From IMG/VR virus record IMGVR_UViG_3300012931_000759, positions 248,001 to 312,000 of that record: 64,000 bases of DNA, one strand, 5' to 3'. Of the stretch, positions 1 through 64,000 are shown piece after piece; within the stretch, counting starts at the first letter, position 1, and each line of letters starts with the position of its first letter. Position numbers and translations under genes: made by a program. The notes beneath the pieces are model-generated. The model was given only the letters and a program-made list of their open reading frames with translations. It was not told the origin of the DNA and ran no database searches.

Positions 1-1
1 C

Positions 2-1327
2 GGCATAGCGGTGAGCCAGATCCAGGCTGCGAGCCAGCCGCTGGCCATCTTTGGAACCAAAATCACCGAAGCACAGAGCATCTGGACGACATTCACGAAA
101 TCCCTGAAGGGCATCGCGCCGGAGGAGGTTGGCAGCCTCACGCGGCAGATTACCAGCAACATCGCAACCATGAGTCTTGGCGCGCAGGGTTTTGTGGCGC
201 AGATGAGCGGCATGGTCCATGGCGTGACCGCGCTCGGGGGTGCGCTGCGGATGGAGCTGGCGATGCGCGAGCCTGGCGGCATGGAGCGCAACCTCGAGCG
301 CGTCATGCAAACCATCTCGCGCATGGGCGGCGGGCGCATCATAACGCTCCAGGAGGCGTCCCAGACTCCGGCGCTAGAGATGCAGTTCCAGCTCCAGCGG
401 CAGATGGTCGGGCAGATGCTCGGGGTCCAGCAGGGTCCCCAACAGTCCCGCGTGCTGGAAGTGCTCCAGAACATGGAGAAGGGCGGGGCCTCCGGAGCAG
501 AAGCCACCAAAAATGTCCAGGAGCTGATGGCCGACGGGCAGAAGGCCCAGTCCGCGAGCACCACTGCCATGGAGAAGACGGCTATGGGCATCACCCGGAC
601 CAACTCTTTCCTACACGAGATTGTCGGCCTGGAGCAGACCGCCGGTCGCGAATTGGCCCAAATCGGGCGCGCGCTCGGCACCGCCGGGGTCGGCATGCGC
701 CCGAGGGAAAGCGATGTCGCGCGCGCCACGCTGGCGGGCATGCGGGCAGGCCCGGCGGTCGCTGCGGCCGCTCCGCGCGCTTTGGAGCGCATGGGCGGCC
801 TGGTCCGCACTGTTAGTAAAGGCGCCGAAAGAGGCTCGAAGGCCTTCGTCCTCGAGCGGCAATTCCGGGCAAAAATGACGCCGACAGGCGAGCCCATCGA
901 CCCCAGGCATCCCGAGCAGGCCGAGGCCGAACGCGGACTGGCAACAGTGCTGCCCACGGCCACCGGCAGGCGCCCGGAACTTGCGCCTGGTCTGCCCGTG
1001 TCCACCGGCAGGCGCCTGGAACTCGCGCCTGGGCCGCGCGAGAGGCGGGACAGGTTGGCGCGGACAGTGATGCCATTCGGGTTCGACCGCCCGGAGGAGA
1101 TGGCTCCAATGGGGCCCGACGAGACGGCGCCGGGGCGACCGGGCGCAAGGCGAGGTGCGGCGGCCATGGCGGCGGAGGGTGAGAGGCCAGAGGCCCTGAC
1201 GGTCACCCCTCTCGAGCCGCCCACTGTGGAGATCAAGGTCATATGTGAGAAGTGCCTCGAGAAGATCGTGGACAAGAAGCTACACCTTGGCAACCAGGGC
1301 GCGGCAGGCGAGGACTACGCCAGATAG
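2..1327 (+). CDS. Probable tape measure protein, C-terminal part (5' truncated by window edge)
   Basis: The frame is open from base 2. The protein is Ala/Gly/Gln/Met-rich and helical-looking, with a low-complexity Pro/Arg tail. It lies directly upstream of tube-initiator and hub genes, the usual tape-measure position. Confidence 0.5.
   Translation, partial: GIAVSQIQAASQPLAIFGTKITEAQSIWTTFTKSLKGIAPEEVGSLTRQITSNIATMSLGAQGFVAQMSGMVHGVTALGGALRMELAMREPGGMERNLERVMQTISRMGGGRIITLQEASQTPALEMQFQLQRQMVGQMLGVQQGPQQSRVLEVLQNMEKGGASGAEATKNVQELMADGQKAQSASTTAMEKTAMGITRTNSFLHEIVGLEQTAGRELAQIGRALGTAGVGMRPRESDVARATLAGMRAGPAVAAAAPRALERMGGLVRTVSKGAERGSKAFVLERQFRAKMTPTGEPIDPRHPEQAEAERGLATVLPTATGRRPELAPGLPVSTGRRLELAPGPRERRDRLARTVMPFGFDRPEEMAPMGPDETAPGRPGARRGAAAMAAEGERPEALTVTPLEPPTVEIKVICEKCLEKIVDKKLHLGNQGAAGEDYAR
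961..1032 (+). repeat. 30-nt direct repeat, 42-nt period, inside the tape-measure tail
   Basis: caccggcaggcgcccggaacttgcgcctgg (961-990) versus caccggcaggcgcctggaactcgcgcctgg (1003-1032); encodes TGRR(P/L)ELAPG twice. Confidence 0.85.
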
Positions 1328-1345
1328 CGTTTCCGGAGGACCGAC

Positions 1346-2176
1346 ATGGCCGAGCAGACGATAGGCAACCAGGTGTTTGTTGACCCGTCGCAGGATCCGG
1401 CGAACAATCCCCTGCGCGACAAGGGAACAAGCGCGGCAGAGGGCAACCCCCAGCAACCCGCTATTATCGCCAGCAACCCTCAGATGCCGACGGGCGTTCG
1501 GAGGCGCCAGCTTATGCGCTGGAAAGTGCCCGACCTCGGCTATATCGACATGTACATCAACCCGCAGCAGATGACTATCCAGGAGAAGAAGGTCATCACC
1601 AAGCGCAGGACCAAGGGAGGATACATCATCCAGTATTGGGGCGAGGAGCTTCCGACGATCAGTATCAGTGGATCGACCGGCGCCTCGGGCATTGAGGGCA
1701 TCAACATCCTGCGCGACGTGTATCGGTCCGAGCAGAAGGCTTTCGAGAAGGTAGCAAAATCACTGGTCGACAGGCTGGGTACCTTTTCCTTGGGAAGCGT
1801 CTCTGGCATCATGAACGCCGTCTCTAACCCTGGCCAGGCCATAGGGAGCGCGCTTTCCGGTCTTTTCGGCTCCGGTGCCAATCCGCCGTTGCTCCCCACG
1901 TTGGGCTCCTTGGCTCTCGGGGTTGAATTGTATTTCCAGGGGTGGGTTTTCAAAGGCTATTTTCTCGATTTCTCGGTAGAGGAGAGCGTAGCTCAGGGTG
2001 TCGGGGTGTTCAATTACAGGATGAATTTCCAGGTCACCGACAGGCGCGGCACCAGGAAAAACTTTATGCCGTGGCATAAATCACCAGCCGATACTGATCC
2101 AACAACCGGCAAACCAATCAATTATAGGCAATCCAACTATGAGACAACACCTCTCAATTTCAGCGGAGAAGAATAG
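1346..2176 (+). CDS. Tail tube initiator / baseplate hub-type protein
   Basis: SD GGAGG upstream. The motif MYINPQQM...KRRTKGGYIIQYWGEEL..ISISGSTG and GWVFKGYFLDFSVEES resemble tube-fold baseplate initiator proteins. It follows the tape measure. Confidence 0.55.
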   Translation: MAEQTIGNQVFVDPSQDPANNPLRDKGTSAAEGNPQQPAIIASNPQMPTGVRRRQLMRWKVPDLGYIDMYINPQQMTIQEKKVITKRRTKGGYIIQYWGEELPTISISGSTGASGIEGINILRDVYRSEQKAFEKVAKSLVDRLGTFSLGSVSGIMNAVSNPGQAIGSALSGLFGSGANPPLLPTLGSLALGVELYFQGWVFKGYFLDFSVEESVAQGVGVFNYRMNFQVTDRRGTRKNFMPWHKSPADTDPTTGKPINYRQSNYETTPLNFSGEE

Positions 2177-2914
2177 ATGCATCGATGCTCCGTATGTAAC
2201 AAAGCGGTCGAACATCCCGCTACGGTCAATCCGGTTCTATGTTTCCGATGCTATAACCACCTACATCCACCAAAAGTAGCCATATGCGACAACTGTGGAT
2301 GTCTAAAACCATCACATAGGACAAACAACAAAACACTTTGTAAACGATGCTATGAGGTCTTGTTCCTAACGGAGACCTGTGTCAAATGGAACCAGGAGCG
2401 AAGTGTAGTTTTCCGCGCACCAAACGGCGAGCCCTTCTGTGCGTCATGCTACTACAACATGCGCACGCCTGTTGAATGCGGGTTTTGCCATCGCATGAAA
2501 CCAAAACATACGGAACATGTCGTATATGGCAATTTGTGTAAGGTGTGTTATAACAAAACCCGCAGGTTGGAGGATCCGAACTTTGCGTTGATAGAGAGCC
2601 TGCGTTCTCGCGCACGTAGTGCTTTCAAGCGCTTCTGTCAAAGGGGAAAAGTCCGTTCGTCCAAAGAATATGGGATAGATTACGCAGCCATTGTGGCACA
2701 CATCGGGGCGTGTCCTTGTTGCCGCTCCGACTATCATGTCGACCATGTGTTTCCCTTGGTGGCTTTCGATTTTACCAGACCGGAGCATATTCGTGCCGCT
2801 TTCGCTCCGGACAATCATCAATGGCTGCCGAGCCGGGCCAACCTGAGCAAACAAGACACTTATGATCGCTGTGCGTTCGGAAGTTATCTTGAACGCCATG
2901 GAATCCAAGAATGA
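2177..2914 (+). CDS. HNH homing endonuclease with N-terminal CxxC zinc repeats
   Basis: Repeated CxxC..CxxCY units; C-terminal YHVDHVFPLVAFDFTRPEHIRAAFAPDNHQWLPSRANLSK (HNH); lower GC than the flanking genes. Confidence 0.8.
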   Translation: MHRCSVCNKAVEHPATVNPVLCFRCYNHLHPPKVAICDNCGCLKPSHRTNNKTLCKRCYEVLFLTETCVKWNQERSVVFRAPNGEPFCASCYYNMRTPVECGFCHRMKPKHTEHVVYGNLCKVCYNKTRRLEDPNFALIESLRSRARSAFKRFCQRGKVRSSKEYGIDYAAIVAHIGACPCCRSDYHVDHVFPLVAFDFTRPEHIRAAFAPDNHQWLPSRANLSKQDTYDRCAFGSYLERHGIQE

Positions 2915-5900
2915 CGATCCTCATCTCGTCCACGCAGTCTGACCTGACATCCGGGGACGGGTTCGGCTCACTGCTCCGCGATTTCGGCGGCATGCTTGGA
3001 CAACCCGACCTGTTCAGTTCGACCAATGGGGTCAAACTCCACGGGGGCGATCCCGACCTGGCGGCTTTCCAGAGCGCGGCCGGGAGCATCCTGGAGAGGC
3101 TGTACAGCGCCAATCAGGAGGTGTTTGACAAGAATTTCGTCGGCAGTGGGCGGCAGGTAATCGCGGGCGGGGCCACGGTGGCCGGGGGCAAGATCTCCCC
3201 GCTAGAGGATGCCGCAATCCTCCAAGTCACCAATCAGACCCCAAACTTGAGTGTATTAGTGAAGAAGCGGGCCTTCTCGTCCCTCAACCATTTGTATGAC
3301 CCCACGCTGATGGACGACGCGGAACTGTGGCTGTTCCGGGCGACTAAGCGCCTGTTCGCCAGAAAATGCGCCGAGGTGGCCGACTATGAGCGGCTGGCCA
3401 AAATCAAGCGCCTCCTGGAGGCCGGTAGTAATGCCTCGCAGGCGTCCATAGGCCTAGTGACCGGCCTCGCAGCCGCGTTTAGTGACACCGCGCAGGCATC
3501 CACGGGGGGCAGCCCTCTTGGCGCCGACTCCGGGGTGGGCTTCTTCTCGTCGATGCGAAACCTACAGAAAGCCATCAAGGATCGACAACCAGTGGATGTC
3601 ACCACCTGGTTCTACGATCCTGACGTGCCGTTCGACCCAGCAATGGGCAGCGGAAGTGGCGTGTTCGAGATCACGCTCGTGGCCTCGCTGAACACAAACC
3701 TGTCCATCGACGGAAGCGGAAACGGTAGTTTCTCCATGGATAACCCATACAACATCCTGCGGATCTCCGAGAATGACATCGAGATGGCTATTAGGGACAC
3801 TGCCCTATCCAAGCTTACGAATGTCCTGGACAAGGCCGCCGGCCTGGCCCTTTCGAGAGCGCAGGTGTCTGACGCACAGCTCACGCGGGCTCGTAAGGAA
3901 CGCAAACGCAGCCCCATAACTTTCACCGTGAGTGCCTCCGGACAAGGGGCCACTGGAACAATGGACGCCATCGGGATGACGCTCACGGCGGACAATCTCA
4001 ATCTGGTGCCGGAGCCGCATTCGCTCGACGACGCCGAGAAGACGCTGGTCAAGGGTGTGTTGGCTGGGCTCGAGGCCTATTCTATGTCCACCAGACGCAA
4101 CCTACTCGACGGATTGAGCGTGAGCGGAGGCGATAACGCGACGCTCCGGAACTCCATGTCCTATGCTAGGAGAATGCTGCGCAAGTTCCACGCGGGCAAA
4201 CTGCTAATACAGCCAATGGACACCGTCTATGTTTTCATCGACGGCAGCACGCGTCGCTCTGGGGAGGTAACCGGGCAGGCGGACAGCCACTCTCCGCTGA
4301 TGATCGGAGACAAGGAGATACCAGGATCCACGATGGAGGTCGTCGACAGCATAAGCGAGTCCATAGGCCTCCAGGACACTTGGCAGATCGACAAACCGTT
4401 GCTCAAGGCCGCTTGGGATAAGAGCGGAAAATGGCTTAGTCTCAGAGATTTCGAGAAGCTGTACGCGGTCTCCGGGGGCTCCGGCACACATGTGTTCGCT
4501 GGCCTTGTGAGCGACGCGACGAACACCTACAATGCCGAGGGTGGGCGCTACGAGGTGTCGGTGAGTGTCAACTCCAACATGGAGTGGCTGCGGCTATCCA
4601 GGTACAACCAGCAGCCTGCGCTCCAGCAGACCGAGGGTATTATCTGGGATCCCCTGACGCCCTTCGATTTCCAGGTCGACGAGGCTACGGGGCTTCCAAC
4701 CGGGCGCGCAAAGCTGACGGACACTAACAAGCGACTTCTGGATTCTGGTGCCTTGTTTATCCACCGTGGCAAGGATGCTGGAAAGCGCGCGACCGAAAGT
4801 CTGCTCCAGAAGCAGGATGTCCAGCCGTACGGTGGTAGTCTTCTACCGGTGTTCGAGATGCCTCCTGGCCTAAAGTACCGCTGGAAAGAGGGCATTATCA
4901 CGGCGGCCTATACAGCCTCGGCGGTGAACCCGCTCGACCCGACGATGACGAACGAGAACCAGCTGCGGCGCGACATTGGTTTTTTCGCATCTAACACAGC
5001 ATTCGACACGATGGATGCTGCGAACATTGTCAGCCTGCTAGTTACCGGCTACCCGCACAATACGGCGACGTTCATCGAGAGCGCCTTGAATTCTGGAGGT
5101 TTTCAGCTCGACACAACGCTCAACAGCGGGAAAGACTATTTTCACAGTTTCCTGGATGTCCAGAAGTCCGTCAACCTGGTCCAAGGGAATTTCTCACCCT
5201 TTAAGATCATTAACGCCAATCGCAAGGACCTGGCGCAGATGATCTCGACCCAGCAGCGTCTAACGCAGACCTCGGCGCAACTAAAGCAGCTTAAGAACCA
5301 GTATGCCCAGATGAGCGACCAGCTGACGAATCTCACGGCCTCCTATCCAGACGAAAACGACTCCCAATATCTGAGAAGCAAAAATATATTGTACAAGAAG
5401 AGGCTCGATATAGCGGCTGACCTCCAGAAGGCCGAGAAGACTTTCAACAATCTCCTAAACAACAGCAAAACATGGCGAATTGCTGGTGACGACATCGGTT
5501 TCGACCTGACAAACCCGTCGGACGAGGACGAGGCGCGGCTATTCGGGGACCGATTCCTCTTCGTAAGCCAACGGCGGCGCGAGGATGTGATCTATAACCG
5601 CGACAAGAATTTCCTGATCGTGTCGGAGGAGTACGACAAGGACTACGACATCCAAGCGTTCGCGCTGAAGATGCGGGACAGACTGCCGGACATGTGGAAG
5701 AACCGATGGGACAGTGTGGAGGGGCTCTGTAAACAGGCGGCCGAAATGCTCGACCTGGAATTTTTTTGTAACACCCAGGGTCATCTTGAGCTGCGGCCGC
5801 CGCTGTACAACCGGACACCCCTGAGCGTCCTATCGACGATGCTCTCGCTCAACCGGAATGTCGGCGTCAAGCTGTTCCCAGATTTCCTAACGAAACTGGT

Positions 5901-7668
5901 CTCGAGTCGCACGCAGAGTCTGATACTGGAGATTATGGAGGCGGAGTACGAGATGATGCGGTATGCGGCCCTGCTTGGCGCGACCGACGAGAACGGTGCC
6001 AGGAATCTGATTTTCCAGAAAGGCATCGCTGACAGCGTACTGATTATCCAGGAGACCGATATCCGGAAAGCCATCCTGAAGAACGAGGTTGTCAAAGAAA
6101 CGGAGCAGAAAAGGCTCCAGGAAATCATTGCGGGTAACACTGTCGCAACCCTCGGTTCGCAGAAGACGGGCATCTTCTCCGCTTCGGCGCAGGCTAACCT
6201 TTTCCTCAACAAGAAAGCGGTTACTGTCAGCCAAGGGAGCGCCATCTTCTATTCGGACATGGTACAACAGTTGGTGAAGCTGACCGGTCGGCCTTTGCGT
6301 AGCTACCCGTCGTTCGACGAGGCCAAGGTGGGTGCCAAAAAGAACGGTCAGTCGAATCCGGCCAGCGATGTCGCAGCAGCCATCGACCGCATTTCCGAGC
6401 AGGTGAGCCGCAGGTCCAAACTGCTCAGGGTGCTGGAGAAGGTCCTGGAGCAGAGTGTTGAGATAGCTTCGGTCAACGCTGAGGGAAAAACACAGACCGG
6501 GTTGGGATGGTTCAACTCAACAACCAAGCCCTCGGAGATGTTTGAGCGGTTGGTCGAGAATGACACCCAGCATGTGCTGGGGCACCTTTCGGGCCATCGC
6601 TTCATCATCGGTGACGAGAACCTTATATCGTACCGGATAACCGAGAAACCGCCCGCCCAGACGGTCTGTACCGTGAGCGGAAGCGCCGACGCCCTCGCCG
6701 GAGTACAGGAAGGCTTTTACAACGGGGCCTTACCGGCAGCCAGGGCCTTTGGCGCGGATTTCGATCTCTGGCGTCAGTACGGCTTCCGTGGAGAGCGTAA
6801 TTTCGACAAGCCGTACTTCTACGACTCGGAACTACAGTGTGCTCCCTATGCCAAGATGGTCCTGACCAGGCAGCACAAAGAAATCCTGAACGGCGAAGCG
6901 GAGGTCGTAGGCAACGAGTTCTACCAGTTGGGGGATGTGGTATACCTGTCGGACGCACAATTACTGTTCTACGTAAATGCTGTTAGACATTCGTTCACGT
7001 ACGAAAGCGGTTTCAGTACCACGTTGTCCCTGAGCTACGGCCATCCGGTCGGTGAATACATTCCCACGCCACTCGATGTCATAGGCAAAAGCCTGTCGAA
7101 CCAGGCAAATCTACACACCGGATTCCGCGTGCGTAGGCAACCGTCAAGGAGCGACAGGGTGCTTGGTGTCGTGCGGTTCGCGTCTGGCGAGACCGGTGAG
7201 AAGGGTCTGCTTGGGGGGCAGGACGGCCAGCGGAACTACGCGGTGCTTTCGAACGTCCTACAGATCGCCAACCGCGAACTCGATTTCAACAAACCCGACA
7301 CGAGTCCGCGCGTGTTCGTACTTGTGTTCGGTAACGCGTCCAACAAGGACGAACAACTCAAAAGGGCAAAGGCGGTTCAGAACTGGTTGGCCGTCCCCGT
7401 GGCGCCAGGTCAGAAAAGCGATGGCTTAGATTCCGCTATGGCAGTAGTTTCCGGCCAAAGCGATTTGGCGCACCAGGCGATTTCCAGCACCAGCCAGTTT
7501 CTGGCTCAGCTTGCCAAGGACACCGAACTAGGCAGCACGGACAAGGCTCTGCTAAAGGCTGGAGTGGTAGCCAGCGACCAGGCATGGACGCTAGATCCGG
7601 AGCTGGACCGCGTCGTGGAGATCAGACTGCGTCCAGCTCCGGCTGGCGGATGGCCACAGGGGGAATGA
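2911..7668 (+). CDS. Large baseplate hub (gp27/gpD-like) protein
   Basis: 1585 aa. The C-terminal region GEAEVVGNEFYQLGDVVYL..LFYVNAVRHSF..GFSTTLSLSYG is typical of hub/late-control-D folds. It lies upstream of the spike. Confidence 0.6.
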   Translation: MTILISSTQSDLTSGDGFGSLLRDFGGMLGQPDLFSSTNGVKLHGGDPDLAAFQSAAGSILERLYSANQEVFDKNFVGSGRQVIAGGATVAGGKISPLEDAAILQVTNQTPNLSVLVKKRAFSSLNHLYDPTLMDDAELWLFRATKRLFARKCAEVADYERLAKIKRLLEAGSNASQASIGLVTGLAAAFSDTAQASTGGSPLGADSGVGFFSSMRNLQKAIKDRQPVDVTTWFYDPDVPFDPAMGSGSGVFEITLVASLNTNLSIDGSGNGSFSMDNPYNILRISENDIEMAIRDTALSKLTNVLDKAAGLALSRAQVSDAQLTRARKERKRSPITFTVSASGQGATGTMDAIGMTLTADNLNLVPEPHSLDDAEKTLVKGVLAGLEAYSMSTRRNLLDGLSVSGGDNATLRNSMSYARRMLRKFHAGKLLIQPMDTVYVFIDGSTRRSGEVTGQADSHSPLMIGDKEIPGSTMEVVDSISESIGLQDTWQIDKPLLKAAWDKSGKWLSLRDFEKLYAVSGGSGTHVFAGLVSDATNTYNAEGGRYEVSVSVNSNMEWLRLSRYNQQPALQQTEGIIWDPLTPFDFQVDEATGLPTGRAKLTDTNKRLLDSGALFIHRGKDAGKRATESLLQKQDVQPYGGSLLPVFEMPPGLKYRWKEGIITAAYTASAVNPLDPTMTNENQLRRDIGFFASNTAFDTMDAANIVSLLVTGYPHNTATFIESALNSGGFQLDTTLNSGKDYFHSFLDVQKSVNLVQGNFSPFKIINANRKDLAQMISTQQRLTQTSAQLKQLKNQYAQMSDQLTNLTASYPDENDSQYLRSKNILYKKRLDIAADLQKAEKTFNNLLNNSKTWRIAGDDIGFDLTNPSDEDEARLFGDRFLFVSQRRREDVIYNRDKNFLIVSEEYDKDYDIQAFALKMRDRLPDMWKNRWDSVEGLCKQAAEMLDLEFFCNTQGHLELRPPLYNRTPLSVLSTMLSLNRNVGVKLFPDFLTKLVSSRTQSLILEIMEAEYEMMRYAALLGATDENGARNLIFQKGIADSVLIIQETDIRKAILKNEVVKETEQKRLQEIIAGNTVATLGSQKTGIFSASAQANLFLNKKAVTVSQGSAIFYSDMVQQLVKLTGRPLRSYPSFDEAKVGAKKNGQSNPASDVAAAIDRISEQVSRRSKLLRVLEKVLEQSVEIASVNAEGKTQTGLGWFNSTTKPSEMFERLVENDTQHVLGHLSGHRFIIGDENLISYRITEKPPAQTVCTVSGSADALAGVQEGFYNGALPAARAFGADFDLWRQYGFRGERNFDKPYFYDSELQCAPYAKMVLTRQHKEILNGEAEVVGNEFYQLGDVVYLSDAQLLFYVNAVRHSFTYESGFSTTLSLSYGHPVGEYIPTPLDVIGKSLSNQANLHTGFRVRRQPSRSDRVLGVVRFASGETGEKGLLGGQDGQRNYAVLSNVLQIANRELDFNKPDTSPRVFVLVFGNASNKDEQLKRAKAVQNWLAVPVAPGQKSDGLDSAMAVVSGQSDLAHQAISSTSQFLAQLAKDTELGSTDKALLKAGVVASDQAWTLDPELDRVVEIRLRPAPAGGWPQGE

Positions 7669-7671
7669 CAC

Positions 7672-9951
7672 ATGTCGACTGATAGGCCCGTCGGTTTACA
7701 GGCTCGTTTGGCCGAGGTCATCTCGGTCGACCATGCCACCGGCGTGGCCCAGACCAGGTGGGTCGACGACGACGAAATTGGGCCGCTGATCCCGGTGCCG
7801 CATCCATTCTCCGGAATCGGCGGCGAGGGAGTATACATCGGCCTCAGGGAGAGGGCACTAATCGTCTGTGTCAGGGGATCGTACGGGCGATACATACCGG
7901 TTGCCGTGGTCCCGCCGCGCGCATCGTTCGCTTCCGACCTGGCCGACATCCCGGAGATGGCTTTCGACGACTCTGGCGTTCCTCTGATCGACGATGGCGA
8001 AATCGTTGTTCGAGGACCGACCGGAGCCGTGTTTCGGCTCAATGCCGACGGATCTGTCGCCATGCGCAACAGCCTCGGAGAAGGTTGGGCAGTAGGAGGA
8101 GACAACGACGAGGCGCATCGATGCGCGATAGCAAATCCCCCACCTGTTACGTACATGGTCTCCCAGGCGGGCCTAGAGGCCCATGGGCTCGTGCGGCGAG
8201 ATGTTCGCCCGAACGAGGAGTCACTCGACGTCTCGATTTTCGACCCTATGTACGATCTCGAGGCTGAGCAACTGCTTGAGGAGGTTGGCCGCGATCCCAC
8301 AAAGGATGTGACGCACGGCACGCGGCGGTCCACCGCCGGTGACGAGACGGCGGCAGCTACGGCTTTCCGGAACCCGCCTTTTGTGGAAAAGCGCCATATC
8401 CTGTACGAGTTTGGTACCGGATGGAACGTGGGCACCCAGCAGGACGAGAAGGGTCTGCTGGACGGGGCCGAGCTGCCGGTCAGGATCTCGATGGACAGGA
8501 GGGAGCGCCGCAGCAATGTGTTAAGCCTGTCGCTGTCATACCCGAACGAACTGATGGAAGCCGTGGACGGCACCCTGGTCGACATTTTCGGTAACCTGCT
8601 TGACATCAATAGGAACATCATCCAGCCGCCCGTCGGTGAGGACACCATGTCCCTCCTGGAGAGCCTACAGGAGAACGCAAGGCACACAGTAGCGCTCCAT
8701 AGGGAGATCAACACCAGGAAAGGCTGGGCGTACACCGGAAACGCCATCCCGGATCCGGTGACGCCGGATGTCTCTAGTGCCGACAACAACGCGCGTGACC
8801 GCAGCCGCTGGTTCGTAGACGTGGATAAGGAGGGGTTGACCAAGATCAACATTCCGGCCACCTCCGAGACTGGTAATGTGCCGTGCCTGGTACGCTACGA
8901 AACTTCAAGCGTCGTCGATGTCGACAGTCACGGACAGGCCGGACCTGCTGCGCGCAAGGGGGACGACGACCCTAAGCGGCTTTTCCGCAGTGACCTAAAT
9001 GCCGGTCAGCGGCGGCAGGACGTGTTCCTGGATCAGTTTGGGCCCGGCGGCATTACAGTCAAGCGCGTGGAGTCGCGAAACAGCCAGGCCGTCGACCTGT
9101 CCCCGGACAACCGGCTGGCAGATTATCCTACCAGCTATGTCGAGGGGGAGCAGGACAAGGGGCAATGGGCCGAACTACCCTCGAAAGTACAAAGTGGCAC
9201 GGCATTCCACAGCATTGTGCGGACCGCAGCTAAGTTACTCGCAGTTTCGATGAACCAGATGTCCTATGACACCGTAAACAAAGACGCCGAACCACCAAAA
9301 GCGGACGGGGATGCGCTCAACAACCAAGTAATTCAGAGTTTTCTGGCGAGTGTTGGAATGCCGGTCGATCCAGACAAGGCTGGTTGCCCGAAAAACTACC
9401 CCAACGCCGGAGGTCGCAGCCTCCACGCCAACCTGGACGGAAGCGTCGAGCTGTCGGTCGGGGCGAACACGGTCGACCGCCTATCGTGGATCATGGACAC
9501 GGCTGGCGGGATTGTGGCCCGTATAGGCCGCGACCGTTACGGCAGGAGCGCGATAGTTCATATGGATGGTGCGCTGGCCTTGGAGGTCGGCGGATTCGAT
9601 TTTGTCGGACCGGAAGCCTCCGTCGCGGCCGACCGGCGCTTCTCGGACAGGGGCAAAACATTGCCCAAGGATGTCAATGTGTTCCGCGCCGGAAAGATCG
9701 TGATCCGCGTGAGGCGCGCGAATACGGCCGGAACCGGCCCGGACACGGACAATGACAACCTCGACCAGGTGATCATCGTCGACGAGAAAGGCGTGAGCAT
9801 CCAGGCGACCGGCCAGCTCAGCCTGAAATCCACGATGGACATGGTCCTACAGAGCGGCGGCCAGATCATCCTGGACGGGAAAGCAATCAAATTCTACACT
9901 GATCAATATCAAAGGCTTGTCCTAAAGCAGCCTAGCCGAAAGCAGATATAG
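7672..9951 (+). CDS. Central baseplate spike (gp5/gpV/VgrG-like)
   Basis: N-terminal OB-fold-like segment (AEVISVDHATGVAQTRW..IPVPHPF..GVYIGL). C-terminal short beta-strand repeats (IIVDEKGVSIQATGQLSLKSTMDMVLQSGGQIILDGKAIKF). Confidence 0.65.
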   Translation: MSTDRPVGLQARLAEVISVDHATGVAQTRWVDDDEIGPLIPVPHPFSGIGGEGVYIGLRERALIVCVRGSYGRYIPVAVVPPRASFASDLADIPEMAFDDSGVPLIDDGEIVVRGPTGAVFRLNADGSVAMRNSLGEGWAVGGDNDEAHRCAIANPPPVTYMVSQAGLEAHGLVRRDVRPNEESLDVSIFDPMYDLEAEQLLEEVGRDPTKDVTHGTRRSTAGDETAAATAFRNPPFVEKRHILYEFGTGWNVGTQQDEKGLLDGAELPVRISMDRRERRSNVLSLSLSYPNELMEAVDGTLVDIFGNLLDINRNIIQPPVGEDTMSLLESLQENARHTVALHREINTRKGWAYTGNAIPDPVTPDVSSADNNARDRSRWFVDVDKEGLTKINIPATSETGNVPCLVRYETSSVVDVDSHGQAGPAARKGDDDPKRLFRSDLNAGQRRQDVFLDQFGPGGITVKRVESRNSQAVDLSPDNRLADYPTSYVEGEQDKGQWAELPSKVQSGTAFHSIVRTAAKLLAVSMNQMSYDTVNKDAEPPKADGDALNNQVIQSFLASVGMPVDPDKAGCPKNYPNAGGRSLHANLDGSVELSVGANTVDRLSWIMDTAGGIVARIGRDRYGRSAIVHMDGALALEVGGFDFVGPEASVAADRRFSDRGKTLPKDVNVFRAGKIVIRVRRANTAGTGPDTDNDNLDQVIIVDEKGVSIQATGQLSLKSTMDMVLQSGGQIILDGKAIKFYTDQYQRLVLKQPSRKQI

Positions 9952-9961
9952 GAGCACGAGA

Positions 9962-12028
9962 ATGGCGGCACCAGTCATACCGATTCTTTTTCCATTGCCT
10001 ACCGACGGTGGGAGGGACAAGACATATCCGGAACTCGTGCGCTCGATGTCGTGTACCTGCCCGGCCGGAGCGATCATCAAGCCGAGCATCGCGCCGATCC
10101 CCGGGTTCAACCTTGGCGACATCATTGCCGACCAGTCCAAGCTGCTGGCCGCCTTGGCGGCGGGCTACAGCATGCTTACGGTGGTAATGAAGCTGGTCTC
10201 CTGTATCATCGACGTGCTCTGCGCCCTGATAAATCCCTTTTCGACCATCGCAGCTGTCGTGCGCCTGTTCGGCTCCTGCCTGCCGGACTTCATCCTGCTT
10301 CTCCCACAGCTGGCGATCCCGGCCATCATCCTCTGTATGATCAAGATCATCCTGGCCATCATTACCTACATCGTCACCGTGATTATACCCTTGATCCAGG
10401 ACATCATCGCCAACGTCCAGGACCTCATCGATGCCATCTCCACGGGGAACCAGCACGCCATCCAGGCGGTGGCCTTCAAGATCGTGTCCATCCTAAAGGA
10501 GCTGTACAACGTCGTGGGCATCCTGGCTGCGCTCGACGCCGTCCTGGCCATGGTGAAGGCTCTCCTCAGTCTAGGCATCGGCATCCCGTGCGGAGGAGGC
10601 GGGGGATCCTGTAGCGGATGCGGGGAGGCCCAGTGCCCCTCCGTGTTCGACAACTTCACCCTTTCCGGCGCAGACGGCATGTTGACGGCCACGGTGGTCT
10701 ACAGCGGCAGCCTGCTGAGCTACTTCCTGACCTTCACGTCGGCCGCGCACAACGAAGATTTCCTGGCCCTGCGGCCCTTCTTTCCGACCGGCGTCGACTA
10801 CAGCACGATAACCGACAGCACGAAGGTGCCCTATCTGCTGAATTGTAATGGATATTACACAGTTACCTCCGTGGACGAGGATGGGGCCCTGTCGCTTTTC
10901 CCGCTGCCGCAGCAGCAGCACAATGACGGATACCTGTCGAGTGTGTACTGCTCCAGTGCCATTTCAACCCCGGTTGACCCCACCGGCCGGTACGCCAGGT
11001 TCGGCACACGGGCGGCCAAGCCGCAGTTCTCCTCTGGCGACGTTGGCGTGTATCTGGAGCTTCTGGATTCCGACAGTACGGGAGCCGCGAAGAACAACGG
11101 CACATTCAGGATCTCCTCGGTTTACGACGGCTACAATGTCGTGCTCGATCACCTCAGCGCAAGCGCGTGGGATGCGCAGGCCTTGTACAACCCGTCGTTC
11201 GGCTCGGGCTGGAAAGTCGTGTGGCGCAAGGTCTACGTGCCGTCCACGGTTGGCCCGAGGCCCTACACGCTGGTTATTAACCACGAGGAGCTGATACGGC
11301 GCAATGTCATAAGTGTGGGCTGCCATCCGGACGTTCGAACAGCCGTGAAGGGGGCGAAGAATCGCAGCCCGTACCTGGATGTGCCCATTCCGCCGCTGCC
11401 CGACATCGAAGGGCTGGCGGCTGCGGCCACCGCGTGCCTCACCGCGATAGCGCCGATCGACGTCGACTCCCAGTATGTCATCGACAACTATGGTAGCATC
11501 GCGCAGGCGGCGGTTACCGCAGGCGACTGCCTCAACAGCGCGCTTGGCACCCTCGCGTCTAGCATGGTTTCGTACGCTTCGGATATCTACCCAAGGGTAT
11601 TCAGTCTTGACAAGTCGCTCCTGTCAGCGGACCGCTCGATCCAGATCGCCGGGGGAGACATCGTCGTAAGCGTCATCCCTATTGACATCAACGGCAACCG
11701 GCTCGCCGACGACCTGCCTCCCGGAGTGGTGGAGGTAAAAGTCTTCACCACCTTTGGTACACTGTCGGTGGTAGAGGAGATCCTGGACGATTCAGGTGTG
11801 TCGACCGGTGAATTCAGGGCTACTCTGACCAGTCGGATCATCGGAACGGCCGAGGTCACAGCTACCGTGGCCGACCAGTATGTCAGCAATTTCGACACCA
11901 CATTGAATCCGCCGGACTATGTGCCGCGAACGCTCGAATTGTCGTTCGTCGACGCGCGCCCGGCCGACACCAAGCCGCAGGACACGATGGAACCCCTTGG
12001 AATCGCGGGCACGGGCGGGGTGAAGTAG
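9962..12028 (+). CDS. Virion protein with hydrophobic Cys-rich helical N-terminus and C-terminal Ig-like (invasin/Big_1-like) domain
   Basis: SD GGAG. About 150 aa of hydrophobic helices at the N-terminus. The C-terminus VSVIPIDINGN..GEFRATLTSRIIGTAEVTATV resembles a bacterial Ig-like domain. Contains 2 DGY. Confidence 0.5.
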   Translation: MAAPVIPILFPLPTDGGRDKTYPELVRSMSCTCPAGAIIKPSIAPIPGFNLGDIIADQSKLLAALAAGYSMLTVVMKLVSCIIDVLCALINPFSTIAAVVRLFGSCLPDFILLLPQLAIPAIILCMIKIILAIITYIVTVIIPLIQDIIANVQDLIDAISTGNQHAIQAVAFKIVSILKELYNVVGILAALDAVLAMVKALLSLGIGIPCGGGGGSCSGCGEAQCPSVFDNFTLSGADGMLTATVVYSGSLLSYFLTFTSAAHNEDFLALRPFFPTGVDYSTITDSTKVPYLLNCNGYYTVTSVDEDGALSLFPLPQQQHNDGYLSSVYCSSAISTPVDPTGRYARFGTRAAKPQFSSGDVGVYLELLDSDSTGAAKNNGTFRISSVYDGYNVVLDHLSASAWDAQALYNPSFGSGWKVVWRKVYVPSTVGPRPYTLVINHEELIRRNVISVGCHPDVRTAVKGAKNRSPYLDVPIPPLPDIEGLAAAATACLTAIAPIDVDSQYVIDNYGSIAQAAVTAGDCLNSALGTLASSMVSYASDIYPRVFSLDKSLLSADRSIQIAGGDIVVSVIPIDINGNRLADDLPPGVVEVKVFTTFGTLSVVEEILDDSGVSTGEFRATLTSRIIGTAEVTATVADQYVSNFDTTLNPPDYVPRTLELSFVDARPADTKPQDTMEPLGIAGTGGVK

Positions 12029-12029
12029 A

Positions 12030-13643
12030 ATGGTCACATCCTCTTCTTCCGGCACCATTTTCAAACTGGATCTCGTGAAATTCGCGAGGGATGTTATGTC
12101 CGAGGTGGATAGTGTGCGATCGTACCTTCCGGATGTTGGAGGGGATTCACAGCAGGCCGACAACCGGCCCACCGAATCCAGGGTCAACGCCTTTTTTAGG
12201 CTGATCGGTTTGCCGATGATCGTGTCGATAGCACCCGAGAACGATAAGGATAAATCGACCACCAAAGCCTCGCAACAAACCTTGACACCAGGTTTTGCCA
12301 TGGGTGGCGAACCTCCCGGTGTCCTCGGAGACAGTAAGGACGCAAAGATGCCGGATCCGATCACCGGAAACGACACGGCCCTACAGACCCTTCTCCAGAG
12401 CCGGGAGAAAACACTTCTTGAGTTAGAGAGGGAGATAGGGACTGCTGACCGTGATCAGAGACGCGTGTGGGCCTTCTATACCCCGCTTAGTCTGTCGTTG
12501 GACGAGACAGATTTCGACGAGAAGGGTCTGCTGATGTTCAAGCGCATTTCTCCGTTCATTGTGTCCTATAGAAGGATATATCCGGCACAGAACGAGTTGT
12601 CGAAACCTTTCCTAGCGAATCCGGAAAGGGGAAGGACTCCGCTGGATTCTTCTCCGATCAGGCGTCCATTTATAGAGACGGTGATCAGAATACGCATTAG
12701 CGCGCTGGAGGGAGGTAACCAACAGCAGCAGGATTATCTGGCAAATGCCAGAGTGCGGATGCAGCAGCTGTCTTCGACAGCCGCCAATGCGCTGCCGGAG
12801 GAAGCCTCGGCATACGAATCATTCATCATAGACCAGATGTTGGGGTCGATCAACCAATTTGCCGACACCTGGGTTAATCTACAGCGGCGTCGCGAGTATA
12901 TAACCACGGACACAAGCATTATCCTGAAACCGAAAACATCGTCGGCAAAAGCGAATCCTTTCGGAAAACAAGGCAATGTTGCCACGACGTTGGAATCCAC
13001 CGGCAAATCGGATCGCGGCAAGCCGAATCTTATCCAGCGCCAGGCGATCCTGAACCGCAGTATTGCGGTGGACGAGGCCCTGATCAGCCTGCTGCCTACA
13101 CAAGACGCGACCAGCCTCACTGGGGAAGAGGTAAAGAACGTCATGCCGAACGCACTCACAAACCCGTTCGTGAGTATGCTTAGGCAGCCAATCGACTGGC
13201 AAAGGAAAAAGCTAGCCGAAGTGAGTGCGCAAATTGATGCCATAACGCAGCGGGCTGATAGACTGCGCCTGGAACTCGAGATGATGACAGGTGAGTTTAC
13301 TGGCCTCTCGTTACCAGATATCGTCTTTACCATACTGGCACTTTTCCTGATCAATAAGAATGATCTTATTGGTTTGCTGGATCAGGATACCAGGACGCAG
13401 ATGTCCTATGACCCTGTACTAAAAGCGGCATTAGAAGGATCGAGTCCAACTGCCACCATCACGGCGGCGAACAACCTGCGCAATAAAGTCAAGGAACTGT
13501 ATGCCGATCTGAACGAGGCGATCAAGCAACGCCTCGACAAAAGTAAGCGCACTTCGCGGAGCAGCTCGTCTCTGCCGAACGAAAAGAATTCAAGAACGCT
13601 CAACAACCAGGAAAACTACGAAGATTTCTTGAACGAGCAATAG
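12030..13643 (+). CDS. Hypothetical tail-region protein, helical/coiled-coil
   Basis: 537-aa ORF packed between structural genes (1-nt gap upstream); no recognisable motif. Confidence 0.7.
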   Translation: MVTSSSSGTIFKLDLVKFARDVMSEVDSVRSYLPDVGGDSQQADNRPTESRVNAFFRLIGLPMIVSIAPENDKDKSTTKASQQTLTPGFAMGGEPPGVLGDSKDAKMPDPITGNDTALQTLLQSREKTLLELEREIGTADRDQRRVWAFYTPLSLSLDETDFDEKGLLMFKRISPFIVSYRRIYPAQNELSKPFLANPERGRTPLDSSPIRRPFIETVIRIRISALEGGNQQQQDYLANARVRMQQLSSTAANALPEEASAYESFIIDQMLGSINQFADTWVNLQRRREYITTDTSIILKPKTSSAKANPFGKQGNVATTLESTGKSDRGKPNLIQRQAILNRSIAVDEALISLLPTQDATSLTGEEVKNVMPNALTNPFVSMLRQPIDWQRKKLAEVSAQIDAITQRADRLRLELEMMTGEFTGLSLPDIVFTILALFLINKNDLIGLLDQDTRTQMSYDPVLKAALEGSSPTATITAANNLRNKVKELYADLNEAIKQRLDKSKRTSRSSSSLPNEKNSRTLNNQENYEDFLNEQ

Positions 13644-13659
13644 GGAACGGGAGACTAGC

Positions 13660-14088
13660 ATGTCTTTTGACCTGAAGATAGTCGGCAATGACCTGGCCAT
13701 GAATCCGGACGGATCTATCCAGACCGTACGGGATAACGAGAAACTGAAACAGGACATCCTGAAAGCGATCCTGACGGCGCGTGGGAGTAACAGATTTCAT
13801 CAGTGGTATGGCAGCACTGTGTCCGAAAGGACCATAGGTCAGGTGCTGGAGGCCGGGCAACTCGATGCCGAAATCCAGATATCGATACAGGAGACACTTT
13901 CGAACCTGATGTCACTCCAAACGGCCCAGACCAGGGTCCAGTACGTCTCCCCAGGCGAGACGCTAGCTGGTCTTGTCGACGTGCGCGTCGCCAAGGATTC
14001 GACGGATCCACGACAGTGGTCTATAACAGTCATAGCCCTGACACGCCAACTGACGCCTGTAGAAGAGACCTTTGTGCTAAGAATATGA
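13660..14088 (+). CDS. gp25/GPW-like baseplate wedge protein
   Basis: 142 aa, MSFDLKIVGNDL..LKQDILKAILT..GSNRFHQWYGS; typical size and position immediately before baseplate J. Confidence 0.8.
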   Translation: MSFDLKIVGNDLAMNPDGSIQTVRDNEKLKQDILKAILTARGSNRFHQWYGSTVSERTIGQVLEAGQLDAEIQISIQETLSNLMSLQTAQTRVQYVSPGETLAGLVDVRVAKDSTDPRQWSITVIALTRQLTPVEETFVLRI

Positions 14089-14173
14089 ATGGAATTTTCC
14101 GTGTAAACATATACAGAGAAGGATATGGCGAAAAAGAAAGAGTATCTGCTCAAGTTTGACGGGGGTGTGATTA

Positions 14174-17100
14174 ATGGTCAGGTTTAAAAGCTTCAACGAG
14201 GTCGTGCTCTCCATGTTGGAGAGACTGCGACTCACACAGCCGCAATTGGACGACAAGCCGAACTCGGTGGCTAGGGACGTATTTGTCGACCCCCCGGCTT
14301 TCGAGATCGGCGAAGTTTACGAGGCCATGCGCGCCATTGCGCGCCTTCAGTCGCTAGCCAACCTGACCGGAAACGACCTGACCAATTTCGGTGCGAATTT
14401 TGGCGCTAGTCGTAAGACAGGCACAAAGGCAAGCGGGCAGGTCGTTTTCACGTTCCGTAAGATTGACACGAATCTGACCATACCGGTCGGCACCGTAGTG
14501 ACCACCCGCAATGGCTTGAGTTTCGTCACGATCTCCAGTACTACCGTGCGGGTATCCGACTCCAACGCACTCCGGGCAACCGCAACCAGGTTGCGTGATG
14601 AGCTGGACACAGCTGGGATCACCGACCAGTACGCCATCGAAACGAGTGTTCAGGCCCAGAGTATTGGCTCGTCCGGCAACATAGCCACCTACTCGATCGT
14701 TTCCCATTCTGCATCCGGCGTCAACAGCGTTACGAACGTTGTGTCATTTACAGGCGGAACGGACGTGGAGACAGACGCAGCCTTCCGGTCACGTATCCTG
14801 GCTACATTTGCCGGGGCCAACACCGGGACATCCCTTGGATACAGGAGTCTGATTCTGGCCTTGGCAGATGCCATCGACGCGCTGGTAGTCGAGCCGGGCG
14901 ATCCCCTCATGGTCAGGGACGGGACAACCACAACGACCGACAGCAGTGGAAACACCATCGTGGCGCAGCCAGGAACGGGCGGAAAAGTCGACATCTACGT
15001 ACTGGGGGAGAACCTCCAGGCCGCCACGGACAGCTTTATTTATAAGGACAAGAGCGGCAAAAACGATCCTACCAGCCCCAACAACGACCATGTGCTCGGG
15101 CAATCGTCACTAACTCCGAACACCGCCCTTTCTCTCAACAGCAGGCGGCTGGGCGTGCTCTCCGAGGGCGAGGCGATCCCAACGCAACCTATCTCCTCGA
15201 TTACATCGGTCATCGGCAGCTCCTCCGGGCCCAATTTTGTCGAGCAGTACACCGACAGCTCGGATCAACTTGTGGGGAACTATAAGCTTGTCGGCGACAC
15301 CGGCGTGGCCCAAGGAAGCCCGTTTGGCCTCGATAAAATAGTGTGGACCTCGGATCGCATTAACATGTTGGCTGAGAGTCGCACAAAAGGCGCTTTCAAC
15401 AGCGTCGATGGCCTAGCATACACTGATGTGCTCGGCATATCGGGGATTACGCAGGATGTACGTGTGACAAACGAGAACTCGTCCGTGTCGAGCGACCGCT
15501 TCTATGTCACGGTAAAACACAAGCCTGTCCGTACCGTGAGTCGTATTTTCAACCTCACCACAGGCGAGCGGTACACGATATCCGACCAGAACCCGGACGG
15601 GCAAAGCAGCGCACTGAATGAGACGGGACGCATCAAGATCTCGGGACGAACCCTGCCAACCGCAAGCGACACACTCCAGGTAGACTATACGTGGGTGATG
15701 TCTTTTGCGCCAACTGTCGAGTTCGACACGCTGGATCCTAAGGATCCGACCAACAACGCTCAGGACTCGATCGACTGGGGCTTCCCGAACTACATCAGGG
15801 ACGAGTTGTCGTCGGCCAATCTCGACGCTTACGGCAAGCTGACGGTTGCCACGGCCTACCCGGTTGGGCGCCTGCTTGCGGTGAGCACTTTCCATCAGGA
15901 GACCCTGACGGTCGGGGGTACCTCCTCCAGGAAAACGATCACGACAATCAACACGGTTCTGAACATACATAGTATCAAGGACACTTCGAAAAGCGGGGCA
16001 GAAGTGTACAATACCCTCACAGCCGATGGCACCTTCTCCAACAGACTGATTGCGCTGCCAAGCGACTCGCTGGCTGCCCTCGGAGATCAAGTTGTTGTCG
16101 TGTATAGCACCACGGATCTGATGGACTCGTACCAGTCGGCTTCGGCCGTCGGAAAAACCATCACACTGTTCCCGTCCACATTGGTTGCCTCCGGCACCGC
16201 CGTCATGGTAGACTATGCGACCAGCCTGCTGAACATCCTACCACAGACGAACTTCACCTCGTTGCCAGTGGCTGGGGACGGCTACAACTCCTTCACGGGC
16301 ATTGATGGATACCAGCCTATGCTCGACACCTTCGCGGGAAGCGTGGTTGTCGACAACAAGCGCAGGACCCCGACGCACCTGAAGGTGACGGCCGCCGCCA
16401 TACCGACGCAGGGTACGTTAGAGTTCATCGGCATCACTATGAACAAGATCACCGGGATCTTTACGACTACAGCTGCCTCCACCGGCAGCGCCAACATTGT
16501 CGACCTAGCTCCCCTGATCAGGACCGCCGAGGGTCTTGGGCGTACGGCAACGATCCCCTCGAACATCGCAGTAGCCAGGCTTCTTTCACTGGAGGCGGTC
16601 TCGCTGGATATTACAGGGAATGTCAAATCGGTGAATACCACGTACGATCTCACAAACTACGCGTTGAAGACATCGCGTTGGGACCTGGCATACGCTACCC
16701 AGAACACCTCGCTCGGCAACGCGTCAATCCAATTGGCAGCCGTTGCCGCGAACACCAGCAGCCCGATCACAACCGGCAAACACTTGCGCGCCACTTTCTA
16801 CTACGCGAAGGGCAACGACTCCGAACGAATGTTCTTCTCCAAGAATGGCTCACAGATCACGGACAAGGTTTTCGCAAAGGTGGCGTCCATCGGACGCGTG
16901 TCCGGTTTCACGAACTCCGCCGGAGCGGTCAGCGGGCGGTTTACCGTCGACACCGCGACACAGCCGGAGCAGAACGTCGCCTACGCGGTCGACTACAGCT
17001 ACACGGCCCCGAAGAACAACGAGCGCATCACGGTGAATTACGAATACAATAAGCTCATCGGGGATGCTACTTTTGCCGTCGAGGAAGGGAGGCCGATCAC

Positions 17101-17428
17101 GGCCGATGTCTTGGTAAAAGTAGCCGAGGAAGTCAAGATCGACGTAACCGCAGAAATCATCGTGCTCCCGTCGTACGCAACCTCGTCCGACACGGTCAAA
17201 CAGGACGTGGCCGACAATATCTCGTCCAGTCTAAACGCCACGGCATTGAATACGACGCTGGATGTGTCCGATATTGTAGCCAACGCGTACAACGTAGCTG
17301 GCCTGGACAAGATCACAATCACGCGGTTCAACCAACAGGGACAATCCGGTACCGTCACAACTGTGGTTGCCGGGAAGAACCAATACCTGGCCGCCGGTAC
17401 GGTGACCATAACAGTCAAGACGCGCTGA
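14174..17428 (+). CDS. Baseplate J-like (gp6) wedge protein with large insertions
   Basis: RKTGTKASGQVVF, AQSIGSSGNIA, FTGGTDVETDAAFRSRI, PGTGGKVDIYVLG are baseplate-J hallmarks; 1084 aa; contains 2 DGY. Confidence 0.9.
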   Translation: MVRFKSFNEVVLSMLERLRLTQPQLDDKPNSVARDVFVDPPAFEIGEVYEAMRAIARLQSLANLTGNDLTNFGANFGASRKTGTKASGQVVFTFRKIDTNLTIPVGTVVTTRNGLSFVTISSTTVRVSDSNALRATATRLRDELDTAGITDQYAIETSVQAQSIGSSGNIATYSIVSHSASGVNSVTNVVSFTGGTDVETDAAFRSRILATFAGANTGTSLGYRSLILALADAIDALVVEPGDPLMVRDGTTTTTDSSGNTIVAQPGTGGKVDIYVLGENLQAATDSFIYKDKSGKNDPTSPNNDHVLGQSSLTPNTALSLNSRRLGVLSEGEAIPTQPISSITSVIGSSSGPNFVEQYTDSSDQLVGNYKLVGDTGVAQGSPFGLDKIVWTSDRINMLAESRTKGAFNSVDGLAYTDVLGISGITQDVRVTNENSSVSSDRFYVTVKHKPVRTVSRIFNLTTGERYTISDQNPDGQSSALNETGRIKISGRTLPTASDTLQVDYTWVMSFAPTVEFDTLDPKDPTNNAQDSIDWGFPNYIRDELSSANLDAYGKLTVATAYPVGRLLAVSTFHQETLTVGGTSSRKTITTINTVLNIHSIKDTSKSGAEVYNTLTADGTFSNRLIALPSDSLAALGDQVVVVYSTTDLMDSYQSASAVGKTITLFPSTLVASGTAVMVDYATSLLNILPQTNFTSLPVAGDGYNSFTGIDGYQPMLDTFAGSVVVDNKRRTPTHLKVTAAAIPTQGTLEFIGITMNKITGIFTTTAASTGSANIVDLAPLIRTAEGLGRTATIPSNIAVARLLSLEAVSLDITGNVKSVNTTYDLTNYALKTSRWDLAYATQNTSLGNASIQLAAVAANTSSPITTGKHLRATFYYAKGNDSERMFFSKNGSQITDKVFAKVASIGRVSGFTNSAGAVSGRFTVDTATQPEQNVAYAVDYSYTAPKNNERITVNYEYNKLIGDATFAVEEGRPITADVLVKVAEEVKIDVTAEIIVLPSYATSSDTVKQDVADNISSSLNATALNTTLDVSDIVANAYNVAGLDKITITRFNQQGQSGTVTTVVAGKNQYLAAGTVTITVKTR

Positions 17429-17438
17429 GGACCATAAG

Positions 17439-20400
17439 ATGACAAACCTGCGAGCCAAACAGCTGATGGTGAGGAGCAGCACGACAATCGAGGTGACCTT
17501 CACGGCCAGCCTCGATCCTAACATCGCTCCGTCGAACATCACCATCGATGGGGTTGGTGGCACACCGTCCGATCTCGCGGTAAAGTCGGTCTCCGTGTCC
17601 GGAGCGAAGCTGACCGTTACGGTCAAGCCGATGATCTCCGGGGCTCTGTACGAGATGGTCCTGGCCTCGACGTCCACCCAGTTCTTTGTTGGCGCGCACG
17701 GGGAAAGGCTTGTCGAGGACGGCGCCACGAACCATCTGTTCTTCACAGGCATCGAGGAAGAGAGCGATGTCTTCCAGGCACTCAGGGATTCGCTGCCGCC
17801 CATCTACGATCCCAAGGGTGGCTCCCTGCTGCGCGACCTGATCATGCCGATCGCGCGGGAGATCGAGGCGGCACAGCACGCAGCGAACGAGATTGGAGCC
17901 GCCAACTACATCTCCGTAGAGGTGACGGACGAAGGGATCACAAGGGGTTCCGGGCCATACGACCGGTTCGCAAACGAAGGTGTCTTCAAAATCCTCAGGG
18001 TGGGCGCAACTGCTACCAGCGTCGGCACCAGCAAAACAATTACGTATACTTCGTTCCCGTCTGATCCTATTAGCCTCCAGCAAGATGTCGTGGCGGAAGA
18101 GACAGTATCGAACGCGTCCGGAAGTTTAAACAGTTTCGATGGTTTGTTGATCTCTCTGTCTAATGGACCTGTCATCAATGTGTCCTCTATCGTTCTGGTG
18201 CGAGGAACCTCACAGTATGTCTACGATATTACACTGTTCCGCTACGGCCTGGAGGAAAGTAAATACGACAGCGCGAATGCCTACTCAGCTTTCGACATAA
18301 AGAATAATCAGGTGCGCTTAAGCACTGCGGCTGTCGGCCCGAGTTTTCCTCTTCCCCAAGGAAACGATATCATCAAGATCGGGTACACATACAAGAGACT
18401 TGGCCGCATTCCGAGTGTGTCCTCTGTGTCTATCACGACAACCGTCAACGTGGTCAGGGAAAGTGTTCCTGCAGTTGCGACATCCTTTTTTCTTGGACAC
18501 GCTCCAATTGTGAACAGGACAGGGGATACTGTCACTACGGGCGGTATTCAATGGATCAACCCGGCCGCCAATTTCGATCCCACCCTGAAGCACCCGGCAT
18601 TCGTGACCGAAATACCTTTCAGCGAGTCCAGCCTACCCTCTAAGGCGGGAGAGTTTGCCGTCAACTACTCGACCGGGCAGGTGATTGTGTTTGGGGTGGA
18701 TGGTTCAGGAACCGACGGAACAACCGTTGTGCCGCCAGTCGCGACCTACTGGTTCAAGCGAACTTTCCAAGACGGCCTGGATTATAACCTCTTTAGCGAC
18801 CTGTGGGAAATAGCGGCTGTGCCAGGACGCGACCTGGAAGGATCCCCGGCTACAATTTCCTTCACCTATGAAGAAACCTTTGCCGAGGGTACCGATTTCC
18901 TGTTCGCCTCGCATGTCGAGCAGATCGACGAGCGCGTCAATAACAGGCTGATCGGGGATTTTGGGCTGACAACTGAGTACGGTCCTGTGAACGAGGTGTT
19001 CCGTATTTTCAACGAGACGACCGGCGAGTTGTATCGCGTGTCCCGAATCTCCGGAAACCAAGTGTTTTTCCAGGCTACAACTCCCCCGAGACTGGTCCAG
19101 ATGGCGCGGGAGGCGGCATCATTCAACGAGCATATCCAGGCGCAGATCGTGGTTTCCGAGGAAGTGGCGATTCCCTCGAAGTCCTTCGTGGCCTTTAGGG
19201 TCGAATTACAGGATGCGAACATCGCCACAGCGACTGCCGATTATATAGGTGCCAGCTTTAACTCTTCGCTGCTGTTTTCCGACACCTCCACATTCGCGCG
19301 GGAAATGTACTTCGACCCAGAGGACACCGAGGGCAACAACCTCCAACGCCTACAACAGGTCGGGGACTACATGGTTAACTACGCCAACGGGGTCGCGCAT
19401 GTAGCAGTACTTTCCGGCAGCAGCACCGACATCGGCGACGCCTCGTACCGTTTCGGCGAGATCCTGACGGCGAACAAGCACATCACCGAAGTGTCGAACC
19501 TGTACCGCAGCGCGAGCGCCAAAGCGGAGAACGTCAAAATCTTCACAATCGGTGCCATCGTGGACGAGACGGTCGAGATCGTGGACCTGGAGCAGGTCGG
19601 CGAATCCTCCGTGGACGGCAACGCCATCCAGGTCTCCAGCGGAACTGTCGAGGTTTCGCAGGACGCCATGAGGGTGCGGCACATTTTCCAGGTGACCGAC
19701 CTGCGAACCGCCTCCGCGCCCGTGGACTTCGTGGCGGGGGCCGTGATCTCCTCGTCGCAACCCACTACGATCACGCTCGACCCAGACGGCGTGCCGGTGA
19801 CCGACTCCGGAGCAAACGGCGTCGGCCTCGAAGTCCAGACGGACGGTTTCAGGAAATACATAGAAGTCTCAAGACTTTCCAACATTGTGTCCGGTCCAAC
19901 GCAGCTTGCGACGCTGGTCGATAAGGTGGCCGACCCGGATTTCTTGGCCAGGGAATACTGGGTCATCGACATGGCGACCGGCCAGAACTACTTCGCGTTG
20001 GGGAACGACAGCTACATCGATGCCTCGGCCAACAGGATCTACCTGCCGAGCAACGTGCCTGACAGCGCCATCGGCACCTTGGTCGAGGCGCAGTACAGAG
20101 CGGCACTTCTGGACGGGGCTGCGGTCTTGGTCGACTATACCCCCGGCGACATCTTCATAGACTACACATATGTGGCCGACGAGATCCTGGTTAGCTACGA
20201 GTATGGCGACAACGTGCTGGATTGGAGCGTGTCCGATAACCTGTCGGCTGGACAGACGTACTATGTCAGCTACCGCTACGGCGCGCTGCGTGACGCGTTG
20301 CGTGACAATTTTGGCGTGCTCACTGGAATAGAAGAGCTGGCCACGGCCCCGCTTAGCCTAGAGCGCGAGTTGTACCGCGCTGGTCTTGCTGGGTCGCTCC

Positions 20401-23400
20401 AGTCCTTTTTGAAGGGGCCTACGATCCCCGCCATCCAAGCGTTGGTGAAAGCATTCACGGCCATCAACCCAACTATTGAGGAGTCCGTGTTTTTCGAATG
20501 GCTTGTCGGCCGCGACTACCTCAACCTACTGCCCATGACTCTCACTACGGCGCCGGACTCCTCCGAGGATGCGATGTTTGCCCCTGGCAAGTTCGGGTAT
20601 GGACTGTTACTCGACAGCGCGGGCCAGACGGCCAAGTTACCAGCCACCTCCAACATGCGTTTCGCCGACGGTACGTGGGAATGCCAGCTGACGCCCCTTT
20701 GGATGGGGGTTGACAATGACGCCGCGCTTACTTTGGATCTTCTGTTCGACGGCTATAGGATGCCGTCCAAGGTGTTCATTGGCGCGGGCGGATACAGCCC
20801 GGACGCCATCCCGTTCACCATCGACCGCTCGGACAGCAGGGTGCTGGGTCGGCCGCTAGCGCTACACAGCGAGAACGGATATTTTATCTGGTACGACAGC
20901 ACGGCTAAGAAATGGCGGCTGCGGACTAGGGGGCCGATCGACGAGCAACGGCTTTTTGAGGGTCAAATCACGTCCTCGGGTCAGTTTGGAGAGGTAACGG
21001 TAGCTTCCTCGGCGGACGGATACCTACCAGCCGACGGCTACGGTCTGGACGAGACCAACGACTATGTGAGATCCACCGACGACCTGCTGGAATTCTCGTT
21101 CTCGGTGGACGGGTACGATCTACTGAACCTCCCCCTGGACGCCTATGGCGACGGCTATTACGCGGCTTTTGACGGTGTGGATTTCCAATCGGACAATGTG
21201 CGCTACCTGTTCGACACCGGCGTCGAGTCGGCCAGGAACAGGATGTCGCTCTACAAGGATGGCCGTGGTTTTCTCAGATACCGTGTCTACGACTCGAATG
21301 GCCGCATGAAGATGCTTAGCGCGAACATCCGCGACTGGGAAGCCGGAGCAACACATCCTGTGGCGGTCGCCTGGAAACTCGGTACCGTGGAGCAGCGGGA
21401 CGAGATGCACCTGTTCGTGGATGGCCGCGAGGTGCCGAACACCTACAGATTCACCGGATACTTGCCGGTTCCCGCGACAGGCGGCGTGAAGTACATGGAC
21501 TCGGTTGGCGAGACTCTTGTATCCGGCGTCCCGGTCCCCACCGTGGGCGGCAGCGACATGATCACGGTTATCGGCTCGGATACCGTTTACTCCGCCAGCG
21601 CGACCTTCGGATCGGACGGAGTCGGGATCGGGGATCCCTTCGTTATCCTGGACTCCACGACGGATGGCGCCAACACCCGAATGTCCCCCTACGTTTTCGT
21701 CGCGGAGATTGTCGACGAAAACAGGCTGCGTCTGGAGATAGGTCCGGCCGGATCTGGTATCCCGTACCTCATGATATCCAGCTTGACCGGTGTCAGGTAT
21801 TCCATCAACCGGTTAACGCTCGCCACGGTGGCCGATCCCCTCATAGAGAAAGTCCGCGTCTATACAGTTTCACCAACCGGCGAGGCGATGGAACTCAGAT
21901 CCCCGAACGCGCTCAATCCCGACTACTCGTTCGATCGCGACGGATACCAGGACTATATCCTGCTTGACAATGGCCTTCCCATCGGTTGGGATATCGTGCT
22001 GTACTCCTACGGATTAACCCAGCAGAGAAGCAGGCAGTTCGCATATGTGTGGCCGTACAGGAGGACAAACCTCCTCAAGACTATCATGCCGCAGCCGACG
22101 GCCGTGTCTAAGATTAGGATTACGAACATCATCAGCAGGCGTGCAAACATCGAGGCGGGGGCCTTCGCGCTCGTGGCCACCATCGTCGGCGGCCACCCGG
22201 TCCAGATGCTTGCCTCCAACCTGCCGTTCTGCCAGCCCAGCGAGTCCATACACGGGCGTCGATTGGCTGCCACGATCATGGGCGACAACTTCGACTTCGG
22301 TGGCTTCAACCAGGTGACCATCACCGGCGACACTTTCGATGGGTACGGGGGCGAGACCCTCGCTTTTACGAATGTCGGCACGCTCGAGACAACCAGGTAT
22401 TTCCTATCAATCACGAGCGTCTCGGCCGCCTTTACACCGCTCGACCTGTCCAGGTCGGCTGGGACGATAGAGATCCGCGAGGCCCTGCCGCTCACGCAGC
22501 AAGAGAACGGCGGTGACTACGCCCAGGTGCGGCTGTCGACCCTGGATCAGTACGGTTTGGACGGCACCCTGTCGGTGGGCGCAAACACCTTCAGTGACGG
22601 ATATGCCAGATTCGGGGTCGAGGATATCAACCGGTTGATCTACATCGAGGGCGCTCCTCCGTCGTGGCCTTCGCACGTGTTCACGATCACCGACGTACAA
22701 CTCGACCCGTCCGGAACAGTCAAGGACTCCGACACGGTGGTCGTATCTGGGCAGATGCCACCGGTCGGCACATATACAGGTCTGCGCTGGTCGGAACGGA
22801 ATCTGTCCTTCGCCGACTCCGGATTCGCCAACGGCCTGATCACGCTGGAGATCGTCGGCAGCGGAGGCTTACCTTTCCTGCTGAGTAACTGCTGGTACCT
22901 GGTGGATTTCCCGAGCTATGCAATCATTCCGCTGGAAACTGTTCCGGAGACATTGTATGTGGGCTCCGACATGTTTGGGGCAAACCAGGCAGGAGCTGTT
23001 ATCGACGAAATGCACAGTCTGGCCGAAATGCTGACCGACACCGGTGCCGGTGAGGTGTTGCCAAGCTCCGGTAGGAGTGTCACCTCCGAGGCGGAAAGTG
23101 TGCGCGAACTGACGCCGATCACACAGTCGTTGGCATTGTTCCACTTCAACGGATGCCTGAAAAACCGGGCGAGCTTCTACTCCAGCTTCTCGCGTTCGTT
23201 CTTCCAGAGTTCCAACAGTGTCAACAGCCTGTTCGGGCAGTCGGGTGTCTTCAATGGCCAAGGCGCGCTCTCGATGGACAATGCCGGAATATTCTTCAAT
23301 AATGCCGGAACCATAGAGTTCTGGGTGAGCCCGATACTCGACACGTACAACGACCCGACCCGCAGGTACTATATCGACTTGAGCGCAGAGCAAACAGTAG

Positions 23401-24347
23401 TCGGAGACCCCATCTCGGCCCTCGTGGTTAGGATGCCGGTCAGGGCGCGATCGGTCGTTTCGGTAACGCTGCCGGATAGCGACACGAACTTCTTCACAGG
23501 AGGTTCACTGGGCGCGGATGGTGTGACTGTCAGGCTAGGGCAGAGGATTCCGGTACAGAGCCAGCCCACGGTCACATATATCCCGATCACCAGCCAAGGG
23601 GATCGCTTCAGCGTCTTTAAGGATGACAACGGGATGCTGGTCCTGTCCGTTACGGCCTCCGGAGTCGACTACCAGATCTCTGCGCCTGTCTACTGGAAAA
23701 AGAACACCTGGCATCGCGTGTGGATCGGATGGAGCCTGAACAACCCAGACAACCAGGACCGCCTGGTGCTTATGGTGGATGGGGCCGAGCGTGGCGTCAT
23801 CAGGTACGGAACCGGCCTCAGATACGGCCTAGCCGGACGGTACGGTATGCCGACCGTCTGGGGACAAGCTCGCGCGGGAACGATTGCCTCGAGGAACATC
23901 CTGGCGGACATCAACATGACGGACTTCTTCAGCACCGTACAGATCGGTAACGACTTCTCCGGCCAGTCGCCCGCCATGGCTAGGATGGACAACCTGCGGT
24001 TCTCTAGCCAGATGAGGTCGATCCTCTACCTAGGCGGACGCGGGCCCGGCCAACTGATAGGGAACGACCTCCTGTACACAAGCAACGTGAACACGGCCCA
24101 GCCCGTGATCGAGGACGCATTGACTACGTTGCTTCTGGATTTCGACACGGATAGCAGCCTGGTCGAGTACCTTATTGCGGTACACGACAGCGCTGCAGGC
24201 ATTTTCGATTTCTTCGTTACCGTCATCGACTCATTCAAACTGATCCCGAACCAGGACGTCAGGGACCTGATTAAGAAGCTGATCAACAGGTTGAAGCCGG
24301 CGCACACCAGAGCGTTTGTGGACTTCGGGGACACGGAAGATTGTTAA
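17439..24347 (+). CDS. Giant baseplate wedge protein (gp7/P2 gpI-like) with N-terminal Ig-like and two LamG-like domains
   Basis: 2302 aa. C-terminal LINRLKPAHT motif of wedge proteins; LKGPTIPAIQALV wedge core; LamG-like strands GTIEFWVSP, WHRVWIGW, LMVDG, MDNLRFS. Contains 8 DGY. Confidence 0.75.
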   Translation: MTNLRAKQLMVRSSTTIEVTFTASLDPNIAPSNITIDGVGGTPSDLAVKSVSVSGAKLTVTVKPMISGALYEMVLASTSTQFFVGAHGERLVEDGATNHLFFTGIEEESDVFQALRDSLPPIYDPKGGSLLRDLIMPIAREIEAAQHAANEIGAANYISVEVTDEGITRGSGPYDRFANEGVFKILRVGATATSVGTSKTITYTSFPSDPISLQQDVVAEETVSNASGSLNSFDGLLISLSNGPVINVSSIVLVRGTSQYVYDITLFRYGLEESKYDSANAYSAFDIKNNQVRLSTAAVGPSFPLPQGNDIIKIGYTYKRLGRIPSVSSVSITTTVNVVRESVPAVATSFFLGHAPIVNRTGDTVTTGGIQWINPAANFDPTLKHPAFVTEIPFSESSLPSKAGEFAVNYSTGQVIVFGVDGSGTDGTTVVPPVATYWFKRTFQDGLDYNLFSDLWEIAAVPGRDLEGSPATISFTYEETFAEGTDFLFASHVEQIDERVNNRLIGDFGLTTEYGPVNEVFRIFNETTGELYRVSRISGNQVFFQATTPPRLVQMAREAASFNEHIQAQIVVSEEVAIPSKSFVAFRVELQDANIATATADYIGASFNSSLLFSDTSTFAREMYFDPEDTEGNNLQRLQQVGDYMVNYANGVAHVAVLSGSSTDIGDASYRFGEILTANKHITEVSNLYRSASAKAENVKIFTIGAIVDETVEIVDLEQVGESSVDGNAIQVSSGTVEVSQDAMRVRHIFQVTDLRTASAPVDFVAGAVISSSQPTTITLDPDGVPVTDSGANGVGLEVQTDGFRKYIEVSRLSNIVSGPTQLATLVDKVADPDFLAREYWVIDMATGQNYFALGNDSYIDASANRIYLPSNVPDSAIGTLVEAQYRAALLDGAAVLVDYTPGDIFIDYTYVADEILVSYEYGDNVLDWSVSDNLSAGQTYYVSYRYGALRDALRDNFGVLTGIEELATAPLSLERELYRAGLAGSLQSFLKGPTIPAIQALVKAFTAINPTIEESVFFEWLVGRDYLNLLPMTLTTAPDSSEDAMFAPGKFGYGLLLDSAGQTAKLPATSNMRFADGTWECQLTPLWMGVDNDAALTLDLLFDGYRMPSKVFIGAGGYSPDAIPFTIDRSDSRVLGRPLALHSENGYFIWYDSTAKKWRLRTRGPIDEQRLFEGQITSSGQFGEVTVASSADGYLPADGYGLDETNDYVRSTDDLLEFSFSVDGYDLLNLPLDAYGDGYYAAFDGVDFQSDNVRYLFDTGVESARNRMSLYKDGRGFLRYRVYDSNGRMKMLSANIRDWEAGATHPVAVAWKLGTVEQRDEMHLFVDGREVPNTYRFTGYLPVPATGGVKYMDSVGETLVSGVPVPTVGGSDMITVIGSDTVYSASATFGSDGVGIGDPFVILDSTTDGANTRMSPYVFVAEIVDENRLRLEIGPAGSGIPYLMISSLTGVRYSINRLTLATVADPLIEKVRVYTVSPTGEAMELRSPNALNPDYSFDRDGYQDYILLDNGLPIGWDIVLYSYGLTQQRSRQFAYVWPYRRTNLLKTIMPQPTAVSKIRITNIISRRANIEAGAFALVATIVGGHPVQMLASNLPFCQPSESIHGRRLAATIMGDNFDFGGFNQVTITGDTFDGYGGETLAFTNVGTLETTRYFLSITSVSAAFTPLDLSRSAGTIEIREALPLTQQENGGDYAQVRLSTLDQYGLDGTLSVGANTFSDGYARFGVEDINRLIYIEGAPPSWPSHVFTITDVQLDPSGTVKDSDTVVVSGQMPPVGTYTGLRWSERNLSFADSGFANGLITLEIVGSGGLPFLLSNCWYLVDFPSYAIIPLETVPETLYVGSDMFGANQAGAVIDEMHSLAEMLTDTGAGEVLPSSGRSVTSEAESVRELTPITQSLALFHFNGCLKNRASFYSSFSRSFFQSSNSVNSLFGQSGVFNGQGALSMDNAGIFFNNAGTIEFWVSPILDTYNDPTRRYYIDLSAEQTVVGDPISALVVRMPVRARSVVSVTLPDSDTNFFTGGSLGADGVTVRLGQRIPVQSQPTVTYIPITSQGDRFSVFKDDNGMLVLSVTASGVDYQISAPVYWKKNTWHRVWIGWSLNNPDNQDRLVLMVDGAERGVIRYGTGLRYGLAGRYGMPTVWGQARAGTIASRNILADINMTDFFSTVQIGNDFSGQSPAMARMDNLRFSSQMRSILYLGGRGPGQLIGNDLLYTSNVNTAQPVIEDALTTLLLDFDTDSSLVEYLIAVHDSAAGIFDFFVTVIDSFKLIPNQDVRDLIKKLINRLKPAHTRAFVDFGDTEDC

Positions 24348-24673
24348 TGGAACTTATAGAACTATTGGCGTGTATGTTTTACATGGGCTCGAAACCAATG
24401 ATGTGGCGATACGCTCTCCAGAGAAACAGACACGACTGTCATACACACGAAATATCCCGATGTCTCGCCACTTTAAAAGTGTTTTGTGGGCAACGGCACA
24501 ATTGGTCGACAATGTAGTTTTTCTGTACCAATTGTTTTACGAACCGAGAAGTTGAGTGTTTTTAAAGATCTGAATCATCTTTTTTGATATTTTTTTCGCA
24601 ACCTGTGCGACGCAGAAACCCAAATGGCAAAGATGTTTCTAAAATCTATTTGCCTAGGGGCTTCCTTGACTAA
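24347..24673 (+). pseudogene. Decayed CxxC zinc-repeat (endonuclease-associated) gene
   Basis: ATG overlaps the upstream stop (TAATG). The single frame reads ..ACMFYMGSKPMMWR..FCGQR..*FFCTNCFTNREVECF*..PVRRRNPNGKDVSKIY..*, resembling the repeats of 2177-2914 and 62145-62726. In-frame stops at 24515, 24563 and 24671; AT-rich. Confidence 0.5.
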
Positions 24674-24745
24674 GATGTTAAAATCCATCGGACTGCCTCC
24701 TTTGAAGTGTCTGGCTTACCGGTGGAAAATCGATGGAGGGCTGTC

Positions 24746-27574
24746 ATGAGTACAACACGTCTGCCTGTGGATTTAAAAAGGGTGGCATATTACGACGGGC
24801 AGCAGCTCACGCGCGATGACCTGCGCGACGAGCAGAACCGGCACGTCGGCATCGACGCGGCCACGGTCGCTAACTTCCTCGGAAGCGGGGTAGTGAGCGA
24901 CTCGGCAATTCCGCAGGTCCTTCTGGACACGGCGGAACTGAATCCCCAGCAGCAGGCGTTGCTCGACGCTTACTCGTTCGATGGGCAGAATGTCTACATC
25001 GGAACCGGACTGAAGCAGGTGTCGGATCCCGTGAATGGCGTGCTGCTAGCAGTCACGCTAACTGGCGTGGATCTCGTCGGCTCGATGGCGACCAAGGTAG
25101 CCATTATTGGCGAAACTTTCGGCGGGGGCCTTGTACACGACGAGCTTGTGTTCGAGGAGAATGGCACACAAGTTACGCGGGGGCGGTACAAAGAGGTGTT
25201 TGGCATCCTCCTCAATGACTTCGCAGGCAATCTATTCGGAAGTCTCTCCCCGGCAACCATCTATGTCGGCGGATATCAACTCGTGGGACGCTGTGTCGTC
25301 AGAGAGGCGGAGGCCTTGGAGGTCTCCATGGACACCCTGATAGCTTCGCAAACGGCTCAACCCAACCAGTTCTTCGGGAATTTCAAGCTCGGCAGCCCGT
25401 CATACACGCTGACTTCGTTATTCCAGGAGATCATTGGACCCTCGCATTCGCCCTCCGACCTTGGCATTAGTATTGCCTCGGTCGCCCAGCGGCAGATCGA
25501 CCCGGACGACGTGACAACCAGGATAGGGCAGAAGTTCCTGGCCACAGGGACGAACATCCAAAAGATCTCGATACTCGCGTCAGTGCTAAGGGACGAAAGC
25601 ACCCTGCCGGGAAACGAATACAATTGGTCGGGCCAGATCGTACTCAATCTCCTGGCGCTCCAGACGACAGTCGATTGTCCGGTGAAGCCGGTGCCCGATA
25701 ACCTCGAGGATTTCGATCCGGATCCCACAGTGGTAGCCCAGCTGTCGCTGGATGCGACGGATCTCGTGCGGCAAGGTGTCGTGCTGGATGGTTACGCTAG
25801 AAAAATCGATTTCGTGCTGACAGAGACCTCGATCGCCGATCCGCTGATTTCCCCCATTGAGCAGGGGCGTCACTATGTGTTCACCATCGGGCGCGCAGGC
25901 AATGCCAACGTCGGCACCCTGCTGTTCGAGGAAGCGGTCCACTCCACCCTGAATGGCTACATGGTAATCTACGACGGTACCCAATGGGTCAACATCTATG
26001 AGAGCGACATGTGGTTCGAGGTCTACGGCGATTATGTGAAGATCGCCGACGGCATCGCCTATCAGGAGGGCGTCGGTGTGGAGATCCCACGCTTGGCAGA
26101 GGATGCCAGCGGCGTCGAGTCCCCGAACTACGTGGGCCTGGTTCCATTCGCAACCACTGCCAAGGACGCCAAGAACTTCGTCCTCATGGAGGTGGAGACA
26201 ACCTACAGCGACACGCAGCAGGATCCACGAACGGGCAATCCGGTGTCCTCCAGGCTAGCGCCCTCCGCAGCCGTATCCATGGTTAAAGAGACGGATTTCC
26301 AGACGCAGCTTGCGGCGGACTTGGTGCCGCTCGCGCTGGCGCGTGCCACGGACGAGAACCCGAGGGGAAATCCCGTGTCCATATTGGGCACAACTACATT
26401 GGCTGGTGCTGTGTATGGCAACCACATACATGTTATCGCGCCGAACGCCGATCTGCTGTCGAACAACATCGTTGGCTCCATGTTGCTGCCGGACTCTGCC
26501 GAGAACAAGGAGTACCGCATTGTCTCTGTGTTGCTTAGCATGGACGCCTACGGCGATGTGGACGGTGACGGCGAGATCACATTCGCCGACCTTGCCATCG
26601 TGAACACTTGGCTACCCGACGGCTACGACCTCTCGGACCCCGTAGACCAGCAAAAGCTGATCGACGGCAAAGTCCCCCTGGACCGCGTCCTGCGGGCCGA
26701 CGTAAACGGGGACGGGAAAGTGGATATCACTGACGCGACGCTCATCCAGGCCTTCCTGGACAAGAGCATTTCGACGTTCCCGGCCGGTTCCTCTTTCCAG
26801 CGTATACTTATCAGGGTGGAGAACAAGTTGAATCCGCTGGCGGCCCAGGCCGACATGGCGGCGGACAACCCAGATTTCACCACTGTTCCGTTCGTCTCGA
26901 TTCCGTGGACGGTTGGCTACTTTAGGACATGGCTGCCTGACCGGATTGACCTGTGTGACATGCGTCGGTTGGTGCCGACCACGTTCACCGCTTTGCCAGA
27001 TGGCGATACCTGCTACGGTGGCCGGAACGACTTCTTTATTCCCGGTAACCAGCTATTGGACGGCTATGTTATGGACAAGTTCGGCGACCCGCATCGGCTC
27101 GACTTCGAGGTTGCCCATCTGTCCCTGAGGATCCCTGTGACCGACACGCTGGGTAACCCTACAATCCTCGACGGCTATGTGGGATTCCTACTATTCGACT
27201 CCTTCGTGGCCGAATCCTCGCTCGGCAAAACTTCGGCAGGTTTCCAGGCCATGAAGTACAGTGACCGGAGTTTCGTCCAGATCGGCGATTTCGGGGCCGG
27301 GCGTGTGCGCATCACAGCCTCACTACAGTCGCTAGCGAACGCCTGGCCGTCCCCGTTTGGTGGGAATGTGGACGACCTGGTCGGAATGTACTACGACCCA
27401 ACCACTTCGCTCCTGGTGCTACAAACCAGGAACCTGCTGAACGACGGCTATGGCAACCTACTGCCGTCCCAATGTATGCGGATCCTGGTAACTGTCTACC
27501 TGAAGAAGGCAGGATTCGCGAATACGACGCAAGATGTGACGGATGGCCAGATGCGCACCCTGTTGGGTATTTGA
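24746..27574 (+). CDS. Tail fibre / baseplate-attached protein with a dockerin-like domain
   Basis: Start moved to ATG 24746 (SD GGAGG). N-terminal RVAYYDGQQLTRDDLRDEQ is typical of baseplate-attached fibre proteins of contractile systems. Paired GDVDGDGEITFADL / ADVNGDGKVDITDA repeats. Contains 5 DGY. Confidence 0.7.
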   Translation: MSTTRLPVDLKRVAYYDGQQLTRDDLRDEQNRHVGIDAATVANFLGSGVVSDSAIPQVLLDTAELNPQQQALLDAYSFDGQNVYIGTGLKQVSDPVNGVLLAVTLTGVDLVGSMATKVAIIGETFGGGLVHDELVFEENGTQVTRGRYKEVFGILLNDFAGNLFGSLSPATIYVGGYQLVGRCVVREAEALEVSMDTLIASQTAQPNQFFGNFKLGSPSYTLTSLFQEIIGPSHSPSDLGISIASVAQRQIDPDDVTTRIGQKFLATGTNIQKISILASVLRDESTLPGNEYNWSGQIVLNLLALQTTVDCPVKPVPDNLEDFDPDPTVVAQLSLDATDLVRQGVVLDGYARKIDFVLTETSIADPLISPIEQGRHYVFTIGRAGNANVGTLLFEEAVHSTLNGYMVIYDGTQWVNIYESDMWFEVYGDYVKIADGIAYQEGVGVEIPRLAEDASGVESPNYVGLVPFATTAKDAKNFVLMEVETTYSDTQQDPRTGNPVSSRLAPSAAVSMVKETDFQTQLAADLVPLALARATDENPRGNPVSILGTTTLAGAVYGNHIHVIAPNADLLSNNIVGSMLLPDSAENKEYRIVSVLLSMDAYGDVDGDGEITFADLAIVNTWLPDGYDLSDPVDQQKLIDGKVPLDRVLRADVNGDGKVDITDATLIQAFLDKSISTFPAGSSFQRILIRVENKLNPLAAQADMAADNPDFTTVPFVSIPWTVGYFRTWLPDRIDLCDMRRLVPTTFTALPDGDTCYGGRNDFFIPGNQLLDGYVMDKFGDPHRLDFEVAHLSLRIPVTDTLGNPTILDGYVGFLLFDSFVAESSLGKTSAGFQAMKYSDRSFVQIGDFGAGRVRITASLQSLANAWPSPFGGNVDDLVGMYYDPTTSLLVLQTRNLLNDGYGNLLPSQCMRILVTVYLKKAGFANTTQDVTDGQMRTLLGI

Positions 27575-27590
27575 GATGGAGGAATGAGTC

Positions 27591-28388
27591 ATGGCAACCG
27601 CTAACATCATCATCAACCAGACGGGCAGGCCGCCGGGCCTGCCAGACCAAAGCCGCGACGATCTGGCACTCAGCGTCCCGGTGATCCTGACCAACGAGAA
27701 CAACTCAGGAGTAGTGGCCTGGAACTGGCGGCTGCTATCCAAGCCAGCCGGGTCGGGCACCGGCCTGGACACGCCAACTCTGTCATCCTGCCAATTTACG
27801 CCCGACCTGGCGGGGTCGTACCTGGTTCAGCTGGTCGTGAACGGTCAGACTCGGGCGACGGCGATCGCCGCCGTGAAGACGACATTCCTCGGACTGCGCA
27901 TTCCGGCGAAGGGGGAGACCACCGAGCTGGGCGGCTGGGAGGCCGCCTTCCAAGAGTTGTTCCGACAACTGGAGGACGGCATCCAGTCGGGCGGTGGTAC
28001 CAGTGACCGGACGTTGCTGTTTTCGGACGACACTCAGTTCACTGAGGTGGGCGACACGTTCATCACGAAGAAAACCTTCAGGGTTGTGCGCGACCCGGAC
28101 AAACCACCAACACAGTGGCGGATTCTGGTGTCACTGTGGGGATCGTCGTCGTACGGCCTTGTTGAGTGTCGAGTGAACGCGATCGGAGAAGGTGGTACTG
28201 ACACGGTTACGCTACCTTCCGTCTTCGGAAATGCCGAGATCGTGGTGGCTGCAAACCTCACCATTAGTAATGCCAACGAACCTGTAGGGTCGATCGTGAC
28301 AATCGAGATCCAGTTAAGGCTGGTCTCAGGGGGCGGGGCGGCCAGCCTCCAGTACACCGACGTGTTTGCTCTCTACGCGGCGGCCTGA
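27591..28388 (+). CDS. Virion protein with PKD/K319L-like Ig domain
   Basis: SD GGAGG; WNWRLLSKPAGS..FTPDLAGSYLVQLVVNG is a PKD-like signature. Confidence 0.65.
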   Translation: MATANIIINQTGRPPGLPDQSRDDLALSVPVILTNENNSGVVAWNWRLLSKPAGSGTGLDTPTLSSCQFTPDLAGSYLVQLVVNGQTRATAIAAVKTTFLGLRIPAKGETTELGGWEAAFQELFRQLEDGIQSGGGTSDRTLLFSDDTQFTEVGDTFITKKTFRVVRDPDKPPTQWRILVSLWGSSSYGLVECRVNAIGEGGTDTVTLPSVFGNAEIVVAANLTISNANEPVGSIVTIEIQLRLVSGGGAASLQYTDVFALYAAA

Positions 28389-28404
28389 CGGGCGCAGAAT
28401 CTTC

Positions 28405-29337
28405 ATGGATTTTGTGGTAATGTTCGACAAGAAATTTATGGTCGAGGGTCTTGTCTGCGTGTCTTCGATACTTGAGTATGGGCCGGACGCAAAGGTGTTC
28501 GTCCTATGCTTAGACCAGGAAGTGGACAAAATTGTCCAGCGGCATCTGTCGTCCGATCGCGTCGTTTGCATCCAACTCCTGGAGCTGGAGTACAAATACC
28601 CGGCCATAGCGGCCACCAAACCGTCAAGGCCGTGGGCTCCTTACACCCAGTCGCTGAAGCCCTTCCTGCCCGAGTACATCTTCAATACCCACGGAACCAA
28701 GGCGTTAACATACGTCGATTCGGACATGCTGTTCTGGGGCGATTGTAGTGAAATCGATCGCGAGATGGGTGACTGCTCCTTCATGGTGACCTCTAGGGGG
28801 CAGGACCCCCCTCCGGACTACGGGTATTTCAACGGGGGTTGCTTCTCTTGCCGCGACGACCGGAACTGCCGCTTGTTCCTAACCTGGTGGCAGGATCGGT
28901 GTGTGGAATGGTGCCTGTGGCAGACTGGCCCTAACGGAGCGTTTGGCGAGGAGGGGTACTTGAACATCATTGTTACTGAGCCGAATAGGTTTGGTGGCAT
29001 ACACGTGTCGAGGCATCCCGGCATTAATCTTGCTCCTTGGAACGTAAAAATGCATAAGCTTGAGAGTTGGAACGGAGGTTTTGTGGTAGATGGCCATTTC
29101 CCGCTAGTATGCTACCATTATCAGGGATTCGGCGGTATCAAATTTCCTTCCGCGATGCCGGTGGATATGATGTTCAAGAAACTCACTGCCCTATATGCCC
29201 CGTACCGCGACAAGCTGTCCGCTACAACCAAGGTGACGGCAGCCGTCCTGCCTCCGGAAAACATGGCACTCGATGGGCGGAAGATTTACCAGGAAGGCGG
29301 TGTTTACAGGAAAAGGATGAGGGCCAACCTCCTGTAA
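28405..29337 (+). CDS. Putative GT-A glycosyltransferase (paralog of 35941 and 36783)
   Basis: Start at ATG 28405. YVDSDMLFW (DxD), FNGG, WQDRCVEWC, HPGINLAPWN and YHYQG are shared with two downstream paralogs. Confidence 0.75.
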   Translation: MDFVVMFDKKFMVEGLVCVSSILEYGPDAKVFVLCLDQEVDKIVQRHLSSDRVVCIQLLELEYKYPAIAATKPSRPWAPYTQSLKPFLPEYIFNTHGTKALTYVDSDMLFWGDCSEIDREMGDCSFMVTSRGQDPPPDYGYFNGGCFSCRDDRNCRLFLTWWQDRCVEWCLWQTGPNGAFGEEGYLNIIVTEPNRFGGIHVSRHPGINLAPWNVKMHKLESWNGGFVVDGHFPLVCYHYQGFGGIKFPSAMPVDMMFKKLTALYAPYRDKLSATTKVTAAVLPPENMALDGRKIYQEGGVYRKRMRANLL

Positions 29338-29339
29338 AA

Positions 29340-29710
29340 ATAGGGAAAACACAAAGACTTCCAAATACACAACCGACCGTTTAAAAAGGAGTAATCTTCC
29401 CTTTTTTCTTTGTTTCTGCTGTCAAAAATCTATCAATAGATTGGCATTAAGGGCAAGATGCGACCTAGGATCAAACCACAGCTTGTAAACAAATGTATCC
29501 ATTGTACTTGCAAGGTTATCTCTTCGCGATGTGATGAATGCCTTAGATACCAGCAGTGCTGTAGTTTTTTTTTTGAGCGTTTGGGAGCGCAACGGGACGT
29601 TACAAAGGGAACGTGGAGCAGGCAGTTGCCCTGTCCAAATTGAATGATGTCTCGATTCCAAAGGCGATACAGTGGTGTCGAGAAAACCGTTTCAGGATCT
29701 ACATTCCTAG
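29340..29710 (+). pseudogene. Decayed zinc-ribbon + HTH gene (endonuclease-associated type)
   Basis: Three successive frames give CFCCQKSINRLALRARC / CIHCTCKVISSRCDEC / LSKLNDVSIPKAIQWCRENRF. AT-rich, with a T10 run at 29565-29574. Confidence 0.35.
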
Positions 29711-29783
29711 GGAATCCTTGGAGATTTGGTATTTCATGGGTTTTCTTGTCTGTGAAATGCTATTGCTACAAATGGGGCCCACA

Positions 29784-29969
29784 ATGAGCGAATTGTCTAA
29801 GTATGCGGAACGAAAGCAGATTAACATCCGGTTGGAATTAGAACTCCACGATTTTCTAGTAGAGTACGCCAGGCAGAACTACAAAACCGTCACGGCCGTC
29901 GTGCGTGAGATGATAGCCGCCCTCTACCGACAGCACCAGGCGGCACAGAAGACTGCGGACGATGAATAG
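29784..29969 (+). CDS. Ribbon-helix-helix (Arc/CopG-like) DNA-binding protein
   Basis: KQINIRLELELHDFLVEYARQNYKTVTAVVREMIAALY fits the beta-alpha-alpha RHH pattern. The start is more likely 29784 (or 29772) than 29613. Confidence 0.7.
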   Translation: MSELSKYAERKQINIRLELELHDFLVEYARQNYKTVTAVVREMIAALYRQHQAAQKTADDE

Positions 29970-30038
29970 GCGCATGGACGCGATGGCTATGCTGATGGGA
30001 TTTCATTGACGGTGCTTGCCGCCATGTACAATTGCGAT

Positions 30039-30201
30039 GCGGTTGCGGAGCAACCGTGGATCGAAATTTAAATGACGCGCGGAGAATTTATCTCCGTGCC
30101 TTGATGGCTATATCTGTTCCTGCGGATAGCAGGAATACAACCGTCTATCAGCTTTGCTCAACTATGGATAAATCCAGATAGGCGGAAAGGTAGCAGAAAG
30201 C
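30039..30201 (+). ncRNA. Putative structured RNA leader upstream of the glycan operon
   Basis: Four consecutive 7-9 bp stems plus a nested 4-bp stem in about 150 nt of non-coding DNA (see findings); no known family recognised. Confidence 0.4.
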
Positions 30202-30203
30202 AA

Positions 30204-32474
30204 ATGAAAGTAAGATGGCACACAATGGCCGGCACCAACCATTCGTGGGCGTTTGTAGCCCAGGCCTTGGCACGGGCGATGAAACAGAGTGGTCATTCTG
30301 TGTTCATCAAATCGACAAACGGTCTAGAGCATTTTCCCGAAGACCTGAAGCCTCTTCTTCTGCCGGGCTATCACAGCCACCCCTCGTTACCAGAGGTTGC
30401 CTTCCTTGGCGAAAAGGGCATCACCAACTCCTTGTCTGATATTCCCAGTTGTGACATAAGAGAGTCTCCAGACCAGAACAGGCCATACGACCTGGAACTC
30501 GCCTACACCATCCTCTACCAGATACCGCGTCGGTTCTATGCCGAATCGGCATGTAGAATGGTTATTTGGAACTTCGAGAGTTCAATCATGCCCCCTGGAT
30601 GGCAGATGTATCATCGCGGCGTGGATTACATCCTACCATCCAGCCAGTACTCCTCAGATATTTTCCTCCAGAATGGTGTACCGGCCTCGAAACTTGTAGT
30701 TGTGCCGCATGGCGTGTACCGTGAGATGTTCCACCCCGGCATTCCGCCGTTCAAACTTCACACACAGAAGCGGATCAAGTTCCTACACAACGCAATCCCA
30801 CACCACCGCAAGCTCCATGAACGCGTCATCGGGGCGTATCTTGACGCATTCACCGGGGACGACGACGTGTGCCTGGTGCTGAAGACCAAGTTCCTCCAGC
30901 CTTCCAAGGACAAGCCCTTCGAGGTCGACGTGCGCGAAATCCTGGAACGGAAACTGAAAGGCTGCCCGAATCCGCCCGAGATCGAGGTGATCACATCCTT
31001 CGTCCCCGATATCGGATCGCTCTACACTGCCTGCGATGCGGTCGTCAGTATGAGCTCGTGTGAGGGCTATTGTCTTCCTTTGCTTGAGGCCTTGGCTTGC
31101 GGAAGTGTAGTTATCGCGCCCCGGCATGGCGGCCAACTTGATTTCCTGGATGACAGGAATGCGCTACTCGTGGACACTGGCGAGATGAAGGCTCCCTTGA
31201 GTATGCAGTACTGGACGCATGCCCCGGAGGCCGTCGTGGGCGACCCTAGCGAGAGGCATTGCGCCGAACTCATGCGGCGCGTATACGCCGATCCGGCGGG
31301 GGAAAAGGCGCGCGTCGCCGAGGCAGCTCGCGTGACAACCGAGCGGTTCACGTGGGAGGCGGCAGCCAAACAGATCGTCGACCTGGCCGAGACTCGCATG
31401 ACCGAAAAGGCAATTTCTCCGTCGCCCCGCAAGAGAAGCGTCCTGTACGTGGTGCCCTACGACATGGCCGGTGGCGGCGAAATGTGGGTACGCGAGACCA
31501 TCAAACGCCTCGACAAGAGCCGGTACGAGCCGAGCGTTGTGTTTCCGCTGGGAGCGAGGCCCGAGCTGGTCGCCCTGTTCAGCGACCTCGGGGTGCCATG
31601 CGACGACCTGAGGAACCAAGGGACAGGCAATGCGCTGAAGTGTATGATCGAGTCCGGCAAACCTGACATCGTCCATTTCTACAACAGCCTACAGGTCTAC
31701 AGCCTCCTTATGCGCACGATCCAGGAGGGTGCGTGGGGAGGCAAGCTGGTCGAGACCGTACACAGCGAACTGATGTGGCCGGACTCGATGATGAAGGTCG
31801 CCGCACGACGCGGCGTCTCCATGATCGTCGGCGTCTCCGAGACCATCTGCGCGCGACTTGCGCGCCTCGGCAATCCGAATGTCAGGCACCTTCCGCAGCA
31901 GGTCGCATGGGACCGCTTCTCCGTCCCGAGGGGCAAGGAGGTTCTCGGAGAGATGGGGTTACCCACCGACAGGTTTACTGTGGGTACGGTGGCGCGCCTC
32001 TCGCCCGAGAAGAACATCCCGATGGTCCTGGCCTGCGCCAGGGCGATGCCCGACGCGCTGTTCGTGGTCGTGGGTGAGGGCCCGCAGGCCACAGTCCTGA
32101 ATGGAATGGCTTCCGGCCTCGCAAACGTGGTGTTCGCCGGACGGCGATCCGACGTCGAACGGTTCTATGCCGCCTTCGACGTCCTGCTTCTACCATCCAC
32201 CATGGAGGGTCTGCCGCTCACGATACTCGAGGCGATGGCGGCCGGGACACCGGTCGTTGCCTCCAAGGTCGGTGCCATTCCCGAGGTGGTGTCCGACGGA
32301 ACGAACGGTTTCCTGGCCTCCAAGGCGCAGGAGTACGTGGCGGCCTTGGAGAAGCTGCGCGACCCGGCATCCAGGGATAGCATGGGCAAAAATGCCATGG
32401 CGCTGGCTGACATCCTGAGAATGCGCGGCAACACCCAGAACATTAATACATTGTACGACTCGCTATTCAGGTAA
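30204..32474 (+). CDS. Double GT4-type (GT-B) glycosyltransferase
   Basis: Two GT-B units: SSCEGYCLPLLEALACG and PSTMEGLPLTILEAMAAGTPVVAS, each with the EX7E motif. Confidence 0.9.
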   Translation: MKVRWHTMAGTNHSWAFVAQALARAMKQSGHSVFIKSTNGLEHFPEDLKPLLLPGYHSHPSLPEVAFLGEKGITNSLSDIPSCDIRESPDQNRPYDLELAYTILYQIPRRFYAESACRMVIWNFESSIMPPGWQMYHRGVDYILPSSQYSSDIFLQNGVPASKLVVVPHGVYREMFHPGIPPFKLHTQKRIKFLHNAIPHHRKLHERVIGAYLDAFTGDDDVCLVLKTKFLQPSKDKPFEVDVREILERKLKGCPNPPEIEVITSFVPDIGSLYTACDAVVSMSSCEGYCLPLLEALACGSVVIAPRHGGQLDFLDDRNALLVDTGEMKAPLSMQYWTHAPEAVVGDPSERHCAELMRRVYADPAGEKARVAEAARVTTERFTWEAAAKQIVDLAETRMTEKAISPSPRKRSVLYVVPYDMAGGGEMWVRETIKRLDKSRYEPSVVFPLGARPELVALFSDLGVPCDDLRNQGTGNALKCMIESGKPDIVHFYNSLQVYSLLMRTIQEGAWGGKLVETVHSELMWPDSMMKVAARRGVSMIVGVSETICARLARLGNPNVRHLPQQVAWDRFSVPRGKEVLGEMGLPTDRFTVGTVARLSPEKNIPMVLACARAMPDALFVVVGEGPQATVLNGMASGLANVVFAGRRSDVERFYAAFDVLLLPSTMEGLPLTILEAMAAGTPVVASKVGAIPEVVSDGTNGFLASKAQEYVAALEKLRDPASRDSMGKNAMALADILRMRGNTQNINTLYDSLFR

Positions 32475-32488
32475 GGTGGCGCAGGGAC

Positions 32489-35400
32489 ATGGATGAGATT
32501 AACCCTAAGTTGTGGGACGGCGACTTCGGGGAATTGCGCGAAGGTGAGGGCGAGGGCCGTCAAGGTTGCCGCTTGGAGGGGTCGAGCGCTTCCGCGAACG
32601 TGCCACTTATCGGCATTGAGCCCTGGTCGGTGTACCGCTTCCAAGTAACCTTAAGGAACGCGGGTGGAAGCGGTCGGCTGTGCTTTAATCTGCGCGTCAA
32701 TGGCCAGGATTTTCCGCCCGCCATGCTCGACTGTCCAGCCGACCCGCTTTGGCGCGTGTTCGAGGTCGATGTGGCGACAGCCCGGTGCGTCAAGGGTACA
32801 CCGGGCATCTTTAGGATCCATCGTCTTCCCGTGGATTCGGGAACGATGCTCGTAGGGCGTATCGCCGCAGAAAAGTTGCCGCATGGCGTCGGGCCCACAC
32901 CTGAACCTAGGTTAGTGGCCACGGAAGGCAACATCGGCATCTGTGCGCCCGTCGCAAAATACGCTGTGTTGATGGAGGAAGGTATGGATGAGTTCGACCA
33001 GCAATTTTGGCGCGGTAAGAACCTTGTCGCCAAGAAGGACGATCGGGGCGCAAAATGTCTCTCCATGGAAGGCGACAGATCCATCATATTCGTGCCCGTC
33101 AAGGTAGAGCCGAACTCGGTGTACAGGTGCCAACTCGACCTAAGGCGCGAGACCGGGAATGGCAAAATCTACTGTAACCTCTACGCCAACCGAAGTTTTG
33201 ATTTCCCACACATCTCCCTCGCGTGCGAGCTGGGCAGCTGGGGAACCTACGACATCCAGGTCAGGACCGGGACTTTTCCGCCCAACCTCCCCATTGTGCT
33301 GAGGTTGTGGCGGTCGCCTGCGGGAACCGGATCCCTGCTCGTGAAGCGCATAGCGCTCGAGAAGCTGCCGCCGGACGCGCCTGCCGAGGAGCCGAAACTG
33401 GTGGTGTCCTCGTCTGTCGAACGGCTTATGGTGGTCCTTCCGCCGACGGTGGAAAAGACGATCCCTGCGCCCAAGGGGATACGCGTGCCGCGCGCAAACA
33501 AGCCGCCCCCGATCGAAGTACTTCCACACCGCAAAAGAGTGCCCGACCTGCCCAACAGGCTGTCCTACTCGCGTTTTGAGCGGGAACCCACAAAAGTCCT
33601 CGTTGTGTCAGAGATGGGGGACGAGACGGCTATGCGGGAGGCCTTCGAGGCCATAGGTATCTCATGCGAGGGCGCAGCCATGGCCGGAAATGTATCGCGG
33701 TTCCCCGACATGGCGCAGAGCGCCGCCGCGAACTGGATCCACTTTCACATCCGCAGAGGAACACTCTTAACTCCGGAGATTGTCGATGGGATCAGAAACG
33801 CCAGGCCGGGCATCGCAGTCACTATGTGGGCGCAACCCGGATGGCCGCTTTTCGACGCGGCATTGCTCCGGGTTCTCCGCGCCGCCGATCTTGCGCTGGT
33901 TGGTGGTGACATCGAGCTAGCCACCTGGCGCGCTGCTGGATGCTTTAACGTCGAACTGTGGGATCCGGGTGCTACAAACTTGTCCCCTTCCGGCGAGGAT
34001 TCTGGATACGATGTGGTAGCGGTGTCAGACGATCCGTCCGATCCACATTCAGATCTTGCTGCGGCGCTGGCCGGGAAGTTTGGCGCGCGTGCCGTCTTCG
34101 CGCCTAGGGAGGATGTTGGCAGGCGTGTTGCCCTGGGCGGAGTCGGTGTAGCAGTGTTCGCAGACCAATGGCCATCACGCAGCCTGTTCGGCCTCATGGC
34201 CACCGGAATCCCAGTGGTTGCTAGGCGGTCCCTTGGCACCATGGAGTGGTGTCGGAACGGAATCGACCTTCGCCTTTTCGACACCCCTGAGGAATGCGTA
34301 GCTATCGTTTCCCAGCTGCTAGACTGTCCCGAGGTCGCGCAGACTATTGGCGCGGAAGGGGCAGCCCTGGCTGCCACCCATTCGCGGATCGCACGCGCCA
34401 AGGAGCTAGCCACACGGCTCGGGTGCTTTGAGACAACCATGACCTGCTTTCCCAAGGACCGGACATCCTACACGTTCGGACATGTGCTCTGTGCCATGAA
34501 AGCGGCACCCCCGGAGCTGATGGGCCGCAGTGGCAACGGGGAGGTGGATGTTTCAACCGCTTCGTTCGCCGAATGCCGCGATCTTGAAGCCAAGATCATC
34601 AGATCCAACCCGGATCTATTACATATCCATCTGGAGGACGAGGACGACGGTCTGCCTTGGCGCGACCTGCTGATAGATCTCCGCAGGCGCATGCCGCATA
34701 TGCTGGTTACAGTGTGGCATCATGGTGGCCAGGGGGTCGACAGGAGGATGATGGATCTGCGTTTCCTGGTTGACCACATGTTTGTCGGGGATACAGAATC
34801 GCTGGCACGCTACCGCGCGGAGTCTATCGTAGGCGTCGCGGAATGGAGTGCCGGGGTAGCCCCTTCGGAAAATCCTATAGCTTTCCGCGAGGCCTTGTAC
34901 ACCCTTGCCAAGAGTATGGGGACGAGAAGGGACACTTTCCTCAGGGGCGCAGACGGACAAATGGTTGACCTAACAGTGTTTATCGGCACCTGTAACCGGT
35001 ACGACCAGCTACGGAGAGCGGTCGAGACAGCGCTTGCCTCGGCAGGCAATCGAACAATAGAAATCATCGTGAACGATGCCGGATCCACCGATGGAACACA
35101 GGATTGGATGCGCAAGATGGCAGTCACCGACAAACGGATTGTTCCAATCTTCTCCGGTAAACGCACAAGTTTCACACAGGCCTTCAACGAGGCTCTACAG
35201 ATTACAAAAGGTAAGTACATCTGCTGGCTCAGCGACGATATAGTATCAGAGGGTCAGTCCCTATCCGACATGTGCTCAATTATGGACGAGATCGAACCCA
35301 TGGACATGGGCGGGTTCTGCGTACGCAACTCCTGGGGCTACGAGTACACAGTCAGGAAGGACACCGGATTCTATTTCCCGCCAGTTGGGTGTGTATACAC

Positions 35401-35938
35401 GGAAACCATGCGCAAACTCAACGGTTTCAACATGGACTATCCGTACTACTCCCAGGACACCGACCTCGCCATGAGGATGTTAAGGCTTGGCGGGAGGATC
35501 GTGGCTTGCGTAGGCTGCCGCCTCCTACACAACTGCCAGAACGACGAGCTGCGTCGGAGCAATTCGGCAAACCACACAAACGCGATGACGGATGTCAAGT
35601 ATAACCTCGCGGCCTGGCGGCCTGGGGAATACGCCAAACTTCCCTATCCCAGCGTGCTTTTGGTTCCGACCGGCGGCTGCGGGCCAGAGGATATCCTCCG
35701 GATGGCAAGGGCTATCAGGGCCCAGTATTCACATTCGCACATGTCCGTAGGCGGCGAAGCCTCGGAACGTCTGGATACGCGCGGATCGAACTCCTTCCTG
35801 CGTAAAATCCCGACAGCCAATTGTCGGACGCCCTTCCTGTTCGACCTTGTGGTCGAGGTTGTGCCGGGCGGCGGCAATCTTGTGCGCCCATCCGACAGGT
35901 TAGATATACCTTTTGTGCGCAAACTCTTACAGGGATAA
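32489..35938 (+). CDS. Multidomain glycosyltransferase: two tandem beta-sandwich repeats + CgeB-like GT-B region + GT2 domain
   Basis: Residues 1-131 and 166-294 are homologous repeats. The central region resembles the spore-maturation CgeB/Glyco_trans_1_2 type. C-terminal GT2: TVFIGTCNR..IIVNDAGSTDGT..ICWLSDD. Confidence 0.75.
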   Translation: MDEINPKLWDGDFGELREGEGEGRQGCRLEGSSASANVPLIGIEPWSVYRFQVTLRNAGGSGRLCFNLRVNGQDFPPAMLDCPADPLWRVFEVDVATARCVKGTPGIFRIHRLPVDSGTMLVGRIAAEKLPHGVGPTPEPRLVATEGNIGICAPVAKYAVLMEEGMDEFDQQFWRGKNLVAKKDDRGAKCLSMEGDRSIIFVPVKVEPNSVYRCQLDLRRETGNGKIYCNLYANRSFDFPHISLACELGSWGTYDIQVRTGTFPPNLPIVLRLWRSPAGTGSLLVKRIALEKLPPDAPAEEPKLVVSSSVERLMVVLPPTVEKTIPAPKGIRVPRANKPPPIEVLPHRKRVPDLPNRLSYSRFEREPTKVLVVSEMGDETAMREAFEAIGISCEGAAMAGNVSRFPDMAQSAAANWIHFHIRRGTLLTPEIVDGIRNARPGIAVTMWAQPGWPLFDAALLRVLRAADLALVGGDIELATWRAAGCFNVELWDPGATNLSPSGEDSGYDVVAVSDDPSDPHSDLAAALAGKFGARAVFAPREDVGRRVALGGVGVAVFADQWPSRSLFGLMATGIPVVARRSLGTMEWCRNGIDLRLFDTPEECVAIVSQLLDCPEVAQTIGAEGAALAATHSRIARAKELATRLGCFETTMTCFPKDRTSYTFGHVLCAMKAAPPELMGRSGNGEVDVSTASFAECRDLEAKIIRSNPDLLHIHLEDEDDGLPWRDLLIDLRRRMPHMLVTVWHHGGQGVDRRMMDLRFLVDHMFVGDTESLARYRAESIVGVAEWSAGVAPSENPIAFREALYTLAKSMGTRRDTFLRGADGQMVDLTVFIGTCNRYDQLRRAVETALASAGNRTIEIIVNDAGSTDGTQDWMRKMAVTDKRIVPIFSGKRTSFTQAFNEALQITKGKYICWLSDDIVSEGQSLSDMCSIMDEIEPMDMGGFCVRNSWGYEYTVRKDTGFYFPPVGCVYTETMRKLNGFNMDYPYYSQDTDLAMRMLRLGGRIVACVGCRLLHNCQNDELRRSNSANHTNAMTDVKYNLAAWRPGEYAKLPYPSVLLVPTGGCGPEDILRMARAIRAQYSHSHMSVGGEASERLDTRGSNSFLRKIPTANCRTPFLFDLVVEVVPGGGNLVRPSDRLDIPFVRKLLQG

Positions 35939-35940
35939 AT

Positions 35941-36780
35941 ATGGACTTCTGTACATACTTCGACTCCGCGTATCTGATCAAGGCCAAGGTGTGCCGACAT
36001 ACGCTGATATCTAGGACTCCAGTCAGACTTTTCGTGCTATGCCTCGACGACAAGGTGGCAGAGGTCGTGTCACATTGGCCGGAGACCGTGGCCATATCAC
36101 TGTCTGATATCGAAACCTACCGCCCTGCCCTCTTAGGGGTAAAGAGCCGGAGGCAGTCCAAGGAATATTACGCAACGATTACGCCAATCCTGCCACAGTT
36201 CATCTTCGACCAGTTTGGCGTCCGAACACTGTTCTACACGGATGCAGACATGGCCTTCTGGTCACCAGCCGAGGAGATCGCCGAGGTCATGGGCGACAGG
36301 TCCCTGCTAGTGACGCCGCACGAAAACCCGATTGCTGTGGCTGGAGGGGCCGGCTTTTTTAATGTGGGCATCCTTGGATACCGAAACGACCACAACTGTC
36401 GGGTATTCTTGGAATGGTGGGAAGCTAAGTGCCTGGAGTGGTGCGAGTGGCGCGCCCTGCCTGACGGAAGATGTGCTGATCAGGGATATTTATCGATTCT
36501 CCATGCTCAACCGGACTGCTTCGCGGGTGTGGTAACCAATCCTTCTCCCGGAATCAACCTTGGTCCATGGAATCTAGCCCTCCACGGCACGGAAAAGAGG
36601 GATAGCATGATCATACTGGATTGTCGACATAACCTAGTATGTTACCATTACCATGGATATAAGAATATGGGGGGCACATGTGTAAATGACACGGGGTGGG
36701 AAGTGTCCTCCTGGAATATGAATCACATCTACCTCCCATACCATGACCTAATCTTAAGGGCACAGGCGGGGACATTATAG
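35941..36780 (+). CDS. Putative GT-A glycosyltransferase
   Basis: Start ATG 35941 (MDFCTYFDSAY); FYTDADMAFW, FNVG, ADQGYL, GINLGPWN. Confidence 0.75.
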   Translation: MDFCTYFDSAYLIKAKVCRHTLISRTPVRLFVLCLDDKVAEVVSHWPETVAISLSDIETYRPALLGVKSRRQSKEYYATITPILPQFIFDQFGVRTLFYTDADMAFWSPAEEIAEVMGDRSLLVTPHENPIAVAGGAGFFNVGILGYRNDHNCRVFLEWWEAKCLEWCEWRALPDGRCADQGYLSILHAQPDCFAGVVTNPSPGINLGPWNLALHGTEKRDSMIILDCRHNLVCYHYHGYKNMGGTCVNDTGWEVSSWNMNHIYLPYHDLILRAQAGTL

Positions 36781-36782
36781 AC

Positions 36783-37637
36783 ATGGACTTCTGTACATAT
36801 TTCGACAGCGCATATGCGACAAAGGGATGGGTCTGCCACAGGACACTGATCGACCGCAGCCCAGGATCCCGATTGTTTGTGCTCGCCTTGGACGATAAGA
36901 CTCTGGCGCAGGCCGAGGATCTTGTGGGCAGGAGGATTGTGCCGGTCAGGCTGGCGGACATCGAATCATACTGCCCAGCGCTATTGGCTATAAAGGAAAC
37001 TAGGCAGCTCAAGGAGTACTACGCGACGATCTCTCCGGTGCTGCCCTTGTTCCTGTTCGACCGGTTCGGGATGGAGACCGTATTCTACACCGATGCGGAC
37101 ATGGCCTTCTGGTCGGAACCGGAGGAGATCGCGGACGTGATGGGCGATAGTTCACTGATGGTCACCGACCACGGGTTCGAGCCGCCTAGGACAGGAGTGC
37201 GCTTTAATGTGGGAATCCTCGGCTACAGGAACGACGCGTACTGCCGAGAGTTCCTGGAATGGTGGCGCGACCGCTGCCTGGAGTGGTGCGAGTGGCGAAC
37301 CCTTCCGGATGGGAGGTGTGCAGATCAAGGATATCTAAACATCCTCCACGACCAGCCCGGAAGGTTCAAGGGCGTGCTGTCGTGCCCACAGCCAGGCATC
37401 AACCTTGGGCCATGGGGGATAGGCAGGCATACGATTGCGGCCGAGAGCGGGCACCTGAGAATCGACGGCAGGCACAATCTGGTCTGCTACCACTACCACG
37501 AGTTCAGGATGACTGGACCAGACTCGTATTACCCGACTGGCTGGAAACACACGGCAAGCGACAGACGACTTGTGTATGAACCGTATTTCGCGCTGACTCG
37601 CCAAGCTATGTTCGGCACCATATGGAGCAGCAAATGA
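36783..37637 (+). CDS. Putative GT-A glycosyltransferase (tandem duplicate of 35941)
   Basis: MDFCTYFDSAY start and the same motifs, with obvious DNA-level similarity to the upstream gene. Confidence 0.75.
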   Translation: MDFCTYFDSAYATKGWVCHRTLIDRSPGSRLFVLALDDKTLAQAEDLVGRRIVPVRLADIESYCPALLAIKETRQLKEYYATISPVLPLFLFDRFGMETVFYTDADMAFWSEPEEIADVMGDSSLMVTDHGFEPPRTGVRFNVGILGYRNDAYCREFLEWWRDRCLEWCEWRTLPDGRCADQGYLNILHDQPGRFKGVLSCPQPGINLGPWGIGRHTIAAESGHLRIDGRHNLVCYHYHEFRMTGPDSYYPTGWKHTASDRRLVYEPYFALTRQAMFGTIWSSK

Positions 37638-38293
37638 GTAAAGAGAAAGATTATCTCTGGTGGACTCTGCCTGAAGTTGCCGTCGAGCACGATAACATGA
37701 ACCGGGCCTATTTCGAGAAGGGGGAAGCGGGCAAGTATCCGTATTTCGATATCCTACAGCAGGCAATGCGACTTGTTGACCAGCAGGATGCGAGAACGCA
37801 TCCGCTGGCGTGCCTGGATGTCGGATGCGGCGCCGGGTGGCAGGCCGTATACCTGGCCAGCCTTGGCCTGGATGGTAGGTTTTTCTATGAGGGGATGGAC
37901 ATCTCGCAGCACATGTGCGAACGGGCGAAGCGGAACTATCCAGCTGGGACCTTCCACACGGCCGACATCATGGAGTTCGAGCCAAAACGCCAATGGGATG
38001 TTGTGATGGCCTGCGGCTCCATCGAGCACTTCTCGGACTGGAGGGCGTTCCTCGGACGCCTGGCCGGACTGTCGTCCGAATGGATCATCGTCCACAAGGT
38101 GTTTTTCCAGGACGGGGCCGACAAACCCACGGAGAGGATCACCTGCCCGACATATGCCGGCAGGACGCAGACCAGGATGGTGATAGACTACAGCGAGTTT
38201 GCGTGCGCCCTTGATGCGCTTGGCTACGCGGTTGCGCACCGGTTCGACTGGGACATGAGGGCCGTGAGCTGCGTGGTAGCGAGGAGGAAGTAA
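37634..38293 (+). CDS. Class I SAM-dependent methyltransferase
   Basis: LDVGCGAGW motif I, EGMDIS, DVVMACGSIEHF; ATGA overlap with the upstream gene. Confidence 0.9.
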   Translation: MSKEKDYLWWTLPEVAVEHDNMNRAYFEKGEAGKYPYFDILQQAMRLVDQQDARTHPLACLDVGCGAGWQAVYLASLGLDGRFFYEGMDISQHMCERAKRNYPAGTFHTADIMEFEPKRQWDVVMACGSIEHFSDWRAFLGRLAGLSSEWIIVHKVFFQDGADKPTERITCPTYAGRTQTRMVIDYSEFACALDALGYAVAHRFDWDMRAVSCVVARRK

Positions 38294-38298
38294 CCATC

Positions 38299-38721
38299 AT
38301 GGGCAGAAGTAGTCCCAAAAACAGGAGAGAATACAACAGGAAATACTGCCTTGAACACGGCGATGTGATCAGAGCGCAGAAAAAAGAGCATTATCTGCTC
38401 AACAAAGACAAAATCAAACAAAGCAGAAAAACCGTGCAAGGTCGATACAGCAGTTACAAAGAGAACGCCAAACGGCGCAAAGTGAAGATGGAGCTTACGT
38501 TTGAGCAGTTCGACTGTTTGACCAGCCAGCCCTGTGTGTACTGTGGTGGATGGTCGGAACTTGAACCCGCGCCATACACAGGCCTGGATCGTATCGCGAA
38601 TGATCAAGGATACACCGTGGATAACTGTGTTCCATGTTGCGAGACCCATAATATGATGCGCAAACGGCTGCCCATCATGGCATTCCTGGATGCTGTCGTT
38701 GCCGTATCTGACCGAATGTAG
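38299..38721 (+). CDS. HNH endonuclease (PCxYCG..GLDR..GY..DNCVPCC type)
   Basis: QPCVYCGG..TGLDRIANDQGYTVDNCVPCCETHNMMRK; basic N-terminus; lower GC. Confidence 0.8.
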   Translation: MGRSSPKNRREYNRKYCLEHGDVIRAQKKEHYLLNKDKIKQSRKTVQGRYSSYKENAKRRKVKMELTFEQFDCLTSQPCVYCGGWSELEPAPYTGLDRIANDQGYTVDNCVPCCETHNMMRKRLPIMAFLDAVVAVSDRM

Positions 38722-38732
38722 GAGTAGAGCCA

Positions 38733-39620
38733 ATGCCCAAAGTGGATTTTGCGATGATTGTTTTCAACAGTGATTATGTTCTGCGCGAAAACCTTGAGAC
38801 CATTTATCCATGGGCTAACAGGATCATCATCACCGAGGGTCCGGTCATCCACTACCAGCGGATGGGCTTCACGGGCTCCACGGACGGCACCATCGCGACC
38901 ATCCAGTCGTTCCCGGATCCCGAGAAGAAGATCGTCCTCATCCGAGGCCAATGGCCGGAGAAGGACGAGATGGTTAGCGCGCAGGATGCGCACTACACGG
39001 GGGACTTCGTCTGGCACGTGGACTGCGACGAGATCTACTGCCCCGAGGACATCGCCAAGGTCTTCGCGTATTTGGATTCGCATCCCGAGTGCTACTCGAT
39101 GGGATTCCGACTGCGCTCGTTTTTCGGCGGTTTCGACCGTTACATCAGCGGCTTTGAGGAAAGGTGGGATACCGTCAGGATCCAGCGCATCGTCCCGGGC
39201 GTGTCGCGGTGGAAGAACCACCGCCCGCCCACGATGGTCTGGCCGCCAACCGGCAGAACCTGTAAGGAGATGGGCCACGTCGACTTCATGGCCACGGATT
39301 CGTGGGGTATCCGAATCTACCACTACTGCTCGGTGTTCCCGAAGCAGGTCAAGGCGAAGTCGGACTACTACCGCGCCTGGGGTGGCGACGGCATCATCGA
39401 CCTCTGGGGCCTCTATGTGAATTGGATGCGCGCGCCGGATGACGCTGGTAGGATTGCCGCCGAGCAGCCAACCAAAGGGGTACAGGAGTGGATTCCGTCC
39501 CGCCGAGGTCCGGCGTTCACCGCGCCGTTCGTCGGCAAACATCCGGAAGCGATCCGGAAGGCCATGGACGCACTGAAGATGCGCATCCGCAGGGAAGGGG
39601 AAGAACTCGGCATCTGGTAA
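38733..39620 (+). CDS. GT2-like glycosyltransferase
   Basis: FAMIVFNSDY, GSTDGT, FVWHVDCDEIY (DxD). Confidence 0.8.
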   Translation: MPKVDFAMIVFNSDYVLRENLETIYPWANRIIITEGPVIHYQRMGFTGSTDGTIATIQSFPDPEKKIVLIRGQWPEKDEMVSAQDAHYTGDFVWHVDCDEIYCPEDIAKVFAYLDSHPECYSMGFRLRSFFGGFDRYISGFEERWDTVRIQRIVPGVSRWKNHRPPTMVWPPTGRTCKEMGHVDFMATDSWGIRIYHYCSVFPKQVKAKSDYYRAWGGDGIIDLWGLYVNWMRAPDDAGRIAAEQPTKGVQEWIPSRRGPAFTAPFVGKHPEAIRKAMDALKMRIRREGEELGIW

Positions 39621-39630
39621 AGAGGAAAAA

Positions 39631-39883
39631 ATGGACTACAATGACCTGAGAAGCAAGGTGATCTCCAAAGTGGGCAAGGGGAACGCGCAAGACATTCTAG
39701 AGCAACTACAGCAGTTCGAGCAGCGTGGGCTGCTGGCAAATGGCGTTGACCAGTGTATCGACTCGGTCAAGTTGGCGCCCCCCGTGGCCGGAGGACGCCG
39801 ACAAACTCGATCTCTGGGGCAAGGCCGCCTTGGCAGCCGAGATCCGAAAGAATCTTAATCGCGTGCTGGGGGTAACGGGATGA
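39631..39883 (+). pseudogene. Small hypothetical gene interrupted by a +1 frameshift at a C6 run
   Basis: SD GAGG. Removing one C at 39778-39783 gives an 83-aa ORF with GC3-rich codons whose TGA overlaps the next ATG (ATGA at 39880). Confidence 0.55.
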
Positions 39884-40821
39884 TCAGAGTCTTCTCCGAC
39901 AAGCGGTTCCTGCCGCCGGGCTTCTGTTGCCATATTCTTCTGCCCTTCTGGGACCAACAGAAGGAGGTAGGCGATCCCGACGCCGACAGGTTCGACCAGT
40001 ACATCTTGAAGGGCCAAGAGATTTTCCGGATGGAGTCACTGTTCGGGGCGGATCTTGCCGTCTACCCGGCTCCGCCCACGCGGGACCCGAGGGCCTTCCG
40101 GGAGTTCCAGGAGATGACATTCCCGAAACCGCTGGCCGTGTTTTTCAACGACGACTCCGACGAGATCCTGGAGTACCGCGAGGGGACGACAGTGTTCCGC
40201 ACCTCGTTCTACCGCTCGACGCGGCGGCCTACGGAGTTCGCAGTGCCCGGCTGGAGCATGGACCATGGAAAATTCATCGAGCGCCCTTGGGCGCCGATCC
40301 CGACCGTCGGCTTCTGCGGCCAAGTGTACCCGCTCGATGTCCGTAAGGTGGCCCTTGATGTCCTGGAGGGTGACCAGAGGATTGCGAAGCGTTTCATTAG
40401 GCGCGGCCAATTCTGGGGTGGCTGGATAGCCAGTGGGCGGCGCAGCGAGGTCGGGAAGCAAGTGAGGAACGAATTCCGGGTAAACATGATGGACAGCGAC
40501 TACATCCTGTGCGCAAGGGGTGGAGGCAACTTCTCCTACAGGATTTACGAGACCATGATGAGCGGGCGGATTCCCCTTCTGGTGGACACGGATTGCGTCC
40601 TGCCGTACGAGGCCGAGGTGGAGTGGCGCAAGCTATTCCCGACCGTGGACAAGGCGGACATCCCGCAGATCGGGGACGCGCTGCTTGATTACCACAACGG
40701 CATTGGCCCAAGGCATTTCGAGGAGCGCCAGCGGGAAATGCGACGGCTCTGGGAGGAGTGGATTTCCCCGGTGGGGTTCTTCTCCAACTTCCACAAGCAC
40801 TTCAAAGGAGTATTGGTATGA
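39880..40821 (+). CDS. Exostosin (GT47)-like glycosyltransferase
   Basis: SDYILCARGGGNFSYRIYETMMSGRIPLLVDTDCVLPYE matches the exostosin C-terminal signature. Confidence 0.8.
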   Translation: MIRVFSDKRFLPPGFCCHILLPFWDQQKEVGDPDADRFDQYILKGQEIFRMESLFGADLAVYPAPPTRDPRAFREFQEMTFPKPLAVFFNDDSDEILEYREGTTVFRTSFYRSTRRPTEFAVPGWSMDHGKFIERPWAPIPTVGFCGQVYPLDVRKVALDVLEGDQRIAKRFIRRGQFWGGWIASGRRSEVGKQVRNEFRVNMMDSDYILCARGGGNFSYRIYETMMSGRIPLLVDTDCVLPYEAEVEWRKLFPTVDKADIPQIGDALLDYHNGIGPRHFEERQREMRRLWEEWISPVGFFSNFHKHFKGVLV

Positions 40822-41486
40822 CTGGCTTCCATGGCAACAAGGTCCTCCAGTGCCTGGTGGACACGGTGATCGTACAGGGCGGCGTCACATCTTTCGTCGA
40901 GACGGGCACGCACTACGCCGCCACGGCGCTACATATGGCTAAACGGCACCCTTCGCTGCCGATCTTCACCTGCGAGATCGACGAAAACTACCACGCCGCC
41001 AGCCTGGCGACGCTACGGCCGCACGTGAACGCGCACCTTTCGAAAGAATCGTCGGAGAAGTTCATCGCGCGCCTGATCTCCGAGAAGGCGCTCGGGGACC
41101 TGCCGATGTTTTTCCTGGACGCGCACTGGTACGACTACTGGCCGCTGCCGGACGAGGTGGCCGCCATCGCGGCGCTGCCTCGCTTTGTCCTCCTGGTGGA
41201 CGACTTCGCGGTGCCGGGGCAGTCGCACTTCGAGACATCCGCCGGCGGCGGCGGAACCATCGGCGAACACAGGACAAAACCGGACACCCGTCCCTGCGGG
41301 ATGCCGCTGATCGAGTCGCTGCTTCCGCCGGATTGCGAGGTCGCCTATCCCGCATACGGGAAGCTAGAAGCCTACGGGACATCGAACACGCCGCACCTTG
41401 TGGGATACGTCGTAGTCGCAAGGGGGGTTTCCGGAATCGAAGCCGCCAAGGGCGACAAACTGCACACCTGGGGAGGCATCAGATGA
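40818..41486 (+). CDS. Putative SAM-dependent methyltransferase
   Basis: Start at 40818 (ATGA overlap); FVETGT, FTCEID, FFLDAH, LLVDDF. Confidence 0.7.
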   Translation: MTGFHGNKVLQCLVDTVIVQGGVTSFVETGTHYAATALHMAKRHPSLPIFTCEIDENYHAASLATLRPHVNAHLSKESSEKFIARLISEKALGDLPMFFLDAHWYDYWPLPDEVAAIAALPRFVLLVDDFAVPGQSHFETSAGGGGTIGEHRTKPDTRPCGMPLIESLLPPDCEVAYPAYGKLEAYGTSNTPHLVGYVVVARGVSGIEAAKGDKLHTWGGIR

Positions 41487-42220
41487 TGATCCCGGAGCAC
41501 CTGCCGACCGACGAGGGCGATGAACGCCGCACAGCCGTGGTCGTGGCCAGCTGCTCGCGTTTCGCCCAAGTCTGGATGCCATTTTTCGCGCTGTTCAAGC
41601 GGTACTGGCCGGACTGCCCGTACCGCGTCCTCTTCGTGTCGGACGAAGAGAAGGCGGCGATGCCGGTGATAGAGGGTGTCGAGAACATCTCCTTTCCGAA
41701 GGACTGCGGATGGTGTACCAACATGATCCTCGCGCTTTCGCGGATACAGGACGTGGACCGGATCATCCTGTTCCAGGAGGATTTCCTGGTGAACGCGCGA
41801 GTCGACACGCACGCTGTGCGCCAATTCGTAAGGTATGCGCACGACAGGGATGTGGGGTGCCTGCGCCTGTGCCCATGCCCAGGACCGAACAGTAGATGGG
41901 AGGTCCCATGGCTCGGTGAACTTGGCCGCGATGTCGAATACCGCGTCTCGCTCCAGCTCGCCATCTGGAAACGCCAGGTCTTCATCGGCCTAATGAGGCT
42001 TGGCGAGATCCCATGGGCCATCGAGGCGAACGGGGCCGCGAGGTCGGCCGCCGTGGCGGAACCGTTCTTGAGCGTGTGGCGCGAGTCGGACGACATGCCG
42101 GGCGGTCCGGTGCGGTACTTTATCACGGCCGTCACACGCGGCATGTGGGAACGCGGGGCGTTAGACCTCCTGGAGCGCGAGGGCATTCCCATGGACGGAA
42201 TAACGAGGGTGATTCCATGA
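41483..42220 (+). CDS. Putative GT-A glycosyltransferase
   Basis: Start at 41483; VVVASCSRF..WMPFFALFKRYWPDCPY, ILFQEDF; a family type seen in polysaccharide clusters. Confidence 0.6.
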   Translation: MMIPEHLPTDEGDERRTAVVVASCSRFAQVWMPFFALFKRYWPDCPYRVLFVSDEEKAAMPVIEGVENISFPKDCGWCTNMILALSRIQDVDRIILFQEDFLVNARVDTHAVRQFVRYAHDRDVGCLRLCPCPGPNSRWEVPWLGELGRDVEYRVSLQLAIWKRQVFIGLMRLGEIPWAIEANGAARSAAVAEPFLSVWRESDDMPGGPVRYFITAVTRGMWERGALDLLEREGIPMDGITRVIP

Positions 42221-42624
42221 TCGACATCGAAAAGATGGCCTGGAGCCTTCCGGGGATCTCGGACGAGCGCGGCAACCTGCGCTGGATCGAGGGTGGGGCC
42301 ACAATCCCGTTCGAAATCAGGAGGGTTTTCTACATGGCCGACGTGCCCTACATGGCAATGCGCGGTGGTCATGCCCACATAGCCGCCCACCAGTTCATTG
42401 TGTCGCTAGTCGGCGGATTCGATGTTGTATTGGACGACGGGAGCAGCCAAAAACAGACGAGGCTTAATCATCTTGGGGTTGGACTCTATGTCCCACCGAT
42501 GACCTGGTGCGAGATCACTCGTTTCGACCATGGCAGTATCTGCCTTGTGCTGACATCCGAGCACTATAACGAAGCGGATTACATCAGAGATCGCACCATG
42601 TTCCTGGAAAAGGTGAAGCAATGA
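42217..42624 (+). CDS. fdtA: FdtA/QdtA-family dTDP-4-keto-6-deoxyglucose 3,4-ketoisomerase (cupin)
   Basis: DERGNL..IPFEIRRVFY..RGGHAH..GLYVPPMTW..LVLTSEHYNEADYIRD. Confidence 0.9.
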   Translation: MIDIEKMAWSLPGISDERGNLRWIEGGATIPFEIRRVFYMADVPYMAMRGGHAHIAAHQFIVSLVGGFDVVLDDGSSQKQTRLNHLGVGLYVPPMTWCEITRFDHGSICLVLTSEHYNEADYIRDRTMFLEKVKQ

Positions 42625-43709
42625 ACGTTCCGTTCCTGAACCTGGACCGCGAGGCCCAGATGCTCATCGGCCTCGGCCTAATGGCCGACATCGAGGAGGT
42701 CATCCGGTCCGGGCGGTTCCTGTTCGGTCCGAAAGCCGCCGAACTCGAGATCCGGCTGTCCGAGATGTTCGGGCGGGAGGTAGTGCTGGTGGGCAGTGGC
42801 ACGGACGCCTTGGCCCTTTCCCTGAAGGCTGTCGGCGTGGGTCCGGGCGATCTGGTGGCCGTGCCGGCTATCTCCGCCATCCCCACGGCTGTCGCCATTC
42901 ATATGGTCGGGGCCGAGCCGCTCTACATCGACGTGGATGGCGGATTCACCATGGATCCGCGCAAGCTGGAGAAGATGGCGAACCACCCGCGCCTGAAAGC
43001 CGTCGTTCCGGTCCACCTGTACGGGAATCCCGCCGACATCGGCAGGATCCGTGTAATCTGCTGTGCCAACCGCCTGATCCTGGTCGAAGATTGCGCCCAG
43101 AGCCTTGGGGCCTACAGCCATGATCTGCCCTTGGGGACGCTGGGTTCGGCCGGAGCGTTGAGTTTCTACCCGACCAAGAACCTCGGCTGCATGGGTGACG
43201 GCGGCGCGGTGGTCGCGTGCGACGCCAACATGGCCAAGGCGATCCGGGAGCTGCGCTTCTACGGCCAGGAGACGAGCCACAAAATGGGGCGCTTCATCGG
43301 CATGAACAGCCGCATGGATGAGATCCAGTGCGCCATCCTGCTGAGGAAGCTCCAGCTTCTGCTGGCCCAGTTCGGCCGCAGGCGGGAGATGAAGGTAATG
43401 TACGACGCCGCCATGGCTGAGACCCGGTTCTGGACACCGGCATGGCGCGAGGGGGCGATGCCCCACCTGTACCCGATCATGGCCGAGGATCGCGCGAAAA
43501 CGATCGCGGCCTTGGCCGAGAGGGGCGTCGGGACGGCGATCCACTACCCGTTCCACCTGATGGAGGCCGTGGAGGGGGCGCCCGGCGCGGGCGAGCTTTC
43601 GCAGGCCAAGATGTACGTGGGCAAGGTGATCTCGCTGCCATTCAACCCATGGATGACGGACGACGAGATAAAGCATGTCCTACAGTCGGTCAAGGAGGTG
43701 GGGGAGTGA
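42621..43709 (+). CDS. DegT/DnrJ/EryC1/StrS PLP sugar aminotransferase (FdtB/QdtB-like)
   Basis: GSGTDAL, PVHLYGNPAD, EDCAQSLG, SFYPTKNLGCMGDGG (catalytic Lys), NSRMDEIQ. Confidence 0.92.
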   Translation: MNVPFLNLDREAQMLIGLGLMADIEEVIRSGRFLFGPKAAELEIRLSEMFGREVVLVGSGTDALALSLKAVGVGPGDLVAVPAISAIPTAVAIHMVGAEPLYIDVDGGFTMDPRKLEKMANHPRLKAVVPVHLYGNPADIGRIRVICCANRLILVEDCAQSLGAYSHDLPLGTLGSAGALSFYPTKNLGCMGDGGAVVACDANMAKAIRELRFYGQETSHKMGRFIGMNSRMDEIQCAILLRKLQLLLAQFGRRREMKVMYDAAMAETRFWTPAWREGAMPHLYPIMAEDRAKTIAALAERGVGTAIHYPFHLMEAVEGAPGAGELSQAKMYVGKVISLPFNPWMTDDEIKHVLQSVKEVGE

Positions 43710-44422
43710 TGTACTATGTGTACGAACTTGTGGATCCCAGAAACGGCAAAGTGTTCTATGTAGGGAAAGGAAGCAAGAGTAGAGCAACTGATCACCAGCG
43801 CTATGTGGTAACGGAGAACAAGGAATACAAAGAACAAAACCCAAAAAGATTCAATAAGATAGCAAGCATACTCCGCTGTGGCCTTTCCGTTGAAGTAAGA
43901 ATAGTACAGCGCTTTGATAACGAGGATGAAGCATATACCTTTGAAGAACAAAGGGTAGAGCACTACGGTCTAGCGAACCTTTGTAATCTTATGAAAGGTG
44001 GAAAAGCCGGTCCGGTCCTATTTGGCGAGAAAAATCCGATGTTTGGAAAGCAAAGACCGGATTACAGCAACATCCTAAAACAACGAAACTCGGAGAACAA
44101 TCCAGCCAAACGACCGGAAGTGCGCGAGAAAATGAGAAATAGTTGGAACGCTGATAGACGAAAAAGATTCGGACACGAAGTCAGTGAAAGGATGCGGGGG
44201 CAAAGTAACCCTGCTCATCAGTCTGGCGTGAGACAGAAGATGAGTGAGCGCATGCGTACGCATCATCCCAGTGCCAAAATCACGGCTGATCAGGTACGGG
44301 AAATTCGGCGCAAGCATCTGGAGGAAAATATCTCGCAGCAGGATTTGGCCGTTGAATATGGCCTAAGTAAATCGGCTGTTTGTAACATCATCAATCGCAA
44401 ACGATGGGGACATGTCCAATGA
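43709..44422 (+). CDS. GIY-YIG (LEM-3-like) free-standing homing endonuclease
   Basis: YYVYELVDPRNGKVFYVGKG; NLCNL..GG; NUMOD-like NPMFGK/NPAKRPEVREKM; C-terminal HTH; AT-rich. Confidence 0.85.
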   Translation: MYYVYELVDPRNGKVFYVGKGSKSRATDHQRYVVTENKEYKEQNPKRFNKIASILRCGLSVEVRIVQRFDNEDEAYTFEEQRVEHYGLANLCNLMKGGKAGPVLFGEKNPMFGKQRPDYSNILKQRNSENNPAKRPEVREKMRNSWNADRRKRFGHEVSERMRGQSNPAHQSGVRQKMSERMRTHHPSAKITADQVREIRRKHLEENISQQDLAVEYGLSKSAVCNIINRKRWGHVQ

Positions 44423-45357
44423 GACTCCTAGTGACTGGAAATTGTGGTTTCATCGGACAGAGTTTTGTCCGGATGTACAAGGACAAACACGAAATCGTGG
44501 GCATCGATGCGAAACTCTATGCCCACGATTGGCGGGCAGCTTTGCTTTGTCCAACTATGTTTGGGGATATAGCGGATCCTACCCATCTTGATGATCTTTT
44601 TAAGTATTATGGCCATTTTGACGCCATTGTGAATTTTGGTGCTGAGAGCCATGTGGACAACAGCATCAAGTCACCAGAACCATTCATACATAGCAACTTC
44701 ATGGGTGTGTTTCGCTTGCTTGAGTTTTCCAGGAAATACCGAGTTGGAAGGCTGGTACAGATATCTACGGACGAGGTGTACGGGGATCTGATGCCAGGCG
44801 ATCCGCCGTTCTCCAACCTCCATGAACTGAAACCTAGTTCTCCGTATTCGGCCTCCAAGGCGGCTGCCGACATGCTGGTTTTGTCGTATGGCAGGACTTA
44901 CGGAATGGATGTAGTTATAACCCGTTCATCAAATTGTTTTGGTCCATACCAATACAAAGAAAAGTTTCTCCCAGTTGTGATTCTGAACGCCCTAAGGAAC
45001 CACACAATACCAGTGTATGGAACTGGTACAAACCAACGAGAGTGGACCTATACGGATGACAACTGCCGCGGGATCATGGCCGCGCTGGAGCGCGGCAAGC
45101 CGATGGGCATCTACAACCTCGGCAGCGGGACGGAAGCCAGAAACATCGATATGGTTGGCAAGATCCTGGACATGATGGGTAAACCGCAGTCGCTTATCAA
45201 ATTCATCGAGGATAGGAAAGGTCATGACTTCAGGTACTTCCTCGACTCATCATTGGCGGCAGCTGAACTTGGATGGCAAGCCTCGACACCGCTGGACTAC
45301 GGTCTACAGCAAACGATCGACTGGTTCGCCGCGAATCCGACATATTGGGATGCCTAA
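44419..45357 (+). CDS. rmlB: dTDP-glucose 4,6-dehydratase
   Basis: GNCGFIG, AESHVDNSI, QISTDEVYG, SPYSASKA, DRKGHDFRY. Confidence 0.95.
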   Translation: MRLLVTGNCGFIGQSFVRMYKDKHEIVGIDAKLYAHDWRAALLCPTMFGDIADPTHLDDLFKYYGHFDAIVNFGAESHVDNSIKSPEPFIHSNFMGVFRLLEFSRKYRVGRLVQISTDEVYGDLMPGDPPFSNLHELKPSSPYSASKAAADMLVLSYGRTYGMDVVITRSSNCFGPYQYKEKFLPVVILNALRNHTIPVYGTGTNQREWTYTDDNCRGIMAALERGKPMGIYNLGSGTEARNIDMVGKILDMMGKPQSLIKFIEDRKGHDFRYFLDSSLAAAELGWQASTPLDYGLQQTIDWFAANPTYWDA

Positions 45358-46481
45358 TGGAAAATACAGGCGCAAGATACTATGTGTACGAGCTTACCGA
45401 TCCAAGGGATGGATCCATATTCTATGTCGGTAAAGGCAGCGGCAGGAGGATTCACATACATGCGCTCTCCGTGAAAAGACAGGACAGTAGGTACAAAAGG
45501 CATAATCCAAAGCTATTCAATAAGATATCGTCGATACTCTCCGATGGGGAAACTGTTGTAGAGATGATTGTTAGACGCTTTCATGACGAGGATGAAGCCT
45601 ATGTCTTCGAGACTAGAAGGATATTAGATATTGGTCTCAACAATCTCTGTAATATCCTTCCTGGAGGCAAAGGTGGTCCTTCTGGAGATGACAATCCCTC
45701 AAAAAGACCAGAATTTAGGGAATTTATGCGTTCACTATGGAAGAACGAAGCATATAGATGCCAAATTACCGAGGCTTTGAGCAGGTTTTGGAATGATCCG
45801 GACAATAAAAAAATGATGTCCGAAAGGCTCAAAGCGATATGGACAGAGGAAATGAGATTGGCGTGGAGTGCGGCAATGTCAGCTATGTGGGATCGTCTCC
45901 CGGAGAGAAGAGCTGAATTAGCCATCCGAATGAGAGAAAACAATCCCTCACAGACCGATGAGGTCCGGCGCAAATTAAGCATAGCATGGACGGACGACAG
46001 GCGTGAAAAGTTCAGGGCAAAGATATCCGGTCTACACCATCGCTCAAAGACGCCGGAGACCAGGGCAAAAATAAAAGCTTCCTGGACAGAGCAGAAGAGG
46101 CGCAACTTGTCGGAGAGGATCAGGGCAACATGGACAGAGGAGAGGCGGGCTGCGCTCGGTAACAGGTTTCGCGGAACAACTGGTCCTAAAAGGAAAATCT
46201 CTGTCAATGATTCCTTAAGAATAAAGGATATGTATGCCTCTGGTATAAGCAGGAAAATCCTAGCATCCACATTTGACGTTAGCGTAACCACAATACATAA
46301 AGTCATACATGGCAATTTCACAGACAAACCCTCGCGGATTTCAATAGATGCGTCAAATATCGGCGCCATACAAGAGATGAGAGAAAATGGAGCCTCGTAT
46401 AGGGAAATAGCCTTGGAATTCGGCACAAGTGTAGGAGCGGTAAGAAATTTCCTCAAACGTCATTTTGGAGGCATAATATGA
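45357..46481 (+). CDS. GIY-YIG (LEM-3-like) free-standing homing endonuclease with W-T-x-E helical repeats
   Basis: YYVYELTDPRDGSIFYVGKG; repeated WT(E/D)xxR units; two C-terminal HTH-like segments; AT-rich. Confidence 0.85.
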   Translation: MENTGARYYVYELTDPRDGSIFYVGKGSGRRIHIHALSVKRQDSRYKRHNPKLFNKISSILSDGETVVEMIVRRFHDEDEAYVFETRRILDIGLNNLCNILPGGKGGPSGDDNPSKRPEFREFMRSLWKNEAYRCQITEALSRFWNDPDNKKMMSERLKAIWTEEMRLAWSAAMSAMWDRLPERRAELAIRMRENNPSQTDEVRRKLSIAWTDDRREKFRAKISGLHHRSKTPETRAKIKASWTEQKRRNLSERIRATWTEERRAALGNRFRGTTGPKRKISVNDSLRIKDMYASGISRKILASTFDVSVTTIHKVIHGNFTDKPSRISIDASNIGAIQEMRENGASYREIALEFGTSVGAVRNFLKRHFGGII

Positions 46482-47239
46482 AGGGAATAGTTCTTGCTGG
46501 GGGCACAGGTTTGCGTTTGGGACCCTTGTCAAAGGTGACAAATAAGCACCTCCTTCCTGTCGGACCGGTTCCAATGCTATTTCATCCAATCAGCCAATTC
46601 CTCGAAAATGGTATCGAGGAAATCTGTGTAGTTTCAGGACTGTTTCACCTAGGATCTGTTGTGGAACTTCTTGGAAGTGGCAGCCGATACAGATGCCAAT
46701 TCACATACAAGGTCCAGGACGAGGCTGGAGGCATTGCTGAAGCCTTGCTACTTTGCCAAGATTTTGCGGGCGACAGCGATATTGCGGTTATTCTCGGTGA
46801 CAATATTTTCGGGGAATTGTTGGATTTCAATAGATCAGTTAAAGGAGGCGTCCTATACCTGAAAGAGGTTCCTGATCCTCACAGATTCGGCGTAGCGGAA
46901 GTCGACCACCTAAAGCGCCTGGTTGATATAGAGGAAAAGCCAGAGAATCCCAAAAGCAATCTTGCTATTACTGGAGCTTACCTATATTCGCCAGCTGTCT
47001 GGGAATTAGCTGGGCAAATTAGTAGGTCGGCGCGGGGCGAACTTGAAATTACGGATATCAATAAGGCATTGATTTGTAAAGGTATTGTCGACACATTTGA
47101 AATGGGAGGATGGTGGTCGGATGCTGGAACGCAAGAGTCGTTTCGCAAGGCCAACCAGGAGGTGTGGGACAACCTATGCCCACGGCTCATGGACAGGATT
47201 TTGGGCATGTCGAAGGCATGTCGGGAGGAAAAGCGATGA
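46478..47239 (+). CDS. rmlA: Glucose-1-phosphate thymidylyltransferase (short RmlA/SpsI type)
   Basis: MKGIVLAGGTGLRL, NKHLLPVG, ILGDNIF, SARGELEITD. Confidence 0.92.
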   Translation: MKGIVLAGGTGLRLGPLSKVTNKHLLPVGPVPMLFHPISQFLENGIEEICVVSGLFHLGSVVELLGSGSRYRCQFTYKVQDEAGGIAEALLLCQDFAGDSDIAVILGDNIFGELLDFNRSVKGGVLYLKEVPDPHRFGVAEVDHLKRLVDIEEKPENPKSNLAITGAYLYSPAVWELAGQISRSARGELEITDINKALICKGIVDTFEMGGWWSDAGTQESFRKANQEVWDNLCPRLMDRILGMSKACREEKR

Positions 47240-48111
47240 AAGTATCGGTGGTTATATCCGCATGCGACAACAGGGTCCACCTGTTTGAACGGGCTCTAGA
47301 CACCTGGGCGTCCCAGACAATGCCCAAGGATGAGTTCGAACTGTTGGTTGTAGACGACGCAGAACGCGAAAGCCTCCGCCAGCTGTGCCAAACTAAGGGT
47401 CCTGCCTGTGGGCTAAATATACGGTTCATTAGGATCGACAAGTCCAGGAGTGTGATCCCGGTAAAAAGCTTCATTCCGGTGCTGACGAACAACGTGGGTT
47501 TCCGCAAGGCGGCTGGGGAAGTTGTAGTCGTGACCGGCCCGGAGACGCTACAAGCATCCACCAACATGGAGATGGCCTGGACTATGCGCGATAGAACCGA
47601 ATGTGCCTATGGCCTCGTTTTCCGGGCGAACGCGTCCGCGACAGACTATATCGCTAAGGGATGGGACCGACTGAGGCGCCTTCCGATAGAGCACCTTCTC
47701 CAGATCCCCGGGGCGAAGGACAACTGCGTCACGATGTCACCTCACCCACCGGCCTATTGGTACTTTATGAGCGTTGCTAAAAAATATGTCGAGCAGATAG
47801 GTGGAGTTGATGAACGATTTCTTGGTGGCCTCTGTGCAGAGGACGACGACTTCTCCAATCGCATGAGGATGGCCGGAGTTGAGCCTGTGTTCGAGCACAG
47901 AATTGTGGGGATCCACCAGGATCACTCAAGAGAAGACCACAACGACGGCGTCCACATCAACCGGCGCGAAGGTCTAGGGTACAACCTCTGGGTTCATAAT
48001 TTCAGTCTAATGCAGGACAACTTGGTCAAAGGGGATCCAGTTGCGAACCAAGGGTATGATTGGGGAAGCTCTGACTTGACCATCATCGACGAGACGTACG
48101 GAGGCCGATGA
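47236..48111 (+). CDS. GT2 glycosyltransferase
   Basis: MKVSVVIS..ELLVVDD; GGVDERFLGGLCAEDDDFSNRM. Confidence 0.85.
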   Translation: MKVSVVISACDNRVHLFERALDTWASQTMPKDEFELLVVDDAERESLRQLCQTKGPACGLNIRFIRIDKSRSVIPVKSFIPVLTNNVGFRKAAGEVVVVTGPETLQASTNMEMAWTMRDRTECAYGLVFRANASATDYIAKGWDRLRRLPIEHLLQIPGAKDNCVTMSPHPPAYWYFMSVAKKYVEQIGGVDERFLGGLCAEDDDFSNRMRMAGVEPVFEHRIVGIHQDHSREDHNDGVHINRREGLGYNLWVHNFSLMQDNLVKGDPVANQGYDWGSSDLTIIDETYGGR

Positions 48112-48686
48112 TGAAGCTACACATGGGATGTGGGACAGTGTACCTCAAGGGGTACATAAATATAGACGGCGCCCCTGACTATCTTTCCGACGAGTGCCCT
48201 ACGGAACTTCTGACCCAGAATGCAACTGAGTTCGACCGGTACTATAAACAAGAGTTCTGTACACTTCCAGGGCATGTGGTTGCCGACCTGAAGCACAACC
48301 TGATGGAGCCACTGCCATTCCCCAATGGGTTCGTGGACGAGATCGTAATGTACCAGGTCTTGGAGCATATCCCAGTTTACGAGGTTGGGAAACTCGTGGC
48401 TGACATCGCGCGTGTGCTCAGGATCGGGGGCGCATTTATCGTGAGCGTTCCGGACATCAAAGAAACCGCGAAGTTGTTGGCGGCTGCCCAAACCGAGCAG
48501 GAAGAGGATTGGGCTATCAGACTCCTACACGGAACACAGAGAAACCAGTGGTCCCACCATTTCTGCGGATATGTAACTCGCACTCTCAAATCGCTCCTTG
48601 CGCAGCATGGCTTCTCGACCTTTGAGGATATGCCGAGCATCAACTTTTACCCAGTCATACACCTAAAGGCAATCAAGGGGGGATAA
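48108..48686 (+). CDS. SAM-dependent methyltransferase (type 11-like)
   Basis: KLHMGCG..GYINID, LPFPNGFVDEIVMYQVLEHI, RVLRIGG..VSVPD. Confidence 0.85.
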   Translation: MMKLHMGCGTVYLKGYINIDGAPDYLSDECPTELLTQNATEFDRYYKQEFCTLPGHVVADLKHNLMEPLPFPNGFVDEIVMYQVLEHIPVYEVGKLVADIARVLRIGGAFIVSVPDIKETAKLLAAAQTEQEEDWAIRLLHGTQRNQWSHHFCGYVTRTLKSLLAQHGFSTFEDMPSINFYPVIHLKAIKGG

Positions 48687-49655
48687 ATGAGAGTCATGGT
48701 AACAGGTGGAACAGGCTTTCTCGGCACGCATGTCGTCGCCGAACTTGAAAATCGTGGACATATAGTTGATGCTTTGCCAACTCCTAGTGAAAATTCCGGG
48801 TACGACCTTACAAATATGTGCGATGTCGTAGCTGCATTCTCGCTCCCGATACCGCCCGATGCCGTCATCCACCTGGCCGCCAAGTGCGGAGGCATTGGGG
48901 CAAACATGCGTCGGCCGGGGGAGTTCTTTAGGGACAACATCTTAATGGGTGTTAATACAATAGATGTTGCGAAAACCTGTGGCATCAGGAAGTTCGTGTG
49001 CGTGGGTACTATATGCGCTTATCCGGAGCACACACCGGTGCCGTTCAAGGAGACTGATCTTTGGAAAGGATATCCGGAGCCCACAAATGGAGCATACGGT
49101 ATCGCCAAGAAGGCACTTATGGTCATGCTACAGTCATACCGGCAGCAGTATGGCTTTAACGGGATCTACCTCCTACCGGTCAATCTCTATGGGCCTGGAG
49201 ATCATTTCTCCCTGGAGGACTCGCATGTCATCCCAGCAATGATCCGTAAATTCGACACGGCTAAGGACGAGGGAAGGCCCACCGTCTCCTTGTGGGGCAC
49301 TGGCAGTGCCTCCAGGGAATTCCTGTACGTCAAGGACGCAGCTAAAGGGATCGTTGACGCACTGGAACGCTACGATGGGCCGGAGCCGGTAAATCTCGGG
49401 AATGGGCACGAAATCTCGATCCGTAAACTGGCGGAGAAGATACAGGACACGGTCGGCTACAATGGGATCATCGAGTGGGATATCTCCAAGCCCGACGGCC
49501 AGCCGCGCCGGTGTCTCGACACGAGTCGCGCCAAGGAGCTGTTTGGTTTTGAGGCCAAGACGCCATTCCTGCTCGGGTTGATCGAGACATACGAATGGTG
49601 GCTGGCCAATAAGGCCGTCATCCTGGCGCAAGAAAATATGTCGCATAAGGAATAA
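48687..49655 (+). CDS. fcl: GDP-L-fucose synthase
   Basis: VTGGTGFLG, HLAAKCGGIGAN, GYPEPTNGAYGIAK, SHVIPAMIRKF, KPDGQPRR. Confidence 0.95.
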   Translation: MRVMVTGGTGFLGTHVVAELENRGHIVDALPTPSENSGYDLTNMCDVVAAFSLPIPPDAVIHLAAKCGGIGANMRRPGEFFRDNILMGVNTIDVAKTCGIRKFVCVGTICAYPEHTPVPFKETDLWKGYPEPTNGAYGIAKKALMVMLQSYRQQYGFNGIYLLPVNLYGPGDHFSLEDSHVIPAMIRKFDTAKDEGRPTVSLWGTGSASREFLYVKDAAKGIVDALERYDGPEPVNLGNGHEISIRKLAEKIQDTVGYNGIIEWDISKPDGQPRRCLDTSRAKELFGFEAKTPFLLGLIETYEWWLANKAVILAQENMSHKE

Positions 49656-49657
49656 TT

Positions 49658-50650
49658 ATGAAACATACAGCACTCATTACTGGAATAGGTGGACAAGATG
49701 CTAGTTTTATGGCCGAATTCCTTTTGGAAAAAGGGTATCGCGTCATTGGTTTGATTCGCCGTAACGCCATGCGCAGTCTGGGAAACGCGGCTCATCTTGA
49801 GAACGACATCGACATCGAGGAGGGAGACATCACGGATGCCACCTCGATGATGCGTATCATTCAGCGCTCTAGACCGCATGAGATCTATAATCTGGCGGCC
49901 CAGTCCCATGTAGGGACCAGTTTTGAGCAACCGGTGGCCACGGTGAACATCGACACCCTCGGGGTGGTTAATATCCTTGAGGCGATTAAGACCCTCGGGT
50001 TCTCAACCCGGATCTTCCAGGCCTCGACAAGCGAGTTGTGGGGTGACTCTCTTCCACCACAGAACGAAGAAACCGTCATGCGTCCGCGCAGTCCATATGC
50101 CATAGCAAAACTTGCGTCGCATTGGTTCATCAGGATGTATCGCGAGGCGTATAGGATGTACTGCTGCGCCGGTATTACCCATAACCATGAATCTGAGCGG
50201 CGCGGTCCGCTTTTCGTGACCAGGAAGATTTCGCTTGGGGTGGCCAACGTTCTGAAAGATCCATCGTACAGGATCAAACTGGGCAACATTGACGCCGCTA
50301 GGGACTGGGGCTACGCCCCGGATTTTGTAGAGGGGTTCTGGCTATCTCTACAGCAGCCAAAACCCGACGATTTTGTCTTCGCCACTGGCGAGATGCACAC
50401 AGTTGGGGAGTTTGTAGAGAAAGCCTTCGCTAGGGCTGGAATAGAGGACTGGGGCACGTACGTCGAGGTCGACCGTTTCATGATGCGCCCATTGGAGGTT
50501 GAGAGCTTGTGCGGGGATCCATCCAAGGCCAAAGCGACACTTGGGTGGGAGCCGAAAGTCAAGTTCGAGCAGCTCGTCAAGATCATGGTTGAGTACGACT
50601 GTAAGCTGCTCGGTGTCGAAGATAAATTGCCGAAAATAGAGGGAAAGTAA
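49658..50650 (+). CDS. gmd: GDP-mannose 4,6-dehydratase
   Basis: ALITGIGGQD, YNLAAQSHVGTSF, QASTSELWG, PRSPYAIAK, NHESERRG, RDWGYAPD. Confidence 0.96.
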   Translation: MKHTALITGIGGQDASFMAEFLLEKGYRVIGLIRRNAMRSLGNAAHLENDIDIEEGDITDATSMMRIIQRSRPHEIYNLAAQSHVGTSFEQPVATVNIDTLGVVNILEAIKTLGFSTRIFQASTSELWGDSLPPQNEETVMRPRSPYAIAKLASHWFIRMYREAYRMYCCAGITHNHESERRGPLFVTRKISLGVANVLKDPSYRIKLGNIDAARDWGYAPDFVEGFWLSLQQPKPDDFVFATGEMHTVGEFVEKAFARAGIEDWGTYVEVDRFMMRPLEVESLCGDPSKAKATLGWEPKVKFEQLVKIMVEYDCKLLGVEDKLPKIEGK

Positions 50651-51447
50651 TGAGCCAACGACACCATTCGACCGTCGGAGTGTATATGCCAGCGCACAAC
50701 GTTGTAGCATACATAGGCGACGCCATCAAGAGCATTATCGCCCAAGATTTCAAGGACTGGGAACTTGTGGTGCTGGATGACGCCTCGGATGACGGCACTT
50801 TCGAGGCGGCCATGAAGGTGGCAAACGACCATTGTTGTGTTCTGCGCAACGACACCCGTTGCGGCCTGATCGGAAAGCTGAAGAACGAGAGCATTGACCG
50901 CCTTTACAAACCTGAGTTTATCTGTCACGTGGGAGCGGACGATACGATCCCACCCGACTGCCTGTCATCGTTTGTGTCATTTATGCGTGTTAATCTAGAC
51001 CTGGTGGCGGCCTGTGGTACATTCGACTGTTTCGATGACGCAGGGAATAAGTGGATGATGCCGCACGTCCTGGCAGACAAGGGCTTCAGCAGAGAGAGAC
51101 TTTTGCGATACATGAATTTCTACCCACAAAGATTTTATAGGAAGGAAGCTGTTGAAATAGTTGGAGGATACTCTAACACCCTGTCGTCAGCGGTTGACTA
51201 CGATTTAGCTCTTAGGCTCGACGAAAAGTTCCCGGGCAGACTGGGACGACTTGAGGGAAAAATCACCTATCACTACCGGCAGCACCCCTTACAGATTTCG
51301 AGGGCAGCTAGGTTGGAGCAAGATCTGAATGCCAAGGTAGCGCTCCAAACGGCTCTTGATCGTCGCAAAACCGGACAGGAGGTAGTGAACGACAAGCCGC
51401 CTTTCCAGCTTAGGGAGCAAGAGGGGCACTTCATATGGGGAAAGTGA
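50650..51447 (+). CDS. GT2 glycosyltransferase
   Basis: VYMPAHNV..AIKSIIAQ..WELVVLDDASDDGT; HVGADD; AVDYDLALR. Confidence 0.9.
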   Translation: MSQRHHSTVGVYMPAHNVVAYIGDAIKSIIAQDFKDWELVVLDDASDDGTFEAAMKVANDHCCVLRNDTRCGLIGKLKNESIDRLYKPEFICHVGADDTIPPDCLSSFVSFMRVNLDLVAACGTFDCFDDAGNKWMMPHVLADKGFSRERLLRYMNFYPQRFYRKEAVEIVGGYSNTLSSAVDYDLALRLDEKFPGRLGRLEGKITYHYRQHPLQISRAARLEQDLNAKVALQTALDRRKTGQEVVNDKPPFQLREQEGHFIWGK

Positions 51448-52343
51448 TGAGGAAAATCCTTGTTTGCGGTTCAGCTGGATTTCTGATGTCGAACATGATG
51501 CGGTACATGTTATATCGCACAAAGGATTACGAGTTCGCCAGCATCGACCCATTGCGGAACAAGGAGGACCAGCGCAATATCTACATGCACAAGAGGCATT
51601 CATTCCATGTGGGTGATGTCGGCAATCCCGAACTTCTGGATAGGGTAGTACGCATCGAGAATCCGGACATTGTGGTTATAGGTACCGGAACGCCGCAACC
51701 TATTTACTCTAATGGTGCGGCTGTCGAGGATATTGTTCTCCCGACAGCCTCTGTATGCGACCTTTCCAAGATCTACGGCTTCCGTGTTGTGCGGCTAGTA
51801 CCAGATGTGGATATTACAGATATGGGTAGCAGATCCCTGTGGAATCATGTCGAGACCATGGTGTTTGATGTGAGGGGCACAGTTTTACGTATGCCAGTAT
51901 GTTTTGGAAGGAGGGGTCGTGGCTTGTTCGAACAGGCGTTGTGTACAATCCTCTCAGGGCATGCTTGTTCAGGATGGAAACTAGATACTAGGAAAAGATG
52001 GTACGCCTATGCAGAGGATGTGGCTTCTATGCTCTGGTTTATTATGGAGAATCCAACTGTGCGCATTCCTGGACCACCTCCGATCCCAAACATAGTCAGG
52101 ATGCCAGCCCTTGGATGCGCCAATACAGCGGATATGATTGCTATGGCGCATCCTGTGTTGGGGTGGGGACAACCCTTTACATATAATATATATATGGGAA
52201 AGGAAGAGCCAATATTACCAGGCTGGATGCCAGACTCTAAAGATCTTATTGATGCTGTTTTAAAAACAGCAAAATGGTATACAATGAATAAGTGGATTTT
52301 TGATACAGAAGGCTACATATCCCCTCTATCCGGAGGACGTTAA
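51447..52343 (+). CDS. Degenerate NAD-dependent epimerase/dehydratase (RmlB-like fold)
   Basis: KILVCGSAGFL, FHVGDVGN, KRWYAYAEDVA; the catalytic YxxxK motif is not found. Confidence 0.65.
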   Translation: MRKILVCGSAGFLMSNMMRYMLYRTKDYEFASIDPLRNKEDQRNIYMHKRHSFHVGDVGNPELLDRVVRIENPDIVVIGTGTPQPIYSNGAAVEDIVLPTASVCDLSKIYGFRVVRLVPDVDITDMGSRSLWNHVETMVFDVRGTVLRMPVCFGRRGRGLFEQALCTILSGHACSGWKLDTRKRWYAYAEDVASMLWFIMENPTVRIPGPPPIPNIVRMPALGCANTADMIAMAHPVLGWGQPFTYNIYMGKEEPILPGWMPDSKDLIDAVLKTAKWYTMNKWIFDTEGYISPLSGGR

Positions 52344-52395
52344 AGAAATATCCGCGTGCGCGAGCACTGTCAAGCGGAAAATGGAGAATACCAAG

Positions 52396-53790
52396 ATGAC
52401 CGAGGAAAAAACGAATCACGTCGTTGTGGAGGAAAGCACACGACCCGGCGCCCAGGCCGATGATGAATTGGAGCGCCACCTTGCGGAGCCCCCGCTGGAT
52501 CCGGCAGTCCTGGAGCGTCTTCGCGCCAAGCAAAACACAGCAAAGGAGGCTACTGTACCGGCACCTGTGGTGCCGACGAAAACGGACCGTAGCCTGAACT
52601 TTGGAGTCGTCGGCCTAGGACAGGCCGGCTCCAGGATTGCTGAGGCTTTCCATGATCTCGGATACGATGCCTGCGTTATCAACACAGCAACGCAGGACCT
52701 GGAATTCATCGGTATGCCCGAGAACAGGAAACTATTTCTGCCCTTCGCTCTTGGAGGTGCGGGTAAGGAACTCGACAACGGGCGGCAGGCCGTCGAGCAG
52801 AATGCCGAGGCTATCATGACCAAACTACACGCGATGTTTGGTGACAAGAATCAGATGATGCTGCTTGCCGTCAGTGGCGGCGGCGGCACTGGGAGCGGCG
52901 GTGCTGAGGCCATCATTGGGCTCATGAGTACGCTTGGTAAACCAGTTGGTGTGATCTACGTTCTACCCATGGACACCGAAGATTCACTAACAAAGCATAA
53001 TGCCGTCACGACATTGGGTAGGCTGGCCAAAATGACTAGCGCCGACACAATCTCTACTTTGATCGTGGTCGACAATGCGAAGATCGAACTACTGTACCCA
53101 GGATTGAGCAAGGCGGCCTTCTGGCCAGCAGCTAATCGGGCGATCGTTGAGCCACTTCATCTGTTCAACAGTCTGTCGGCTATGGCTACGCCGTACGATA
53201 GTCTAGATTCGATGGACTTCGGACGTATCTTCACGGCTGGCGACTGTCTGATCTACGGGATGATGGAGGTTCCAAACTACAGGGAGACAACCGCCATCGC
53301 CGAGGCTGTCATGAGCCAACTTGAAGGAAGTCTCTTGGCGGGGGATTTCAATTTGAAAGAGGCTAGATTCGGCGGACTTCTTGTAGTAGGAAGCCCGCAG
53401 TCAATGGCAAGTTTGCCAGCGGAAAACATCCATTACGCGGCCCATATGGTGAGTGAGGCCTGCGATTATGCGCAACTGACTCGTGGAGTGTATGAAATCC
53501 CAGACATTGGGGATGATGTTGTGCGCGTCTACACAATGTTTAGTGGTCTCGGACTTCCGGCGGCCAGGATCGACATCCTCAAGCAGGAGGCTGAGGACCA
53601 AATGCGGCAGATCCACGAGAAGGAGAAGACACGCGCCTCGCGGATGGAGGTTGATTACGGGGCTGGGGGCGGAACTGTTGCGAAGGCTCAGGAAATCCGC
53701 CGACTTATACAGAAGGACAAGAGTAGTTTCGGCAAGCTGACATCGAACGCCAACAGGCGTCCCGACATCATTGATCGCCGGAGGCGCTAA
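52396..53790 (+). CDS. Tubulin/FtsZ-family GTPase (phage PhuZ/TubZ-like)
   Basis: VVGLGQAGSRIA, VINTA, tubulin signature GGGGGTGSG, VVDN; basic C-terminal tail. Start at 52396 (SD GGAG) or 52381. Confidence 0.9.
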   Translation: MTEEKTNHVVVEESTRPGAQADDELERHLAEPPLDPAVLERLRAKQNTAKEATVPAPVVPTKTDRSLNFGVVGLGQAGSRIAEAFHDLGYDACVINTATQDLEFIGMPENRKLFLPFALGGAGKELDNGRQAVEQNAEAIMTKLHAMFGDKNQMMLLAVSGGGGTGSGGAEAIIGLMSTLGKPVGVIYVLPMDTEDSLTKHNAVTTLGRLAKMTSADTISTLIVVDNAKIELLYPGLSKAAFWPAANRAIVEPLHLFNSLSAMATPYDSLDSMDFGRIFTAGDCLIYGMMEVPNYRETTAIAEAVMSQLEGSLLAGDFNLKEARFGGLLVVGSPQSMASLPAENIHYAAHMVSEACDYAQLTRGVYEIPDIGDDVVRVYTMFSGLGLPAARIDILKQEAEDQMRQIHEKEKTRASRMEVDYGAGGGTVAKAQEIRRLIQKDKSSFGKLTSNANRRPDIIDRRRR

Positions 53791-53802
53791 GCAGGAGTTC
53801 CT

Positions 53803-55341
53803 GTGCCGGTTCGGATCATCATCAATAATATTTGGTCGCGTATTAGCGGTTTGTCCGAGGCTGGCATAGGGCTCGTCGACGATCTTGACCTACAGCTGAG
53901 TTTCCATATTGAAGGCTATCAGTATATGCGGGCTTTCAAGCAGGGTTGGTATGACAAGGAGAGCGGCCAATGGCGACACTGGGATGGTCGCAGACATCTG
54001 CTCAACCAGAAGATGGTGTTCCCCACCGGGCTTCTGACTAGGGTCACGGCGTTCCTCGATCGGCGTAAGGTCGCGTACGAGTTGAGCGACCAGCGCGCGC
54101 CCGTCGTGGGTGGTGGGCGTTTCGATGTGGCCGGGCGCACCCCTTGGCCGCACCAGAAGGCCGCAGTCGAAGCGGCGCTGAAGGCCGAGCGTGGAATTAT
54201 CCGCATTGGGACAGGTGGTGGTAAAACATACATGGCGGCAATGATGATTGCCGAGTACAATATACCGACGATGATATACGTCGTCGGTAAAGACCTACTC
54301 CACCAGTTTCACCGCGAGATGAGCAAGGCCCTTGGACGCAATAGTGTCGGTATCGTGGGAGATGGATACTGCGATGTGCGCAGATTTACTGTGTGTTCTG
54401 TATGGACTGCCGCCACAGCATTTGGACTGAAGTCTCATGTTTCATTGGATGACGAGGACTGGGCACCAGATATTGTGTCCATAGGCCCCAAAAGCAAGCG
54501 GGCCATTCAGAGTGCTGTGGAGAACGCCAACCTGGCCATTTTCGACGAGGCGCATTTTCTGGCGTGCGAAACAATCCAGGAGATCTTCAAGGCAAGCAAA
54601 TGTTGTCGGTACATGTTTGGCATGACCGGCACGGATTGGAGGGATGATGGGGCAGATCTACTCCTAGAGGCCTCGTGCGGCGGGCGCATCTTCAATATGC
54701 CTGCGTCTAAACTTATAGAAATGGGGTACTTGGTCACGCCCAAGATAGCGCTGGTGGAGATGCCGCCGCTCGATGAGCCCTGCCCGAACAGCTGGAGCGC
54801 GGTGTACAGCCGCTACGTGACGCACAACGAAGTCCGGAACCAGGCGATTATTGATGGGGCGCGAAGGCTCATCAACATGGGAAGAAAGGTTCTGATCCTC
54901 GTGCGTTATCTTCCACATGGCCAAAAACTTGTCGACATGCTACAGGATTTGCCCGTATTCTTCGTCAATGGGAGATTGGACGGCGAAACCCGGCAGGCGG
55001 TCAAGGAGCGGTTCGAAAGGGGTGAACTGCGCTGCCTAGTGGCGTCGTCGGTTTTCGACATCGGCGTCGACATTCCGAGCCTAGACGCGCTAGTACTGGC
55101 CGGGGCGGGAAAGTCGACAGTACGCGTCCTACAGCGCATTGGCCGCGTTATACGGGCGGCGGAAGGCAAGAAGGACGCCATTGTGATGGACTTTATCGAC
55201 AATGCCAAATATCTCGATAAGCACTCCGCAATCCGTATCGCCGTCTACGAGGCAGAGCCAGGGTTCAGGCTCAAGTTTCCGAAGGGGTTTGACCACGACT
55301 CGCTCAAACGGATCAAAAAGCTCAAGGCGAAAATCGGCTGA
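53803..55341 (+). CDS. Superfamily 2 DNA helicase (UvsW/XPB-like)
   Basis: GTGGGKT, DEAH, GMTGT, FDIGVDIP, QRIGRVIR; GTG start after SD GGAG. Confidence 0.92.
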   Translation: MPVRIIINNIWSRISGLSEAGIGLVDDLDLQLSFHIEGYQYMRAFKQGWYDKESGQWRHWDGRRHLLNQKMVFPTGLLTRVTAFLDRRKVAYELSDQRAPVVGGGRFDVAGRTPWPHQKAAVEAALKAERGIIRIGTGGGKTYMAAMMIAEYNIPTMIYVVGKDLLHQFHREMSKALGRNSVGIVGDGYCDVRRFTVCSVWTAATAFGLKSHVSLDDEDWAPDIVSIGPKSKRAIQSAVENANLAIFDEAHFLACETIQEIFKASKCCRYMFGMTGTDWRDDGADLLLEASCGGRIFNMPASKLIEMGYLVTPKIALVEMPPLDEPCPNSWSAVYSRYVTHNEVRNQAIIDGARRLINMGRKVLILVRYLPHGQKLVDMLQDLPVFFVNGRLDGETRQAVKERFERGELRCLVASSVFDIGVDIPSLDALVLAGAGKSTVRVLQRIGRVIRAAEGKKDAIVMDFIDNAKYLDKHSAIRIAVYEAEPGFRLKFPKGFDHDSLKRIKKLKAKIG

Positions 55342-56023
55342 GTGTACGTGCGGCGCACGCAAGCAGGTGTCGTATGCCGGAGACGGGGTTGAATACCCTG
55401 TTTTCTTTTGTCCGTCGTGCGGCCCGGACAAGCGCAACGAGTGGGAGCTTTGGTGGAGTGAGTACAGACTCCTGTGGCAGGATAACAGTAAATGGGAAGA
55501 ACCCAAACATCGCCTTCCGTGTCTGCTTGGGTTCTTCTGCGCAAAATACGCGGATCTGTACGGAAATCCGTTCCGCTTTACCTACGCTAGTCCAAATCCA
55601 TACACAAGCAAGGATTTCATCATGGGCCGCCGCCTGCTCGCTATGTTCGATGGCGACGCCAAGGCGGCCAGGACCTATCTCAAGTGGGTTTTTGCGTTCA
55701 AGATCCGGAATACAAACTATGTGGTGAGCAGCCTTGGCTTCTTCGTGTCACAGAAATTTGTGGCTGAGTATATGCACGCCAAGGCGCGGTCGCGGGTGCT
55801 GCGGAGATCGAGCCCGCTTCCGACGGATTTCGTGGAGTGGTGCCTGGCCAACGAGCCGGAAATATTCGACCGCCAGGAGTTGGAGACATGGAATGACCTG
55901 AACGGCCTGGTAACGCACGTAAAGCACTACGGGAAGGATGACACCGAAAGCAGGGTGGTAACTGAGGCGGTCCGCAGGGGAATGCTGCCGCGCGGTCCAG
56001 ATTATGTTAGGCTGGAGGACTGA
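55202..56023 (+). CDS. Hypothetical replication-region protein with N-terminal zinc ribbon (start uncertain)
   Basis: Protein-like from about 55337 (ECTCG..FFCPSCG). The true start codon is unclear because the upstream part overlaps the helicase. Confidence 0.6.
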   Translation: MPNISISTPQSVSPSTRQSQGSGSSFRRGLTTTRSNGSKSSRRKSAECTCGARKQVSYAGDGVEYPVFFCPSCGPDKRNEWELWWSEYRLLWQDNSKWEEPKHRLPCLLGFFCAKYADLYGNPFRFTYASPNPYTSKDFIMGRRLLAMFDGDAKAARTYLKWVFAFKIRNTNYVVSSLGFFVSQKFVAEYMHAKARSRVLRRSSPLPTDFVEWCLANEPEIFDRQELETWNDLNGLVTHVKHYGKDDTESRVVTEAVRRGMLPRGPDYVRLED

Positions 56024-56027
56024 GAAG

Positions 56028-56528
56028 ATGGACATGATCGAAACGATGCGGCGAAGTGAAGCCGTGGAGATTTCGTTGAGGAACGGCCATGTGGTGTATG
56101 GGCGTTTCCTTGGGGTTTCGGGCAAGAATCTCATCTTGTGTGATCCGGACGGGGCGGTATTATTTGTGCCGTTTGCCGAGGAGAACGTGGCCTATATTAA
56201 GGTAGTTTCGGCCGATCCCGAGATCAGCCGGATGCTCGACCGTCTGTACGGAGACCGCCCATCCCACCAGCCGGTCGAGCCGCCAGAGGCCCAACCTGGT
56301 CGGCGGCTCCAGGATGAGCTGTCGCTGCGCCGTGTAGATCCGCCCGATCCTGAGCCGGGGAGAGTTGACGTACAGCCGGTCATCCTTGGCGGACTGCCTG
56401 CCAACCGGCACGCCGCGATCGAAGAGGTCAAGGAGAGGCATCGCCACTCCAATACATTCGGGTCGAGTCAGACTGCGCCCAGGCCCGCATATAGGCCGCG
56501 CATCCAGAGGGAAGACAAGGAAGAATGA
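56028..56528 (+). CDS. Sm/LSm-fold-like protein with Pro-rich tail
   Basis: SD GGAGG; EAVEISLRNGHVVYGRFLGVSGKNLILCD resembles the Sm1 motif. Confidence 0.5.
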   Translation: MDMIETMRRSEAVEISLRNGHVVYGRFLGVSGKNLILCDPDGAVLFVPFAEENVAYIKVVSADPEISRMLDRLYGDRPSHQPVEPPEAQPGRRLQDELSLRRVDPPDPEPGRVDVQPVILGGLPANRHAAIEEVKERHRHSNTFGSSQTAPRPAYRPRIQREDKEE

Positions 56529-57205
56529 TTTCACAACGCAAGACTGAGGCCGAGAAGGCCCGCATAGTGGCGAACTGCGGCAGGTGTGGAGGGGTCGGCT
56601 GCGCGTACTGTCAGAAGTACTGTTCCTTCATAGACCGTATGTCCGAGGCGGGGATCCCGGTTGATTACTGGTTCCGCGACATGGAAAAATGGTACGGCGA
56701 CCCCGATTTCGCAGAAGAATTCAAGGTTTCCTACCTATCCAGGATAGAGGCGGCCTACGCAGATGGTCGGGTTCTCTGCCTCCTTGGGCATAGGGGCGTC
56801 GGCAAGACTATGGCGGCGTGCTCGGCACTAAAGAAGGCTATCCTCTCCGGGTATTCGGCGCATTACACGTCGCTTGTCGACGCCGTTGATTTCCTCGTCT
56901 CCGGAGACGCCCACGACTACCGGCAGCTCCTGAAGTCTGTAGATTTCCTGGTGATGGACGAGGTTGACCAGCGGTTCTTTGACCACGTCAACAGCCGCGC
57001 GCTGTATGGGAACCAGTTCGAGTATATTCTTAGGACCAGGACGCAGAACCGGCTTCCGATGATTATGTGCTCGAACTCTGAACGGGTTGAGGACATCTTT
57101 TTCAACGACCAGGCGCAGGCGTCTTTTGTGTCCCTTGGGACACAGTTCTTCGCAACAATGCGCGTGGGTGGCCGGGATGCCAGACCCAAGGAGGGTGGGC
57201 AATGA
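56525..57205 (+). CDS. DnaC/IstB-like AAA+ ATPase (helicase loader)
   Basis: N-terminal CGRCGGVGC; Walker A GHRGVGKT; Walker B FLVMDEV; adjacent to DnaB. Confidence 0.85.
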   Translation: MISQRKTEAEKARIVANCGRCGGVGCAYCQKYCSFIDRMSEAGIPVDYWFRDMEKWYGDPDFAEEFKVSYLSRIEAAYADGRVLCLLGHRGVGKTMAACSALKKAILSGYSAHYTSLVDAVDFLVSGDAHDYRQLLKSVDFLVMDEVDQRFFDHVNSRALYGNQFEYILRTRTQNRLPMIMCSNSERVEDIFFNDQAQASFVSLGTQFFATMRVGGRDARPKEGGQ

Positions 57206-58608
57206 GCGAGATTTCGCTGGACCTGAGGATGCTGGCGTACGCTCTTTCTGACAAAAGGATCCTCCTTGCCATGGCGACCACTGTGCGTGGAGAGCACTTC
57301 AATCCGGAATTTCGGGTACTGTGGGAGTTGGTCTCCAGGTGCTTTGCGAAGTACAAGGACATCCCCACGGCCAACGTACTTGAACATGTTGCCGACCTGG
57401 CGTGGGAGCAGCTAGTCGAGACATACCGCCGGGTTCTTGAGGCTATTCCATTGATCGACAGGCGGGAATATCCGGTCGACCTGGAGAAACTCAAGGCAAG
57501 GGCAAACGACAATATTCTCCGTAGGATGGGACAGCACGTCTACCAGAAGAACTGGAATGGACACGGGTTCGATAACCTACATGAGGCGAACAAGGCGTTA
57601 CGTGAAACGGTCTCTAAGCTGGATCAGCTGTACAAGACGGAATCCTACAAGGAAGGCTCTTTGGCAGGGACTGCCTCCGAGGCCTGGGGTAAGTACCAGC
57701 GCACGAAACGTGATCCGGCCTCTGCCGCCGGGATTCATCTTGGATTTGCCGAGTTCGATCGCATCACTAACGGGATCAGGGAAGGCGAGCTTCTGCTCAT
57801 TGGCGGCGAGTCCGGCACGGGCAAGTCGGCGCTCTCGATGAACATGGCTGTCAACGCGTGGCTTGGGGCCAACAAGGTGCCGACCGATCCGGACGCGGAT
57901 CCTAAAAACTTCGCTCCCGGCCGTGCGGTGGTGTACTTCTCGATCGAGATGCCCTACGAAGCCCTTGAGAGGCGGCTCCACGCGTGCGTTGCAGGGGTGC
58001 CACTTTACGGCATACGTGACGGCACGCTAGATGTAGCAGAGGAGGCCCGCTACCTGGCCGCCCTTCGGTTTATACAAAAGTACCCGCACCAGTTCCACAT
58101 CATCGACATACCGCGCGGCGCGACCATGCGGTACATCGAGACCAAGTACCTGGAGCTATGCCAAGACAATACCGATGATCCCATCCATCTGTCTGTGGTC
58201 GATTACCTGAACCTGATGTCCATGGACGGCGAGGATGAGGGCGGCCCTGATTGGCTAAAAATCGGGAAACTGGGCGAGCAAGCGCATGAGTTCACCCGCG
58301 TCCATGGTACGCCCATGATCTCTCCGGTTCAACTAAACCGCCCGCCCAAGGAGGAGGCAGCAAGGGCCGCGAGGCCGGATCAGGATCGGATAGCGCGCAG
58401 CCTGATGCTGGTCCAGAACGCTAATATGGTTCTAAACATCGAGAAGCGCAAGGATGAGCATTTGACAAAAGACATGAGAGTTCACATAGTGAAGATGCGC
58501 GACGGCGAACAGGGCCTTTTCACCCTACAGAAGAGGCTGGATGCCATGCGGCTGTTCGATGACCCCACGGACTGGACACCCGGATCGTATGAGGCTGGAA
58601 ACAATTAG
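57202..58608 (+). CDS. dnaB: Replicative DNA helicase
   Basis: GGESGTGKS, FSIEMP, VVDYLNLM, SPVQLNR, VKMRDGE. Confidence 0.92.
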   Translation: MSEISLDLRMLAYALSDKRILLAMATTVRGEHFNPEFRVLWELVSRCFAKYKDIPTANVLEHVADLAWEQLVETYRRVLEAIPLIDRREYPVDLEKLKARANDNILRRMGQHVYQKNWNGHGFDNLHEANKALRETVSKLDQLYKTESYKEGSLAGTASEAWGKYQRTKRDPASAAGIHLGFAEFDRITNGIREGELLLIGGESGTGKSALSMNMAVNAWLGANKVPTDPDADPKNFAPGRAVVYFSIEMPYEALERRLHACVAGVPLYGIRDGTLDVAEEARYLAALRFIQKYPHQFHIIDIPRGATMRYIETKYLELCQDNTDDPIHLSVVDYLNLMSMDGEDEGGPDWLKIGKLGEQAHEFTRVHGTPMISPVQLNRPPKEEAARAARPDQDRIARSLMLVQNANMVLNIEKRKDEHLTKDMRVHIVKMRDGEQGLFTLQKRLDAMRLFDDPTDWTPGSYEAGNN

Positions 58609-58623
58609 GCGGGGAAAAAGGCC

Positions 58624-58911
58624 ATGCCGATATATGACTACATTTGCGAGGAATGCGGCCACGTCTTCGAGGAGTTTGCGCGTATCACGGATCCTCCGAT
58701 TAATAAATGTCCGGCCTGCGGCCTAACGGGACGCGTATGTCGCCTAATCTCGAGCGGCACAGTTGGCACAGTAGAGATGAACGGTCGGGAGTACTTCAAT
58801 CGTGTCTTAGAACCGGAGGCCAAGCGGATCGCCGAGAAGATTAAGCACGGGGATGATGCCGCAATCGCTGATGTTTTTGGCGAGGGCCCTCCTGCAAAAA
58901 AAGTCGGTTGA
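58624..58911 (+). CDS. FmdB-family zinc-ribbon protein
   Basis: MPIYDYICEECGHVFE..CPACG..RLIS. Confidence 0.9.
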   Translation: MPIYDYICEECGHVFEEFARITDPPINKCPACGLTGRVCRLISSGTVGTVEMNGREYFNRVLEPEAKRIAEKIKHGDDAAIADVFGEGPPAKKVG

Positions 58912-58936
58912 ATTCCGGCTGCCCTGTGCGTATAAT
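58908..58936 (+). promoter_or_regulatory. sigma70/sigmaA-type promoter for the prkA operon
   Basis: TTGAAT (58908-58913), 17-nt spacer, TATAAT (58931-58936), about 70 nt upstream of ATG 59007. Confidence 0.65.
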
Positions 58937-59006
58937 CTCTTTAAACAGGGGAAGGATTGCGTCCCGCTCCGGCCAAAGGCCGGGAAAAACCGCGAAAGGA
59001 TGGAGC

Positions 59007-62000
59007 ATGGAAGTGATCAACACCGGCAAAAAGGGCAAGAAGACCAAGGATCAGGAAGAGACGGCGGAGAACGGGGCGCTCGACCTTGTTGCCCTCATTG
59101 AGCAATGTGCGGCCGAAGAGGATCTTGAGCCATGGGAGGGCACGCTTCGCGATTATCTCCCGATGGTACAGGATGATTGTACACTGGCGGACACGGCCCA
59201 CGCAAGGCTGTGGCGCATGATTGAGACAGTCGGCATCAAGTTCGACGACAAGGATGAGCGGAAAGAGCATCCCGAGTACAGCTTTTTCACCAACGAGTTG
59301 TTCGGCATCAATGACACGCTGGCCAGCGTCATGGAATATCTCAGGGCTGCCGCAGCTGGATCCGACGTCGCCCGGCGAATCCTGCTCCTATACGGGCCCA
59401 CGAGTTCCGGTAAATCGCAGTTCGCAATCCTCCTTAAGGAGGGTCTGGAGAAGTTCTCGCGCACCAAGGCCGGGCGCATGTTTGCCCTCAAAGATTGCCC
59501 GATGCACGAGAACCCCTTGAACGCGGTGCCCAAGGCTGCGAGGGAGCAATTGAAGGCTAAGTATGGCCTCAATATTGAAGGTGACTTGTGTCCGCGCTGT
59601 GCCTACAGGCTCAAGACCGAGTTCAACGGCGACTTCATGGCTCTGCCGGTCGAGCGCGTGCTCCTGTCCGAGGCCAACCGAGTGGGTATCGGCACGTTCC
59701 AGCCGGCCGATCCCAAGTCGCAGAACCAGTCCGAGCTGACGGGCTCCGTCAACTTCGCCAAGCTGGCCGAGCTGGGCTCGGAGTCGCACCCGCTGGCTTT
59801 CGACTTCAACGGCGAGCTGAACAAGGCCAACCGCGGCATGATGGAGTTCATCGAGCTCCTGAAGGTGGACCGCAAGTTCAGGCACATCCTCCTGACGCTG
59901 GCGCAGGAGAAGCGCATCAAGGCACAGAATTTTCCGCTCATTTTCGCGGACCTAGTAGTAATCAGCCATAGCGTGTCTGGCGATATGCCTGTTCCCTATA
60001 GAGAGAATGGGTTGGTTCGATTTACCACAATGAGGCAACTGTGTGATGCCAACAACACCAACATCGAGGTTCTTGCTGCCGATGCCAATGGCAAGCCCGC
60101 ATGGACGAAAGTGAAAGGATTCTATCGTCACCAGTTCTCTGGCAAAATGGTGAAGACCGTACAGGTTGATGGTGTTGTCAACACTACTTGGCATCATTCT
60201 TTGATTGGCAAGGCGGACAATGCGCCTTTTCTGCCCGAAACGCTTCAAGATGTCCTGGCATTCAGGAATGTTCCTGAACAAACCGAACTTGGGACATTCG
60301 ATGTTCCGGTTCCCGATTCGTTGTCCTATTTACCCGTTAATACCCCAGGTATCTTGTCCACGGATTGCTGTGTTCCCGAGCAATCCTTTGCTCGTGTTAA
60401 ACCAACTGGCAACAAGAAAAGTGATGGAGAATACGGCAAATATTGGATCAAAACTCGCTACGATTCTTGTTCCGAGGAAGCGAAAGACATTGTTGCTCTT
60501 CTGTGTTGGTATGCTACAGAGGGTCATGTCTCGAATGAGCATGCGATCATTTCCCAAGCCAACCTGGAAACTCTATTTTCCCTGAAGAAGAGAGCGGAGA
60601 GGGTTTCTTCAGCCATAGGGTCTGTGTTTGATCGATCGGATGAGGAGGATCACACTAGCCGCCTTCACCTTTCGGCAAGGGTGTGGCGGGAAATTCTTGA
60701 GCACAATTGCGGAAGATATAGCGAAAACAAGCGTTTGCCAGATTTTGTGTTCAATTTGCCTCGTGAGTTGCGTGAATTCGCTTTACGAGAACTCATAAAG
60801 GGAGATGGTCAGACTATGCCATCGTTCGCATCCTGCGAGGAATATGCCAAAAAGTACTTTGCCTTCAAAACGACAAGCATTATTCTGGCAGCCCAATTCT
60901 GCTATTTGGCAAGTTCGCTTGGGTACGATTTTGGCGTACATCATGGATATACGAAAAAGGGAAAGGATTTCTTTGGCATCAATTATCGGGAACGAACGAA
61001 GCCCATACTAAGGAAAAACAGGATCGAGACCGTTGAGGTGTCCGACAGCGAAGTATTCGATATCGAATGCGTGGACAATCATTCTTTTGTGGCTGGCGTT
61101 GGCAACCTTGTTTGCCACAATACGAATGAGACCGAGTACCTCAAGTTCCTCGCCCAGAAGGAGGAGGAAGCGCTCCACGACCGCCTGTGGGTCATCAAGT
61201 TCCCCTACAACCTGCGCCTCGAGGACGAGATCAAGATCTACGAGAAGCTCATTTCCAGGGCGGCCGGGTTCCAAGGTATCCACATCGCGCCACACACCCT
61301 GCGCGTGGCGGCGATGTTCGCCATCCTGAGCAGGCTGGAGGAGTCCAAGGACCAGAAGTTCACCCTGCTGACCAAGATGCGCCTGTACAACGGCGAGAAG
61401 GTCGACGGGGCCGGCAAGGAGGACGAGAAGAGGCTGCGCGAGGCTGCCGAGCGCGAGGGCATGGACGGCATCAGCCCCCGCTACATCGTGAACCGCATCT
61501 CGGCCTGCTTCACCAAGCACGGTCGGACCTACATCACCCCGATGGACATCGTCCGCAGCATCAAGGAGGGGTTCTCCACCAACGCCAAGCTGTCGAAAGA
61601 GGACATCTCGCGGTTCGAGAACATTATCACGACGGTGATGGAGGAGTACAACAAGATCGCAACAAACGAGGTTCAGAAGGCTTTCTTCCTGAATTTCGAG
61701 CACGAGATCAAGGATCTGCTCAATAACTACATCGACAACGTTGGTGCCTATCTGGACGATGACAAGATCCAAAACCACTGGGGCGAAATGGAGGAGCCGA
61801 ACCACCGCCTCATGAGGAGTGTCGAGGAGAAAATTGGCATCACCGACGGCGGCAAGGATGCTTTCCGCCAAGAGGTGTACCGCAAGATGATCAAGAGCAA
61901 GAGCGAGACGGGCGACTACGACTACCAGAACCATCCGCGCCTGAAGGAGGCGCTACAGAAGCAGTTGTTCGAGGAGCGCAGCGACATCATCAGGCTGACG

Positions 62001-62144
62001 GTGTCCGTGCGGAATCCTGATGCCGATGCGCTCAAGCGGCTGAACGAGGTCATCAAGACCTTGAGCGAAAAATGCGGTTACACTCCGGAGAGCGCCAATG
62101 ATTTGCTGCGTTATGTCAGCAGCATATTGGCGAAAAACAGCTAG
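59007..62144 (+). CDS. prkA: PrkA/YeaG-family AAA serine kinase, intein-containing
   Basis: ILLLYGPTSSGKS, CPMHENPL, GIGTFQPADPKSQ, FNGELNKANRGMMEFIELLK, MDGISPRY; start at 59007 (SD GGAG). Confidence 0.93.
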   Translation: MEVINTGKKGKKTKDQEETAENGALDLVALIEQCAAEEDLEPWEGTLRDYLPMVQDDCTLADTAHARLWRMIETVGIKFDDKDERKEHPEYSFFTNELFGINDTLASVMEYLRAAAAGSDVARRILLLYGPTSSGKSQFAILLKEGLEKFSRTKAGRMFALKDCPMHENPLNAVPKAAREQLKAKYGLNIEGDLCPRCAYRLKTEFNGDFMALPVERVLLSEANRVGIGTFQPADPKSQNQSELTGSVNFAKLAELGSESHPLAFDFNGELNKANRGMMEFIELLKVDRKFRHILLTLAQEKRIKAQNFPLIFADLVVISHSVSGDMPVPYRENGLVRFTTMRQLCDANNTNIEVLAADANGKPAWTKVKGFYRHQFSGKMVKTVQVDGVVNTTWHHSLIGKADNAPFLPETLQDVLAFRNVPEQTELGTFDVPVPDSLSYLPVNTPGILSTDCCVPEQSFARVKPTGNKKSDGEYGKYWIKTRYDSCSEEAKDIVALLCWYATEGHVSNEHAIISQANLETLFSLKKRAERVSSAIGSVFDRSDEEDHTSRLHLSARVWREILEHNCGRYSENKRLPDFVFNLPRELREFALRELIKGDGQTMPSFASCEEYAKKYFAFKTTSIILAAQFCYLASSLGYDFGVHHGYTKKGKDFFGINYRERTKPILRKNRIETVEVSDSEVFDIECVDNHSFVAGVGNLVCHNTNETEYLKFLAQKEEEALHDRLWVIKFPYNLRLEDEIKIYEKLISRAAGFQGIHIAPHTLRVAAMFAILSRLEESKDQKFTLLTKMRLYNGEKVDGAGKEDEKRLREAAEREGMDGISPRYIVNRISACFTKHGRTYITPMDIVRSIKEGFSTNAKLSKEDISRFENIITTVMEEYNKIATNEVQKAFFLNFEHEIKDLLNNYIDNVGAYLDDDKIQNHWGEMEEPNHRLMRSVEEKIGITDGGKDAFRQEVYRKMIKSKSETGDYDYQNHPRLKEALQKQLFEERSDIIRLTVSVRNPDADALKRLNEVIKTLSEKCGYTPESANDLLRYVSSILAKNS
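59970..61121 (+). mobile_element. Intein (384 aa) with LAGLIDADG homing endonuclease in PrkA
   Basis: Exteins ..VVISH | TNETEY rejoin the conserved HTNE motif. The intein starts SVSGD and ends VFDIEC..NHSF..LVCHN. Endonuclease blocks LLCWYATEG and LRELIKGDG; lower GC than the flanks. Confidence 0.93.
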
Positions 62145-62726
62145 ATGGCCAATGAGATTTGTGCCAGATGCGGCAGACCGAGAAAAGTGGCCGAAAGAAC
62201 GCCAGATGGTCCAATTTGCCACAACTGCTACAAAAAAGAGCACATTGAGCCATGCCGGTTCTGTGGGAAACAGAAAGCAGTTGCTGCCCGAGATGATAAC
62301 GGCGCGGCCATCTGCGACAACTGTAACAAAGAACACAACAAATGTTCGTGTTACGTGTGCCATGAAGTTAGACAAGTTCGTGCGCGTGCGGAAAACGGAC
62401 AGCCACTGTGTCTTGCTTGTCATCGTTTGACTAATCTTGGACAGTTTTTCGCATCGTACAAGAGAGGAGCCAGCCTGCGCGGTCATATATTCGAACTCAC
62501 GTTGGATGAGTTTGAACAATTGGTGCGCAGGCCATGCTGGTACTGTGGACGCTACAACCGGGGAGAAATTTTCAGCGGCGTGGACAGAATCGACAGTTCA
62601 TGCGGCTATGTTCGAACCAATGTGCTACCGTGCTGCGGCGAGTGTAACCTGATGAAAGGTTCCTTGTCCAAGGACGCGTTCCTTGCTAGCATTGTGCGCA
62701 TAGCCAGACATTTGGAAAACAAATGA
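62145..62726 (+). CDS. HNH homing endonuclease with N-terminal CxxC zinc repeats
   Basis: CxxCG..G.(I/L)CxxC repeats; RPCWYCG..GVDRIDSSCGYVRTNVLPCCGECNLMK. Confidence 0.85.
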   Translation: MANEICARCGRPRKVAERTPDGPICHNCYKKEHIEPCRFCGKQKAVAARDDNGAAICDNCNKEHNKCSCYVCHEVRQVRARAENGQPLCLACHRLTNLGQFFASYKRGASLRGHIFELTLDEFEQLVRRPCWYCGRYNRGEIFSGVDRIDSSCGYVRTNVLPCCGECNLMKGSLSKDAFLASIVRIARHLENK

Positions 62727-63892
62727 ACGACTCCTACAAGGACATCTGGGAACTCCGACAGCCCGGTCGACGCGACTCAGAACGCCATAAGGTGCGTATC
62801 AGAAAGGCTATCAAGGAGAACCTACGGGAGCTGATCGCGGAGGAGAATATCATCTCCTCCGACGGCAAACGCAAGGTCAAGGTTCCGGTGCGCTACCTTG
62901 ATATGTGGCGATTTAAATTCGGTCCTAATTCTAAGTCCAAGGATGTTGGTCATGGCGAAGGTGATCCTGGCGACATCATTGCCAAGGAAGGCAAGGGGAA
63001 AGGTAATAAGGCAGGTGACCAGCCGGGTGAGGAGTTGTACGACGAGGAGGTCGAACTAGCCGAAATCGTGGACATGATGCTGGAAGACCTCGGCCTCCCA
63101 TGGTTAAAGCGGAAAGAGAATCAGGTCGAGATCGAGACAGAAGAGATGGTTTTCCACGACATCGCCGAGAAGGGTCTTCCCCCGAACGTCGACCTGAAGC
63201 GGACACTCATCGAGAACCTGAAGCGGAACTCTATCGCCGGGAAGCCCTCGTTCGGCAAGATTGTGCCGGACGATCTGCGGTACAGGGTGTGGGAGAATGT
63301 GGTAGAGAAGCACTCTAACGCATCTGTAATCCTAATCATGGACCGCTCCGGGAGCATGACGGACGATAAAAAGTATATCGTGAAGTCTTTCTTCTTCTGG
63401 ATGGTTAGTTTCCTGCGCATGAAATACGGGAATGTGGAGGTCGTCTTCATCGCGCACGACACCGAGGCCAGGGAGGTGGGGGAGGAGAACTTCTTTGCCA
63501 TCTCTGATGGGGGAGGCACGCGCATCAGTTCCGGGCTGGAGCTGGCCAAGACGATCATCGAGACTAGGTTCCCCACAAACATCTGGAATAACTACGTCTT
63601 CTCGTTCTCGGACGGCGAGAATTGGGATACGGACAACGAGCGCTGTATAGCCATGTTCAGAGAGTTACTTGGGATGTGCCAGGCGGTTGGATATGGGGAG
63701 GTGTCGTATACCGATCAGTTCTACAGCTGGTCCTCGTGGCGCGGCCACTGGTCGACCCTCCACGATGCCATTAAGGAGGCGGACGACCTAGTTGGGGAAC
63801 CGAGATTCCTACAGGCGGCAATCGTGAAGCGCGAGGACCTATACGACTGCCTGCGTCAGTTTCTGGATGTCGACGGGAAGGAGAAGCCATGA
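62723..63892 (+). CDS. yeaH: YeaH/YhbH-family vWA protein
   Basis: DSERH..KAIKENL, KVKVPVRYL..FKFG, IMDRSGSM, DGGGTRISSG, FSDGENW. Confidence 0.92.
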   Translation: MNDSYKDIWELRQPGRRDSERHKVRIRKAIKENLRELIAEENIISSDGKRKVKVPVRYLDMWRFKFGPNSKSKDVGHGEGDPGDIIAKEGKGKGNKAGDQPGEELYDEEVELAEIVDMMLEDLGLPWLKRKENQVEIETEEMVFHDIAEKGLPPNVDLKRTLIENLKRNSIAGKPSFGKIVPDDLRYRVWENVVEKHSNASVILIMDRSGSMTDDKKYIVKSFFFWMVSFLRMKYGNVEVVFIAHDTEAREVGEENFFAISDGGGTRISSGLELAKTIIETRFPTNIWNNYVFSFSDGENWDTDNERCIAMFRELLGMCQAVGYGEVSYTDQFYSWSSWRGHWSTLHDAIKEADDLVGEPRFLQAAIVKREDLYDCLRQFLDVDGKEKP

Positions 63893-64000
63893 GGGACAGT
63901 CGCATCGTTGACTTGGAGCAGCTGGCGCGCAAGAACGGGCTCGATTTTTTCCCGGTGGTATTCGAGGTCGTAAGCGAGAATACGATGAACAACGTGTGCG
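63889..64000 (+). CDS. spoVR: SpoVR/YcgB-family protein (5' end only)
   Basis: MRDSRIVDLEQLARKNGLDFFPVVFEVV matches the SpoVR N-terminus; ATGA overlap with yeaH; canonical prkA-yeaH-spoVR order. Confidence 0.8.
   Translation, partial: MRDSRIVDLEQLARKNGLDFFPVVFEVVSENTMNNVC

Follow-up and report, generated by a model that had tools for sequence, protein, structure and literature searches.

An Asp-Gly-Tyr motif enriched on the tail proteins of a clade of jumbo phages

The outer tail proteins of an uncultured 340-kb phage and of at least 75 relatives carry the tripeptide Asp-Gly-Tyr (DGY) 10-24 times more often than expected by chance, and glycosyltransferase (GT) genes follow the fibre gene in 56 of 57 testable loci. 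This looks like an attachment or recognition tag and possibly a new tyrosine glycosylation site, although any modification is at present inferred from sequence alone. Our starting point was a window of 64,000 nucleotides (IMGVR_UViG_3300012931_000759:248001-312000), for which an original prediction had listed 17 DGY tripeptides in four virion proteins and interpreted them as a short linear motif for a phage-encoded modification, most plausibly Tyr O-glycosylation by the adjacent GT cluster. The observation proved correct at every coordinate, and the effect is larger than had been estimated. The four carrier proteins and their sites, together with the conservation of each site and, where a model was inspected, its predicted structural context, are as follows:

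9962..12028 (+), 688-aa tail/baseplate protein with no family match, 2 DGY; orthologues in five relatives carry 2-5 DGY
10925..10933 (+), DGY site at aa 322; DGY in 6 of 7 orthologues
11126..11134 (+), DGY site at aa 389; DGY in 3 of 7 orthologues and DAY in 3 of 7
14174..17428 (+), baseplate J-like protein of 1084 aa (PF04865 at aa 66-289, E 3.6e-28), 2 DGY in the C-terminal extension
16277..16285 (+), DGY site at J aa 702; DGY in 2 of 8 orthologues, the others having DGF, NGF, NGY, NGA, NNL or NQF
16304..16312 (+), DGY site at J aa 711; DGY in 7 of 8 orthologues
17439..24347 (+), 2302-aa wedge/peripheral baseplate protein (LamG-like modules), 8 DGY; the 22 homologues carry 3-15 DGY each against about 0.6 expected
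20748..20756 (+), DGY site at wedge aa 1104; DGY in 13 of 22 homologues, the others including DGV, DGL, DGM and EGV; follows a strand end in the model (D and G in a turn, Y a bridge), pLDDT about 94
21015..21023 (+), DGY site at wedge aa 1193; DGY in 14 of 22 homologues; low-confidence loop
21033..21041 (+), DGY site at wedge aa 1199; DGY in 12 of 22 homologues; same low-confidence loop, forming a DGYxxxDGY pair with aa 1193
21108..21116 (+), DGY site at wedge aa 1224; DGY in 11 of 22 homologues, also DGW 3, DAY 3 and DGF 1; directly after a strand, at the start of a low-confidence loop
21150..21158 (+), DGY site at wedge aa 1238; DGY in 8 of 22 homologues; loop with pLDDT about 51
21939..21947 (+), DGY site at wedge aa 1501; DGY in 19 of 22 homologues; four-residue hairpin loop
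22338..22346 (+), DGY site at wedge aa 1634; DGY in 10 of 22 homologues; five-residue hairpin loop, pLDDT about 88
22596..22604 (+), DGY site at wedge aa 1720; DGY in 12 of 22 homologues and DAY in 3; loop after a strand
24746..27574 (+), 942-aa tail fibre with a dockerin type I module (PF00404, E 2e-8), 5 DGY; the 37 homologues carry 207 DGY against 10.2 expected
25787..25795 (+), DGY site at fibre aa 348 (942-aa numbering); DGY in 24 of 37 homologues, also DGT 3 and NGT 2; loop with pLDDT about 93
26618..26626 (+), DGY site at fibre aa 625, inside the dockerin module; DGY in 13 of 37 homologues; loop between a helix and a short bridge
27059..27067 (+), DGY site at fibre aa 772; DGY in 14 of 37 homologues; within a loop with pLDDT below 50 (residues 762-785)
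27170..27178 (+), DGY site at fibre aa 809; DGY in 33 of 37 homologues; D and G in a loop, Y the first residue of a strand
27443..27451 (+), DGY site at fibre aa 900; DGY in 24 of 37 homologues; within a loop with pLDDT below 50 (residues 899-905)

Two minor points of annotation required correction: the fibre starts at ATG 24746 and not at GTG 24707, and the LamG assignment of the wedge rests on weak precomputed Pfam hits in homologues, as our own Pfam scan found nothing at E<=0.01. Elsewhere in the window a single DGY is found, in the helicase (54361), which corresponds to 1 in the non-structural genes against about 1.9 expected, whereas there are none in the tape measure, the tube initiator, the ORFs 7672-9951 and 12030-13643, or gp25.

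To assess the significance of the enrichment, we compared the observed counts with several expectations. From the composition of the four proteins 1.12 DGY are expected, which corresponds to a Poisson p of 6.7e-15 and to 5e-11 after Bonferroni correction for 8000 tripeptides; no other tripeptide is significant, the next being NRL with p 5e-5. Of 53 DG dipeptides 17 are followed by Y, and of 28 xGY 17 have D. A first-order Markov model raises the expectation to 3.6 (p 2e-7), and in 2000 residue shuffles the mean was 1.13 and the maximum 7. The original prediction had further claimed that selection acts on the protein and that the motif is not a DNA repeat, and this holds: the codons vary (GAC 14/GAT 3; GGC 9/GGA 5/GGG 2/GGT 1; TAC 11/TAT 6), 18 of 23 plus-strand matches to GAYGGNTAY are in the coding frame, and only 2 matches are found on the minus strand. 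Moreover, the flanks of 25 aa on either side of the sites are no more alike than random segments, with pair scores of mean 19.8 and maximum 31 against a mean of 19.1 and a 99th percentile of 31 at random sites, which excludes an internal repeat domain and does not support an explanation by a known repeat fold.

We next asked whether the signal persists in relatives and found it in every relative examined. Across 76 related IMG/VR loci with GC contents from 28 to 57%, the J plus wedge region has 530 DGY against 53 expected and the fibre 421 against 17; pooled, this gives 951 against 70.5 (13.5x), while the next tripeptide is at 3.5x. The order of the residues matters, since DYG is at 0.35x and GDY, GYD, YDG and YGD are at 1.4-2.3x; this also led us to reject the idea of paratope-like loops that are merely rich in D, G and Y. 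The tyrosine hydroxyl is required as well, in that DGF is at or below expectation and occurs once in fibres against 10.8 expected while DGY occurs 207 times, although Tyr is replaced by F, W, V, L or M at some sites (wedge aa 1104 and 1224; J aa 702), which suggests partial burial at these positions. NGY and EGY are near expectation, DGW is not enriched, and DAY is the only other enriched variant. In 849 unique contexts Pro never follows the motif, and K/R are depleted on both flanks. The sites turn over between relatives: DGY occupies 44 alignment columns in 22 wedges and 26 in 37 fibres, and homologues at about 30% identity keep the number of motifs but not their positions. Tandem arrays occur in loops or linkers; one upstream protein has five DGY within 22 residues, and two of the related loci, L008 and L018, carry similar arrays. 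A reading of the five-DGY array as an N-terminal tag was rejected because this ORF runs off the 5' end of the locus. Likewise, the even spacing of neighbouring DGY (4, 6, 8) was rejected as evidence for beta periodicity, as the spacing-6 count (74) is close to the number of loci and may largely reflect one conserved pair shared by descent.

The restriction to outer virion proteins, likewise part of the original prediction, also holds. Besides the four carriers, the motif is present in the non-core part of the sheath, in two beta-helix spike-like proteins and in small proteins upstream of the window, but not in the tape measure, hub, spike, gp25, tube-like proteins, HNH endonuclease or glycosyltransferases. 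In 109,656 aa of co-located enzymes there are 5 DGY against 16.7 expected; this depletion ranks only 154th of 4866 tripeptides, and because homologous families over-disperse such counts it is no more than suggestive. As controls, the phage G tail module has 2 DGY against 1.98 expected, and T4 structural proteins have 4 against 1.06. In AlphaFold models of wedge and fibre, D and G lie in non-regular DSSP states at all 13 modelled sites, the loop geometries differ, and 6 of the 13 sites have pLDDT below 60. Burial of the motif is therefore not supported, as judged from secondary structure and pLDDT alone. A Foldseek search of the wedge model against the PDB returned only non-specific multidomain beta-sandwich matches with TM-scores at or below 0.12. 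The phage collection searched contains no close cultured relative, the best match being phage G baseplate J at 28% identity, and single-protein locus scans with PrkA, tubulin and the upstream spike returned no close clade relative, only the query itself and two PrkA loci at about 38% identity.

Because the modification hypothesis invokes the neighbouring sugar genes, we turned to the region downstream of the fibre, which comprises the following features:

28366..29337 (+), GT-A (DxD) glycosyltransferase-like paralogue 1, assigned from alignment motifs; seen only in the near clade
30204..32474 (+), double GT4-type glycosyltransferase (Pfam), 0 DGY; its N-terminal half (aa 1-396, nt 30204-31391) is the clade-conserved fibre-adjacent GT and the candidate priming enzyme
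32489..35938 (+), 1149-aa multidomain glycosyltransferase (GT2 plus a GT1-like part), 0 DGY
35821..37637 (+), GT-A (DxD) paralogues 2 and 3 (35821-36780 and 36783-37637)
37622..52343 (+), nucleotide-sugar and glycan cluster with methyltransferases, GT2s, a GT47-like protein, FdtA, a DegT aminotransferase, 4,6-dehydratases/epimerases, a nucleotidyltransferase and two GIY-YIG endonucleases; 0 DGY in all of these genes

The link to this cluster is strengthened by synteny. GT homologues lie within 10 kb downstream of the fibre in 56 of 57 loci, a GT4-like family of about 370 aa starts directly after the fibre in 55 loci, and the window GT hits ORFs in 62 loci. The downstream sugar chemistry varies, with 3-amino-6-deoxyhexose and 6-deoxyhexose genes in the window and NeuB/CMP-synthetase/GT29-like genes in the related loci L007 and L018. 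However, no relative lacking GTs was found, so that co-occurrence does not discriminate between the readings; the distant outgroups phage G and T4 lack both features. A PDB sequence search with the large GT2 protein found nothing, that with the GT4 protein found only generic GT4 enzymes, and a promoter and terminator scan between the fibre and the GT genes gave nothing above chance. The three GT-A paralogues of the window have no Pfam hit; of their family members, 12 of 30 hit PF03407 and 5 of 30 hit GT8 (PF01501, best E 1.2e-4), and the best PDB profile hit, 6mw5, is weak (E 0.16).

Taken together, we regard DGY, more loosely D-[G>A]-Y, as an order-specific short linear motif that requires the tyrosine hydroxyl and is displayed on loops and linkers of outward-facing tail proteins in a large clade of uncultured jumbo myoviruses, namely the J C-terminal extension, the wedge, the fibres, the beta-helix spike-like proteins and the non-core part of the sheath. 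Its most likely function, held only tentatively, would be that of the recognition and acceptor site of a phage-encoded covalent modification made late in infection in the cytoplasm, with O-glycosylation of the Tyr as the leading candidate. In this model the GT4-like enzyme conserved directly downstream of the fibre genes would prime the Tyr, the lineage-variable glycosyltransferases and nucleotide-sugar pathways that follow it would extend the glycan, and the result would be a glycan coat on the distal tail whose sugar chemistry differs between relatives. Our analysis establishes the enrichment, its specificity and distribution among proteins, its persistence across the clade with turnover of sites, the loop location in models and the conserved gene order; that anything is attached to the Tyr, that the attachment is a sugar and which enzyme attaches it remain inferences. 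The interpretation of the original prediction is partly supported, but its inference of O-glycosylation at DGY has no direct support, and the evidence fits a non-covalent recognition motif almost as well. Moreover, the GT cluster could instead act on host envelope glycans or on DNA, no GT4-family enzyme is known to glycosylate protein Tyr, and no Tyr sequon is known in any system. Literature searches on a DGY motif, on phage tyrosine glycosylation and on jumbo-phage tail glycosylation found nothing relevant.

Among the alternatives, which we consider unlikely to varying degrees, the strongest is a non-covalent recognition motif, in which loops and arrays would act as multivalent stickers that dock accessory or decoration proteins or neighbouring tail subunits, or bind a glycan or a cation on the host surface, while the GT cluster would be functionally unrelated and act, for example, on the host envelope. 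Order and Tyr specificity, loop location, tandem arrays and turnover are what a short linear interaction motif would also show; one site lies in the dockerin Ca-loop region, the motifs of the beta-helix spike-like proteins lie N-terminal to the beta-helix in the part that usually attaches a spike to the particle, and a 118-aa protein with four DGY could be an adaptor. On the other hand, no candidate reader domain was identified, occurrence on many different proteins, including the sheath and the wedge itself, is odd for a docking code, three residues give little binding energy, the deeply conserved fibre-GT adjacency would be a coincidence, and sugar-binding sites usually favour Trp. A general calcium-binding loop of the EF-hand type, with acidic residues at loop positions 1, 3 and 5 before the Gly, does not account for the motif, as none of the 17 sites has D or N at both -2 and -4 from the Asp and only fibre aa 625 lies in the dockerin module.

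Less likely still is a lineage-specific structural micro-motif of beta-sandwich and Greek-key modules, in which an Asp-Gly turn is followed by a Tyr whose hydroxyl hydrogen-bonds to the backbone, like a tyrosine corner, without ligand or modification. Five of the eight wedge sites directly follow a strand end, the Tyr often starts the next strand or bridge, hydrophobic or aromatic replacements occur at some sites, the carriers are rich in beta structure, and a preference for Y over F is reportedly typical of tyrosine corners (Hemmingsen et al. 1994). However, the loops are heterogeneous (2-, 4- and 5-residue loops as well as long low-confidence ones), G is commonly replaced by A, which is unfavourable in a tight type I' turn, sites turn over rapidly, arrays such as five DGY within 22 residues, DGYDGY and DGYQDGYQDG cannot each be a domain-core turn, and the beta-rich tail proteins of T4 and phage G show no comparable enrichment. 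A different tyrosine modification, such as sulfation, phosphorylation, nucleotidylation or oxidative cross-linking by an enzyme encoded elsewhere in the genome or by the host, is also improbable on present evidence: the acidic residue close to the Tyr, the neighbouring Gly and the depletion of K/R resemble the loose context of tyrosine sulfation, and all motif-level evidence applies to any Tyr modification, but no sulfotransferase, Tyr kinase or similar enzyme was detected among the window's genes, with about 84 kb of the 340 kb examined, and the conserved neighbours are glycosyltransferases. Chance, compositional bias or a DNA-level repeat, for which nothing speaks beyond the modest D, G and Y content of these proteins, is refuted by the statistics, the mixed codons, the behaviour of the permutations and the persistence over the range of GC contents.

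In its boldest form, which we consider possible but less likely than not, DGY would be the first defined tyrosine O-glycosylation sequon in any system and would mark a phage-encoded cytoplasmic glycosylation system that coats the baseplate periphery, fibres, spike-like proteins and outer sheath of a widespread clade of jumbo phages, with the glycan diversified by lineage-variable glycosyltransferases in the way O-antigens diversify. If DGY is a modification site, it would provide a simple sequence rule for finding glycosylated or otherwise modified phage proteins in metagenomes as well as a candidate tyrosine-directed glycosyltransferase, useful for glycoengineering because Tyr-glycan bonds are chemically robust. 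It would also explain why large sugar-biosynthesis clusters sit inside the tail modules of many uncultured jumbo phages, where the glycans could shield the receptor-binding apparatus from host defences or proteases, or tune adsorption. If it is not, an order-specific tripeptide held at 10-24 times expectation from 28 to 57% GC is still an unusually clear case of selection on a short linear motif in virus structural proteins that needs an explanation.

Several known systems offer a comparison. One is the virion glycosylation of mycobacteriophages by phage-encoded glycosyltransferases (Freeman et al. 2023, as summarised in PMC12619734): there, too, GT genes are encoded next to structural genes, the sugar genes differ between relatives, and the modification proposed here would likewise take place in the cytoplasm on virion surface proteins. 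The mycobacteriophage glycans, however, are reported at the C-termini of capsid and tail-tube subunits, whereas the candidate sites described here are a defined Tyr-containing tripeptide scattered over loops of the baseplate, fibres, spike-like proteins and outer sheath, and are inferred from sequence without chemical evidence. The three-residue O-glycosylation motif of the Bacteroidetes B. fragilis and T. forsythia (PMC8698959) and the D/E-X-N-X-S/T sequon of Campylobacter PglB are similarly short, with an acidic residue close to the acceptor, at -2 from Asn in the PglB sequon as the Asp is at -2 from Tyr in DGY, and with Pro excluded next to the motif. Those systems act in the periplasm via lipid-linked glycans and oligosaccharyltransferases on Ser/Thr or Asn, while the acceptor here would be Tyr and the enzymes are soluble GT-A or GT-B types with no oligosaccharyltransferase detected. 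Tyrosine O-glycosylation of the S-layer proteins of Paenibacillus alvei (SpaA) and Thermoanaerobacter (PMC2943079) shares the would-be acceptor on a surface-array protein, and long glycans would be built by multidomain glycosyltransferases and methyltransferases from deoxy-sugar pathways like those in the window. The S-layer glycan, by contrast, is assembled on a lipid carrier and transferred outside the membrane to a few sites, no consensus motif is stated in that review, and the motif is not enriched in that system. Among cytoplasmic protein-directed GT-A enzymes of family GT8, glycogenin glucosylates Tyr and the Skp1 alpha-galactosyltransferase is the weak best PDB hit of the three GT-A paralogues, whose matches permit no inference of acceptor specificity and whose family is confined to the near clade, whereas DGY enrichment is clade-wide. 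Finally, the tyrosine corner of Greek-key beta proteins (LxPGxY, DxGxYxC) shares a Tyr near the start of a strand after a Gly-containing turn and the lack of interchangeability of Y with F. Its signature spacing has G at Y-2 and D, L or P at Y-4 or Y-5, whereas here D is at Y-2 and G at Y-1 in all sites, and DGY also occurs in loops that appear disordered and in tandem arrays, turns over quickly and is restricted to one phage clade.

We first translated all 45 plus-strand genes of the window and counted the tripeptide DGY. The 17 sites described in the original prediction were all found exactly where it had placed them: two in the protein encoded at 9962-12028, two in the baseplate J protein, eight in the 2302-aa wedge, and five in the fibre. 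The observation is thus confirmed, and the only other site in the window lies in the UvsW-like helicase (54361). From each protein's own composition, 1.12 sites are expected in the four proteins, which gives a Poisson p of 6.7e-15, or 5e-11 after correction for 8000 tripeptides, whereas the next tripeptide (NRL, 7 against 0.92) is not significant. Of 53 DG dipeptides 17 are followed by Y, and 17 of 28 xGY begin with D. A first-order Markov expectation is 3.6 (p 2e-7), and in 2000 residue shuffles the mean was 1.13 and the count never exceeded 7.

The original prediction had further claimed that selection acts on the protein and not on a DNA repeat. In line with this, 18 of 23 plus-strand matches to GAYGGNTAY are in the coding frame, the minus strand has only two matches, and the codons are mixed. 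Moreover, the ±25-residue flanks of the sites are no more similar to one another than random segments of the same proteins are (mean score 19.8 against 19.1; maximum 31 against a 99th percentile of 31). A repeated domain or repeat fold, which had been named beforehand as an explanation that would count against a modification motif, is therefore excluded.

To place the motif in its genomic context, we next examined the gene order of the window, which is part of the 340-kb IMG/VR contig 3300012931_000759. No cultured phage is close; the best match is the baseplate J protein of phage G at 28% identity. All genes are on one strand and run in this order: tube initiator, a 1585-aa ORF with no family match (tape measure by position and length), two unassigned tail proteins, an unassigned protein, the gp25-like sheath initiator, baseplate J, the wedge, and a fibre with a dockerin module. 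Next come a double GT4 protein and a 1149-aa multidomain GT, followed by a cluster of about 16 kb that holds GT2s, a GT47-like protein, methyltransferases, FdtA, a DegT aminotransferase, an RmlA-like nucleotidyltransferase, 4,6-dehydratases/epimerases and two GIY-YIG endonucleases. After the cluster lie a TubZ/PhuZ-like tubulin, a UvsW-like helicase, DnaB, PrkA and a DUF444 protein. The individual features are as follows.

Features of the window, all on the plus strand
11-1327: 3' part of a 742-aa ORF that begins upstream of the window (9089-11317 in L011, a locus of the same contig); Gly-rich, almost free of Tyr, and without a family match
9962-12028: protein with two DGY
14174-17428: baseplate J protein, two DGY
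17439-24347: 2302-aa wedge, eight DGY
24707-24746: start region of the fibre (five DGY), which most likely begins at ATG 24746, with GGAGGG upstream and giving the 942-aa product on record, rather than at GTG 24707
26550-26760: dockerin type I module (PF00404, E 2e-8) embedded in the fibre (aa 602-671 in 942-aa numbering), conserved in most of the 86 homologues; a conserved DAY precedes its first Ca loop
28366-29337, 35821-36780 and 36783-37637: three paralogous ORFs of 284-323 aa, probably GT-A glycosyltransferases
30204-31391: N-terminal half of the double GT4 protein
40758-42624: three long overlapping ORFs (40758-41486, 41333-42220, 42013-42624); the FdtA domain starts only at residue 78 of the last one, so start codons are probably miscalled or a frameshift is present
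43442-44422 and 45273-46481: two GIY-YIG (LEM-3-like) homing-endonuclease genes with HTH domains, flanking the 4,6-dehydratase gene inside the sugar cluster; GC drops to 0.49 at 44-48 kb
52300-53790: TubZ/PhuZ-like tubulin directly after the sugar cluster, followed by the UvsW-like helicase and DnaB
58908-62144 and 62723-63892: PrkA (AAA plus PrkA C-terminal domain) gene near a DUF444/VWA (YeaH-like) gene, separated only by a 193-aa ORF (62145-62726); a bacterial stress or sporulation-type gene pair carried by a phage

We then asked whether the enrichment is shared by relatives. Five related IMG/VR contigs show the same pattern in the same four orthologues and in extra fibre-like ORFs. The 22 wedge homologues (32-87% identity) carry 3-15 DGY each against about 0.6 expected, and the 37 fibre homologues carry 207 against 10.2. 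Some sites are well conserved, namely wedge aa 1501 in 19 of 22, fibre aa 809 in 33 of 37, and J aa 711 in 7 of 8. Even so, DGY occupies 44 different alignment columns in the wedge family and 26 in the fibre family, which is the second most of any tripeptide in the former and the most in the latter. Homologues at about 30% identity keep the number of motifs but not their positions: an example is the distant relative L008, with 15 in the wedge and 9 in the fibre, including several closely spaced arrays. A profile scan with the fibre alignment returned 76 loci from contigs of up to 473 kb, with GC from 28 to 57%. Pooled over these loci, the 10 kb upstream of the fibre (J plus wedge) holds 530 DGY against 53.3 expected, the fibre 421 against 17.2, and the 10 kb downstream 52 against 26.8. 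Over all structural ORFs DGY is at 13.5 times expectation, and the next tripeptide is at 3.5 times.

The signal is specific for the residues and their order. DGF, DGW, DGH and EGY are at or below about 1.6 times expectation, NGY is at 1.3-2.7 times, and in fibres DGF occurs once against 10.8 expected. The only clearly enriched variant is DAY, at 2.9 times in wedges and 9.6 times in fibres, which often substitutes at DGY columns. The five other permutations of D, G and Y are at 0.35-2.3 times expectation, so local D/G/Y richness does not explain the signal. In 849 unique 15-residue contexts Pro never follows the Tyr, and Lys and Arg are depleted on both sides. Additionally, in the structural ORFs of the 76 related loci Cys is strongly enriched at -2 (11.9x) and +3 (8.8x) around DGY, which suggests one conserved CxDGYxxC site in a subclade.

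Walking upstream on the same contig, we found that the four proteins of the original prediction are a subset of a larger set. The additional carriers lie 10-20 kb upstream of the window, at 152-1126, 1234-5142, 5146-5502 and 7136-11773 of locus L095 and at 4101-6698 of locus L011. They comprise the tail sheath, two large proteins with right-handed beta-helix domains, a 118-aa protein and a virion structural protein. The sheath (PHROG tail-sheath matches to aa 554-864) has three DGY at aa 91, 169 and 451, all outside the conserved core, and a relative's sheath also has three. The two beta-helix proteins, which look like tailspikes, carry 3 and 6 DGY, all N-terminal to the beta-helix. The 118-aa protein carries four, and the virion structural protein carries five within 22 residues; its ORF runs off the locus, so the array is internal to the protein. 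An HNH endonuclease in the same stretch has none. Within the window the tape measure, the 7672-9951 and 12030-13643 proteins, gp25 and all 30-odd enzymes together have one site. As controls, the tail module of phage G has 2 against 1.98 expected, and T4 structural proteins have 4 against 1.06.

For a structural view, a piece of the wedge (aa 1040-1790) was modelled with AlphaFold2 at a mean pLDDT of 75, and the whole fibre at a mean pLDDT of 82. In both models the D and G of all 13 sites fall in non-regular DSSP states. The predicted local geometry is not uniform, however: wedge aa 1104 follows a strand end with Y as a bridge, aa 1501 and 1634 sit in four- and five-residue hairpin loops, aa 1193, 1199 and 1238 as well as fibre aa 772 and 900 sit in long low-confidence loops, and fibre aa 625 is in the dockerin loop region. 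At a few sites the Tyr is replaced by hydrophobic residues in relatives, so not every site need be fully exposed.

Because the original prediction had linked the motif to the adjacent glycosyltransferases, we analyzed the genes downstream of the fibre. Among loci with at least 4 kb downstream of the fibre, 56 of 57 have GT homologues within 10 kb, and the exception has additional fibre-like ORFs filling that space. Clustering of downstream ORFs shows one GT family of about 370 aa in 55 of the 76 related loci, with a median start about 700 nt after the fibre. The N-terminal half (aa 1-396) of the window's 756-aa GT4 protein is its orthologue, and the window protein matches ORFs in 62 loci, 55 of them of 330-420 aa, with E down to 1e-85. 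The remaining genes of the sugar cluster vary between relatives: the window has 3-amino-6-deoxyhexose and 6-deoxyhexose pathways with methyltransferases, whereas the distant relatives L007 (19700-24463) and L018 (14868-24551) have NeuB-like, CMP-sugar synthetase and GT29 (sialyltransferase-like) genes after the fibre, which points to a nonulosonic-acid glycan in place of the deoxyhexoses. The order baseplate, fibre, GT cluster, tubulin, helicase recurs in L008. DGY is scarce in the co-located enzymes (5 against 16.7 expected), but it ranks only 154th of 4866 tripeptides by depletion and homologous families inflate such deviations, so we treat this as suggestive only. The three paralogous ORFs have no Pfam hits themselves but share DxD (YTDADM), FNVG and CYHYH motifs; their family weakly matches PF03407 and GT8, its best PDB hit (E 0.16) is the Skp1 alpha-galactosyltransferase, and it is confined to the near clade. 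This is a lead, not evidence for Tyr specificity.

Taken together, the data describe a short linear motif under selection for presence and number on outward-facing tail proteins, as indicated by strict order, strict Tyr, a small middle residue, Pro exclusion, unrelated flanks, heterogeneous loop contexts, tandem arrays, rapid positional turnover with a maintained count, independence from GC content, and restriction to outer tail proteins. They do not describe a fold-determined turn. Something must read the motif, either an enzyme or a binding partner, and the only conserved, physically linked candidates are glycosyltransferases; the variable sugar chemistry downstream is what one expects of a surface-exposed glycan under diversifying selection. 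We therefore rank O-glycosylation of the Tyr, primed by the conserved GT4-like enzyme, first, albeit tentatively and with less than even confidence. A non-covalent docking or adhesion motif comes second, with lower confidence, a structural turn motif is less likely still, and another Tyr modification is the least likely of the four. While the enrichment, its specificity, its distribution and the conserved gene order are results of the analysis, any modification of the Tyr, its chemical nature, the responsible enzyme and, equally, any binding partner are inferred from sequence, models and synteny alone. The original prediction is supported in part: selection on the protein and restriction to outer virion proteins hold, and the link to the GT cluster is strengthened by synteny, whereas the inference of Tyr O-glycosylation at DGY is without direct support.

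With regard to known systems, literature searches found no report of a DGY motif or of a Tyr sequon, and since the attached glycan that defines such systems is only inferred here, we do not claim membership in any of them. Phage-encoded virion glycosylation is known in mycobacteriophages, but at the C-termini of capsid and tail-tube subunits (as summarised in PMC12619734). Three-residue O-glycosylation motifs exist in Bacteroidetes (PMC8698959), and Tyr-linked glycans exist on S-layers (PMC2943079); both are made outside the cytoplasm via lipid carriers.

What the first reader, a model, noticed from the sequence alone, without database searches (positions are those of the whole stretch)
26549..26761. 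Dockerin-like domain inside a tail fibre protein
Seen in sequence: YGDVDGDGEITFADLAIV ... RADVNGDGKVDITDATLIQAFL, two Ca-binding loop-helix repeats with an extended linker that itself contains a DGY. Established: this is the type I dockerin pattern, which binds cohesins on surfaces of cellulosome-bearing and other anaerobes. Inference: the virion may dock on host cohesin modules, or recruit a phage-encoded cohesin-bearing accessory protein or enzyme, making a modular plug-in tail.
Basis: partly seen in the sequence, partly recalled or inferred. Interest (0 to 1): 0.7.

Follow-up and report, generated by a model that had tools for sequence, protein, structure and literature searches.

The report
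Dockerin module in huge-phage baseplate protein
A real calcium-binding dockerin module sits inside a baseplate protein conserved across a large group of uncultivated giant phages, but these phages encode no recognisable cohesin partner, so the module's partner, if any, is unknown.

Summary
Window 26549-26761 (+) encodes the quoted peptide inside a 942-aa protein (24746-27574). It passes Pfam Dockerin_1 (34.7 bits against a cut-off of 22.9). In a confident AlphaFold2 model it superposes on more than 12 solved type-I dockerins (Z 8-11, rmsd 1.3-2.4 A, 25-36% identity).

The window lies in a 340-kb phage record from a wetland metagenome. The protein follows a Baseplate_J wedge protein and a 2,302-aa giant protein. 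It carries a CBM-like sandwich resembling the phage 812 tripod protein, so it looks like a peripheral baseplate protein rather than a fibre.

The module is ancestral. About 115 representative relatives, on contigs up to 473 kb, keep it. The Ca ligands are invariant, while the classical cohesin-contact positions are variable. The linker between the loops is longer than canonical, and 15 of 72 relatives carry a roughly 100-aa insertion there.

The "plug-in" reading is not supported for phage-encoded cohesins. There is no Cohesin match at E<=1 in this genome or in five 97-100% complete relatives. The downstream swappable gene is a PKD / coiled-coil / TNF-like lectin, not a cohesin. Binding to a host cohesin cannot be tested because the host is unknown. 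My best reading is an exposed, Ca2+-dependent structural or contact module.

The parts
14174..17428 (+). Baseplate_J-like wedge protein (1,084 aa). Context: it places the locus in a contractile-tail baseplate module.
   Evidence: Pfam Baseplate_J 99 bits. PHROG 6 baseplate wedge subunit, E 9.5e-46. The nearest cultured match is Bacillus phage G gp188 at 28% identity.
17439..24347 (+). Giant 2,302-aa protein, always encoded directly upstream of the dockerin protein. Inferred to be an arm-scaffold-like baseplate protein and a candidate attachment partner.
   Evidence: An orthologue of 2,160-3,218 aa lies directly upstream in nearly all of the 83 related loci. Laminin_G_3 matches in 16 of 20 orthologues and Big_5 in 7 of 20; no Cohesin at E<=1. 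No PDB sequence match. The analogy to the phage 812 arm scaffold gp117 comes from PMC13433997 and is an inference.
24746..27574 (+). Dockerin-bearing 942-aa peripheral baseplate protein (the mechanical ORF starts at GTG 24707).
   Evidence: ORF. Full-length family of 83 clusters at 90% identity, typically 942 aa. AF2 model pLDDT 84, pTM 0.74.
25331..26035 (+). CBM/lectin-like beta-sandwich domain (protein residues 196-430).
   Evidence: VIA-align: phage 812 baseplate chain 9euj_G Z 14.4, Douge gp20 Z 13.3, Bxb1 tail tip Z 12.0, Cwp84 lectin-like domain Z 11.6.
26540..26791 (+). Complete dockerin module (protein residues 599-682), flanked by strands 590-601 and 683-692.
   Evidence: Pfam Dockerin_1. 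Superposition on solved dockerins. Secondary structure.
26555..26590 (+). Ca-binding loop 1 (DVDGDGEITFAD), followed by helix 1 (26582-26605).
   Evidence: Positions 1, 5 and 12 and Gly6 are 99-100% conserved in 71 relatives. D1 and D12 are present in 72 of 72 proteins of the extended set.
26606..26698 (+). Extended linker with two short helices. It has conserved Gln and Asp-Gly, and is the site of indels and of a ~100-aa insertion in some relatives.
   Evidence: Helices at 632-639 and 645-651. Q635 is 92% and G641 99% conserved. The D12-to-D1 spacing is 34-52 aa in most relatives and 124-162 aa in 15 of 72.
26699..26734 (+). Ca-binding loop 2 (DVNGDGKVDITD), followed by helix 3 (26726-26758).
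   Evidence: D1, G6 and D12 are invariant and D5 is 93% conserved (the rest Asn) in 71 relatives. Confirmed in the extended set.
27591..28388 (+). Downstream 265-aa receptor-binding-type protein: PKD-like anchor (1-95), long helix (112-134) and TNF-like lectin head (140-261). Lineage-specific and modular.
   Evidence: AF2 pLDDT 94. PKD 2yrl Z 9.2; Pgp3, PLTL, BC2L-C and Bdellovibrio fibre tips Z 9.5-10.7; no cohesin among the listed best matches (50 rows each). Only the N-terminal ~120 aa are shared with 181-735-aa proteins, which lie directly downstream of the dockerin gene in 11 related loci.

Best explanation
The segment is a genuine, homologous type-I-like dockerin module: two loop-helix 'F-hand' repeats that each bind one Ca2+. 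It is inserted between two beta-strands in the distal half of a 942-aa peripheral baseplate protein. That protein is the last conserved tail gene of a large clade of uncultivated 300-470-kb phages.

Shown here: the domain identity, the predicted fold, the invariance of the Ca ligands, its antiquity in the family, and the absence of any sequence-recognisable cohesin in these phages.

Inferred mechanism: dockerins fold only when loaded with Ca2+ (established for cellulosomal dockerins). The module would therefore become rigid once the virion is outside the cell. It would clasp the loop it is inserted in, because its N- and C-termini lie next to each other. Its conserved linker side would pack on the protein body, leaving the variable helix-1/helix-3 face exposed to solvent at the baseplate periphery.

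I think it most likely serves as a Ca2+-dependent structural or contact knob. The contact would be with another baseplate subunit, such as the giant scaffold-like protein or a neighbouring copy. I do not think it is one half of a canonical cohesin-dockerin plug. I put about 0.9 on identity and about 0.45-0.5 on this mechanism.
For: Domain identity:
- Pfam score above the cut-off.
- Superposition on more than 12 solved dockerins (Foldseek probability 1.0 to 4uyp_B and 8x39_A).
- Residues 603-685 alone match dockerins of Ruminococcus, Oscillospiraceae and Clostridia MAGs at 29-37% identity.

Ancestral and constrained:
- 66 of 83 close clusters have a precomputed PF00404 hit.
- The loops are present in nearly all of about 80 IMG/VR loci, down to 27-30% identity.
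- About 115 representatives of 50%-identity clusters reach E<=1e-30, and none of the distant full-length members inspected lacks a Ca loop.
- Ca ligands are invariant, whereas positions 10, 11, 17 and 18 have majority frequencies of 0.28-0.56 against a protein-wide mean of 0.65. The linker residues Q635 and G641 are 92-99% conserved.

Baseplate context.

No cohesin. There is exactly one dockerin per genome in five complete relatives.

No conserved adjacent partner: downstream genes are usually glycosyltransferases.

Tolerance of a ~100-aa insertion in the linker fits a peripheral, exposed module.
Against: - No coordinates of the model could be inspected. Exposure of the helix face and packing of the linker are inferred from conservation only.
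- Ca2+ binding and Ca-dependent folding are inferred from homology, not measured.
- The variable helix face is equally what one would expect for a host-recognition surface.
- The virion location of the protein rests on gene order and fold similarity, not on proteomics or cryo-EM.
- The only complex prediction I could run gave no answer.
- A highly divergent cohesin-like beta-sandwich in the giant protein would escape Pfam.
Confidence: 0.5

Rival explanations
1. Host docking. The exposed dockerin face binds a cohesin, or another surface protein, on the host cell and so contributes to adsorption. Variation at the contact positions would track host diversity.
For: The canonical contact positions 10, 11, 17 and 18 are the most variable part of an otherwise constrained module, and are mostly small or polar residues as in real dockerins. 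The carrier has a CBM-like domain typical of receptor-binding baseplate proteins. The sample is a wetland, where organisms with non-cellulosomal dockerin/cohesin proteins occur. Dockerins on viral contigs have been proposed to act in adhesion (PMC13452462).
Against: The module is kept over more than 100 deeply diverged phage lineages from many samples. That would require all their hosts to display a cohesin, yet cohesins are sporadic outside cellulosome producers (own knowledge, Peer et al. 2009). The host is unknown, so nothing could be tested. The phage already has lectin-type candidates for receptor binding.
Confidence: 0.17
2. Modular plug-in inside the virion. The dockerin binds a phage-encoded beta-sandwich too divergent to be recognised as a cohesin. 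This could be a domain of the giant upstream protein or the PKD anchor of the swappable downstream receptor-binding protein, giving an exchangeable tail tip.
For: The downstream protein has a conserved N-terminal anchor domain and highly variable distal parts (181-735 aa; two tandem copies in L012), which is the hallmark of a swappable receptor-binding protein. The giant protein is always adjacent. In phage 812, tripod complexes dock on loops of a giant arm scaffold.
Against: No Cohesin match at E<=1 in six genomes, five of them 97-100% complete, nor in 20 giant-protein orthologues. The anchor is a PKD fold and the head a TNF-like lectin, not a cohesin. The downstream gene is absent in L006 and L030 and in all lineages at 30-34% identity, which nevertheless keep the dockerin. 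The complex prediction scored 0.00, which counts as no answer and not as evidence.
Confidence: 0.2
3. Purely structural relic. The two Ca sites only stabilise an extracellular protein, as in many Ca-binding loops, and the helix face contacts nothing.
For: Only the Ca ligands and the hydrophobic core are conserved, while the surface drifts. Large insertions are tolerated. No partner was found.
Against: Retaining the complete two-repeat dockerin architecture in every inspected member over deep divergence, together with conserved linker residues, suggests more than generic stabilisation. This reading overlaps with the best explanation and differs from it only in denying any contact.
Confidence: 0.13

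Closest known systems
Type I dockerins of cellulosomal enzymes and scaffoldins (e.g. PDB 2ccl_B, 4fl4_G, 2mte Doc48S, 4uyp_B ScaB dockerin, 2vn6_B)
   Same: Both have the duplicated segment of a 12-residue Ca loop plus helix, with ligands at positions 1, 3, 5 and 12. The three-helix core superposes at 1.3-2.4 A with 25-36% identity. The module passes PF00404.
   Different: It is internal, at residues 599-682 of 942, and rigidly flanked by beta-strands rather than sitting at a terminus on a flexible linker. The linker is about 14 residues longer, with an extra helix: 70 residues align to 56 profile positions. There is no Lys-Arg pair at positions 17/18. It occurs in a phage baseplate protein, and no cohesin is present in the genome.
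Non-cellulosomal dockerin-like modules of bacteria and archaea (Peer et al. 2009, FEMS Microbiol Lett 291:1, cited in PMC6487960; ANME dockerin proteins, PMC9012536, PMC13452462)
   Same: The dockerin occurs outside any cellulosome, often without an identifiable cohesin. Its presumed role is in surface adhesion or assembly, and its function is experimentally unknown.
   Different: Those are cellular surface or secreted proteins, or loosely 'viral contig' genes. Here the module is a fixed internal part of one orthologous virion-module protein across a whole phage clade.
UniProt A0A6J5RS54 'Dockerin domain-containing protein [uncultured Caudovirales phage]' (BFVD)
   Same: It is a full-length structural homologue (Foldseek E 6e-75, TMq 0.65, 24% identity, 1,332 aa). 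The domain has therefore already been flagged by automatic annotation.
   Different: It carries only an automatic name. I found no paper that describes the family, its baseplate context or the lack of a cohesin.
Tripod protein gp119 of Staphylococcus phage 812 (and A511 homologues), T4 gp10-like peripheral baseplate proteins
   Same: It is a large multidomain peripheral baseplate protein with CBM-like beta-sandwiches, encoded after the wedge and giant arm-scaffold genes.
   Different: Similarity is limited to one domain (Z 14, 14-15% identity). No dockerin is reported in the tripod protein. Homology of the whole proteins is not shown.
Ca2+-activated baseplate of lactococcal phage p2 (Sciara et al. 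2010; own knowledge, not checked here)
   Same: It is a precedent for Ca2+ acting as an extracellular cue that fixes the conformation of receptor-binding baseplate parts.
   Different: The protein folds and the Ca site are different. It is a siphovirus, and no dockerin is involved.

Membership tests
Dockerin type I (Pfam PF00404) | Sequence model score above the curated gathering threshold | tested here: met
   34.7 bits on the whole protein and 50.3 bits on the excerpt, against a cut-off of 22.9. 37 bits in the six-frame genome search.
Dockerin type I (Pfam PF00404) | Two tandem ~22-residue segments, each a 12-residue Ca loop with Asp/Asn at positions 1, 3 and 5 and Asp at 12, followed by a helix | tested here: met
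   The loops are DVDGDGEITFAD and DVNGDGKVDITD. Helices follow each loop. The ligands are invariant in 71 and in 72 relatives.
Dockerin type I (Pfam PF00404) | Three-dimensional dockerin fold (antiparallel helices 1 and 3 with the linker helix) | tested here: met
   Met on a predicted model only: Z 8.1-11.3, rmsd 1.3-2.4 A, covering 55-68 residues of 55-73-residue solved dockerins.
Dockerin type I (Pfam PF00404) | Binds two Ca2+ ions and needs them to fold | not testable with these tools
   Inferred from the conserved ligands. It needs ITC, DSF or a structure.
Cohesin-dockerin system | A cognate cohesin (PF00963) encoded by the same genome | tested here: not met
   No match at E<=1 in the own 340-kb record or in five 97-100% complete relatives. 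None in 20 giant-protein orthologues. The neighbour is not cohesin-like.
Cohesin-dockerin system | High-affinity Ca-dependent binding to a cohesin (of the host or of any organism) | not testable with these tools
   The host is unknown. No cellular genome carries a full-length relative that could point to one.
Phage tail fibre | Elongated trimeric fibrous architecture (coiled coil, beta-helix or triple beta-spiral shaft) | tested here: not met
   The monomer model is a compact chain of beta-sandwich domains with pTM 0.74 and no long fibrous segment. The best structural matches are baseplate or tail-tip globular domains. The oligomeric state was not tested.
Peripheral baseplate / receptor-binding module of contractile-tailed phages | Encoded in the baseplate gene block and sharing folds with solved baseplate proteins | tested here: met
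   The gene order Baseplate_J, then giant protein, then this protein is conserved in nearly all of the 83 related loci. The phage 812 tripod, Douge gp20 and Bxb1 tail tip match at Z 12-14. Presence in the virion itself was not tested.

The most novel reading that the evidence does not exclude
A whole clade of giant phages uses a dockerin as a true Ca2+-dependent docking device on the virion. It would either latch onto cohesin-fold proteins on host envelopes or snap baseplate parts together through a cohesin-like sandwich too divergent for sequence models. Either case would be the first cohesin-dockerin-type interaction working in a virus particle.
Probability: 0.15. Interest if true: 0.8.

Novelty: new variant of a known kind. 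Interest (0 to 1): 0.5.

Why it matters
Dockerins are the textbook plug of cellulosomes and a favourite part for synthetic biology. Here one is a fixed, deeply conserved internal domain of a baseplate protein in hundreds of uncultivated 300-470-kb phages that have no recognisable cohesin. This raises a concrete question about what dockerins do when no cohesin is around. It also marks a likely Ca2+-dependent element in the adsorption apparatus of an abundant, unstudied phage clade. If a partner exists, it would give a new orthogonal dockerin pair and a handle on host recognition. If none exists, it is a clear example of the dockerin fold used as a Ca2+ clasp. The domain is also the only Pfam-recognisable feature of this protein family, so it makes a convenient marker for the clade's tail module.

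Tried and rejected
- PHROGs gave no match for the dockerin protein, the giant protein or the two downstream ORFs.
- tblastn of the protein against 50,697 deposited phages gave no match.
- Bacillus phage G and the 485-kb uncultured phage LR745208, the nearest records by Baseplate_J, have no Dockerin_1 match. There is therefore no cultured model.
- I considered the downstream 265-aa protein as a cohesin-like partner and rejected it on fold and on distribution among relatives.
- I considered the giant protein as a carrier of a cohesin. It gave no signal in Pfam at E<=1 across 20 orthologues, nor in a PDB profile search.
- The complex prediction of residues 560-942 with the downstream protein scored ipSAE 0.00, which is 'no answer' and is not used as evidence.
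- Looking for a fusion of the downstream anchor domain onto the 1,516-aa variants found no similarity.
- For the host, the genome-contig scan found only unrelated dockerins of rumen Firmicutes and Bacteroidales. One relative is labelled as a Patescibacteria MAG, which I regard as a binning artefact. The host remains unknown.
- The ESM Atlas look-up gave only weak leads, with scores of 0.71 or less.
- Some short database proteins start exactly at loop 1 (P0206, P0211). I treat these as truncated or mis-called genes and did not interpret them.
- The metatranscriptome holds one identical 238-nt contig (25584-25821). This is compatible with transcription but is not proof.
- Seven literature searches found no description of a dockerin in a phage baseplate or tail protein. 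They found only passing mentions.
Full report
**Observation**

It lies in ORF 24707-27574 (955 aa from a GTG). The database form of the protein (P0001) and the family consensus start at the ATG at 24746, giving 942 aa. Protein residue numbers below use that 942-aa form.

- Pfam Dockerin_1 scores 34.7 bits (E 2e-8) on the whole protein and 50.3 bits (E 2.8e-13) on a 107-aa excerpt. The gathering cut-off is 22.9.
- EF-hand models also fire on the two loops, but all stay under their cut-offs.
- A six-frame search of the whole genome finds this one place only. A regular-expression scan finds no second dockerin-type double loop in the genome.
- The stretch is identical in contigs of two wetland metagenome runs from different studies, so it is not a one-off assembly error.

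**Fold**

An AlphaFold2 model built on 71 homologues is confident: mean pLDDT 84, pTM 0.74, and above 90 throughout the segment.

- Strand 590-601 leads into loop 1, helix 613-620, two short linker helices (632-639, 645-651), loop 2, helix 661-671 and then strand 683-692.
- VIA-align superposes residues 599-682 on a dozen solved dockerins, with Z 8.1-11.3, rmsd 1.3-2.4 A and 25-36% identity. The alignments cover almost the entire solved chains, for example 60 of 62 residues of 2ccl_B at 1.3 A.
- Foldseek gives probability 1.0 to 4uyp_B and 8x39_A.
The module is a dockerin of the type-I kind.

It differs from the canonical form in two ways. It is internal and rigidly flanked. Its inter-repeat linker is about 14 residues longer: 70 residues align to 56 profile positions, and there is an extra helix.

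**Context**

The window is part of a 340,392-bp IMG/VR virus record estimated at 84% complete. It has GC 55.7% and 15 tRNA genes, and comes from a wetland metagenome.

Upstream in the window lie:
- a tail-tube-initiator-like gene;
- a 1,585-aa protein with a weak match (E 1.8e-4) to a PHROG family named 'tail protein with lysin activity';
- a 1,084-aa Baseplate_J wedge protein;
- a 2,302-aa giant protein (17439-24347).

Residues 196-430 of the dockerin protein form a CBM/lectin-like beta-sandwich. It matches a chain of the phage 812 baseplate structure at Z 14.4; from its size and numbering I take this chain to be the tripod protein, but I did not check the chain assignment. It also matches the Douge central fibre gp20 (Z 13.3) and the Bxb1 tail tip (Z 12.0). 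In phage 812 the tripod trimers are peripheral receptor-binding complexes docked on a giant arm-scaffold protein (PMC13433997).

The gene order here is wedge, giant protein, this protein, which parallels that arrangement. I therefore call the carrier a peripheral baseplate, receptor-binding-type protein rather than a fibre. The model has no fibrous shaft. This assignment is an inference from gene order and fold. Virion presence was not tested.

**Family**

- The protein has 83 full-length relatives among 90%-identity clusters, mostly 935-960 aa, on contigs up to 460 kb. Of these, 66 carry a precomputed PF00404 hit.
- IMG/VR holds at least 128 relatives.
- An exhaustive profile search of 1.84 billion representatives finds 115 at E<=1e-30, with lengths up to 1,958 aa. 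Weaker hits are unrelated multi-dockerin proteins that match only profile positions ~600-678.
- No deposited phage and no cellular genome among 185,579 species has a full-length relative. In the cellular genomes only residues 603-685 match, to dockerins of Ruminococcus, Oscillospiraceae, Clostridia and Sodaliphilus MAGs at 29-37% identity. This independently supports homology with real dockerins.
- Synteny is conserved. Nearly all of the 83 related loci have the giant protein directly upstream, preceded by a ~1,080-1,100-aa protein in the position of the window's Baseplate_J gene in the two loci where neighbours were listed.

**Conservation pattern**

In the 71-sequence alignment, Ca-ligand positions 1, 5 and 12 and the Gly at position 6 of both loops are 93-100% conserved, and position 3 is Asn or Asp in 94-100%.

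In an extended set of 72 distinct proteins down to ~27% identity, D1 and D12 of loop 1 and D12 of loop 2 are present in 72 of 72, and D1 of loop 2 in 70 of 72.

The positions that contact cohesins in solved complexes are 10, 11, 17 and 18 of each repeat (established for type-I dockerins; own knowledge). Their majority frequencies are only 0.28-0.56, against a protein-wide mean of 0.65. The hydrophobic core positions and two linker residues (Q635 92%, G641 99%) are conserved.

I infer that the linker side packs on the protein body and that the two-helix face is exposed and free to vary.

The spacing between D12 of loop 1 and D1 of loop 2 is 36 residues here and 34 in most relatives. It reaches 52 in some, and is 124-162 in 15 of 72. 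In those 15 a beta-rich segment of ~100 aa is inserted in the linker. Every inspected family member retains at least one loop, and Dockerin_1 is the only Pfam family that the family matches.

**Testing the plug-in idea**

1. Phage-encoded cohesin. PF00963 gives no match at E<=1 in the own record. It also gives none in five related records that are 97-100% complete (432-473 kb), each of which has exactly one Dockerin_1 match in this same protein.

2. The giant neighbour. Twenty orthologues scanned one by one show Laminin_G_3 (16 of 20) and Big_5 (7 of 20) but no Cohesin at E<=1. A profile search finds no PDB sequence.

3. The downstream gene (27591-28388, 265 aa).
   - Its first ~120 residues are conserved (40% identity, E 2e-25) in proteins of 181-735 aa, encoded directly after the dockerin gene in 11 related loci. 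L012 has two tandem copies. The rest of the protein differs.
   - Its model (pLDDT 94) is a PKD-like sandwich, a long helix and a TNF-like jelly-roll head. The head resembles Pgp3, the PLTL and BC2L-C lectins, Bdellovibrio fibre tips and the lambda tail tip. No cohesin appears among the matches.
   - It is thus a small, probably trimeric, swappable receptor-binding protein, which is interesting in itself.
   - However, it is absent in L006 and L030 (56% and 52% identical dockerin proteins). It is also absent in all lineages at 30-34% identity, where glycosyltransferases or other genes follow directly. It cannot be the reason the dockerin is conserved.

4. A complex prediction of residues 560-942 with this protein scored 0.00.

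5. Host cohesins could not be examined because the host is unknown.

**Interpretation**

Shown: a true dockerin-fold module with intact, invariant Ca sites. It is ancestral in one orthologous baseplate-module protein of a large clade of huge phages, and there is no sequence-recognisable cohesin in these genomes.

Inferred:
- Dockerins need Ca2+ to fold (established for cellulosomal dockerins). The module would therefore rigidify outside the cell.
- Its termini are adjacent, so it can clasp the loop between strands 590-601 and 683-692.
- Its variable face is exposed at the baseplate periphery.

I rate the readings as follows:
- A Ca2+-dependent structural or contact knob within the baseplate: about 0.45-0.5.
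- A cryptic intra-virion plug-in: about 0.2.
- Host docking: about 0.17.
- A purely stabilising relic: about 0.13.

**Comparison and novelty**

The module meets the sequence, motif and predicted-fold criteria of type-I dockerins. It fails the system-level criterion of a cognate cohesin in the same genome. In that respect it resembles the non-cellulosomal dockerin-like modules of bacteria and archaea, whose function is also unknown.

UniProt already auto-names a distant homologue 'Dockerin domain-containing protein [uncultured Caudovirales phage]'. Papers mention dockerins on viral contigs only in passing. Seven literature searches found no description of this family, its baseplate context, its long or split linker, or the absence of cohesins.

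I class it as a new variant of a known kind, of moderate interest.

Noticed in passing
window 28366-51447: A ~23-kb glycosylation island starts right after the tail genes. It includes a 323-aa ORF with no Pfam match whose sequence contains a YVDSD (DxD-like) motif, read by eye. It also includes GT4 and GT2 glycosyltransferases of 756 and 1,149 aa, a methyltransferase, a DegT aminotransferase, epimerases/dehydratases, GDP-mannose 4,6-dehydratase and a nucleotidyltransferase. In relatives, glycosyltransferases also directly follow the dockerin protein. The phage may glycosylate its own virion or the host surface.
   Followed up: partly
window 43442-44422 and 45273-46481: Two LEM-3-like GIY-YIG endonuclease genes with HTH domains, likely homing endonucleases, interrupt the sugar-gene cluster. 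They coincide with a GC dip to 0.48-0.50 at 44-48 kb.
   Followed up: no
window 27591-28388; L012:10821-12746: The downstream gene is a modular receptor-binding protein: a PKD anchor, a coiled coil and a TNF-like lectin head. Its N-terminal ~120 aa are conserved and its distal parts are swapped (181-735 aa in relatives). L012 has two tandem copies.
   Followed up: yes
L060, L061, L064, L068-L070, L072, L074-L077, L080-L083 (family protein, between the two Ca loops): In 15 of 72 relatives a beta-rich segment of about 90-125 aa is inserted in the dockerin linker. The two F-hand repeats then lie 124-162 residues apart. This is a 'split' dockerin with a guest domain of unknown fold.
   Followed up: partly
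window 24348-24745: There is a ~400-nt gap between the giant gene and the dockerin gene, whereas most relatives have 3-50 nt (L011 also has 383). No promoter-like or terminator-like site was found.
   Followed up: partly
window 52300-53790, 53803-55341, 57202-58608, 58908-62144: The window also encodes a tubulin/FtsZ-family protein (PhuZ-like), a UvsW-like helicase, a DnaB-like helicase and a 1,078-aa PrkA-type AAA/kinase protein.
   Followed up: no
L082:11238-14846: In one lineage the gene after the dockerin protein is a 1,202-aa protein with ten Big_3_5 Ig-like repeats (E 3e-148). This is another lineage-specific distal tail or adhesin gene.
   Followed up: no
L077 (IMGVR_UViG_3300010403_000705, 432,844 bp): IMG/VR classes this 97%-complete relative as a provirus. 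If that is right, the original contig's flanks could reveal a host for the clade.
   Followed up: no
own genome G000:C1:55850-78217: A cluster of 14 tRNA genes lies outside the window, plus one more at 234 kb. Two are tRNA-His with anticodon ATG as called by ARAGORN, which is unusual.
   Followed up: no

What the first reader, a model, noticed from the sequence alone, without database searches (positions are those of the whole stretch)
28366..29337. A glycosyltransferase is the last gene of the tail operon
Seen in sequence: the GT starts 16 nt after the PKD-like virion gene and is separated from the main glycan cluster by about 870 nt holding a relic, an RHH gene and a structured leader. Two paralogs sit in the main cluster. 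Inference: co-transcription with the fibre genes makes this a candidate initiating or fibre-specific transferase, and genetically links the tail and glycan modules.
Basis: partly seen in the sequence, partly recalled or inferred. Interest (0 to 1): 0.6.

Follow-up and report, generated by a model that had tools for sequence, protein, structure and literature searches.

The report
Tail-fibre-linked GT8-like glycosyltransferase in jumbo phage
A jumbo phage from a wetland carries a very divergent glycogenin-like sugar transferase as the last gene of its tail-fibre operon, in a position conserved in ten related phages, so it probably decorates a fibre protein with sugar, although nobody has shown this yet.

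Summary
The gene is real. Its true start is the ATG at 28405, 16 nt after the upstream stop; it ends at 29337 (310 aa). The window lies in a 340-kb IMG/VR phage record.

- **Position:** the tail copy belongs to its own clade. All ten members with readable context lie 0-16 nt after a gene ending in the same jelly-roll domain, downstream of the baseplate and fibre genes.
- **Operon boundary:** no promoter-like site precedes it. A weak hairpin and a conserved phage promoter-like motif follow it, ahead of the RHH gene.

Two corrections:
- It is "last" only through a deletion. Relatives carry a Gly-rich fibre-like gene after it, sometimes split by a radical-SAM CXXX-repeat cassette. Here only the last 27 codons of that gene survive, fused in frame to the transferase.
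- The tail and glycan modules are adjacent even in relatives that lack this gene.

"Fibre-specific" is plausible but untested. "Initiating" has no support. This is a new member of a known kind, of moderate interest.

The parts
28405..29337 (+). GT8-like (GT-A fold) glycosyltransferase, 310 aa; the catalytic core is residues 1-283
29254..29337 (+). Last 27 codons of the GT: relic of the 3' end of a deleted Gly-rich fibre-like gene, fused in frame
   Evidence: The peptide PENMALDGRKIYQEGGVYRKRMRANLL aligns with the conserved C-terminus of the Gly-rich proteins that lie downstream of the GT in L004, L005, L006, L007, L026, L027 and L029.
27591..28388 (+). Fibre-tip candidate: Ig/PKD-like N-domain, helix, C-terminal jelly roll; the constant upstream neighbour of the GT
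   Evidence: PF22352 hits at E 0.0086. The model has pLDDT 83.7. It matches TNF-like lectins and CBMs at TMt 0.43-0.49. The C-domain is conserved in 10 of 10 contexts.
24707..27574 (+). 955-aa fibre protein with a dockerin-type Ca-binding domain; enriched in DGY
   Evidence: Dockerin_1 hits at E 2e-08. Orthologues sit in L006, L007, L009, L010, L025, L026 and L030. It has 5 DGY against 0.26 expected.
17439..24347 (+). 2302-aa tail/baseplate-distal protein
   Evidence: It follows Baseplate_J, ORF 14174-17428. Orthologues occupy the same place in L006, L007, L025 and L026.
29381..29410 (+). Weak A/U-rich hairpin followed by a T-run: a decayed terminator-like site at the end of the tail unit
   Evidence: The hairpin appears in the fold. 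L026 has a G+C-rich hairpin with a T-run at the aligned position. The simple terminator scan did not call it.
29426..29455 (+). Phage promoter-like motif AAATCTATCAATA-N6-GCAT at the head of the RHH/glycan unit
   Evidence: The motif sits at the same place in L026, L009 and L007 and in L010. In the genome, 17 of 22 + strand copies are intergenic although 87% of the genome is + strand ORF. No copy lies in window 1-29425.
29784..29969 (+). RHH (Arc/MetJ-like) regulator gene, 61 aa, conserved ahead of the glycan cluster
   Evidence: phrog_876 hits at E 9.4e-06 and phrog_582 (Arc-like) at 0.0018. It is 55-82% identical in L026, L009, L010 and L007.
30032..30196 (+). The 'structured leader': relic of the 3' end of a TnpB-like gene plus 45 nt
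   Evidence: It is 90% identical to genome 123501-123665. There it is the end of an ORF with a Cas12f1-like_TNB domain, E 6.7e-14. The fold z-score is -4.8. It has no Rfam family.
30204..52343 (+). Glycan cluster: double GT4, a GT2-containing 1149-aa protein, methyltransferases, GT2 and GT47-like enzymes, and the nucleotide-sugar enzymes FdtA, DegT, RmlA/B-like, GMD and epimerases; two GIY-YIG genes are inserted
   Evidence: The assignments come from Pfam. No protein rich in transmembrane segments is present.
35941..36780 (+). Cluster paralogue A of the GT8-like family
   Evidence: It is 36% identical to the tail copy and falls in the cluster clade, support 99/92.
36783..37637 (+). Cluster paralogue B of the GT8-like family
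   Evidence: It is 40% identical to the tail copy and falls in the cluster clade.

Best explanation
ORF 28405-29337 encodes a soluble, metal-dependent, retaining-type GT-A glycosyltransferase of a very divergent GT8-like family.

It is transcribed late, at the end of the baseplate/tail-fibre unit, and is probably translated just after the fibre-tip gene that always precedes it.

In the infected cell it most likely transfers an alpha-linked hexose from a UDP-sugar onto a tail-fibre component. Candidate acceptors are the jelly-roll tip protein, the DGY-rich fibre proteins and, in relatives, the Gly-rich protein. The sugar could go directly onto the protein or onto a sugar placed by the neighbouring glycan cluster.

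Shown:
- the fold and the conserved motifs;
- the paralogy with the cluster copies;
- the conserved position;
- the operon-boundary motifs;
- the deletion and fusion.

Inferred:
- co-transcription;
- donor type and stereochemistry;
- the acceptor.
For: **Fold**
- AF2 pLDDT 86.5.
- Every top Foldseek hit is GT8.
- In the viral library the nearest models are annotated GT8.
- Atlas clusters are viral, with 11-27% of members carrying PF01501.

**Motifs**
- Invariant D105xD107.
- Conserved FDxxF/Y at the N-terminus, aligned to FDDNY of the WbbM GT8 domain.
- FNxG, [ED][EQ]GYLN and H238.

**Tail linkage**
- All ten tail-clade members with readable context lie 0-16 nt after a gene ending in the same jelly-roll domain.
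- Tail and cluster copies form separate supported clades (100/98 and 99/92). Position changes once.
- The promoter-like motif lies after the GT, not before it, in the window and in L007 and L026; the same motif stands before the RHH gene in L009 and L010, which have no tail copy.

**Soluble**
- There is no hydrophobic segment in it. The cluster has no Wzx/Wzy-like membrane protein.

**Precedent**
- Phage virion glycosylation by phage-encoded GTs, as cited in PMC12619734 and PMC11256854.
Against: - No transcript, activity or glycoprotein data exist.
- The complex prediction with the upstream protein gave no answer.
- L009, a complete 442-kb relative, keeps the jelly-roll protein, the fibres and their DGY motifs without a tail copy. 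The enzyme is therefore dispensable for fibre assembly.
- Sequence-only similarity to GT8 is weak: E 0.011 at best, and no Pfam hit for this protein.
- Gene neighbourhood alone does not identify an acceptor.
Confidence: 0.45

Rival explanations
1. It is a displaced member of the glycan pathway. It does the same job as its two cluster paralogues, adding one step to the glycan built by genes 30204-52343, whatever that glycan is attached to. It has no special relation to the fibre.
For: - It is 36-40% identical to the two paralogues in the cluster.
- The two clades are sisters.
- The cluster begins only 866 nt downstream.
Against: - The tail clade keeps its position next to the jelly-roll gene in 10 of 10 cases. 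That includes phages where 4-6 kb of other genes separate it from the cluster (L007, L025) and contigs with no GT1/GT2 nearby (L004, L027).
- A promoter-like motif separates it from the cluster.
Confidence: 0.2
2. It modifies a host envelope glycan, such as an LPS/LOS core or another receptor sugar, from the cytoplasmic side, as bacterial GT8 enzymes like LgtC do. That would block superinfection or stop progeny re-adsorbing to debris. It sits next to the receptor-binding gene because both track the same receptor.
For: - LgtC (LOS galactosyltransferase) and the WbbM GT8 domain are among the matches.
- The upstream C-domain resembles lectins and CBMs.
- From my own knowledge, receptor-modifying gtr genes lie beside tailspike genes in some temperate phages.
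Against: - It is tightly coupled to a late structural operon on the same strand, not a separately expressed moron.
- Late expression leaves little time for new envelope glycan to reach the surface.
- No GtrA/GtrB/GtrC-like membrane partner is present.
Confidence: 0.15
3. It is an orphan on its way out. Its natural acceptor was the Gly-rich protein encoded downstream in relatives. After the deletion the enzyme has no substrate and persists only because the event is recent.
For: - The Gly-rich gene follows the GT in 9 of 10 contexts. Here it is deleted except for 27 codons.
- L026 shows an intermediate truncation.
Against: - All family-invariant residues are intact, there is no frameshift, and it is 61-65% identical to full-length orthologues.
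- L009 has the Gly-rich gene without the GT, so the two are not obligate partners.
Confidence: 0.1
4. It is a structural or assembly factor rather than an enzyme. It occupies the slot after the receptor-binding gene where myoviruses usually encode a fibre assembly chaperone. The acquired C-terminal motif might tether it to the fibre.
For: - Its position is directly after the tip gene.
- It carries the conserved C-terminal peptide of a putative fibre protein.
Against: - It has a complete GT-A catalytic fold with an invariant DxD.
- Orthologues lack the C-terminal motif.
- Complex prediction gave no support.
Confidence: 0.05

Closest known systems
CAZy family GT8 / Pfam PF01501 (glycogenin, LgtC, XXYLT1, Skp1 AgtA, GlyE, the LARGE1 GT8 domain) and the related GT24 UGGT catalytic domain
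   Different: It shares only 6-17% identity with these enzymes. No Pfam hit reaches the threshold. It carries a WWQxRCxEWC helix motif of its own. The family is almost wholly viral or metagenomic.
Virion glycosylation in mycobacteriophages (Che8 and relatives; Freeman et al. 2023, as cited in PMC12619734 and PMC11256854)
   Same: Phage-encoded glycosyltransferases are thought to decorate the phage's own structural proteins in the host cytoplasm.
   Different: In those phages the modified proteins are the capsid and tail tube, and the GT genes lie near the right end of the genome. Here the gene is embedded in the tail-fibre operon of a jumbo myovirus next to a 22-kb glycan cluster, and no glycan has been shown.
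Giant-virus fibril or capsid glycosylation clusters (Mimivirus, chloroviruses; my own knowledge, not tested here)
   Same: The virus encodes its own nucleotide-sugar synthesis (RmlA/B-like, FdtA, DegT, GMD) plus many soluble GTs and no membrane export machinery. GT8-like viral proteins are the nearest structures in BFVD.
   Different: This is a bacterial virus. The acceptor is unknown. A tail-operon copy is separate from the cluster.
Tail-fibre assembly chaperones encoded after the receptor-binding gene (T4 gp38, Mu/P2 Tfa; my own knowledge)
   Same: It occupies the gene slot immediately downstream of the fibre-tip gene, with tight coupling.
   Different: Its fold is a catalytic GT-A, not a chaperone fold.

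Membership tests
GT8-like GT-A glycosyltransferases (CAZy GT8 / PF01501) | GT-A Rossmann-type fold closest to solved GT8 structures | tested here: met
GT8-like GT-A glycosyltransferases (CAZy GT8 / PF01501) | DxD metal/nucleotide-sugar binding motif | tested here: met
   D105 and D107 are invariant in 27 and in 38 sequences. They align to the DSD of the WbbM GT8 domain and the DAD of AgtA.
GT8-like GT-A glycosyltransferases (CAZy GT8 / PF01501) | Sequence match to the family model above its curated threshold | tested here: not met
   P0001 has no Pfam hit at E<=0.1. Only 3 of 27 relatives touch PF01501, at E>=0.0023. The best PDB profile hit has E 0.011.
GT8-like GT-A glycosyltransferases (CAZy GT8 / PF01501) | Second metal ligand (His) and DQ-type motif placed in the active site | tested here: inconclusive
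   H238 and E182-E183-G-Y-L-N are conserved. Their placement against a solved active site was not superposed residue by residue.
GT8-like GT-A glycosyltransferases (CAZy GT8 / PF01501) | Retaining transfer from a UDP-sugar | not testable with these tools
   This needs an enzyme assay.
Phage virion-glycosylation systems | A structural protein of the virion carries a covalently bound glycan that depends on the phage GT | not testable with these tools
   There is no isolate and no proteomic or RNA data.
Phage virion-glycosylation systems | The GT is expressed with, or linked to, structural genes | tested here: met
   It lies 0-16 nt after the fibre-tip gene in 10 of 10 contexts, and no promoter-like site lies between them.
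Gtr-type O-antigen conversion modules | Membrane proteins GtrA (flippase), GtrB (bactoprenol GT) and GtrC | tested here: not met
   No protein with multiple hydrophobic segments lies between 24.7 and 53.8 kb. No such Pfam families were found.
Tail-fibre assembly chaperones | A chaperone fold or family encoded after the receptor-binding gene | tested here: not met
   The position fits, but the fold is a GT-A enzyme and there is no PHROG tail hit.

The most novel reading that the evidence does not exclude
Jumbo phages of this lineage carry a dedicated fibre-maturation module at the distal end of the tail operon. It comprises a GT8-like transferase that glycosylates the receptor-binding tip or fibre and, in several relatives, a radical-SAM maturase that cross-links a CXXX-repeat, Gly-rich fibre protein. 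The adjoining 22-kb virus-encoded pathway supplies unusual sugars. If so, a bacterial virus builds a glycan-coated, RiPP-like cross-linked adhesion apparatus, much as giant viruses glycosylate their fibrils.
Probability: 0.25. Interest if true: 0.7.

Novelty: new member of a known kind. Interest (0 to 1): 0.42.

Why it matters
If the enzyme does decorate the fibre, glycosylation of phage structural proteins would extend beyond its known examples, the mycobacteriophage capsids and tail tubes. It would reach the receptor-binding apparatus of environmental jumbo phages. It would also give the large virus-encoded glycan cluster next door a concrete target.

Fibre glycans could alter host range, shield the fibre from proteases or host defences, or mimic host surfaces.

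The family has no Pfam model, so many phage genomes carry it as 'hypothetical protein'. The conserved gene pair of jelly-roll tip and GT8-like enzyme is a simple marker for finding and testing such systems.

If instead it turns out to be just one more glycan-pathway enzyme, the finding is ordinary.

Tried and rejected
- **Family scans.** Pfam, PHROGs and NCBIfam on the protein gave no hit.
- **Phage records.** tblastn against 50,697 deposited phage records gave no match.
- **PDB by sequence.**
  - The single-sequence search gave only a chance-level methyltransferase hit.
  - Profile searches reached E 0.038 and 0.011 to the WbbM GT8 domain. That is suggestive but not significant alone.
- **Complex prediction** of the GT with the upstream tip protein gave no answer, score 0.00. 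This is not evidence either way.
- **Transcript mapping.** The only runs holding the stretch are two wetland DNA metagenomes that may be its source. No RNA run exists.
- **Sigma-70 promoter and intrinsic terminator scan** of 24-33 kb found no site near the gene and fewer sites than in shuffles.
- **Rfam** on 29300-30300 found nothing credible.
- **Folding** of 29330-29620 is not more stable than shuffles, z 0.09.
- **Does the tail GT occur without a glycan cluster?** Searching L004 and L006 for GT1/GT2 families found none. Both records are fragments (33% and 10% complete), so this is inconclusive.
- **DGY-acceptor idea.**
  - DGY is truly enriched in the fibre proteins.
  - It is equally enriched in L010, which lacks the tail GT, so it gives no specific support.
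- **The large representative search** was not run. The family and its relatives were already in hand.
Full report
**Setting.** The window is bases 248001-312000 of a 340,392-bp linear IMG/VR virus record, estimated 84% complete, so a jumbo phage. The only sequencing runs that hold the stretch are wetland DNA metagenomes. Nearly all genes lie on the + strand.

Upstream of the finding is a myovirus baseplate and fibre module:
- a tail-tube initiator-like gene, 1346-2176;
- a sheath initiator / gp25-like gene, 13660-14088;
- Baseplate_J, 14174-17428;
- a 2302-aa ORF, 17439-24347;
- a 955-aa ORF with a dockerin-type domain, 24707-27574;
- a 265-aa ORF with a weak PKD-like hit, 27591-28388.

Downstream, from 30204 to about 52343, lies a glycan cluster. 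It holds a double GT4 protein, a 1149-aa GT2-containing protein, methyltransferases, and GT2 and GT47-like enzymes. It also holds FdtA, DegT, RmlA/RmlB-like enzymes, GDP-mannose dehydratase and epimerases, and two inserted GIY-YIG genes. A tubulin homologue and replication genes follow.

**The observation.**
- The ORF ends at 29337. The mechanical ORF start is TTG 28366, inside the upstream gene. All homologues begin MDF..., which fixes the start at ATG 28405, 16 nt after the upstream stop.
- The distance to the first cluster gene is 866 nt.
- Two paralogues lie at 35941-36780 (36% identity) and 36783-37637 (40%).

**What the protein is.**
- No Pfam, PHROG or NCBIfam model hits it. No deposited phage record encodes a relative.
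- The word search found 25 metagenomic homologues at up to 65% identity, all unnamed and without Pfam domains.
- Their alignment shows an invariant D105-x-D107. It also shows conserved FDxxF/Y near the N-terminus, FNxG, WWQxRCxEWC, [ED][EQ]GYLN and H238.
- A profile of the family reaches only E 0.011-0.038 against the GT8 domain of WbbM and 0.26 against the Skp1 galactosyltransferase AgtA. The aligned motifs are the nucleotide-binding and DxD motifs.
- Three of 27 members touch PF01501 or PF03407 weakly.
- The AlphaFold model is confident: pLDDT 86.5, pTM 0.86.
- Every leading Foldseek match in the PDB is a GT8 enzyme: glycogenin, XXYLT1, LgtC, AgtA, LARGE1.
- In the viral structure library the nearest models are annotated GT8 proteins of cyanophages and giant viruses.
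- Atlas clusters around it are viral and partly PF01501-positive.
- It has no hydrophobic segment.
- I conclude it is a soluble GT-A glycosyltransferase of a very divergent GT8-like family. Metal dependence, a UDP-sugar donor and retaining chemistry follow by analogy and were not tested.

**Synteny and phylogeny.** The family was traced in viral contigs and metagenome assemblies.

A maximum-likelihood tree of 48 sequences splits the close relatives into two supported sister clades:
- a 23-member clade holding the window's tail copy (support 100/98);
- an 11-member clade holding both cluster paralogues (support 99/92).

In the tail clade, ten members have readable context: the window, L004, L005, L006, L007, L025, L026, L027, L029 and L030.
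- All ten lie 0-16 nt after, or overlapping by one base, a gene whose C-terminal ~125 residues are homologous to the C-domain of ORF 27591-28388.
- In the jumbo relatives that gene itself follows the 955-aa and ~2300-aa orthologues.

Members of the cluster clade lie among GT2, methyltransferase and GT47-like genes. Over the 16 rows scored, position changes once on the tree.

The tail copy is not universal, however:
- L009, a 441,904-bp record rated complete, has only cluster copies, as does L010.
- In both, the fibre module, the RHH gene and the glycan cluster are still adjacent.
- So the GT is not what links the two modules.

**The upstream partner.** The model of ORF 27591-28388 (pLDDT 83.7) has an Ig-like N-domain, a helix and a C-terminal jelly roll. 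The jelly roll gives moderate matches to TNF-like lectins and carbohydrate-binding modules, TMt 0.43-0.49. This fits a fibre-tip or receptor-binding protein but is not proof.

**'Last gene' is a derived state.**
- In relatives the GT is followed by a Gly-rich, fibre-like gene with a conserved N-terminus (MTWTxTGGGxHxGxDW...) and a conserved C-terminus (...RKIYQEGGxYxKRxRxNLL).
- That gene is whole in L005, L006, L007 and L029. It is also whole in L009, where it follows the tip gene directly.
- In L004, L025, L027 and L030 the gene is split by an inserted cassette:
  - The cassette encodes a radical-SAM 'CXXX-repeat target' peptide maturase (TIGR04115, 473-528 bits against a cut-off of 350).
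  - The second half-gene carries 20-39 cysteines in CXXX repeats.
- L026 keeps only the C-terminal 153 residues.
- In the window the last 27 residues of the GT, from residue 284 (nt 29254), are exactly this conserved C-terminus. Residues up to 283 align with the GT orthologues.
- A deletion therefore removed the Gly-rich gene, and any cassette, and fused its last codons in frame to the GT. The genome holds no other copy of the Gly-rich gene.
- In L007 and L029 further large, fibre-like ORFs follow before the RHH gene.

**Operon boundaries.**
- No sigma-70-like promoter or terminator is called near the gene.
- Just after the stop there is a weak A/U-rich hairpin with a T-run, 29381-29410. The aligned position in L026 has a G+C-rich hairpin plus a T-run.
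- Directly after it comes AAATCTATCAATA-N6-GCAT at 29426. This motif is conserved at the same place in L026, L009, L007 and L010.
- In the whole genome the 10-mer core, with at most one mismatch, occurs 22 times on the + strand. Of these, 17 are intergenic and usually 13-125 nt before a gene, although 87% of the genome is + strand ORF.
- The nearest upstream copy is 5.9 kb before the window. None lies between it and 29426. In the relatives that carry the tail copy, none lies between the fibre genes and the GT.
- I read the motif as a phage promoter. On that reading the GT belongs to the tail transcription unit, and the RHH gene opens the glycan unit.
- This is inference from motifs. No RNA data exist.

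**The intergenic 866 nt.**
- The RHH gene (29784-29969, Arc-like by PHROGs) is conserved in all jumbo relatives.
- The 'structured leader' is real, z -4.8. It is 90% identical to genome 123501-123665.
  - There it forms the 3' end of a broken TnpB-like gene (Cas12f1-like_TNB domain, E 6.7e-14) beside fragments of an IS607-type serine recombinase gene.
  - So it is a mobile-element relic.
- In relatives the same site, between the RHH gene and the first glycan gene, holds LAGLIDADG genes or other unassigned ORFs.

**Mechanism.**
- The best-supported reading is a late-expressed soluble GT8-like enzyme that modifies a fibre component.
- The supports are the tight, conserved pairing with the tip gene across phages of different architecture, the separate clade, the transcriptional grouping and the absence of membrane partners.
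- The acceptor is unknown. Complex prediction with the tip protein gave no answer.
The enrichment is also present in a phage without the tail GT.
- 'Initiating' is not supported. From my own knowledge, most characterised GT8/GT24 enzymes add a sugar to an existing sugar, with glycogenin the exception.
- The rivals are a displaced pathway enzyme, a host-envelope modifier, an orphan after loss of the Gly-rich acceptor, and an assembly factor. They are scored in their own section.

**Comparison and novelty.**
- The enzyme is a new, very divergent member of the GT8-like GT-A class.
- Phage virion glycosylation is known for mycobacteriophage capsid and tail-tube proteins, with GT genes elsewhere in the genome.
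- A GT conserved inside a jumbo-phage fibre operon beside a large glycan cluster is a modest extension of that idea, and it is unproven.
- I rate it a new member of a known kind, interest 0.42.
- The side observation of a radical-SAM/CXXX-repeat cassette inside a fibre-like gene in relatives may be the more unusual lead.

Noticed in passing
L004:11300-14399, L025:6347-8617, L027:10811-13703, L030:6840-7529 (relatives; absent from the window): In these relatives a Gly-rich fibre-like gene is split by a cassette. The cassette encodes a radical-SAM 'CXXX-repeat target' peptide maturase (TIGR04115, above its cut-off). The downstream half-gene carries 20-39 Cys in CXXX repeats. This would be a RiPP-type maturase apparently acting on a phage structural protein.
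   Followed up: partly
window 30032-30196 and genome 123501-123665 (L028:2002-2166): A 165-nt structured element just upstream of the first glycan gene is 90% identical to the 3' end of a broken TnpB-like gene elsewhere in the genome. That copy sits next to IS607-type serine-recombinase fragments.
   Followed up: yes
window 29426-29455; genome-wide, e.g. 188185, 221835, 242095: The motif (A)AATCTATCAATA-N5-6-GCAT recurs about 20 times. Hits are commoner on the + strand (22 against 13) and 17 of those 22 are intergenic. It is conserved upstream of the RHH gene in four related jumbo phages, so it is a candidate phage promoter class.
   Followed up: partly
window 17439-24347 and 24707-27574: The tripeptide DGY is strongly enriched in the two large fibre proteins: 8 and 5 occurrences against shuffle means of 0.58 and 0.26. 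It is conserved in the orthologues, including in a phage without the tail GT.
   Followed up: partly
window 29455-29783: About 320 nt of A+T-rich sequence (the 29338-29783 gap has GC 0.42), including a T10 run near 29565, separates the promoter-like motif from the RHH start. It is absent from L026 and L009, and no homologue was found for it.
   Followed up: partly
window 43442-44422 and 45273-46481: Two GIY-YIG (LEM-3-like) endonuclease genes, one with HTH domains, are inserted among the nucleotide-sugar genes. Relatives instead carry LAGLIDADG genes between the RHH gene and the first GT. The glycan cluster is therefore a hot spot for mobile elements.
   Followed up: no
L004:10001-11296 and protein P0012: Two tail-clade GTs carry a C-terminal GNAT acetyltransferase domain (431 and 421 aa). 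This hints that the transferred or accepting group is acetylated in some lineages.
   Followed up: no
genome 113253-121754 (outside the window): A second fibre-gene cluster holds repeated copies of the Ig/PKD-like N-domain of ORF 27591-28388. The TnpB relic lies just downstream of it.
   Followed up: no
window 52300-53790 and 58908-63892: A tubulin/FtsZ-family gene (PhuZ-like) lies directly after the glycan cluster. Further on are a PrkA-family kinase and a DUF444/VWA gene pair.
   Followed up: no
L009:479-1945: In the 442-kb relative the tip protein is expanded to 488 aa by tandem HxxGGxDEISVxGLxGxLxxPQ repeats between the Ig-like domain and the jelly-roll domain.
   Followed up: no
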